Of a stretch of DNA of 32,420 bases, positions 1-32,420 are shown piece by piece. Source of the DNA: an uncultured Haloferacaceae archaeon (GTDB lineage Archaea; Halobacteriota; Halobacteria; Halobacteriales; Haloferacaceae); NCBI GenBank assembly GCA_964567195.1, contig CAZMLQ010000005.1:1-32420 (forward strand), in the 5' to 3' direction. Under the pieces are notes generated by a model. It had not been told where the DNA came from. It saw nothing but the letters and a program-made list of their open reading frames with translations, and searched no databases. The translations under genes and the position numbers were made by a program. The stretch's first letter is position 1; each line of letters begins with the position of its first letter.

Positions 1-10
1 AGCGTCCGAC

Positions 11-55
11 GGCGGGCACGCTCGTGCCGGCGGGCACGCTCGTGCCGGCGGGCAC
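11..55. repeat. Perfect 18-bp tandem repeat (ggcgggcacgctcgtgcc), 2.5 copies; each unit contains the palindrome ggcacg-ct-cgtgcc
   Basis: Units at 11-28 and 29-46 are identical, with a partial third copy at 47-55. The repeat lies immediately 3' of the mutL stop codon (60-62 on the minus strand). Confidence 0.9.
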
Positions 56-59
56 CCCC

Positions 60-2255
60 CTACTCCGTCCGCCGGTCGCCGTGGCCGGGGTAGTCGCGCT
101 CGAACCGCTCGGCGAGCTCGTCGTCGTCGACGAGCACGACCGTCGGCCGGCCGTGCGGGCAGGCGTACGGGTTCTCGCAGTCGTCGAGCGCCGCGAGCAG
201 GTCGACGACCGAGCCCTCGGTCAGCGCGGTGTCGCCGGTCACCGACGGGTAGCAGGCCAGGTCGGCCAGCAGGTCGTCGGCGACGGCCTCGACGGTCCGC
301 TCGCCCGCCGCCTCGGTGTCCGCGGCCGCCACCGCCCCGAGCGCGTCGCGCAACAGCGACGGGTCGAGCGTCGCGTCGAACACCGCCGGCACGCTCCGGA
401 CGGTCACCGTGCGCTCGTCCGTCCGGCCGGCGTGAAAGCCAAGCGACGAGAGCGCGTCGGCGTAGGTGTCGAACAGCGCCGCCTCGCGGGCGGTCAGCTC
501 CACCGCGACGGGCTCGGCCAGCGCCTGCGTCGGCGTCTCGCCCGACAGCTCCGCGCGCAGGCGCTCGTAGTTCACCCGCTCGTCGGCCGCGTGCTGGTCG
601 ACCAGCGCCAGCCCGTCCGGCGTCTCCGCCACGAGGTAGGTGTCGTGGAGCTGGCCGAGCAGGCGCATCCGCGGCAGGCGCTCGAACGTCCGCGCCGGCC
701 CCACATCGCCGTCCAGCGTCCGCTGGTCGGTCGCCGCCACCACCCCCGACGGCCGGCCGTCGTCGTCCCCGCTCGCGTCCGCGGGCCCGTCGGGGGCGGT
801 GCCGGCCCCGTCCCCCTCGTCGCCGGCCGGTGTCGGCTCCGGCTCCGGCTCCGGCTCCGGCTCGGGTCGGGTCGCGGTCCTCGTGGCGTCCGCGGGCTCG
901 TCGGGGTCGGCCGTCCCCGCCGGCGTCTCGGCGTCGGTCGGCGTCGACCCGGCGTCGGCGTCCGGCGCGGCCGGGCCGACGGGCTCGTCGGACTGGAACC
1001 GCCGGGGGCTGGGACGGGACGCGGGCTCGTCGGCGGTCGCGGGGTCCGCCGTCGTGTCCCCGTCGTCGGTCTCCGCGGCGCGGTCGGCGGCCGCGCGCTC
1101 GTGGACGGTGCCCGCGCCGCCGACCGCCTCGTCCGTCGGCTCCTCGGGCTCGACGGGCGTCTCGTCGGGCGCGCCCCGGCCGCGCGGAGCGGTCGATCTG
1201 ACCAGCCCGTGCTCGAGCAGCGCCCCCCGGACCGCCGACTCGACGGCCGTCCGGACCGCCGGCTCGTCGTCGAAGCGCACCTCGGTCTTGCGCGGGTGGA
1301 CGTTCGCGTCGACCGCGGCCGGATCGACGTCGACGAACAGGACGGCGAACGGGTAGCGGTCGGTCGCCAGCTGTCCCCCGTAGGCGTCGAGGACGGGCGT
1401 CCGCAGCGTCGCCGCGGGCACGTACCGGCCGTTGACGAACGTGGCGAGATACTCGCGCGTGCTCCGGCTGGTCTCGGGGTGCGAGACCAGCCCCCGGACC
1501 CCGCGGACCGGCCCCTCGCCGTCCCCGGCCGCGTCCACCCGGACCATCGACTCGGCCACCTCCCGGCCGTAGGCGGCCAGCACCGCCGCCTCCAGGTCGC
1601 CGCGGCCGTCGGTGGCGAACACCTCGTGGCCGTCGTGCTCGAGCGAGACCGCCACGTCCGGGTTCGCGAGCGCGTACTGTGTCACCACGCTACCGACGTG
1701 GTCGAACTCGGTCGCCGTCGTGCCCAGGAACTCCCGGCGGGCGGGCGTCCGGTCGAACAGCCCCTCGACCTCGACGACTGTGCCCGGCGGACAGCCGACG
1801 GGGCTGGGCTCGTCCGTGTCCCCGTAGGTGACGGTCAGCTCGTGGCCGTGGGCGGCGTCGGGCGGGCGACTCCGGATCGTCGTCCGCGAGACGGCGCCGA
1901 TCGTGTACAGCGCCTCGCCCCGGAAGCCGAGCGTCGCGAGCCCGGCGAGGTCGTCGGCGTCGTCGATCTTCGAGGTGGTGTGTTCCTCGACCGCGATCGC
2001 GAGTTCGGCCGCCGTCATCCCGCCGCCGTCGTCGCGCACCCGGATCCCGTCGGTCCCGCCGGCCTCGACCCCGACGGCGATCCGCCCCGCGCCGGCGTCG
2101 AGCGCGTTCTCGACGAGCTCTTTCACCACGCTGGCCGGACGCTCGACCACCTCGCCGGCCGCGATCCGGCGGACGGTCGCGTCGTCGAGCGCGTGGATCG
2201 ACGGCTCGTCGCCGTCGGTCACCGACACCACCCCCGACCGGTCGCTCGGTCGCAC
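60..2255 (-). CDS. mutL: DNA mismatch repair protein MutL (endonuclease-type)
   Basis: The N-terminus has the GHKL ATPase motifs ([25 protein letters not shown]). The C-terminus has the endonuclease motif [12 protein letters not shown] (DQHAx2Ex4E) and CPHGRP. A long acidic, Pro-rich linker separates them. The start at 2255 is a GTG, so the exact start is uncertain. Confidence 0.93.
835..864. repeat. Hexanucleotide microsatellite (GGCTCC)x4 plus one imperfect unit, inside the mutL linker
   Basis: Read directly: ggctcc x4 then ggctcg. On the minus strand it encodes the (PE)n run [10 protein letters not shown] of the MutL interdomain linker. Confidence 0.9.
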
Positions 2256-2316
2256 ATACCCGCCGAAGGGACGAGCGGGGTATGAATCCCGCGTCGACGC
2301 CCGCGCCGGCCCGTCG

Positions 2317-3510
2317 CTACTCGCCGCCGGCCGCGCCGGTCCCGTCGCCGGCGTGGACCCCGCGGTCCGAGAGCGGGTCGCGCTCGCGGCGCTCGACGGC
2401 GTCGCGGCCGAGCCAGTGACAGGCGACCTCGTGGTCGGCGGTCGAGACGGCGCTCTCGTCGGGATCGGCCATCCCCGCGACGCTCGCGGGCGGATCGATC
2501 GTCCCGTCGGCGCCCGCGGCGGGCTCGAGCTCGGGGTCCTCGCGCTCGCAGACGTCGCCGATGTACTCGGGACAGCGGGTGTGGAACCGACAGCCCGACG
2601 GGGGGTCGATCGGGCTCGGCGGGTTGCCCTCGAGGAGCGCGCCCTGGCGACCGCCCCGGCCCTCGACGCTCGGGATCGAGTGCAACAGCGACCGCGTGTA
2701 GGGATGCTGGGGGCGCTCGAAGATGTCCTCGGCGGCGCCGGTCTCGACGATCCGGCCGAGATACATCACCGCCACCCGGTCGGAGATGTGTTTCACCACC
2801 GAGAGGTCGTGGGCGATGAACAGGTACGAGAGCTCGTACTCGGACTGGAGGCGCTTCATCAGGTTGATGATCTGGGCCTGGACCGAGACGTCGAGCGCGC
2901 TGACCGGCTCGTCGGCCACGATCAGGTTGGGCTCGACCGCGAGCGCGCGGGCGACGCCGATCCGCTGGCGCTGGCCCCCGGAGAACTCGTGGGGGTAGCG
3001 GTTGAGGTGTGACTCCTTCAGCCCCACCTCGCGGAACAGCTCGATCACCCGCTCGCGCTTCTCCTCGCCCGTGGCGATGTCGTGGACCTCCATCGGCCTG
3101 GCGACGATCTCGCGCGCCGTCTTCCGGGGGTTCAGCGAGGAGAGGGGGTCCTGGAAGATCACCTGTACCTGCTTGCGAAGCTGTTTCAGCCGGTCGCCCG
3201 AGGCGTCGGTCACGTCCTCGCCGTCGAAGACGATCCGCCCGCCGGTCGGGTCGTACAGCCGCGAGAGCACGCGCCCGAGCGTCGTCTTGCCACAGCCGGA
3301 CTCGCCGACCAGGCCGACGGTCTCCTCGCGTCCGACGGAGATGTCGACCCCGTCGACCGCACGGACGTCGCCGCCGCCGCCGAGCAGGCGGTCGAAAAAG
3401 CCCGTCTCGGTTGCGAAGTACTTGCGCACGTCGGTCGCCTCGAGCAGCGGATCGTCCCCCGCCGCGCTCGATCGCTCGGCCGCCTCGGTCGTGCCGTCGG
3501 TCGAACTCAT
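2317..3510 (-). CDS. Oligopeptide/dipeptide ABC transporter ATP-binding protein (OppF/DppF-like)
   Basis: Walker [13 protein letters not shown] signature FSGGQRQR and Walker [13 protein letters not shown] are present, along with the C-terminal Cys-rich oligopeptide-transporter extension (GCRFHTRCP...C...C). The ATG start overlaps the upstream gene's stop (ATGA at 3507-3510). Confidence 0.93.
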
Positions 3511-4685
3511 CTGTGACCTCCCGCGTTCGTCCCGCCGTCCGCGACCCGTCTGGTCTCCGCGTCCGCCGGCACCGCCTCGCCGTTCGCGCGCTCGCGCAGC
3601 GAGGCGACCGCGCCGTCACCGACCGCCGTCGCGTGGCCCGACTCGTCGGTCTCGACGTGCTCGTTGTGCAGGTGACACCGGGCGACGTGGCCGTCGGGAC
3701 CGACGGGGTACTCGACCAGCGGCTCGTCACAGACCTCGAAGGCGTACCCACAGCGCTCCTGGAACGGACAGCCCGGCGGCTTGTCGCTCAGGTCGGGCAC
3801 CGTCCCCTCGATCACGTCGAGCCACTCGCGGTCGTCGCCGATCCGGGGGATGCTCCGCAACAGCCCCTCGGTGTAGGGGTGACGCGGGTTCTCGAACAGC
3901 GGCCCGACCGGCGCCCGCTCCATCAGCTCCGCGGCGTACATCACCGCCACCCGGTCGGAGGTCTCGCGGATCACCGCGAGGTCGTGGGTGATCAGAAGCA
4001 CCGAGACGCCGAACTCGTCGCGCAGCGACATCAGCTCCTCGAGGATCTGGGCCTCGATGCTGACGTCGAGCGCGGTCGTCGGCTCGTCGGCGATGATCAG
4101 ATCGGGGTCGGCCGCCAGAGCCTGCGCGATCATCACCCGCTGGCGCATCCCGCCCGACAGCTGGTGGGGGTACTCGCCCGCGCGCTGTTCGGGGTCGGGG
4201 ATGCCGACGGTCTCGAGCAGGTCGACCGCCTGGCGCCAGGACTCGCTGTCCCTGTCGGCGCCGGTGACGTACTTGCGGCTCATCTCGGCCCAGAAGCCGG
4301 CCGACTCGCCGGTGTCGCCGTGGTGGCGGATCACCTCGGCGATCTGCTCGCCGACGCTGAGCACCGGGTTGAGGCTGTTCATCGGGTCCTGGAAGATCAT
4401 GCTGATCTGTCCGCCCCGGATCTCGCGCATCTCGGCCTCGGTCAGGTTGAGCAGGTCCTGGCCCCGGAACCGGATCGCGTCGGCCTCGACGGTCGCGTTC
4501 GAGTCGAGCAGCCGCATGATCGACCGGGCGGTGACGCTCTTTCCCGAGCCGGACTCGCCGACCAGCCCGAAGATCTCGCCCGGCCGGATGTCGAACGAGA
4601 TGCCGTCGACCGCGGTCAGATCGCCGCGCTCGGTCGAGAAGCTGGTCCGCAGGTTCTCGACCTCGAGGAGCGGCTCGGCGCTCAT
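3507..4685 (-). CDS. Oligopeptide/dipeptide ABC transporter ATP-binding protein (OppD/DppD-like)
   Basis: Walker A GESGSGKS, signature LSGGMRQR, Walker B LIIADEPTTALD and the C-terminal GCPFQERC motif are present. An ATGA overlap links it to the permease stop at 4682-4685. Confidence 0.93.
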   Translation of the reverse strand: MSAEPLLEVENLRTSFSTERGDLTAVDGISFDIRPGEIFGLVGESGSGKSVTARSIMRLLDSNATVEADAIRFRGQDLLNLTEAEMREIRGGQISMIFQDPMNSLNPVLSVGEQIAEVIRHHGDTGESAGFWAEMSRKYVTGADRDSESWRQAVDLLETVGIPDPEQRAGEYPHQLSGGMRQRVMIAQALAADPDLIIADEPTTALDVSIEAQILEELMSLRDEFGVSVLLITHDLAVIRETSDRVAVMYAAELMERAPVGPLFENPRHPYTEGLLRSIPRIGDDREWLDVIEGTVPDLSDKPPGCPFQERCGYAFEVCDEPLVEYPVGPDGHVARCHLHNEHVETDESGHATAVGDGAVASLRERANGEAVPADAETRRVADGGTNAGGHR

Positions 4686-5599
4686 GCGCCCGCGTCCTCC
4701 TTGACGTCGAAGGCGTCACGCAGGGCGTCACCGAAGAGGTTGATCCCCAGCACGACGATCATGATCATGATCCCGGGGACGACCGAGATCCACCACGCCT
4801 GGGTGATGAAGTTGCGGCCCTGTCCGAGCAACGCGCCCCACGTCGGGGTGGTGGGTTTGACCCCCAGCCCGAGGAAGGAGAGCGTCGCCTCGGCGAGCAT
4901 CGCCCGCGCGACCAGCACGGTGAACTGGACGATCAGCGGCGCGACGGTGTTTGGCAACACCTCCTCGAAGATGATCTCGACGTTGCTCAGCCCGACCCCC
5001 TCGGCGGCGAGGATGTACTCGTCCTCGCGCACCGAGAGGGTCTCCCCGCGGGTGATCCGGGCGAAGTCGTCGATGTAGGCGAAGCCGACGGCGAAGATCA
5101 CGTTCCACAGCCCCTGGCCGAAGATGGCCACGAGCATGATCGCGATCAGCAGCCACGGGAACGCCCACATGACGTCGACCGCACGCATCAACACGTCGTC
5201 GACCAGCCCGCCGAAGTAGCCCGCGAACAGGCCGATGAGGATGCCGACGGTCGCGCCGAACGTGACCGCCCCCAGCCCGACGAGCAGGCTGATCCGGGCG
5301 CCGAACATCAGCCGCGAGAGCATGTCGCGGCCGAACGAGTCGGTCCCCAGCGGGGTACTCGAGGCCAGGTCCGGCGGCTGGAGCAGGCCGAACTCCTGGG
5401 CCATCGGGTCGTGGGGCGCGAGTTCGGGCGCGAAGATCGCCGCCAACACCGTCGCGACGATGATCGTCAGGCCGACCTTCGCCTTCAGGTCGCGGCTGAT
5501 CGTCCGACCGAGCCGTTCGAGCAGGTCGGTCCGCACCCCGAACAGCCGCGCGCGATCCGTCTCGCCCGAGAACACGCCGAGTATGGAGAGTATGCTCAT
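4682..5599 (-). CDS. ABC transporter permease (DppC/OppC-like)
   Basis: Multi-pass hydrophobic protein with the BPD_transp_1-type EAA loop region (AAEGVGLSNVEIIFEEVLPN). It sits in the operon between the DppB-like permease and the ATPases. Confidence 0.9.
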   Translation of the reverse strand: MSILSILGVFSGETDRARLFGVRTDLLERLGRTISRDLKAKVGLTIIVATVLAAIFAPELAPHDPMAQEFGLLQPPDLASSTPLGTDSFGRDMLSRLMFGARISLLVGLGAVTFGATVGILIGLFAGYFGGLVDDVLMRAVDVMWAFPWLLIAIMLVAIFGQGLWNVIFAVGFAYIDDFARITRGETLSVREDEYILAAEGVGLSNVEIIFEEVLPNTVAPLIVQFTVLVARAMLAEATLSFLGLGVKPTTPTWGALLGQGRNFITQAWWISVVPGIMIMIVVLGINLFGDALRDAFDVKEDAGA

Positions 5600-5602
5600 G
5601 GG

Positions 5603-6562
5603 TCAGTCACCACCGCCGTACTTGATCCGCGGGTTGATCACCGTGTACAGCACGTCCACCACCAGGTTCACCAGCACGAAGACGAACGAGATCAGGATCA
5701 CCGTCCCCTGGACGACGGGGAAGTCCCGTCGGTTGATCGAGCCGATCAGGAGTCGGCCCATCCCCCGCACGCCGAAGACGATCTCGACCGCCACCACGCC
5801 CGCCAGCACGACCGCGAAGAGGATGCCCGTGTAGGTCACGACCGGGATCATCGCGTTCTGGACCCCGTGTTTGAACAGGACGAGGCGCTCGTCGAGCCCC
5901 TTCGCCCGCGCGGTCGTCATGTAGTCCTCGCTCAACACCTCCAGCATCGACGATCTGACCATCCGCATCAGCAGGCCGCCGTTGGGGAGCGCAACCGCGA
6001 GCGAGGGCAGGATCACCGACGCCAGCCACGGCCCCACCCCCTGGCCGAGCGACGTGTAGCCAAACGTCGGGATCGCCTCGAAGCGCACGCCCACGAGCAG
6101 GATCAGGATGATGCCGATCCAGAAGCCGGGCATGCTGATGCCGAAGAAGGCGATCACCGTCGAGGCGTAGTCCTCGGCCGTGTACCGGCGGACGGCGCTG
6201 ACGATCCCCGTCGGCAGCGCGATGCCGAACGCGAGGATCATCCCGACCGCGGCGATGCTCACCGTCGGCTCCGCGACCCCGACGATCAGCGAGAACACCG
6301 GCTCGCCGCTGAGGATCGAGTCGCCGAAGTCGCCCTGGAAGATCTGTGCGAGCCACCGGACGTACTGGACGTAGACCGGCTGGTTCAGCCCGAGTTCCTG
6401 CCGGAGCGCCTGTCTCGCCTCCGGGCTCGCCTCGCCACCCAGCATCAGCCGGACGGGATCGCCCGGGATGGCGCGCACGGCGAGGAAGACGATCGTTGCG
6501 ACGAAATAGACCACGAAGAACGAGTGAGCAACCCGCTTCGCGATGTAGCGCTGCATCCCCAT
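5603..6562 (-). CDS. ABC transporter permease (DppB/OppB-like)
   Basis: The N-terminus MQRYIAKRV...PGDPV is typical of DppB/OppB permeases, and the core loop is TARAKGLDERLVLFKHGVQNA. There is a 3-nt gap to the next permease. Confidence 0.9.
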   Translation of the reverse strand: MGMQRYIAKRVAHSFFVVYFVATIVFLAVRAIPGDPVRLMLGGEASPEARQALRQELGLNQPVYVQYVRWLAQIFQGDFGDSILSGEPVFSLIVGVAEPTVSIAAVGMILAFGIALPTGIVSAVRRYTAEDYASTVIAFFGISMPGFWIGIILILLVGVRFEAIPTFGYTSLGQGVGPWLASVILPSLAVALPNGGLLMRMVRSSMLEVLSEDYMTTARAKGLDERLVLFKHGVQNAMIPVVTYTGILFAVVLAGVVAVEIVFGVRGMGRLLIGSINRRDFPVVQGTVILISFVFVLVNLVVDVLYTVINPRIKYGGGD

Positions 6563-6628
6563 CGTTAGACGTTATCGCGTGACACAATCGGGGTATTTGA
6601 TTCTGTCGGAGCCGGGAGGACGAGCGCC

Positions 6629-8407
6629 CTAGCCGTCCAGCCGGGCCGAGTGGAAGTTGCTCAGACCGGCCTGGGTGCCGACGCCGTTCAGGTCCGAGGC
6701 GATCACCTTGGGCTTGAGCGGGAAGACCGTCATCCCGTAGGGCGCCTGTTCGACGAAGACTTCGTTGGCCGTCCTGATGTGCTCGGTGCGCTCGTCGAGG
6801 TTGGGCGTTGTCTTGCCCGCCTCGATGGCCTCGTCGTACTCCTCGTTGAGCCACATGTTCTTCGTCCAGGCGCCCCGGCCGATGTCGGGGTCGGGCGAGC
6901 CCAGCTGCTTGTAGTGAGACATCCACGGGTCGATGTCGGCCGAGCCGCCGTAGGTGCTCATCAGCGTGTCGTACCGGTAGATGCGGTCCCAGTACGAGGA
7001 CTGTTGCTGGATCGACAGCTCGATCTCGACGCCGATCTCGCTCCACTGTTGCTGGATCACGGTGACCTCGCGCTCGTCCTCGGGCAGCGCGAGCATCGTC
7101 CCCTCGATCCGGGGCTCACCGGTGAAGCCGGCCTCGTCGAGCAGCTCCTCCGCCCGCTCGGGATCGTAGTACTGGCCCGGCTCGGGCTCCTCGCCGCCCA
7201 GCCCCTCGTACACCCAGCCGATCGCGGGATTGTACAGCGTATGCGCCGGCACGGCGTAGCCGAAGTAGGCGTTCTGTGCGACCGCCTCGCGGTCGATCGC
7301 CATCGCCAGCGCCTTGCGGACCTTCGTGTTCGACGTCGGCAGGTCGGTGTTTGACCACTTGTCGGTGATCTCGTCGAAGCCGCTGGCGTAGCGCGCGCCC
7401 TCGGGGTACTCCGACGGATCGTTCGCGAGAAACGAGATACACGACCAGTCGCCGGAGCTGGAGGTGACGACGTCCAGCCCCGACATGTTCTCGGCCTGCT
7501 GGGCGAAGCTGCCCGTGATCTGGCTGGTGTATTTCACCGATCCCGACTGGGCCGCCGACCACATCGTGCTCGGCTCGGGGATCAGGTTGATGTTCACCTG
7601 GTCGAGGTACGGCAGCGAGTTGCCGTCCGAGTCGGTCTCCCAGTAGTCGTCGTGGGCGGTCAGGGTCAGCGACTCGCCCTGCTCGCGGCTCTCGAGCTGG
7701 AAGGGGCCGCTCCCGATCGGCATCTGGTTGTACTGATCGGGGTTTGCCTCGGCCTCCTCGGCGTGGACGATGGTGCCGGCCCGGCCCGGCCCGCGGGTCA
7801 TGAACGCGATGAACGGCGCGACCGGCTCCGAGAGGTTGATCGTCAGCTCCGTCGCCCCGTCGGTCTCGATCGAGTCGATCGCGGTGACCTTGCCCTTGTG
7901 CTCGGAGGCGTCGAAGTTGCGCAGCCGGTTCAGCGAGGCCTTCACCGCCTCGGCGTCCAGCGTGTCACCGTTGTGGAAGGTCGCGCCCTCGTGGAGCGTG
8001 AAGACGTACGTCGAGCTGTCGGGCAGCTCCCAGTCTTTCGCCAGATCGCCGACGATCTGGTTGTTCTCGTCCAGCTTGACCAGCCCGTTGAACAGGTTGG
8101 AGTGGACCGCGATCTGGGTGCCCTTGTCGACCCGGTGGGGGTCAAGGAACTCGATCGTGTCGGTCAGCCAGCCGACCGTGATCTCCCCGCCGGTCGAGCC
8201 GCCCGAGGAGGAGTAGTCGCTCGACATCTCGGTGTCGGTCGCGGCGTCGGTGCTCCCGCCGCCACCGCCGCCGCTGTCGGTCGTCTCGCCGCCGCCACCC
8301 GAGCAGCCGGCCAGCCCCGCTGCCATGCCGGCGGCCCCGAACAGCTTCATCGTTGTGCGACGGTCGATCGTCGGCCCCTCCAGGTCTTCCCTGTCTATCC
8401 CTGGCAT
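6629..8407 (-). CDS. ABC transporter substrate-binding lipoprotein, family 5 (peptide/nickel type), Tat-exported
   Basis: A twin-arginine motif (IDRRTTMKLFG) is followed by the lipobox LAGC and a Gly/Ser/Thr/Asp linker, then an SBP_bac_5-like body. I chose the ATG at 8407; the track start at 8425 is a GTG six codons upstream. Confidence 0.9.
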   Translation of the reverse strand: MPGIDREDLEGPTIDRRTTMKLFGAAGMAAGLAGCSGGGGETTDSGGGGGGSTDAATDTEMSSDYSSSGGSTGGEITVGWLTDTIEFLDPHRVDKGTQIAVHSNLFNGLVKLDENNQIVGDLAKDWELPDSSTYVFTLHEGATFHNGDTLDAEAVKASLNRLRNFDASEHKGKVTAIDSIETDGATELTINLSEPVAPFIAFMTRGPGRAGTIVHAEEAEANPDQYNQMPIGSGPFQLESREQGESLTLTAHDDYWETDSDGNSLPYLDQVNINLIPEPSTMWSAAQSGSVKYTSQITGSFAQQAENMSGLDVVTSSSGDWSCISFLANDPSEYPEGARYASGFDEITDKWSNTDLPTSNTKVRKALAMAIDREAVAQNAYFGYAVPAHTLYNPAIGWVYEGLGGEEPEPGQYYDPERAEELLDEAGFTGEPRIEGTMLALPEDEREVTVIQQQWSEIGVEIELSIQQQSSYWDRIYRYDTLMSTYGGSADIDPWMSHYKQLGSPDPDIGRGAWTKNMWLNEEYDEAIEAGKTTPNLDERTEHIRTANEVFVEQAPYGMTVFPLKPKVIASDLNGVGTQAGLSNFHSARLDG

Positions 8408-8435
8408 ACAGAGACCGAGCGCCACCTCGCGTAAG

Positions 8436-8490
8436 AGGGTTGTCCCATGTATGTTTGGGTCGCGGCCGCGATCCGGCGCGACACAACCCT
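8436..8490. promoter_or_regulatory. 8-bp perfect inverted repeat (agggttgt ... acaaccct) bracketing the divergent SBP / HTH_10 intergenic region
   Basis: agggttgt at 8436-8443 and acaaccct at 8483-8490, both read directly. A TATA-like cttagg at 8489-8494 lies about 30 nt upstream of the regulator ATG (8522). Confidence 0.35.
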
Positions 8491-8521
8491 TAGGTCCGCG
8501 GTGCGTGTACCCGTGTCACAG

Positions 8522-9280
8522 ATGTCCGACGACACCGTGCGCGAGACGGTCCTCGGGGTTCGTCACGTCGGCTGTCCGGTCTCTGACATCAGCGCACGCC
8601 GGCCGTCGGCCCGGCTCCAGTACCTCTCGCGACTCGACGCCGCGGAGGGCGACAGCCGCCGGCTGCTCTCGGTCCGGGCGACCGAGCCCGACGCGGTCGT
8701 CGAGTCGCTGGCGGCCCACGACCGTCTCGTTGCCCTCTCGCCCGTCTCCGAGCACGGCTCGGGCGGGCTCTACTGCTCGATCGATGTCGAGTACAGCTCC
8801 GACAACCCGAGCGTCTCGCGGATCACCCGCCGTCACGGCTGCTACCAACACCCCGTCGTGACCATCGACGGCGGGATCGAGCGCTGGACGCTCTACACCC
8901 GCGGCAAGTCGAAGCTCGCGGACGTCGTCGAGGAGATCCGCGCCCACGACAACCGGGTCGAGGTGGTCCGCACGACCGAGGCCATCTCGACCGACCCCGT
9001 CGCCCGCGGGCTCGACGTCGACGCGCTCCGGGCGGAGCTGACCCCGCGCCAGCGGGACGCGCTCGGCGCCGCCCTCTCGCTCGGCCGCTACGACCGCGGG
9101 CGCGACGCCACCGTCGCCGACGTGGCCGACCGCCTCGGCGTCCACGAGACGACCGCCTGGGAGCATCTCGACAAGGCCGAGAGCCGCGTGCTCGGCGCCG
9201 TCGCCGCCGAACTCGTCGGCGAGAACACCGTCGAGGGCGGCGAGACCGGGGCCGAGTCCGGCCCCGCGACGGGCGACTAG
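8522..9280 (+). CDS. HTH_10 (bacterio-opsin-activator-type) DNA-binding transcription regulator
   Basis: The C-terminal HTH_10 signature is LTPRQRDALGAALSLGRYDRGRDATVADVADRLGVHETTAWEHLDKAESRV. I trimmed the start to the ATG at 8522 (MSDDTVRE), because the 25 upstream codons of the track ORF run into the promoter region. Confidence 0.85.
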   Translation: MSDDTVRETVLGVRHVGCPVSDISARRPSARLQYLSRLDAAEGDSRRLLSVRATEPDAVVESLAAHDRLVALSPVSEHGSGGLYCSIDVEYSSDNPSVSRITRRHGCYQHPVVTIDGGIERWTLYTRGKSKLADVVEEIRAHDNRVEVVRTTEAISTDPVARGLDVDALRAELTPRQRDALGAALSLGRYDRGRDATVADVADRLGVHETTAWEHLDKAESRVLGAVAAELVGENTVEGGETGAESGPATGD

Positions 9281-12027
9281 TCCGTCGGGGGCTCGCGCCC
9301 GCGCCCGCCCTCGTTGCCCTCGCCCGGCCCCTCGTCGCCCGCCGCCCGGAGTGTCCGTTGCCACTCGCGCACCCGCGTCGCGAGGTCGACCGGCGCCACC
9401 TCGTCGACCGCCACCCCGCGTAGCTCGTCGAGCACCGCCGCCGCGGCCGGATCGACCGCGTCGTCGGCGGCCGTCTCCTCCCCGTCGACCGCGTCGCCGT
9501 CGGTCGCGTCGCCGCCGTCGGCCGCCCGCAGGTCGCCGCTCTCGAGGTCGAAGACGACCTGTCGGGGCTCGTCGTCGCCCTCGCGCCCGCGCTCGCCGCC
9601 GGCCACCTCGATGGCCTCGTCCTCGCGGAGGCGGTCGAGCACCTCGCGTGCGCGCTCGACCACGGGCCCGGGGACGCCCGCCAGTTCGGCGACGTGAACG
9701 CCGTACGAGCGGTCGGCGGGGCCGTCGGCGACGGTGCGGAGGAAGGTCACGTCGTCGCCGCGCTCGTCGGCCGCCATGTGGACGTTGGCGACGCCGTCGA
9801 TCCGGCCGGCGAGCTCCGTCAGCTCGTGGTAGTGGGTGGCAAAGAGCACGAGCGGCGAGGGCGCGGTCGCGCGTGCGCCCGAGAGCTGCTCGGTGGCCGC
9901 CCACGCGATCGAGACGCCGTCGTAGGTGGCGGTCCCCCGGCCGACCTCGTCGAGCACGACCAGCGACTCGTCGGTCGCGGCGTGTAGGATCCGCGACAGC
10001 TCGCTCATCTCGACCATGAACGTCGACCGGCCGCGCGCGAGCTCGTCGAGCGCCCCCACCCGGGTGTAGATCCCGTCGACGACCCCGACGGTCGCACGGT
10101 CGGCGGGCACGAAGCTCCCGGCCTGGGCGAGCAAGGCGACCAGCGCCGCCTGGCGCATGTAGGTCGACTTGCCGCTCATGTTCGGCCCCGTCACCAGCAG
10201 GAACGACCGGTCGCGGTCCATCACCAGGTCGTTGGGCACGAAGTCGGTGGTCCCCTCGACCACGGGGTGACGGCCGGCCTCGATCCGCAGCTGACCGGGC
10301 GCGACCACCTCGGGCCGACACCAGTCGTTCTCGGCGGCGTGGACCGCGAGCGCGGCCAGCGCGTCCAGCTCCGCCAGCGTCCGGCCAACGGCCTGACAGA
10401 GTGCGGTCGCCTCCGCGACCGTCCCGCGCAGCCGCTCGAACAGCTCGCGCTCGAGCTCGCCGCGGGCCTCCTCCAGCCGGAGGATCTCGCGCTCGCGCTC
10501 GGCCAGCTCGTCGGTCACGTACCGGCGGGAGCGTTTCAGCGTCTTGATCTCGCGGTACTCGTCGGGAACGGCGTCGGTCTCGGACTTCCCGACCTGGACG
10601 TAGTAGCCGTCGGTCCGGTTGCGATCGACCGTCAGGTGGGTGATCCCCGTCCGGCGCTTCTCGCGGGCGGGCAGCTCCTCGATCCACGACAGCGCCGCCT
10701 CGTGGCGCTCGATCAGCTCGTCGAGCTCGTCGTCGTGGCCCCGGCGGAACAGCCCGCCCTCGCCGGTCGTCCCCGGTGGATCCTCGACGAGCGCGTCGTC
10801 GATCCGGTCGGCCAGCCGCGCGGCCGCCGCCCCGTCGGGCCGGTCGAGCAGGGCCGGCAGCGGCGAGTCCGACAGCCGGCCCCCGACCGCCTCGACCAGG
10901 TCGGCGTGGGCCCACAGGGCGTCCCGGACCGCGAGCAGGTCGCCGGCGTCGGCCGTGTCGCTCGCCGCTCGGCTGGCCAGTCGCTCGAGGTCGGCCACCC
11001 CGTCGAGCCGGTCACGAACCCGCTCGCGGGCGAGCGCGGCGTCGGCCAGCGCCCCCACGCAGTCGTGGCGGCGCTCGATCTCCGGCCGGTCGCGCCGGGG
11101 GCGGGTGAGCCACTCGCGCAGGCGGCGCCGGCCAGGCGCCGTCACGGTGTGATCGACCGTCGCCAGCAGCGAGCCATCGCGCTCGCCCCGCATCGTCTCG
11201 ACGAGCTCGAGGTTGCGCTGGGTCGTCGCGTCCAGATCGACGTGGTCGCTGGGCTCGTAGGGACGCAGCCGGGTCATCGACGCCGCCACCCCCGCGCCGG
11301 TCGCCTCGACGTAGTCGAGCACCGCGCCCGCGGCCGCCGCAGCCGGGCGGTCGAGGCCGATCCCCTCGAGCACGCCAGCGCCGTAGCGCTCGCGCAGGGC
11401 GTGACGCGCCCGCTCGGGCCCGAACGCCGCCGCGTCGTGGAGACCGAGCGCGGCGTCGGTCGCGTCGCGCAGCCGATCGAGAAACGCCTCGTCGTCGCGC
11501 AGGGCCGGCCCCGGCAGCAGCTCGGTGGGATCGAACCGCGCGAGCTCGGTCGTCGCCGCCCCCGCGTCGGCCACCGTCGTCGCGGTGAACCGGCCCGTCG
11601 TCACGTCGGCGAAGGCTACCCCGATCCGGTCGCCGTCGCCGTCGCCGTCCGGATCCCGGACGACGCCCGCGAGGTAGCGGGCGGCGGCGTCGGTCGTCGA
11701 GAGCAGGGTGCCCGGGGTAACGACGCGACTCACCGACCGGGCGTGGCCGTCGGCGGTCTCGTGCTGGTCGGCCACCGCCACCCGGTGGCCGCGCTCGACC
11801 AGCGCCCGCAGGTACGGCGTCAGCTCCGCGACCGGCACGCCCGCCATCGGGTAGCTCTCGCCGCCCGAGGACTTCTCGGAGAGCTTCAGGTCCAGCTCGT
11901 CCGCGACCAGCTCCGCGTCGGGACCGAAGAACTCGTAGAAGTCGCCCACCTGCATCGCCAACACGTCGGCGTCGGCCGACTCCCGCAGGGCGACGAACTC
12001 CCCCACGATCCCTTCGGGCTCGGACAT
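9277..12027 (-). CDS. mutS: DNA mismatch repair protein MutS (MutS1 type)
   Basis: The mismatch-recognition motif GDFYEFF (Phe-x-Glu) is near the N-terminus. Walker A GPNMSGKSTYMRQ and the motifs DELGRGT-like (LDEVGRGTATYDG) and FATHYHELT are present. I trimmed the start to the ATG at 12027 (MSEPEGIV); the 755 upstream codons of the 1671-aa track ORF are R/G/P-rich shadow translation over thiDN and ridA. Confidence 0.93.
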   Translation of the reverse strand: MSEPEGIVGEFVALRESADADVLAMQVGDFYEFFGPDAELVADELDLKLSEKSSGGESYPMAGVPVAELTPYLRALVERGHRVAVADQHETADGHARSVSRVVTPGTLLSTTDAAARYLAGVVRDPDGDGDGDRIGVAFADVTTGRFTATTVADAGAATTELARFDPTELLPGPALRDDEAFLDRLRDATDAALGLHDAAAFGPERARHALRERYGAGVLEGIGLDRPAAAAAGAVLDYVEATGAGVAASMTRLRPYEPSDHVDLDATTQRNLELVETMRGERDGSLLATVDHTVTAPGRRRLREWLTRPRRDRPEIERRHDCVGALADAALARERVRDRLDGVADLERLASRAASDTADAGDLLAVRDALWAHADLVEAVGGRLSDSPLPALLDRPDGAAAARLADRIDDALVEDPPGTTGEGGLFRRGHDDELDELIERHEAALSWIEELPAREKRRTGITHLTVDRNRTDGYYVQVGKSETDAVPDEYREIKTLKRSRRYVTDELAEREREILRLEEARGELERELFERLRGTVAEATALCQAVGRTLAELDALAALAVHAAENDWCRPEVVAPGQLRIEAGRHPVVEGTTDFVPNDLVMDRDRSFLLVTGPNMSGKSTYMRQAALVALLAQAGSFVPADRATVGVVDGIYTRVGALDELARGRSTFMVEMSELSRILHAATDESLVVLDEVGRGTATYDGVSIAWAATEQLSGARATAPSPLVLFATHYHELTELAGRIDGVANVHMAADERGDDVTFLRTVADGPADRSYGVHVAELAGVPGPVVERAREVLDRLREDEAIEVAGGERGREGDDEPRQVVFDLESGDLRAADGGDATDGDAVDGEETAADDAVDPAAAAVLDELRGVAVDEVAPVDLATRVREWQRTLRAAGDEGPGEGNEGGRGREPPTD

Positions 12028-12128
12028 GGCCCCACCTGACGGGTCGGCGGCTAAAGCGCTGTGGGTCGTCGTCGGGAGGCTCGGAGACGGGGGACGGGAC
12101 GACCCCGACCGCCCACGGCCCGGGCTCG

Positions 12129-13469
12129 CTACGGCGCCGCCGCGAGCACCGCCAGCACCCGCTCGCGCAGGGCGTCGGCCGTCGCCGCCGGGAGCACCGC
12201 CGCGTCCGCCCCGACGACGGCCGCCGGCACCGTCCCCCCGGCCGCCTCGACGGCCGCGCCGAGCCTCGCGGCCGGATCCCCACCCTCGGCCTCGACGACC
12301 GGGCCCTCGAGCGCGCGCTCGATCGACCCGCACGTCGCCGCCCCGCCGACCGTGGCGAGAAAGCGCAGGCGTGGCTCGTGCTCGCGGGCCGCGAGCAGGA
12401 GCCGCGCCGCCGGCTCGTCGGCTCCGCCGGTCCGGACCCCGCGAGGGACGGCCGCGCCGTCGGCGGTCCGGACGAGCCGGCCGTCGACGGTCGCCGCCTC
12501 GGCCGGCGCCTCGGCGTAGCGGGTCGCGCCGACCAGCGCCATCCCGGTCCGGGGGACGATCGGGCCCACGTCGCGGTCGACGAACGCCGCCGCGAGATCG
12601 GCCACGGCCGCCGCCGTCCGGTCGCGGGCCGCCCGCTCGCGCAGCTCGACCGCGTGGTTGACCGCGCCCGGGCCCTCGCCCACGTCCAGCCCGTAGCGCA
12701 CCGCCCGGCTCATGAACGCCGTCCCCGCCGCGACCGCCCCGACGAGATCCGCGCCCGCCGCCAGCCGGGCCGCGATCGCGCTGGCGAGCGCACAGCCCGA
12801 GCCGTGGGTGGCGTCGGTGTCGACCCGGGGGTGCTCGAAGCGCTCGACCGCGACGCCGTCGCCGTCGCCCGCGGCCGTCACGAGCGTGTCCACGACCGTG
12901 TCGCCGCCGAGGTGGCCGCCCTTGACCAGCGCCGCCTCCGCGCCAGCCTCGACGAGCGTCTCGCCCGCCGTCCGGGCGTCGGCCGGGGTCTCGACCGGCC
13001 GGTCGGTCAGCGCCGCCGCCTCGTCGGCGTTCGGGGTGACGAGCGTCGCGTCGGCGATCAGGTCGTCGTAGGCGCGCTCGGCCGCGGGCGTCAACAGCCG
13101 GTCGCCCGAGGCGGCGATCATCACCGGATCGACGACGACCGGGCCGTCGTACCCCGCCAGCAGCCCCGCCACCGTCTCGACCACCGGCTCGGTGGCGAGC
13201 ATCCCCGTCTTGACCGCGGCCACGTCGAAGTCCTCGACGACCGCGCGGTACTGTGCCCGCACCGACTCGACCGGCAGGACGTGGCTGTCCTCGACCCCAC
13301 GGGTGTTCTGTGCCGTCGCCGCGGTCACCACGCTCGTCCCGAACGCGCCCGCGGCCTCCATCGTCTTCAGATCGGCCTGGATGCCCGCGCCACCGCCCGA
13401 GTCGCTGCCCGCGATCGTCAGCGCGACCGGGGGCGAGACCGGGGCGTGGCGTCGGCCGGCGTCCGTCAT
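12129..13469 (-). CDS. thiDN: Bifunctional hydroxymethylpyrimidine/phosphomethylpyrimidine kinase - thiamine-phosphate synthase (ThiD-ThiN fusion)
   Basis: The N-terminal ThiD motif is [24 protein letters not shown]-terminal domain of about 180 aa fits archaeal ThiN. I chose the ATG at 13469 (MTDAGRR); the track start at 13529 is a GTG. Confidence 0.85.
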
Positions 13470-13529
13470 GGCCGTGGCTACCACCGAGCGGTACTTGTCC
13501 GTGGCGGTGGGACCCCGCCGCCGTTGCAC

Positions 13530-13910
13530 TCAGTCCCGCAGACTCGCGATCGCCTCGATCTCGACGTCGGCCGCGAGCGGGATCTCGGCCACCTCGACCG
13601 CGCTCCGCGACGGGTACGGCCGCGAGAGCCGCGCGGCGTAGGCCTCGTTGACCGGCTCGTAGTCGGCCATGTCGGCCAGAAAGACCGTCGTCTTCACCAC
13701 GTCGTCCAGGCTCGCCCCCGCCGCGTCGAGGATCGCCGCCACGTTGTCCACCACCCGGTCGGTCTGGGCGGCGGCGTCGCCGTCGATCACCTCGCCCGTC
13801 GCCGGATCGACCGGGCCCTGGCCCGAGACGAACAGCCGGTCCCCGTCCCTGATCCCCTGCGAGTAGGGGCCGATCGCCGCCGGCGCCGCGTCCGTGCTGA
13901 TCTCCTCCAT
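13530..13910 (-). CDS. ridA: RidA/YjgF/UK114-family reactive-intermediate deaminase
   Basis: [12 protein letters not shown]...LFVSGQ...KTTVFL...R.AVEV are typical RidA motifs. I preferred the ATG at 13910 over the GTG at 13922 because a TTTAT box sits about 27 nt upstream of it. Confidence 0.85.
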
Positions 13911-13932
13911 GCCGCCGTCCACCGCCGCCCCG

Positions 13933-13967
13933 GAGATAAACCCGGCCCCGACCGCCGGGCTTTAGCC
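13933..13967. promoter_or_regulatory. Pair of divergent TATA-like boxes (minus-strand gtttatctc; plus-strand gctttagcc) for ridA and the DsbA-like gene
   Basis: These are the only A/T-rich elements in the 78-nt intergenic region. Each lies 26-28 nt upstream of the respective start codon (13910 and 13989), which fits leaderless haloarchaeal transcripts. Confidence 0.4.
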
Positions 13968-13988
13968 GACCGGCGGCGAACCGGTCGC

Positions 13989-14615
13989 GTGAGCGATCCC
14001 CCCGACGGAACGGTCGCGGTCTACGCCGACTACGTCTGCCCGTTCTGCTTTCTCGGCCGGGAGTCGCTGCGTCGCCACGCCGCCTCGCGGGCCGAGGCCC
14101 CGACGATCGCGTGGCGGCCGTTCGACCTCCGGGCCGACCGCCGCGGGCCCGACGGCGGGCTCCGGCCGGCGGACGACCGCTCGAACGGGGACTACTACGA
14201 CCGGGTGCGAGAGAACGTCGCCCGCCTCGCCGAGCGCTACGGGGTCGGGATGGCCCGCGAGGTGGCGACCGGCGTCGACTCGCTGCCCGCACAGCGGCTC
14301 TCCTACCGCCTTGCCCGCGAGCACGCCTACGAGACGTGGCTGGCGTTCGACGAGGCGGTCTACGAGGCGCTCTGGCTCGACGACGAGCCGATCGACGAGC
14401 CCGACCTGCTGGTCGAGCTGGCGATCGAGGCGGGCGTCGACGCCGCCGACGCCCGGGCCGCGCTCGACGACGACGACGTGCTCGCGGCGCTCCGGGCGGC
14501 GTTCGAGGACGCCCGCCGGGCCGGCGTGACCGGCGTGCCGACGTTCGTCGCCGGCGGCGAACGGGTGCGCGGGGCCGTCCCGCCCGCCCGCCTACGGCGG
14601 CTGCTCGAAGGGTAG
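13989..14615 (+). CDS. DsbA/FrnE-family thiol-disulfide oxidoreductase
   Basis: A thioredoxin-fold CPFC active site sits in VAVYADYVCPFCFLG, and the C-terminal GVTGVPTF motif is present. GTG start at 13989. The upstream 537 codons of the track ORF are shadow translation. Confidence 0.8.
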   Translation: MSDPPDGTVAVYADYVCPFCFLGRESLRRHAASRAEAPTIAWRPFDLRADRRGPDGGLRPADDRSNGDYYDRVRENVARLAERYGVGMAREVATGVDSLPAQRLSYRLAREHAYETWLAFDEAVYEALWLDDEPIDEPDLLVELAIEAGVDAADARAALDDDDVLAALRAAFEDARRAGVTGVPTFVAGGERVRGAVPPARLRRLLEG

Positions 14616-14646
14616 ACAGACCCCCGTCCCCGGCCCGCGGGGCGAG

Positions 14647-16944
14647 CTACTCCTCGCCGTCGCCGGCCGGGGCGGGTGCGGCCGGGTCGGCGTCGGGCGC
14701 CGCCGCCTCGCCGTCCGTCTCGCCCGCCGCGACGGGCTCGATCAGCAGGTCACCCGGCGCGGCGGGGTGGTCGGTGACGACGCCGCGCTCGGTCTCGTCG
14801 CCCTCGGCGGCCGCCGCGGTCTGTGCCATCAGGATCGCCTGGGTGTCGTAGACGGGGCCGTCCTCGTCGGGACGGTGCTGGACGTAGCGCCCGTCGGGGC
14901 GCATCTCCCAGGCCCGGCGGTTGTCGGCCAGACAGAGCTCGAGGACGAACCGGAGCTGGTCGCGCAGGTCGGGGTCCTCGACCGGCGCGATCGCCTCGAC
15001 CCGGCTGTCGAGGTTACGCGTCATCCAGTCGGCGCTCCCGACGTAGTACTCGGGGTCGCCGGCGTTCTCGAAGTAGTAGATCCGGGAGTGTTCGAGAAAG
15101 CGCCCGACGATCGACCGGACGGAGACCGTCTCGCTCAGCCCGTCGAGACCGGGGCGGAGCCGGCAGATGTCACGCACGATCAGGTCGATCTCGACGCCCG
15201 CGGCCGCGGCGCGGTAGAGTTCGGCCACGATCGCGGGATCCTCGAGCGCGTTGCACTTGGCGACGATCCGGGCGCGCCGGCCGGCGCGGGCGTGGGCGGC
15301 CTCCCGCCGGATCATCGCGGTGAAGCGCTCGCGCATGGCGACGGGCGCGATCAGCAGCTTCCGGAACTGCTCGTCGAGCGACGGGCCGGTGAAGAAGTTG
15401 AACACCTTCACGAGGTCCTGGCCCACGTCGCGGTCGGCGGTCAACAGCCCGAGGTCGACGTAGCCCTTGGCCGTCCCGGAGTGGTAGTTGCCCGTCGCGA
15501 CGTGGGAGTAGAGCCGAACGCCCTCGTCCTCCTCGCGGACCACCAGCGCGGTCTTGGTGTGGGTCTTCAGCCCGATCGTGCCGTAGGCGACGTGGATGCC
15601 GTTCTCCTCCAGCTTGCGCACCCACTCGAGGTTGTTCTGCTCGTCGAAGCGGGCCTTCAGCTCGACCATCACCGCCACCTGCTTGCCGTTGTCGGCGGCG
15701 TCGATCAGCGACCCGATCACCTTCGAGTCGCTGGCGGTCCGGTAGATGGCGGCCTTGATCGCCAGCACGTCCGGGTCCGTGGCCGCCTCGTCGAGAAAGC
15801 GCTGGACCGTCTCGGTGAACGAGTGGTACGGGTGGTGGAGCAACACGTCGTCGTCGCGGATCGCGCGGAACACGTCGCCGTCGTCGCCGAGATCGCCTCC
15901 CCCGCCGGCCTCCGCCAGCGCCGGGTGCGGGCGGGGGGTCCACGGCTCGGGCTTCAGCTCCGGACGGTCGAGCTCGACCAGCGTCTCGAACTCCCTGAAA
16001 TCGAGCGGGCCGCGCCGGCGAAACACCTCCCGCTCGTCGAGCTCGAGCTGGTCGGTCAGGATCGACAGCATCCGTTCGGGGATCTCCCGCTCGACCTCGA
16101 GACGGACGACGGTTGCGAACCGGCGCTGTTCGAGCACCGACTCGATCATGTCGATCAGGTCCTCGGCGACCTCCTGGTCGCGACGCACCTCGGCGTTGCG
16201 GGTCAGCTTGAACAGCGCGGTGTCGACCACCTCGACCGAGGGGAGCAACAGGTCGAGGTTGGCGCGGATCACCTCCTCGATGAGCACGTAGCCGTGGCCC
16301 TCCTCGACGGGGACCAGCCGCGGCCGGTTCTGTGGCACCTTGATCCGGGTGAACGTCGGCTCGTCCTCGTCGTTCCGGCGGGTGAGTACCCCCAGCGACA
16401 GGCTCAGGTTCGAGATGAACGGGAACGGGTGGGCGGGGTCGAACGTCAGCGGCGTCAGCGTCGGGAGCACCGAGGTCTCGAAGTACTCGCGCATCGCGGC
16501 GCGCTCGTCGGGCCCGAGCTCGTCGTAGTCGAGGATCCTGATCCCGGCCTCGGCCAGCGCCGGCCGGACCGCCTCGTGGTAGCACTCGGTCTGGCGCTCG
16601 AACAGCGGCCGCGCCCGCTCGATCGCCTCGGCCCACTGCTCGGTCGGCGTCCGCCCGTCGACCGTCGGCTCGGTCACGTCCGCCTCGATCTGCTGTTTCA
16701 GCCCCCCGATCCGCTTCATGAAGAACTCGTCGAGGTTCTTGGTGAAGATGGCCAGAAAGCGGACCCGCTCCAACAGCGCGTGACGCCCGTCGAGCGCCTC
16801 GTTCAGCACGCGCTCCTGGAACTCGAGCTGGCTCAGCTCGCGGTTGAGGTAGTACGACGGGTCCGAGAGGTCGACCCCCTCCGGATCGACGGGGGCGGGC
16901 GCGTCGTCGAGGGCGGGGAGCGCGTCGCGGTCGGGCTCTGACAT
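14647..16944 (-). CDS. ppk1: Polyphosphate kinase 1
   Basis: The N-terminus YLNRELSQLEFQERVLNEA...RFLAIFTKNLDEFFMKR is diagnostic of PPK1. The phosphohistidine region (TIGLKTHTKTALVVR) and two PLD-like C-terminal domains are present. Confidence 0.93.
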   Translation of the reverse strand: MSEPDRDALPALDDAPAPVDPEGVDLSDPSYYLNRELSQLEFQERVLNEALDGRHALLERVRFLAIFTKNLDEFFMKRIGGLKQQIEADVTEPTVDGRTPTEQWAEAIERARPLFERQTECYHEAVRPALAEAGIRILDYDELGPDERAAMREYFETSVLPTLTPLTFDPAHPFPFISNLSLSLGVLTRRNDEDEPTFTRIKVPQNRPRLVPVEEGHGYVLIEEVIRANLDLLLPSVEVVDTALFKLTRNAEVRRDQEVAEDLIDMIESVLEQRRFATVVRLEVEREIPERMLSILTDQLELDEREVFRRRGPLDFREFETLVELDRPELKPEPWTPRPHPALAEAGGGGDLGDDGDVFRAIRDDDVLLHHPYHSFTETVQRFLDEAATDPDVLAIKAAIYRTASDSKVIGSLIDAADNGKQVAVMVELKARFDEQNNLEWVRKLEENGIHVAYGTIGLKTHTKTALVVREEDEGVRLYSHVATGNYHSGTAKGYVDLGLLTADRDVGQDLVKVFNFFTGPSLDEQFRKLLIAPVAMRERFTAMIRREAAHARAGRRARIVAKCNALEDPAIVAELYRAAAAGVEIDLIVRDICRLRPGLDGLSETVSVRSIVGRFLEHSRIYYFENAGDPEYYVGSADWMTRNLDSRVEAIAPVEDPDLRDQLRFVLELCLADNRRAWEMRPDGRYVQHRPDEDGPVYDTQAILMAQTAAAAEGDETERGVVTDHPAAPGDLLIEPVAAGETDGEAAAPDADPAAPAPAGDGEE

Positions 16945-17005
16945 GGGCGGCGAGTGTCGCCACTACGCCGGGCGCGCACAAATGGCTTCCCACCCGACCC
17001 CCGCG

Positions 17006-17374
17006 CTACGGCCGGTAGGCCTCGACCGGCGGCGTGAAGGTGTCGACCAGTTCGGTCTCGGGCGCCAGCCCGCGGACGCCGTGGCGCACCCCCGGCCCGA
17101 CGACGAAGGCGTCGCCCGCCTCCAGCCGGCGCTCGCGGTCGCCGAACAGCTCGACCGCCCCCGAGACGACGTAGACCGTCTGGCGAATCTCGTCGTGCTC
17201 GTGGGCGGGGAACGTCGCCCCCTCGGCCACCGTGTAGTGGACCACCATCGTCTCGTCGTCGTGACAGAGCACCCGCCGCTCGATCCCCTCGTAGGCCGGC
17301 TCGCGCAGGACCGGCGCCGACCGGCTCCCGAAGGTGATGTCGAGCGCGTCCCCCTCGGCCGCGTCGTCGTCCAT
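17006..17374 (-). CDS. Cupin-domain protein
   Basis: 122 aa with a cupin metal motif (FPAHEHDE...) and a second motif (GDAFVVGPGVRHGV). Confidence 0.75.
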   Translation of the reverse strand: MDDDAAEGDALDITFGSRSAPVLREPAYEGIERRVLCHDDETMVVHYTVAEGATFPAHEHDEIRQTVYVVSGAVELFGDRERRLEAGDAFVVGPGVRHGVRGLAPETELVDTFTPPVEAYRP

Positions 17375-17466
17375 GCGCCCCGACCGCGCGGGCGGCCCAA
17401 AGGCGTTCCCCCCGTTCGGCCCGGCCCCGGCACGAGCTTCAGGGCTCGCCCGCGAGAGCGGACCGC

Positions 17467-18604
17467 GTGCCCGTCGACCCCGTCACGGCCGTCCCGGTCG
17501 GGCGCGAGCTCGACGAGCGGTTCGCCAACGCACAGACGTGGATCGGGCGTCGCGAGTACCGTCTGGTCCGGATCACGGACGAGGCGGGGCGGGTCGACTG
17601 GGGCGAGTGCTGGGGGCCCGTCGCCGGCGACCGCGAGGTGGTCGCGGGGTTTCTCGCCCCGCGGCTGGTCGGGCGCGACCCGGAGGCGATCGCGGCGATC
17701 CACGAGAACCTCCGGTTCGCTCCGGTCGGCCTACCACTCCGCCGTCCCGGCGCGCGCGCTCGGGGCGTCGACCTCGCGCTCTTCGATCTCGCGGGCAGGC
17801 GGCTCGACCGATCGGCCGCGGTCCTGCTCGGGGGGCGCCGGCGCGACGCGGTGCGGGCCTACGCCACCGGCGGCTTCTGGCCCGACGCCGCCGACCGCGA
17901 GACGGTGATCGACGCCGTCGCGGAGGCCCGCGGCCACGTCGACGCCGGCTTCGACGCCCTGAAGCTGAAGATCGGCACCGAGCGCAACCTCCCCTTCGGC
18001 GGGCCCGAGACCGATCTCGCGCTCGTCCGCGCGGTCCGGGAGGCCGTCGGCCCCGACGTGACCCTGTTCGCCGACGCCGACTGCGCCTACGACCGCCCCG
18101 ACGCCCGCCGGGTCGGTCGGGGGCTGGCCGACCTCGGCGTTGGCTTCGTCGAGGAGCCGGTCGCCCCGACCGAGCGCGCGGCCTCCGCCCGGCTCAACCG
18201 GACGCTCGACGTGCCCGTCGCCGGCGGGGAGTCGTGGGCCGTCCGCGAGACGTTGGCCGACCGTCTCGACCGCGGCTGTGTCGGCGTGGTCCAGCCCGAG
18301 GTGACGAGCGCGGGCGGGCTCACCGCCGCCCCGCGGGTGGTCGAGCTGGCGACCGCCGCGGGCGTCCGGCCCGTCCACCGCGTGTTCGGGAGCGCGGTGG
18401 CGGTGGCCGCCAGTCTCCAGCTGCTCGCCACCCGCCCCACCCCGCCCGCGCCCCGCCTCGAGTTCGACCGGACGCCCCCCGCTGTGCGAGGGGCTCGCGG
18501 TCGATCCGATCGAGAACGACGGCCCGCGGGTGTCGATCCCCGAGGGGCCGGGGCCGGGGATCGAGCTCGGTCCCGACGCGATCGAGCGGGTCCGGATCGA
18601 CTGA
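17467..18604 (+). pseudogene. Enolase-superfamily (mandelate racemase / muconate-lactonizing enzyme subgroup) gene, disrupted by a frameshift in a C6 tract
   Basis: KxK motif (ALKLKIG), metal ligands (FADADCAY, FVEEP, AGGES) and VDLALFDL are present. After ...LEFDRTP the family-typical C-terminus (PLCEGLAVDPIENDGPRVSIPEGPGPGIELGPDAIERVRID*) continues in the +1 frame from about 18479 to the TGA at 18602-18604. The annotated frame gives R-rich nonsense running to 18642. Confidence 0.8.
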
Positions 18605-18678
18605 GCGATCCGGTCCGGGGCCGCCGTGGCCGGTGGGCGTAGCTCGCGTGCCCGGAGCCGGGACCCACGGGCTGTGAT

Positions 18679-18999
18679 CTGGCGACGATCCCCGGCGACG
18701 GGATCGGCCCGGCGGTGGTCGACGCCGCCGCGATGGATCTGCTCCGCCGGCCCGACGAGTTCGACGTGCTCGTCGCCTCGAACCTGTTCGGCGACGTGCC
18801 GACCGACCTCGCGGCGGCGGTGACCGGGAGGCTCGGGCTCGCGCCGTCGGCGAGCGTCGATCCCGGCGGCGACGGCCCCGGCACCTCCGGGCCGGTCCAC
18901 GGCAGCGCGCCAGACGTCGCCGACCCCGACGCCCCCCATCCCGGACCGCGGCGGGCGGGCACCGAGGGCGTCGCGGCCGACCTCGGGACCCGGATCTAG
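18679..18999 (+). pseudogene. Remnant of an isopropylmalate / isocitrate / tartrate dehydrogenase-family gene (internally deleted, about 106 codons)
   Basis: It translates as LATIPGDGIGPAVVDAAAMDLLRRPDEFDVLVASNLFGDVPTDLAAAVTGRLGLAPSASV...PVHGSAPDVA. The N-terminal GDGIGPxV motif is joined directly to the family's C-terminal-third motifs (NLFGDIxSD, GSLGLxPSA, HGSAPD). There is no plausible full-length ORF, and the tail after HGSAPDVA is divergent. Confidence 0.7.
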
Positions 19000-20360
19000 T
19001 CGAGCGCCCGCCGCAGCCGCGCCAGCGCGTCCGCCTCGGTGCCGAGCGTCTCGGCCGCCGCCCGCAGCTGCGCCACCCCGTCCTCGTCCAGCGCCGCGCC
19101 CGCGGTCGACTCGAACTTCGCGACCAGCCGCGCCTCGTCGAGCGGGGCGGTCGGACCGCCCGGGGCGTGGCGCTGGACCGCCTCGAGCCGGCGGCCGTCA
19201 GTCGTCTCGACGACCACGCGGGCGCCGTAGCCGGCGAACTCGCCGCCGAAGATGCCCGGCTCGAACTCGCGCTCGACCAGCGCCATCGCCGCGCGGGTCT
19301 CGGGGGCGCGGACGTACTCGTCGGTGAACTCCCGGACGCCCGCGTCGCCCTCGCGCAACACGGCGGCGAGACAGAACTCGATCGAGAACTTCGCCTCGAG
19401 CTCGTCGGTCGCGTCGGCGTGGATCAGCATCTCGTCGGCCGCCTCGTCCAGCGTGACGACCACCCGCTCGACCGTCTCGGGCGTCAGGTCGGCCTCCCGG
19501 ACGAGCCCCCGGAGCGCGTCCATCGCCGCGTGGGTGATCACGCCGGAGGGGTAGGGCTTGAAGCCGACGTCGGCGACCGCCCAGCGCTCGCCCAGCCCCT
19601 CGATCACGGCGTCGGGATCGTAGCCGTCGCCGACGGTCATCACGTCGCCGTAGCCCATCTCGCCGTCGAGCACGTCGGTGTCGGCGGTGAAGCCGGCGTC
19701 GGCCAGCGCCGCCGCCCGGACGCCCGCCGCGGCCGCGTGGCCGGCGTGGAGGGGTTTTGTCATCGTGCCGAAGTTGCGCTTCAGCGACGACGAGAGCGAG
19801 GCGACGATCCCGAACGCCCGCCGGGTCGCCTCGACCGAGAGCCCCCGGGCCGAGGCGGCCGCCGCGGCGGCCCCGAACGAGCCCGCCGTGCCCGTGCCGT
19901 GCCAGCCGTTCTCGTAGTGGCTCGGGTAGGTCGCGTCCGCGACCCGGAAGGCCGCCTCGCAGCCGACGGCGTAGGCCACGAGCGCCGCCCGGCCGGCCGC
20001 GAGCCCCGTGGCGCGCTCGCCCTCCAGGGTCGCGAGCGTCGCCGCGAACACCGGCGAGGTCGGGTGGACGACCACCGACTCGAAGGTGTCGTCGTAGTCG
20101 ACGGCGTGGCCGAGGGTGCCGTTGGCGAGGGCCGCCCCCGGCGGGCTGGCGGTCGTCCCGTCGAGCACCGTCGCGGCCTCGCCCGGCGCCGCCCCGGCCA
20201 CGTACGAGCGGATCCGCTCGCCCACCGGGTGGACGGCGCCGTAGACCGCGACCCCCAGGTAGTCCCGGACGGCCGTCCGCGAGGCGTCGTGGATCCGGTC
20301 GGGCACGTCGCCGTGGGCCGTCTCCGCGACGAACCGCGCGAGCGTGGCTGTCTCTCCCAT
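18996..20360 (-). CDS. MmgE/PrpD-family protein (2-methylcitrate dehydratase-like), copy 1
   Basis: 454 aa from the ATG at 20360 (MGETATLARFVAET...VRDYLGVAVYG...DYDDTF...HPTSPV), a typical MmgE_PrpD N-terminus. The upstream 116 codons of the track ORF are G/R-rich shadow. Confidence 0.88.
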   Translation of the reverse strand: MGETATLARFVAETAHGDVPDRIHDASRTAVRDYLGVAVYGAVHPVGERIRSYVAGAAPGEAATVLDGTTASPPGAALANGTLGHAVDYDDTFESVVVHPTSPVFAATLATLEGERATGLAAGRAALVAYAVGCEAAFRVADATYPSHYENGWHGTGTAGSFGAAAAAASARGLSVEATRRAFGIVASLSSSLKRNFGTMTKPLHAGHAAAAGVRAAALADAGFTADTDVLDGEMGYGDVMTVGDGYDPDAVIEGLGERWAVADVGFKPYPSGVITHAAMDALRGLVREADLTPETVERVVVTLDEAADEMLIHADATDELEAKFSIEFCLAAVLREGDAGVREFTDEYVRAPETRAAMALVEREFEPGIFGGEFAGYGARVVVETTDGRRLEAVQRHAPGGPTAPLDEARLVAKFESTAGAALDEDGVAQLRAAAETLGTEADALARLRRALD

Positions 20361-20420
20361 ACCCGGGTCGGCGGGGCCACGGGCATCAAGCTCCCGGTCC
20401 CGGCGACCGCCCGCGCCGTT

Positions 20421-21500
20421 ATGCGCCACCGGCCCCTCGGACCGGCCGTGACCCGAACCGTCGCCTGTCTCGACGGCCTCGACCCCGCCTACCTCGACGC
20501 CGCGCCGACGCCGGCGTGGGACCGGATCGCCGCCGCCGGGGCGGCCGGGACCTGCGAGGGACTGGTCCCCACGCTCACCAACGTCAACAACGTCGGGATC
20601 GCGACGGGCCGGCCGCCGGCCGAGACCGGGATCGCCGGCAACAGCCGCCACGACGGCGCCGGCGGCGAGGCCTACACCGAGGCCGAGGGGAGCCGGGTCG
20701 AGACCCACCTCGCCCGCGCCGCCGCCGCCGGCGCCGACGCCGTCGTGCTCGTCGCCAAGGCCAAGCTGGAGGGGCTCGTCGGCGCGGGCGCGAGCTACGT
20801 CGCCAGCGCCGAGTCACCCCCGGCCGCGCTGGAGCGGGCGGTCGGCGCCGCGCCCGACATCTACTCCGGCGCGGCGAGCGCGTGGCTGCTCGACGCCGCC
20901 GCCCACCTCGCCGCCACCCGCGCGCCAGACCTGCTCTACGTCTCCACCACCGACGTGGTGGCACACGGCCACGCCCCGGACGAGCCGGCCGCCCGCGAGT
21001 GGGTGCGCGCGCTCGACGACGGGCTCGACGCGCTCGCCGGGCACGGGCCGCTCGTCGCCGTCGCCGACCACGGCATGAACGAGAAGCGCCGCCGGGTCGA
21101 CCTCCGCGGGCTCGTCGGCCCCGACGCGACCGTGGTCCGGCCGATCCGCGACCGCCACACCGACCACCACCGCAACCTCGGCGGGGCGGCCTACGTCCAC
21201 GCCGCGCCAGACGGCGACGGCGACGGCGGCCTCGACCGCGACCGACTCCGGGCCGTCGACGGCGTCGAGCGCGTGCTCGGGCCGGCGGCCGCCGCCGACC
21301 GGTTCGCGCTCTTGCCCGATCGGGTGGGCGAGGCGCTGGTGCTTGGCGACCGCGAGACGGTCTTTGGCCCCGTCGCGGACGGGACCGCCGACGCGGTCGA
21401 GCTTCGCTCGCACGGCTCGGTCCACGAGCGGACGGTGCCGTACCTCAGCTCGACGGGGGCGACGCTGGCCGAGAGCCGGCGGGCCTTCGACGCGCTCTAG
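20421..21500 (+). CDS. Alkaline-phosphatase-superfamily hydrolase, phosphonoacetate hydrolase (PhnA)-like
   Basis: Candidate Thr-nucleophile motif VPTLTNVNNVGIATGRPPAETGIAGN, and metal-ligand motifs YVSTTDVVAHGHAP, VAVADHGMN and LRSHGSVHE. I trimmed the start to the ATG at 20421. Confidence 0.8.
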   Translation: MRHRPLGPAVTRTVACLDGLDPAYLDAAPTPAWDRIAAAGAAGTCEGLVPTLTNVNNVGIATGRPPAETGIAGNSRHDGAGGEAYTEAEGSRVETHLARAAAAGADAVVLVAKAKLEGLVGAGASYVASAESPPAALERAVGAAPDIYSGAASAWLLDAAAHLAATRAPDLLYVSTTDVVAHGHAPDEPAAREWVRALDDGLDALAGHGPLVAVADHGMNEKRRRVDLRGLVGPDATVVRPIRDRHTDHHRNLGGAAYVHAAPDGDGDGGLDRDRLRAVDGVERVLGPAAAADRFALLPDRVGEALVLGDRETVFGPVADGTADAVELRSHGSVHERTVPYLSSTGATLAESRRAFDAL

Positions 21501-22729
21501 GGGATGCCGCCGGCCGCGCGCAGGGCGTCGAGGTCGGCGTCGTCGTAGCCGAGCTCGCGCAACACGGCCTCGGTGTCCTCGCCCAGCAGGGGCGGCGGGG
21601 AGTCGAAGCCGGGATCGAGACGGCGGAAGTTCAGCGGGTGTTCGACGACCGGGACGGTGCCGGCGCTCGGGTGGTCGAGCTCGGTGACGACCCCGCGGGC
21701 CTCGGTCTGCTCGCTCTCGAAGGCCTCGGGCACCGTGTTGACCGGGCCGACGGGGACGCCGTGCTCGTCGGCGAGCAGGTCCACCCACTCGTCGGTGGGG
21801 CGCTCGCGAAAGACCGCCGACAGCTCGGTCTCGAGCTCGTCCATGTGCTCGACCCGGTCGGCGTTGGTGGCGAAACGGTCGTCGGCCGCGAGGTCGGGGC
21901 GCTCGATCGCCGTACACAGCGCCTCCCAGAGCTTCTGGTTCCCACAGCCGACGTTGAGGTAGCCGTCGGCGGTCGGGTAGGCCTGGTAGGGCGCGAGCAC
22001 CGGGTCCTTCGTCCCCATCCGGCCGGGCGTCTCGCCGACGAAGGCCTTCCCCGCCTGCTTGGTCAGCCACGGGAGCGCGGCGTCGTGCATCCCGAGTTCG
22101 ATCCGGTCGCCCTCGCCGGTCCGCTCGCGGGCCAGCAGCGAGCCGGTGATGCCAAACGCCGCCCACATCGCGGTGATCAGGTCCGTCTGGGGCAGGCCGA
22201 CCTTGCACGGCTCGCCGTCCTCGGGGCCCGTCACGGACATGATGCCGCTGGTGCCCTGGACCAGCAGGTCGTAGCCCGGCCGCTTCGCCCACGGCCCGGT
22301 CTCGCCGAACGCGGAGATCGAGCAGTAGATCACGCTCTCGTTGACCGCACGGACGTCGTCGTAGGCGACGCCCAGTCGCTCGGCGGTGCCGGGCCGGAAG
22401 TTCTCGAGGAAGACGTCGGCCTCGCTCGCCAGGTCGAGCAGGGCGGCGTGGCCCGCCTCGGTCTTGAGGTCGAACTCGACGCTTCGCTTGTCGTAGTTGA
22501 TCGTCCAGAAGTACGGCGACTCGCCGCCCTCGGCCGCGGTCGTTCCCGGTCCCTCGGTCGGCTCGGGCTCGACGAACGGCGGGCCCGAGTGGCGGTTGTC
22601 GTCGCCGACGCCGGGGCGTTCGACCTTGATCACGTCGGCGCCCTGGTTGGCGAGCATCAGCGACGCGAACCCGCCGGTGACGAACGTCGTCAGATCGACG
22701 ACGGTGACGCCGTCGAGAAAGCCGGACAT
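21497..22729 (-). CDS. Family III CoA-transferase (CaiB/BaiF/Frc type), copy 1
   Basis: LDGVTVVDLTTFVTGGFASLMLANQGADVIKVERP and the catalytic-Asp region PGYDLLVQGTSGIMSVTG are present. ATG at 22729. Confidence 0.9.
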   Translation of the reverse strand: MSGFLDGVTVVDLTTFVTGGFASLMLANQGADVIKVERPGVGDDNRHSGPPFVEPEPTEGPGTTAAEGGESPYFWTINYDKRSVEFDLKTEAGHAALLDLASEADVFLENFRPGTAERLGVAYDDVRAVNESVIYCSISAFGETGPWAKRPGYDLLVQGTSGIMSVTGPEDGEPCKVGLPQTDLITAMWAAFGITGSLLARERTGEGDRIELGMHDAALPWLTKQAGKAFVGETPGRMGTKDPVLAPYQAYPTADGYLNVGCGNQKLWEALCTAIERPDLAADDRFATNADRVEHMDELETELSAVFRERPTDEWVDLLADEHGVPVGPVNTVPEAFESEQTEARGVVTELDHPSAGTVPVVEHPLNFRRLDPGFDSPPPLLGEDTEAVLRELGYDDADLDALRAAGGIP

Positions 22730-22862
22730 GACCCGACCCCCGCCGCCGGGCGTCTTAGTCGTTTCCCGTGGCCGACGGGTCGTCGCCGTCCGTGCCGACC
22801 CGGACCGTCCCTCGTCCACGTGTGACGCCCCCCCAGCCGGCCGGTCTCGCCGGGACGCGCCG

Positions 22863-22871
22863 GTTTTAGTG
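22863..22871 (+). promoter_or_regulatory. TATA-like box (gttttagtg) about 27 nt upstream of the MFS start codon
   Basis: It is the only A/T-rich element near the 3' end of the 164-nt divergent intergenic region. The spacing fits a leaderless transcript starting at the GTG at 22894. Confidence 0.4.
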
Positions 22872-22893
22872 ACCGGCTCGCCACCGAACGGAC

Positions 22894-24126
22894 GTGTCCG
22901 GAGAGACCGTCACGGCCAGCGGCGCGCGGCGCCGGGAGTCGCTGGTCCGGGGCTACGGCGGCCGTCTGCTCGCGGTCGTCTCGCTTGGCTGGCTGACGAT
23001 CCAGGGCGGCCGACTGTTGCTCTCGCCGATGCTGCCCCGGATCATCGCCGACCTCTCGATCACCCCCTTCCTCGCCGGGGTGGCGCTCTCGACGCTCTGG
23101 GGGGTGTACGCCCTGCTCCAGTACCCGAGCGGCCGGCTCTCGGACCGGCTCTCGCGGAAGGCGCTGCTGGTCGCGGGGCTGGCGCTGGGGATCGCCGGCT
23201 TCGGCCTCGTCGGCCTCGCTCCCACCTACCCCGTCTTCCTGGTCGGGGCGGCCGTGCTCGGCCTCGGCGCCGGCCTCTATCCGACCGCCGCCCGCGCGCT
23301 CATCTCCGATCACTTCGTCGAGAAGCGCGGCGGCGCGTTCGGCCTCCACACCGCCTCCGGCGACGTGGGCGGCGGGCTCGCCGCCGGCCTCGCGGTGGTC
23401 GCACTCGCGGCCGCCACCTGGCGGGTCGCCTTCCTCCCCGTGGTGGTCGTGCTCGCGGTGGCGCTGGTCTGGCTCCACCGTCTCGGCCGGGAGGGCTACG
23501 CGCTCCGGCGGGTCGACCTGGACGTGCGCGGCGCCGCCGGCCGGCTGTTCGCCGACGCCGACACCCGGCGTCTGATCGGCGCCTACGCCTGCTTCGCGTT
23601 CGTCTGGCAGTCGACCGCGAGCTTCCTGCCCACCTTCCTCCGGGAGGCCAAGACGCTCTCGCCGGCGGTGGCCTCGGCCGGCTTCGCCGGCCTCTTTCTG
23701 GTCGGTGCGGTCGTCAAGCCGCTCTCGGGCCGGATCGGCGACCGGTTCGGCAAGGCCCCCGTCGCCGCCGGCGCGATCAGTCTCGCCGCCGGCTCGCTCG
23801 CGCTGGTCGTCCTCGTCGACGGCCCGGTCGCCGTCGTCGCCGCCACCCTGCCCTACGCCGCCGGGCTGATGGCCTACCCCCCGGCGATGCAGTCGTATCT
23901 GATGGACGTCTTCCCCGACGCGAGCATGGGCGCCGACCTCGGGTTCGCGCGCACCGTCTACATCGGCCTCGGCGCGCTCGGCCCGGCCTACGTCGGCTTC
24001 GTCGCCGAGCGAGCCTCCTACCGCGTCGCGTTCGCCGGGCTCGTCGCCCTCCTCGTCGTCGCGGCCGCGGTCATCGTCCGCCGGCTCCCGACGGGGGGCG
24101 ACGCGGCCGCCGCGGCGGACGGCTGA
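22894..24126 (+). CDS. MFS transporter
   Basis: About 12 predicted hydrophobic segments. MFS motif A (GRLSDRLSRK) is present and repeats in the second half (GRIGDRFGK). GTG start. Confidence 0.88.
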   Translation: MSGETVTASGARRRESLVRGYGGRLLAVVSLGWLTIQGGRLLLSPMLPRIIADLSITPFLAGVALSTLWGVYALLQYPSGRLSDRLSRKALLVAGLALGIAGFGLVGLAPTYPVFLVGAAVLGLGAGLYPTAARALISDHFVEKRGGAFGLHTASGDVGGGLAAGLAVVALAAATWRVAFLPVVVVLAVALVWLHRLGREGYALRRVDLDVRGAAGRLFADADTRRLIGAYACFAFVWQSTASFLPTFLREAKTLSPAVASAGFAGLFLVGAVVKPLSGRIGDRFGKAPVAAGAISLAAGSLALVVLVDGPVAVVAATLPYAAGLMAYPPAMQSYLMDVFPDASMGADLGFARTVYIGLGALGPAYVGFVAERASYRVAFAGLVALLVVAAAVIVRRLPTGGDAAAAADG

Positions 24127-24145
24127 CCGCCCGGCCCGCCCGCGC

Positions 24146-24523
24146 TCACGCCAGCGACTCGACGAGTTCGAGCACGTAGCCCTCGGGGTCCTCGACGAAC
24201 GCCACCCGCGAGCCCGCGGCCTCGACGGTCCGGGGCTCGACGACGACCGGACAGCCCGTCTCGTCGACCAGCGCCTCGAAGGCGGCGTCCACGTCGTCGA
24301 CGCCGACCGCGACGTGATCGAGCGTCTCGCGGTCTGGCGCGACCGGCGTCTCGCGGTCGGGGTCGTGGCGGAACTGGAGTTCGCCGCCCTCGCCGCCGAC
24401 GTAGACGTTCTCGACGCCGTCGGCGGTGAACGAGCCCCGCTCGTCCAGCCCCACCGCGTCGACGTAGAACGAGCGCATCGCCTCGAGGTCCTCGACGTGG
24501 ACGGCCGTGTGGATCACGTCCAT
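24146..24523 (-). CDS. VOC (glyoxalase/bleomycin-resistance/dioxygenase) family protein
   Basis: 125 aa with a paired beta-alpha-beta-beta-beta signature: N-terminal HTAVHVEDLEAMRSFY and C-terminal DHVAVGVDDVD...FVEDPEGYVLELVE. Confidence 0.8.
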   Translation of the reverse strand: MDVIHTAVHVEDLEAMRSFYVDAVGLDERGSFTADGVENVYVGGEGGELQFRHDPDRETPVAPDRETLDHVAVGVDDVDAAFEALVDETGCPVVVEPRTVEAAGSRVAFVEDPEGYVLELVESLA

Positions 24524-24594
24524 ACCCGCCGGTCGGGCCCCGGGCTCATAGGTGCGCCGGCGGCTCTATTAGGCCCCCGGCCCGCCCCGCCGAC

Positions 24595-25032
24595 ATGGAC
24601 GAGTCGGCCGTCGAGTTCGTCGCCGAACTCGGGGTTCGCTTTCGCGACGTCGACGCGATGGGCCACGTGAACAACGCCGTCTACGCCACCTACCTCGAAC
24701 AGGCACGCGCCGAGTACTTCGGCGAGGTGGTCGGCCGGCCGCTCGACGACGTGGGCACGGTACTCGTCGACCTCCACGTCGAGTACCGCCGGCCGATCGA
24801 ACTCGCCGACGACACCGTGACGGTCCGGCTGCGCGTGGCAGACGTGGGCGAGTCCAGCGTCGAGATGGCCTACGAGGTGTGCGCCGGCGGCGAGGTGGCC
24901 GCGACCGCCGAGACGACCCAGGTGGTGATCGACGACGACGGCCGCCCACGTCGGGTGCCGGCGGACTGGCGCGAGCGGATCGCGGCGCGGGCGCGGGCCC
25001 GGGCGGACGAGAGCGACGGGAGGACGGACTGA
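24595..25032 (+). CDS. Acyl-CoA thioesterase, 4HBT/YbgC hotdog family
   Basis: The motif FRDVDAMGHVNNAVYATYLEQAR (catalytic Asp plus GHVNN) is typical of YbgC/4HBT thioesterases. A TATA-like ctattagg at 24566-24573 lies about 26 nt upstream. Confidence 0.82.
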   Translation: MDESAVEFVAELGVRFRDVDAMGHVNNAVYATYLEQARAEYFGEVVGRPLDDVGTVLVDLHVEYRRPIELADDTVTVRLRVADVGESSVEMAYEVCAGGEVAATAETTQVVIDDDGRPRRVPADWRERIAARARARADESDGRTD

Positions 25033-25045
25033 GGCCGGCCCCGTG

Positions 25046-25054
25046 GATTTAGGT
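25046..25054 (+). promoter_or_regulatory. TATA-like box (gatttaggt) about 27 nt upstream of the second MmgE/PrpD gene
   Basis: Read directly. It has the same tTTAGg core and spacing as the boxes at 13959, 22863 and 8489. Confidence 0.4.
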
Positions 25055-25076
25055 CGCGGGGCGCGTCCCCCCGGCC

Positions 25077-26492
25077 ATGAGCGATTCGAGCGCGACCGAG
25101 CGACTCGTCGAGCACGCCCTCGCGACCGCCGAGACCGGCCTCTCGGAGGCGGTCCGGGACCGACTCGGCCAGCATCTCCTCGACACGCTGGGGGTGAGCA
25201 TCGGCGGCGAGGCGGTGGCGGCCTCCAGCCCCGCGATGGCCGCGGCGGTCGCCGATCTCGCCGGCACCGGCGGCGAGGCGACCGTCCTCGCGACCGGCGA
25301 GCGCCGGCCGGCCGCCGACGCCGCGCTGTTGAACGGCGCCTATGCCCACAGCCTCGACTTCGACGACACCCACCGCGAGTCCTCGCTCCACCCCGGCGCG
25401 GCGGTCGTGCCGGCGGCGCTCGCGGTCGCCGAGCGCGAGGGCGCGACCGCCGACCGCACCCTCGCGGGGATCGCGGCGGGCTACGACGTGGCCTGTACGG
25501 TCGGGCGCGCGGTCGGGCCCGACGCCCACTACGACCGGGGCTTTCACCTCACCGCCACCTGTGGCACCTTCGGCGCGACCGCGGCCGCGGGCGTGGTGGC
25601 GGGGCTCTCGCGGGCCGAACTCGTCGCCGCGTTCGGCGTCAACGGCTCGCAGGCCGCCGGCTCGCTCCAGTTTCTCGCCAACGGAGCCTGGAACAAGCGT
25701 CTCCACCCCGGGCTGGCCGCCCGCCGGGCCGTCGAGGCCGTCGCCCTCGGCGCGGCCGGCTTTCGCGGCGCCGACCGCCCGCTCGAGGGCGAGTTCGGCT
25801 TCCTCCGCGCCTACTCCGACGAGCCGAACCCGGCGGCCGTCGACGACGTCGGCGACCGGTCGGCGGTGCTGGAGACGGCGCTCAAGCCCTACCCCTGCTG
25901 TCGGTACACCCACCCCGCGCTCGACGCGCTGGTCGAGCTCTCGGACGCGGTCGACCCCTCGGCGGTCGACCGGATCGTCGTCGACCTGCCGAGCCCGGGC
26001 GTCAGGCTCACCGGCGATCCGATCGCGGCCAAGCGCCGGCCGGAGAACTTCGTCGACTGCCAGTTCAGCATGCCCTTCGCCGCCGCGCTGGCGCTCGAGC
26101 GGGGCGAGGCCGGCCTCGCGGCCTTCCGCGCCGCACAGGACGGCCTCGACGACCCCGACCGCCGGCGGCTGATGGACGCCACCGAGGTCGTCACCACCGA
26201 CGCGGTCGCCGAGCGCTTCCCCGAGCGGTGGGCCGCCCGCGTCGTGGTCGAGGCCGGCGGCGACCGCCACGAGCGACTGGTCGAGACCGCCCGCGGCGAG
26301 CCCGAGCGCCCGCTGGGCTGGACGGGTGTGACCGAGAAGTTCGCGGAGCTCGCCGCCGCCGCCGGCGTGTCGACGGCCGACGCCGACCGGATCGTGGACG
26401 CCACCCGCGGGCTGACCGACGGCGAGCGCCCGCTCGACGAGCTCGTCGGCGCGCTCCGGGCGGCCGCCGCGCCCGCCTCGACCGCCGACTAG
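25077..26492 (+). CDS. MmgE/PrpD-family protein, copy 2
   Basis: 471 aa with full-length MmgE_PrpD architecture (LVEHALAT...LDTLGVSIGG...DFDDTH...HPGAAV...KPYPCCRYTHPALDA). Confidence 0.88.
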   Translation: MSDSSATERLVEHALATAETGLSEAVRDRLGQHLLDTLGVSIGGEAVAASSPAMAAAVADLAGTGGEATVLATGERRPAADAALLNGAYAHSLDFDDTHRESSLHPGAAVVPAALAVAEREGATADRTLAGIAAGYDVACTVGRAVGPDAHYDRGFHLTATCGTFGATAAAGVVAGLSRAELVAAFGVNGSQAAGSLQFLANGAWNKRLHPGLAARRAVEAVALGAAGFRGADRPLEGEFGFLRAYSDEPNPAAVDDVGDRSAVLETALKPYPCCRYTHPALDALVELSDAVDPSAVDRIVVDLPSPGVRLTGDPIAAKRRPENFVDCQFSMPFAAALALERGEAGLAAFRAAQDGLDDPDRRRLMDATEVVTTDAVAERFPERWAARVVVEAGGDRHERLVETARGEPERPLGWTGVTEKFAELAAAAGVSTADADRIVDATRGLTDGERPLDELVGALRAAAAPASTAD

Positions 26493-27565
26493 AGCACCGA
26501 GACGCCCCGCTCGGCGCCGAGCCCCCGCAGCCGCTCGACGATCCGGTCGTCGAGCGGGATCCCCTCCTCGCGTCGACGCCCGCACGTCTCGTGCTCGACG
26601 GCGCCCGGGAGCCGGTAGCGCTCGCCCGTCGCACCCGCTCCGGGCCCCGGTCCGGTCGCGTAGTCGGCCTCGCGGAGGTGGGCGGCGAGCGCCGCCACCC
26701 GGTCGCACACGCCGGCGCGGTCGGTGAACGCCAGCGGATCGACCGCGAGAAAGAGCGCGGCGTTGTTCGACCGGCCGGGCTCGACGGCGCCGGCGACCGG
26801 CGCGGCGCCCGCGATCCCCGCGAACAGCTCGGCGATCACGGCGAGGCCGGTCCCCTTGTAGCCCGCGGTCCGCCCGCCGAGCGGGAGGAGCGCGCCCGCG
26901 CCGGCCTCGAACGCCGCGGCGTCGGTGACGGGCTCGCCGGCGTCGTCGGTCGTCCAGCCCGCCGGCGCCGGCTCGCCGGTGGCCGCGCGCTCGCGGAGCT
27001 TCCCGTGGGCGACCTGGCTGGTGGCGAGATCGAGCACGAGGTCGTGATCGAGCGCGTCGAAGGTCGGCACGGCGAAGGTGAGCGGGTTGGTCGAGAGCCG
27101 GCGGTCGGCGCTGCCGGCCGGCGCGACGGTGTGGCCGCCGCCGCCGGAGTTGACGAACGAGGCGAAGCAGTAGCCGGCCGCGGCGGTCCGCTCGGCCCAC
27201 TCGCCGACCCGGCCGAGGTGGGTGGCCCGGCGCAGGCCGACCGCGGCCACGCCCGTCTCGCCCGCCCGCTCGGTCAGGCGGGCGACCGCCTCGCGGCCGA
27301 CCACCTGGCCGTAGGCGTTCCGGCCGTCGATCGAGGCGAGCGCCGGCGTCGCCCGCTCGACGGCCGGGCTCGCGGTCGGATCGATCACGCCCGCCTCGAC
27401 GAGGTCGGCGTAGTAGGGCAGCCGGAGGACGCCGTGGGAGCCGTGGCCGCGCAGGTCGGCGTCGACGAGGCTCTCGGCCACCGCCGCGGCCGTCGACTCG
27501 GGCGCCCCCTCGGCCGCGAGCAGGCTCGTCGCCGCCGCCGTCAGCCGCTCGGGTTCGACGCGCAT
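26489..27565 (-). CDS. Ldh_2-family NAD(P)-dependent 2-hydroxyacid dehydrogenase (malate/L-lactate/sulfolactate/ureidoglycolate dehydrogenase family)
   Basis: ATG at 27565 (MRVEPERL...). Motifs DLRGHGSHGVLRLPYY, HLGRVGEWAE and STNPLTFAVP are typical of Ldh_2. Confidence 0.85.
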   Translation of the reverse strand: MRVEPERLTAAATSLLAAEGAPESTAAAVAESLVDADLRGHGSHGVLRLPYYADLVEAGVIDPTASPAVERATPALASIDGRNAYGQVVGREAVARLTERAGETGVAAVGLRRATHLGRVGEWAERTAAAGYCFASFVNSGGGGHTVAPAGSADRRLSTNPLTFAVPTFDALDHDLVLDLATSQVAHGKLRERAATGEPAPAGWTTDDAGEPVTDAAAFEAGAGALLPLGGRTAGYKGTGLAVIAELFAGIAGAAPVAGAVEPGRSNNAALFLAVDPLAFTDRAGVCDRVAALAAHLREADYATGPGPGAGATGERYRLPGAVEHETCGRRREEGIPLDDRIVERLRGLGAERGVSVL

Positions 27566-27727
27566 ACCCCGGTCTCCGCGGGCCGGGACATGAACGTTCG
27601 GCCACGGTCGCGGGCCCGGCGGCTCGGAGCGGCCGGACCGGGGCGAGCCCGGCGTCGCCGGCGGCGCCGAACACCGCACGACCCCGGGACCCGAACGCCT
27701 ATCGGCGCCCCCCGTCTGTGGGGGGGC

Positions 27728-28513
27728 ATGTCGGACCACGACGCCTACGAGAGCATCGCGGTGTCGGTCGACGACGGGGTGGCACGGATCACCCTGCGCC
27801 GGCCGGAGAAGCTGAACGCCCTCTCGACGGCGGTGATGCTCGACCTCCAGCGGGCCTTCTCGGCGATCCGACTGGACCGCGACGTCGAGGTGGTCGTGCT
27901 CGAGGGCGCGGGCGAGGAGGCGTTCTCGGCGGGCGCGGACATCGAGGGCTACGCCGGGTCGGCCGACGAGCACGACCCCCACCAGCGCGAGCGTCAGGAG
28001 CTCTTCTACGAGGTCTACCGCGCGCCCTACGACTGTCACGCGCCGACGGTGGCGAAGATCGACGGCTACTGTCTCGGCGGCGGGCTGATCCTCGCGATGT
28101 ACTGTGACCTCCGGGTGGCGACCGCGGACGCCTCGTTCGGCGTGCCGGTGACCGACATCGGCCAGATTCCGACCGGCGGCTCGACCTACCGGGCGATCGA
28201 TCTCGTGGGCGAGGCGGCGACCAAGGAGCTCGTGTTCACCGCCGGTCGCGTCGGGGCCGACCGGGCGGGCGAGCTTGGGCTGGTCAACCGGGTGGTGCCC
28301 GACGCCGCGGCGCTCGACGACGAGGTCGAGGGCGTCGTCGACGCCGTCCGCGCGACCGGGCACGAGGCGGTCAAGCGGAGCAAGCGGGCGCTCAACGCCG
28401 CGAGCGAGGCGTCGGACCTCGACGCCGCCCGGGCGCGCGAGGCCGAACTCTGGTGGGAGCAGTTCGCCACCGCCGAGCGCGAACGCCTGGTCGGGGAGTT
28501 CGTCGACTCGTGA
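27728..28513 (+). CDS. Enoyl-CoA hydratase/isomerase (crotonase) family protein
   Basis: ATG at 27728. Oxyanion-hole motifs EAFSAGADI and GYCLGGGLILAMYCDLRVA are present, and the N-terminus is VARITLRRPEKLNAL. Confidence 0.9.
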   Translation: MSDHDAYESIAVSVDDGVARITLRRPEKLNALSTAVMLDLQRAFSAIRLDRDVEVVVLEGAGEEAFSAGADIEGYAGSADEHDPHQRERQELFYEVYRAPYDCHAPTVAKIDGYCLGGGLILAMYCDLRVATADASFGVPVTDIGQIPTGGSTYRAIDLVGEAATKELVFTAGRVGADRAGELGLVNRVVPDAAALDDEVEGVVDAVRATGHEAVKRSKRALNAASEASDLDAARAREAELWWEQFATAERERLVGEFVDS

Positions 28514-29727
28514 CGGGGACGGGTCCACTCGACGGCCTGCGGGTGGTCGAACTGACCGTCCACCGCGCCGGCCCGTTCTGTGGCGCGCTGCTCGCGGACA
28601 TGGGCGCCGAGGTGGTCAAGATCGAGCGCCCCGGGACGGGCGATCCGACCCGCTCGCAGGGGCCGGCCCCGCCGGAGGGGCCGGCGGGCTACTTCCAGGC
28701 GCTCAACCGGAACAAGCGGTCGGTGACGGTCGATCTGAAGACCGAGGCGGGCGTCGAGGCCGCCCGCGACCTGCTGGCGCGCGCCGACGTGTTCGTCGAG
28801 AACGTGGGCTACGGCGTCGCCGAGCGCCTGGGCGTGGGCTACGAGGACCTCGCGCCCCGCAACGAGGGGCTGGTCTACGCGAGCGTCAAGGGCTACGGCC
28901 GGACCGGCCCGCTCAAGGAGAAGCCGGGGTTGGACCTCGTGCTCCAGGCCGAGGCCGGACTCATGTCGCTCACGGGGCCCGAGGGCGGCCCGCCGGTGAA
29001 GGTGGGCCAGGCGGTCGGCGATCTGACCGCCGGCACCCTCGCCGCGGTGGGCGTGCTCGCGCGCCTCCACGAGCGCGCCCGGACCGGCGAGGGCGGGCGG
29101 TTCGACGTGGGGCTGTTCGACGCGGTGGCGAGCCTGCTCAACGAGTACGTCACCAACTACTCGCTGACGGGCGAGGTGCCGGGGCCCCAGGGCACCAGCC
29201 ACCAGACGATGGTGCCCTACGGGCTGTTCGAGACGGCCGACGGCCACATCGTGACCGGCGTGCCCGCCGACGACCGCTGGGACGAGTTCGTCGACGCGGT
29301 CGGCTGCGAGTCGGTGCGGGACCGGCGAACGAACGACGAGCGCGCGGCCGACCGCGAGGCGGTGACCGAGGCCATCGCCGCCCGGCTGCGGACCGAGCCG
29401 ACCGCCCACTGGGAGGCGGTGCTCACCGAGGCGGGCTTTCCCAACGGCCCGCTCAACGACGTGGCCGAGGTGGTCGCCCACGAGCAGACCGCCGCCCGCG
29501 AGCTCGCGGTCGAGGTCGACCTCGACGAGGCCGAGGTGGGTGCGGGCGAGGGCACCTGTCTCCTCCCCGGCCACCCGCTCAACTTCCCCGACCACCCCGA
29601 CGTGGGGGTGCGCGAGCCGGCGCCCGCGCTCGGGGCCGACACCGACGCCGTCTTCGGCGACGTGGCCGGCGACCAGACCACCCTCGACGAGTGGCGCGAG
29701 GGCGGAGCGTTCGGGGCCGACGACTGA
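28510..29727 (+). CDS. Family III CoA-transferase, copy 2
   Basis: LDGLRVVELTVHRAGPFCGALLADMGAEVVKIERP and PGLDLVLQAEAGLMSLTG are present. The GTG start at 28510 overlaps the crotonase TGA (GTGA), implying translational coupling. The earlier track start at 28453 lies inside the crotonase gene. Confidence 0.88.
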   Translation: MTGTGPLDGLRVVELTVHRAGPFCGALLADMGAEVVKIERPGTGDPTRSQGPAPPEGPAGYFQALNRNKRSVTVDLKTEAGVEAARDLLARADVFVENVGYGVAERLGVGYEDLAPRNEGLVYASVKGYGRTGPLKEKPGLDLVLQAEAGLMSLTGPEGGPPVKVGQAVGDLTAGTLAAVGVLARLHERARTGEGGRFDVGLFDAVASLLNEYVTNYSLTGEVPGPQGTSHQTMVPYGLFETADGHIVTGVPADDRWDEFVDAVGCESVRDRRTNDERAADREAVTEAIAARLRTEPTAHWEAVLTEAGFPNGPLNDVAEVVAHEQTAARELAVEVDLDEAEVGAGEGTCLLPGHPLNFPDHPDVGVREPAPALGADTDAVFGDVAGDQTTLDEWREGGAFGADD

Positions 29728-29770
29728 TCGGCGCGGAGTGGCCCGTCGGCCCCGCCCGCCGCCCGCCGTC

Positions 29771-30853
29771 CTACGCCGCGTCGGCGTCGAGGCGCGCGCG
29801 GTGTTTCTCGAGGTCGGTCCGGACCTCGTCCCACGCGACCGGGTGGTCGTGGTCGTCGAGCGCCGCCTCGAACGCGTCGATGACGCCGCCGTGGCGCTCG
29901 ATCCGGCCCGGTCGCGCGAGGTCGTCGAGGCGGGCCTCCAGCCGATCGCGCCGGCGCTCGAGGTCGGCGAGCCGGTCCGCGAGGTCGGCCCGGCGCTCGG
30001 CGCGCTCCGCGAAGTGGGCGTCGACCTCGTCGGGGTCGGCCCCGCCGGTCGCGGCGTCGCGCTCGGCGTCCCCGCGGGCGCGCTCGGCCCACGTCTCGAG
30101 GTCGTCGAGTTCGGCGCACACGTCGGCCAGGAGCAGTCCGAGCGAGCGCAGCCGGAGGCCGGCGTCGGCCCACGCCGCGTCGGGGTCGGTCACGTCGGCG
30201 ACGGCCTCGGGATTGGGGTCGCCCTCGCCGTCGGCGGCCGCGACGGCGTCGACCGCGCCCGCCAGCCCCTCGAGCGCCTCCGCGACGGCGTCGGCGTCGC
30301 CCTCGAGCTCGCACAGCCGGCGGTCCGGGTCCGAGGCCCACTCGTCGAAGGACTCGATCTCGACGCCGAGCACGTCGGCCGTGTGGCGGACGTCCTCGGC
30401 GGCCGACTCCAGGCGGTGGATCTCGCTCGCCACCGTGTACAGCGGGTCGTCGTCGGCCCGGTCGACGATCCCGGAGAGCCGGTCGCCGAGCGCGTCGGTC
30501 CGCTCGCGCACCTCGTCGAGGCGGCGCTCGAACGCCGCCAGCCGGCCGGCGACGACGTCGAGGTCGGCGATCGGCTCGGCCTGTCGGCGGGCGTCCTCGA
30601 GGTTGAGGCGGGCGAACTCGGTCCGGCTCTCGGCGGTCGCGACGACCTTCGAGAGCTCGCCGAGGGCGGGCTCGACCGCCTCGCGGGTGAGGACGCCGTC
30701 CTCGGTCAGCGCCGAGAGCACGGTCTCGGCGGTCGCCTCGTCGGTGCCGTGGCGCTCGGCGACGACCGTCGCCGCCGCCTCGACCGACAGCCCCGCGAGA
30801 CGGTCGGGCGCGTCGGGCGCGTCGGGCGCGTCGCGGTCGTCGGGCTCGTCCAT
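29771..30853 (-). CDS. Highly acidic, predicted coiled-coil hypothetical protein (360 aa), no recognisable catalytic domain
   Basis: ATG at 30853 (MDEPDDRDAPDAPDAPD...). It has haloarchaeal-type D/E/A/R-rich, heptad-like composition (RLADLERRRDRLEARLDDL). The coding call rests on length, composition unlike the R/G/P shadow ORFs, and a TATA-like element about 27 nt upstream. Confidence 0.6.
   Translation of the reverse strand: MDEPDDRDAPDAPDAPDRLAGLSVEAAATVVAERHGTDEATAETVLSALTEDGVLTREAVEPALGELSKVVATAESRTEFARLNLEDARRQAEPIADLDVVAGRLAAFERRLDEVRERTDALGDRLSGIVDRADDDPLYTVASEIHRLESAAEDVRHTADVLGVEIESFDEWASDPDRRLCELEGDADAVAEALEGLAGAVDAVAAADGEGDPNPEAVADVTDPDAAWADAGLRLRSLGLLLADVCAELDDLETWAERARGDAERDAATGGADPDEVDAHFAERAERRADLADRLADLERRRDRLEARLDDLARPGRIERHGGVIDAFEAALDDHDHPVAWDEVRTDLEKHRARLDADAA
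30803..30829. repeat. 9-nt tandem repeat (gtcgggcgc) x3, plus a degenerate fourth unit
   Basis: Read directly. It encodes the (APD)3 run at the N-terminus of the acidic hypothetical protein on the minus strand. Confidence 0.85.
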
Positions 30854-30930
30854 GGCCGTAGCTCCCCGCCCCGGCCGATTAGCCCTTCGGTCGCGCCCGG
30901 GACCGGAACCGGAACCGGGGGGATCGGCAG

Positions 30931-30939
30931 CGTTAACAC
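30931..30939 (+). promoter_or_regulatory. TATA-like box (cgttaacac) about 27 nt upstream of the acyl-CoA dehydrogenase ATG
   Basis: It is one of only two A/T-containing elements in the 108-nt divergent intergenic region; the other (gattag, 30877-30882) sits about 27 nt from the opposing gene's start. Confidence 0.35.
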
Positions 30940-30961
30940 CCGACCCACCCCAGCCCGAGCC

Positions 30962-32167
30962 ATGCAGGCGCGTCTCGAGGCGGACCTGACGGACGAACAG
31001 CGCCTCGTCCGGCGGAGCATCTCGGAGATCTGTGCGGACTACGACGACGAGTACTGGCGCGAGCACGCCCGCACGGGCGAGTACCCCGACGAGTTCGTCG
31101 ACACGCTGGCCGAGGAGGGCTGGTTCGGCGTCCTGATCCCCGAGGAGTACGGCGGTGCGGGGATGGGCACCGAGGAGACGGTCGTGATGATGGAGGAGAT
31201 CGCGGCCTCGGGCGGCGGGTTCGCGGCCGCCCAGGCCGTCCACGGCGCGATCTACAACTCCGCGCCCATCGTCGAGTACGCCGACGAGACCACGCGCGAG
31301 CAGCTCCTGCCGGCGGTCGCCCGCGGCGAGACCCGGATCCAGGCGTTCGGCCTGACCGAGCCAAACGCCGGCTCGGACTCGACCCGGATCGAGACCCGCG
31401 CCGAGCGCGACGGCGACGAGTACGTGATCACCGGCCAGAAGATCTGGACCTCGCGGGTCGATCGCTCGGACTACCTGCTGCTGGTCGCGCGCACCACCCC
31501 CCGCGACGAGGTGGAGAAGCGCACCCGCGGCATCTCGACGTTCCTGGTCGATCTCGACGCGGCCCGGGCCTCCGACGCCTTCGAGACGGACCACATCGAG
31601 AAGACCGCAAGCGAGTTCGTCCACTCCTACCAGCTCTACTTCGAGGGGCTGCGGATCCCCGCCGACGCCCTGCTGGGCGAGGAGGGCGAGGGCTTCTACC
31701 AGGTGCTCGACGGGCTGAACGAGGAGCGGCTGGTGATCGCGGCCGAGGCGATCGGGCTGGGCGAGCTGGCGATCGAGCGCGGCGCGGAGTACGCCGCCGA
31801 GCGCGAGGTGTTCGGCGGACCGATCGGCGCCAACCAGGCGGTCCAGCACCCCCTCGCGGCCGCCCACGCTCGGGTCCAGGCCGCCCGTCAGCTCACCTTC
31901 GAGGCCGCCTCGCGCTCGGCCGCGGACGACCTCTCGCGCGAGGCGCTCGGCGCGCGCGCCAACATGGCGAAGTATCTCGCCGCCGAGGCCGCCTTCGAGG
32001 CCGCCGACGCCGCCGTTCAGGCCCACGGCGGCTTCGGCGTCGCCACCGAGTACGATGTCGAGCGCTACCTGCGCGAGGCCCGCCTGACCCGGCTGGTCCC
32101 CATCGCCCAGGAGCTGGCGCTCAACTACCTCGGCGAGAAGGAGCTCGGTCTGCCGCGGTCGTACTGA
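30962..32167 (+). CDS. Acyl-CoA dehydrogenase family protein (non-canonical C-terminal active-site region)
   Basis: 401 aa with FGLTEPNAGSD, ITGQKIWTS and GGFGV..EY.VERYLREARL. The usual YEGT(N/S) motif is replaced by VPIA. Confidence 0.9.
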   Translation: MQARLEADLTDEQRLVRRSISEICADYDDEYWREHARTGEYPDEFVDTLAEEGWFGVLIPEEYGGAGMGTEETVVMMEEIAASGGGFAAAQAVHGAIYNSAPIVEYADETTREQLLPAVARGETRIQAFGLTEPNAGSDSTRIETRAERDGDEYVITGQKIWTSRVDRSDYLLLVARTTPRDEVEKRTRGISTFLVDLDAARASDAFETDHIEKTASEFVHSYQLYFEGLRIPADALLGEEGEGFYQVLDGLNEERLVIAAEAIGLGELAIERGAEYAAEREVFGGPIGANQAVQHPLAAAHARVQAARQLTFEAASRSAADDLSREALGARANMAKYLAAEAAFEAADAAVQAHGGFGVATEYDVERYLREARLTRLVPIAQELALNYLGEKELGLPRSY

Positions 32168-32213
32168 GCCCGGGCCGCCAACGCTTTTGCCACCCGCCCG
32201 CGTCGGGGGGGCC

Positions 32214-32420
32214 GTGACCGACGACACCGAGGCCGACGACGGCGAGCGCCGCATCGTCGCGGGCTGGGACGGGCGCTACTACGAGGACTTCGAGGTGGGC
32301 GACGTCTACAAACACCCGTACGGCCGGACGGTAACCGAGACCGACAACGTCTGGCTGACCAACCTGACGATGAACCTCAACCCGATGCACTTCAACGAGG
32401 AGTACGCCGCGGCGACGGAG
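32214..32420 (+). CDS. MaoC-like (R)-specific enoyl-CoA hydratase / acyl dehydratase, N-terminal fragment (runs off the window)
   Basis: From the GTG at 32214: VTDDTEADDGERRIVAGWDGRYYEDFEVGDVYKHPYGRTVTETDNVWLTNLTMNLNPMHFNEEYAAATE. The GRT(I/V)TExD...LTxNxNPxHF pattern is typical of MaoC dehydratases of the itaconyl-/mesaconyl-CoA hydratase type. The start codon is uncertain. Confidence 0.75.
   Translation, partial: MTDDTEADDGERRIVAGWDGRYYEDFEVGDVYKHPYGRTVTETDNVWLTNLTMNLNPMHFNEEYAAATE

Follow-up and report, generated by a model that had tools for sequence, protein, structure and literature searches.

A multi-operon catabolic island common to several haloarchaeal families has its local copy at positions 17006 to 32420 of the window (the whole 32,420-nt stretch of haloarchaeal DNA analyzed here) and in the sequence beyond. 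The island may encode a multi-operon pathway for substituted C4-dicarboxylates, running via CoA esters but with cleavage as free acids; a probability of about one half is given to this reading. No publication on this island was found in the literature.

Gene Content and Extent of the Island

Genes in 18996-32420 were called by GC3 frame analysis together with Pfam. There are 13 (g1 to g13), of which all but g11 have a Pfam family; they are listed here with three upstream features:

17006..17374, minus strand: cupin protein, left edge of the island (Pfam Cupin_2)
17467..18603, plus strand: MR/MLE protein (enolase superfamily) with a 1-nt frameshift (Pfam MR_MLE_C/N)
18676..18918, plus strand: tartrate-dehydrogenase-type Iso_dh remnant (Pfam Iso_dh, profile positions 218-285)
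18996..20360, minus strand: g1, MmgE/PrpD protein (Pfam)
20421..21500, plus strand: g2, PhnA-like hydrolase of the alkaline phosphatase superfamily (Pfam Phosphodiest)
21497..22819, minus strand: g3, family III CoA-transferase (Pfam CoA_transf_3, 400 bits)
22894..24126, plus strand: g4, MFS transporter, divergent from g3 (Pfam MFS_1)
24146..24523, minus strand: g5, VOC/glyoxalase protein, 125 aa, accessory (Pfam Glyoxalase)
24595..25032, plus strand: g6, 4HBT/YbgC-type acyl-CoA thioesterase (Pfam 4HBT_2)
25077..26492, plus strand: g7, second MmgE/PrpD protein (Pfam)
26489..27565, minus strand: g8, Ldh_2 family 2-hydroxyacid dehydrogenase (Pfam, 296 bits)
27728..28513, plus strand: g9, crotonase-fold enoyl-CoA hydratase/isomerase (Pfam ECH_1)
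28510..29727, plus strand: g10, family III CoA-transferase (Pfam CoA_transf_3)
29771..30853, minus strand: g11, acidic hypothetical protein, no family
30962..32167, plus strand: g12, acyl-CoA dehydrogenase (Pfam)
32214..32420, plus strand: g13, single-domain MaoC hydratase, 5′ part of 69 codons, cut by the window end (Pfam MaoC_dehydratas)

A first-pass annotation, made from the sequence alone, had assigned 12 of the 13 genes to small-acid or acyl-CoA families, and Pfam recovers the same families. It had begun the island at 18996; the left edge lies instead at about 17006. The cupin gene, the frameshifted MR/MLE gene and the tartrate dehydrogenase remnant that occupy 17006-18996 have orthologues inside islands of other families. 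At the other end, the island certainly extends beyond 32420.

The upstream cupin protein is 70-71% identical to orthologues inside the Halorussus and Halomarina islands. The MR/MLE frameshift is located in a C-run near 18475-18485: with the Halomarina orthologue as tblastn query, residues 3-340 and then 338-378 align in two frames, and the gene is either a pseudogene or affected by a sequencing error. The tartrate dehydrogenase remnant keeps only residues ~203-284 of 351 (tblastn, Halomarina query), while the full-length Halomarina orthologue meets TIGR02089 (471.2 bits, cut-off 470.4). The module of CoA-transferase, MR/MLE and tartrate dehydrogenase has decayed in this genome.

A separate gene call, made on a Logan contig, gives exactly the same g8 (358 aa) and g9 (261 aa) products. 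Alignments of g3 begin only at residue ~31, so its start codon is probably the ATG at 22729. The g9 stop overlaps the g10 start in a GTGA at 28510-28513, bearing out the translational coupling of crotonase and CoA-transferase noticed earlier. No protein reaches the NCBIfam equivalog cut-offs for itaconate, mesaconate, glutarate, or methylcitrate enzymes, and no shared operator motif was found in the divergent promoter regions. Both results count against the reading given above.

Conservation Across Haloarchaea

Orthologues of 11 of the 13 genes, and of the three upstream genes, co-localize at 51-83% identity in megaplasmid islands of 30-37 kb. The carriers of these islands, Halorussus aquaticus, Haladaptatus salinisoli, and Halomarina sp. 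BND7, belong to two other families, and operon order is shuffled among them. Because the orthologues co-localize in islands of other families, the clustering is not due to chance; the neighborhood check proposed with the first-pass annotation is answered by co-conservation of the genes across three haloarchaeal families. All three cross-family islands have orthologues of g1, g2, g3, g7, g9, g10, g12, and g13, and of the MR/MLE and tartrate dehydrogenase genes; the cupin gene is in Halorussus and Halomarina, and g6 and g8 are in Halorussus only. Genes for TcuA, an isocitrate lyase (ICL)-family lyase, Fe-ADH, and IclR lie alongside. Seven of the eight plasmids holding a g1 orthologue have a g12 orthologue at most 45 kb away. 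Modules also occur separately, as with the IclR-MFS-g3 group that stands alone in Halorubrum lacusprofundi; several independent pathways may simply share one island.

Enzymes of the Island

The two MmgE/PrpD proteins are 34% identical to each other. The g1 product has no match among the NCBIfam equivalogs, that of g7 scores 34 bits against the PrpD equivalog (cut-off 950), and IDS epimerase is the top PDB match of both (172 and 138 bits, respectively). A succinate backbone is common to all characterized MmgE/PrpD substrates (PMC12290011). Both proteins are proposed to be epimerase- or decarboxylase-like, not PrpD dehydratases. Orthologues of g1 (65-68% identity, three other genera) come first in a PrpD-cupin-TcuA operon of other islands, complete in Haladaptatus; those of g7 (65%, three genera) have a CoA-transferase-hypothetical-PrpD-MFS arrangement in Halorussus and Haladaptatus.

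Orthologues of g3, which falls under all equivalog cut-offs, are 68-77% identical, and those of g10 64-66%. A g10 orthologue is directly downstream of the g9 orthologue every time (g9 identity 63-65%). The g8 dehydrogenase is likewise under equivalog cut-offs (Halorussus orthologue, 61% identity), and thioesterase g6 has orthologues among close relatives (59-64%) and in Halorussus (58%). The g4 transporter is only 28-32% identical to the MFS proteins of other islands, making it an analogue and not an orthologue of these. The VOC protein g5 is found at 75% identity in the two closest MAGs only, with weaker copies (40-50%) in two other loci and no orthologue in the three cross-family islands.

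For g11 no family was found in Pfam or NCBIfam; over its N-terminal half it shares 34-46% identity with haloarchaeal proteins annotated as “hypothetical protein” or “halo transducer protein,” many relatives have an ADP-forming acyl-CoA synthetase in its position, and it is outside the pathway. The g2 protein scores 179 bits against TIGR02335 (cut-off 407), and its PDB matches are phosphonoacetate hydrolases only (150 bits). It is conserved in all three cross-family islands (53-58% identity), and has no place in the proposed pathway.

The g12 dehydrogenase is 62-85% identical to its counterparts across haloarchaea, and 43-50% identical to dehydrogenases that bacteria encode in dehydrogenase-CoA-transferase-MaoC operons. 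Among the bacterial operons that contain its closest relatives, a few also have a CoA-ester lyase, and one also has a PrpD gene; a Solirubrobacterales locus reads lyase-PrpD-MaoC-CoA-transferase-dehydrogenase, its PrpD being 40% identical to g7. Of the 27 haloarchaeal loci in which the dehydrogenase has 4 kb or more of flank on either side, 25 have a MaoC gene nearby and 17 a PrpD gene, although in many genomes the dehydrogenase-MaoC pair occurs without the rest of the island. Full-length g13 orthologues are ~190-215 aa, and the top PDB match of the MaoC protein is a beta-methylmalyl-CoA dehydratase (8hgn).

No CitE/HpcH homologue is present in the window, as the first-pass annotation had stated. 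It had also predicted an HpcH/HpaI-type lyase just after MaoC; this is not borne out by the closest relatives. Downstream of MaoC these encode a third CoA-transferase and a TcuA-type flavoprotein, next, in four of the five whose flank is long enough, a PrpB-like lyase, and last ThiF. Elsewhere, in other families, it is an IclR regulator gene that comes after MaoC. Just one of the 27 haloarchaeal loci has a CitE/HpcH lyase, and none lies within the Halorussus, Haladaptatus, or Halomarina islands (a Haladaptatus aceB, encoding a malate synthase and weakly CitE-like, is ~3 kb outside). At 392 bits, the flavoprotein of relatives passes the TcuA equivalog cut-off (369); their isocitrate-lyase-family proteins carry a KRCGH motif and are closest to PrpB (274 bits, cut-off 354). 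No TcuA, ICL-type lyase, or IclR gene is inside the window; by synteny only, all three may be expected downstream of it in this genome.

Proposed Pathway and Alternatives

From these gene families we infer a substrate class, an order of steps, and an exit by release and then cleavage. The substrates would derive from succinate or malate, with branched C5 acids and tricarboxylates as examples, and would be imported by MFS transporters. The MmgE/PrpD proteins g1 and g7 and the Ldh_2 protein g8 would act on the still-free acid, before CoA loading by the CoA-transferases g3 and g10 (or, in relatives, by the ADP-forming ligase). Desaturation of the ester by g12 would be followed by hydration by the Ich-like MaoC protein g13, the crotonase g9, or both. 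Release as a free hydroxy-acid is proposed because no CoA-ester lyase is encoded; it might be carried out by the thioesterase g6, or the CoA might be handed back to fresh substrate, the recycling logic of carnitine CaiB/CaiD/CaiA. Two enzymes that are island members in relatives could then act on the free acid: the KRCGH-type isocitrate-lyase-family enzyme would cleave it, or a tartrate-dehydrogenase-type enzyme would decarboxylate it oxidatively.

The first-pass annotation had favored an itaconate-methylsuccinate-type pathway. Its gene-set parallel, its separation of the island from the methylaspartate cycle, and its expectation of co-conservation have stood; its predicted lyase has not. It is unlikely that the Pseudomonas/Cupriavidus pathway (Ict, Msi, Mcd, Ich) has its direct archaeal counterpart here, with a final citramalyl-CoA or malyl-CoA lyase encoded just beyond the window or at another site in the genome. 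PA0878-PA0882 are matched family for family, including the VOC protein (125 aa here, 127 aa for PA0880); RipB/Ich is the family nearest to the MaoC protein; the Solirubrobacterales locus, with its g7-like PrpD, combines the same families with a lyase; and Mct accepts methylsuccinate (PMC5592240). However, no CoA-ester lyase is present in the window, in any of the three cross-family islands, or in 26 of the 27 haloarchaeal loci, other genes follow MaoC in the closest relatives, 96% of known methylsuccinate isomerases are from Pseudomonadota, and every score is under its equivalog cut-off. Such a pathway would also leave TcuA, tartrate dehydrogenase, MR/MLE, and the ICL-type lyase unused, along with Ldh_2, the second and third CoA-transferases, and the PhnA-like gene.

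It is also unlikely that the island is instead a mobile metabolic assemblage of unrelated small catabolic operons with no common pathway, for example tartrate/D-malate, tricarballylate, beta-oxidation-like acyl-CoA, and phosphonate/phosphate-scavenging modules. This would fit the megaplasmid location, the shuffling of operon order between genera, the occurrence of modules alone elsewhere, and their independent loss or decay (in the window, the MR/MLE frameshift, the tartrate dehydrogenase remnant, and the loss of a ligase). It is harder to reconcile with some 14-16 of the same families being shared as a group by four genera from three families, with carboxylic acids or CoA esters being substrates of every enzyme family present, and with the divergent pairing of a crotonase/CoA-transferase/ligase/dehydrogenase/MaoC operon with a CoA-transferase-MR/MLE-tartrate-dehydrogenase operon in Haladaptatus; in Halomarina, the crotonase-CoA-transferase pair is divergently paired with the latter type of operon in the same way. 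Ordinary beta-oxidation genes for fatty acids or branched-chain amino acids, beside acid-handling genes by chance, are highly improbable: one public record annotates a g12 orthologue as isovaleryl-CoA dehydrogenase, and close relatives have a 3-hydroxyacyl-CoA dehydrogenase and second acyl-CoA dehydrogenase nearby, but the island is without thiolase or carboxylase, a family III CoA-transferase gene is translationally coupled to that of its crotonase, the nearest relatives of its MaoC protein are mesaconyl/itaconyl-CoA hydratases, and g12 has PrpD, MaoC, and CoA-transferase neighbors, not beta-oxidation genes.

Comparison with Known Systems

The composition given in the first-pass annotation for PA0878-PA0883 agrees with the literature: Ich, acyl-CoA dehydrogenase (Mcd), a 127-aa VOC protein, MmgE/PrpD (methylsuccinate isomerase), Ict, and Ccl (PMC9875883, PMC12290011). 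With Cupriavidus necator E6A55_22580-22600 (Ich, Mcd, RdoPA, Msi, Ict, Ccl), this is the itaconate-methylsuccinate degradation cluster; its CoA-transferase is described as class III (PMC5592240). At the level of families, the window has a counterpart for every PA0878-PA0883 member except Ccl. The shared logic is a free-acid isomerase, CoA transfer, desaturation, and hydration, and IDS epimerase is the closest solved structure of the island PrpD proteins, as reported for PA0881. The island differs in its archaeal host, its several operons over 30-37 kb, its lack of a citramalyl-CoA lyase, its two PrpD and two to four CoA-transferase paralogues, and its additional crotonase, thioesterase, and Ldh_2 genes; relatives add TcuA, ICL-type lyase, tartrate dehydrogenase, MR/MLE, Fe-ADH, PhnA-like hydrolase, and IclR.

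RipB/Ich (NF038241), of Yersinia RipABC, is the best curated family for the full-length MaoC hydratase (182 bits over ~150 core residues, profile positions 20-172 of 175; cut-off 340), but the island has neither a RipA-type family I CoA-transferase nor a RipC lyase.

Mct and Mch of the methylaspartate cycle are from the same superfamilies (class III CoA-transferase, (R)-specific hydratase) and the same host class. The island CoA-transferases score 263 and 283 bits (the latter g10) against the Mct equivalog (cut-off 700), and the MaoC protein 87 bits against haloarchaeal Mch (cut-off 560), a fused double hot-dog of 358 aa compared to ~200 aa here. Orthology to Mct and Mch is therefore ruled out. 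This, the better RipB/Ich score, and the absence of glutamate mutase and methylaspartase (methylaspartate ammonia-lyase) among the genes called in the window agree with the earlier view of a module separate from that cycle.

The Salmonella tricarballylate system TcuABC and the methylcitrate cycle differ from the islands, which have no annotated tcuB and no methylcitrate synthase; MmgE/PrpD-family proteins are common to both, with PrpD equivalogs unmet (0 and 34 bits), and relatives carry the TcuA-equivalog flavoprotein and the PrpB-closest KRCGH lyase. The E. coli CaiTABCDE system is for quaternary amines, while the remaining island genes point to carboxylates, and the island scores 100-123 bits against CaiB (cut-off 413) and 160 against CaiA (cut-off 540); the two are alike in uniting a crotonase, family III CoA-transferase, CoA ligase, and acyl-CoA dehydrogenase in one operon, and the Cai transferase can pass CoA from product back to substrate, as proposed for the island.

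Gene Content and Extent of the Island

Raw ORF lists are useless at the GC content of this window (66-80% G+C per kb, mean ~74%, with third codon positions ~93% GC), so genes were called from codon-position GC and each call was checked against Pfam. The predicted proteins are very acidic. The inventory of 13 genes (g1-g13) that the first-pass annotation gave for 18996-32420 was correct, and the island is larger than first reported, with three further features directly upstream of g1.

Features of the window, left to right (+ or -, strand)
60-2255: MutL
2317-8425: Opp/Dpp-type ABC transporter
8447-9280: HTH_10 regulator
9277-12126: MutS
12129-13529: ThiD-ThiN
13530-13922: RidA
13962-14615: DsbA-like protein
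14647-16944: polyphosphate kinase
17006-17374: cupin gene
17467-18603: MR/MLE gene, with a frame change in a six-C run near 18475-18485
18676-18918: tartrate-dehydrogenase-type remnant of ~80 codons (residues ~203-284 of 351 aa)
g1 (-): MmgE/PrpD
g2, 20421-21500 (+): Phosphodiest/PhnA-like
g3 (-): family III CoA-transferase (CoA_transf_3, 400 bits)
g4 (+): MFS
g5 (-): VOC
g6 (+): 4HBT thioesterase
g7 (+): MmgE/PrpD
g8 (-): Ldh_2
g9 (+): crotonase
g10 (+): family III CoA-transferase (CoA_transf_3, 384 bits)
g11, 29771-30853 (-): acidic hypothetical, 360 aa
g12 (+): acyl-CoA dehydrogenase
g13 (+): MaoC, truncated

The g9 stop and g10 start codons overlap as GTGA, and the g8 and g9 calls are identical on a Logan contig; both genes occur in identical form in SRR8816318. 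The genes to the left of 17006 are chromosomal housekeeping genes; the island is therefore chromosomal here, while in other families it is on megaplasmids. No tRNA genes were found at its borders.

Two of the upstream features look damaged. The last ~40 codons of the MR/MLE gene, which match its orthologues, are in the +1 frame; either the gene is a true pseudogene or the homopolymer was misread in sequencing. The tartrate dehydrogenase remnant is wedged between this gene and the 3′ end of g1, and this genome lacks the CoA-transferase gene that other genera have ahead of MR/MLE and tartrate dehydrogenase. A module of the island is decayed here.

No Pfam or NCBIfam family matched g11; over the N-terminal half it shares 34-46% identity with haloarchaeal proteins labelled “hypothetical protein” or “halo transducer protein,” and in many relatives its place is taken by a 720-aa ADP-forming acyl-CoA synthetase. 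The sole PDB matches of g2 are phosphonoacetate hydrolases (PhnA; 150 bits, full length), with 179 bits against the PhnA equivalog TIGR02335 (cut-off 407). It is a conserved island member in three other genera, directly beside an MFS transporter in two of the three, but nothing in dicarboxylate or CoA chemistry obviously calls for it, and the model proposed below leaves it unexplained. Halomarina also has a C-P lyase phn operon, a few kb outside the island.

Conservation Across Haloarchaea

An exact-protein look-up found no match for the g12 dehydrogenase and only a 2.5-kb Logan contig for the crotonase, and metagenome contigs gave no exact match to a 57-nt query. Protein-based scans recovered relatives at up to 85% identity in genomes and up to 75% in metagenomes. 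The nearest genomes are Haloferacaceae MAGs, whose dehydrogenases are 82-85% identical to g12. The seven MAG loci of this closest clade are arranged as 3-hydroxyacyl-CoA dehydrogenase / [VOC] / thioesterase-PrpD (g7) / Ldh_2 / crotonase-CoA-transferase (g10) / [ADP-forming acyl-CoA synthetase] / dehydrogenase (g12) / MaoC / third CoA-transferase / FAD flavoprotein / [PEP-mutase-family protein] / ThiF, with square brackets around genes that some of the seven lack.

The decisive conservation result comes from annotated megaplasmids: orthologues of g1, g3, and g12 lie at most ~25 kb apart in Halorussus aquaticus, Halorussus limi, Haladaptatus halobius, Haladaptatus salinisoli, and Halomarina BND7. 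In Natrinema zhouii the g1-g12 distance is 13 kb, with g3 far off. Three of these cross-family islands were inspected end to end and matched to the window by tblastn.

Identity of island orthologues in Halorussus aquaticus / Haladaptatus salinisoli / Halomarina sp. BND7 (dash, none found)
g1: 65 / 66 / 68%
g2: 56 / 53 / 58%
g3: 72 / 68 / 76%
g6: 58 / - / -%
g7: 65 / 65 / 65%
g8: 61 / - / -%
g9: 64 / 63 / 65%
g10: 65 / 66 / 64%
g12: 73 / 73 / 72%
MaoC: 83 / 80 / 74%
Cupin: 70 / - / 71%
MR/MLE: 51 / 52 / 55%
Tartrate dehydrogenase: 58 / 70 / 63%

These islands further include tcuA, an isocitrate-lyase (ICL)/PEP-mutase-family gene, an Fe-ADH, a fourth CoA-transferase, MFS and ABC transporters, and an IclR regulator. 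The order of operons is shuffled, but several recur: crotonase-CoA-transferase-(ligase)-dehydrogenase-MaoC; CoA-transferase-MR/MLE-tartrate dehydrogenase-(Ldh_2); CoA-transferase(g3)-hyp-PrpD(g7)-MFS; and PrpD(g1)-cupin-TcuA; as does an MFS-PhnA-like pair beside ICL-family-Fe-ADH. The dehydrogenase is flanked by at least 4 kb on either side in 27 haloarchaeal loci; of these, 25 have MaoC nearby, 17 PrpD, 15 crotonase, and 11 a CoA-transferase. Gene families, couplings, and co-localization are directly observed. TATA-like boxes lie upstream of starts in the divergent promoter regions; no shared operator was found in six divergent intergenic regions, which have in common only GC-rich 10-mers, uninformative at 75-80% GC.

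Genes Beyond MaoC in Relatives

In the nearest relatives MaoC is followed by a third CoA-transferase and then a TcuA-equivalog flavoprotein (392 bits for the orthologue in L014, a relative's locus, against a cut-off of 369 for NF006130; the gene is outside the window). PGAP labels a tcuA in all three cross-family islands (L086-L088), with no tcuB annotated in them. Of five relatives with enough flanking sequence, four also have a PrpB-like protein after MaoC. It carries KRCGH, the catalytic motif of isocitrate-lyase-type C-C lyases; because of this motif the PEP-mutase-family proteins are taken to be lyases, not phosphomutases, which makes a phosphonate reading of that gene unlikely. An IclR regulator comes after MaoC in Halorussus and Haladaptatus.

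A Possible Catabolic Role

TcuA oxidizes a substituted succinate, while 2-hydroxy-dicarboxylates are substrates of tartrate dehydrogenase, Ldh_2, and ICL-type lyases. The characterized substrates of MmgE/PrpD proteins all have a succinate backbone (PMC12290011), and for class III CoA-transferases the typical substrates are succinyl-CoA and dicarboxylates (PMC5592240). Every enzyme family of the island takes substituted succinates or malates, or the corresponding CoA esters, as substrate, and the island is therefore read as a multi-operon system for such acids. The substrate class, order of steps, and exit route are inferred. After uptake, the free acid would be converted by the PrpD-family enzymes and loaded by CoA transfer; g12 would desaturate the CoA ester, and MaoC or the crotonase would hydrate it. 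Since no CoA-ester lyase is encoded, release as a free hydroxy-acid is proposed: the thioesterase could free it, or its CoA could be passed back to substrate (compare the Cai system). In a last step the KRCGH lyase might cleave this acid, or the tartrate-dehydrogenase-type enzyme decarboxylate it.

A multi-operon acid/CoA island of this general kind is given a probability of about 0.5; confidence in any single named substrate is much lower. Narrowing it to a haloarchaeal lyase-free route for branched or substituted succinates (methylsuccinate, itaconate, tricarballylate-type acids), in which a CoA excursion precedes splitting or oxidative decarboxylation of the free acid, gives a proposal that is at present rather doubtful.

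Comparison with Known Pathways

The CoA-transferases and MaoC proved not to be plain orthologues of the methylaspartate-cycle CoA-transferase and hydratase (Mct and Mch), a possibility that the first-pass annotation had raised against its own proposal. Against the Mct equivalog NF041294 (cut-off 700 bits), g3 scores 263, g10 283, and the relatives' third CoA-transferase 248; against NF041625 (Mch, a fused double-domain 2-methylfumaryl-CoA hydratase; cut-off 560 bits) the MaoC orthologue, a single domain of ~190-215 aa, scores 87. These scores and the domain architecture rule out methylaspartate-cycle orthology, and a Pfam scan of all called genes in the window found no glutamate mutase or methylaspartate ammonia-lyase. 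A true PrpD/PrpB methylcitrate cycle is likewise ruled out: g1 matches no NCBIfam family, g7 reaches 34 bits against the 2-methylcitrate dehydratase equivalog (cut-off 950), E. coli PrpD is absent from the PDB matches of both at E<1e-5, and the relatives' PrpB-like protein, encoded outside the window, has 274 bits against the methylisocitrate lyase equivalog TIGR02317 (cut-off 354).

The island was also compared with the Pseudomonas itaconate locus PA0878-PA0883. Two papers bear out the make-up of this locus as given in the first-pass annotation, with PA0879 a (RS)-methylsuccinyl-C4-CoA dehydrogenase, PA0880 a small VOC-type lactonase, and PA0881 an (S)-(R)-methylsuccinate isomerase (PMC9875883, PMC12290011), so the family-level parallel with the island is real. 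The class III Ict-like CoA-transferase of such clusters has counterparts in g3 and g10, and Mcd has one, at the level of predicted family, in g12. Where they have Ich, the island has a MaoC gene directly after the dehydrogenase; the best curated family of its orthologue is RipB/Ich, but below cut-off (182 vs. 340 bits), and its best solved relative is beta-methylmalyl-CoA dehydratase. For Msi, sought next to Mcd, the window has two MmgE/PrpD proteins, neither of them adjacent to g12; the closest PDB structure to both is IDS epimerase, and 96% of published Msi proteins are from Pseudomonadota. Cupriavidus and Paraburkholderia PLSDB replicons were rejected as an Msi/Mcd reference, being unannotated and having a dehydrogenase-PrpD-MaoC order that differs from the published C. 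necator one.

One of the two pathway-specific enzymes is (S)-citramalyl-CoA lyase (Ccl), with an HpcH/CitE fold (PMC12290011). The HpcH/HpaI-type lyase predicted to lie just downstream of MaoC did not appear: tblastn with three bacterial CoA-ester lyases gave no match in the window, none within the three cross-family islands, and a match in only one of the 27 haloarchaeal loci. Bacterial dehydrogenases 43-50% identical to g12 share operons with CoA-transferase and MaoC genes; just four of 56 bacterial loci add a CoA-ester lyase (best family RipC/Ccl or CitE), and one Solirubrobacterales locus adds a PrpD gene. The trio of acyl-CoA dehydrogenase, family III CoA-transferase, and MaoC forms a conserved operon in many Caldilineaceae genomes (loci L032-L073), with no CoA-ester lyase within 10 kb, and a Methylobacterium locus (L076) has the trio with one. 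The trio may be a self-contained unit converting an acid to a hydroxy-acid. The Haladaptatus salinisoli plasmid carries, ~3 kb from the IclR-MaoC end of its island, a haloarchaeal-type malate synthase gene, aceB (L087, 5017-6318), which is weakly CitE-like; its product could be the missing acyl-CoA C-C enzyme in that genome. No aceB homologue was found in the window.

A literal itaconate/methylsuccinate pathway, with its lyase gene elsewhere, would share the families just compared, and the lyase is lacking from nearly all the loci searched; we consider it unlikely. That the island is a mosaic of independent small operons, and so an ordinary metabolic island, would fit both the modules found alone elsewhere and the module decay in this window; with the same families recurring together in several genera, this too seems rather improbable. 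Plain beta-oxidation would make use of the acyl-CoA dehydrogenase and hydratases, set here among families for substituted succinates and malates, and is very improbable indeed.

The multi-operon acid/CoA system, if real, would mean an archaeal branched-dicarboxylate catabolism of different architecture, with the free acid cleaved instead of the CoA ester, and would offer testable functions for haloarchaeal MmgE/PrpD proteins, class III CoA-transferase paralogues, TcuA-like flavoproteins, and PrpB-like lyases, all large and poorly characterized families. The lyase-free route, if true, would be the first in Archaea for the catabolism of C5-branched dicarboxylates, and at odds with the view of Borjian et al. 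that a methylsuccinate role in any haloarchaeal pathway is doubtful (PMC5592240). Cultured strains with the whole island (Halorussus aquaticus XZYJ18, Haladaptatus salinisoli PSR8, and Halomarina sp. BND7) make experiments directly possible. Literature searches found no description of this island in haloarchaea; all of its components are from known families, and its logic is a variation on known dicarboxylate-CoA clusters.
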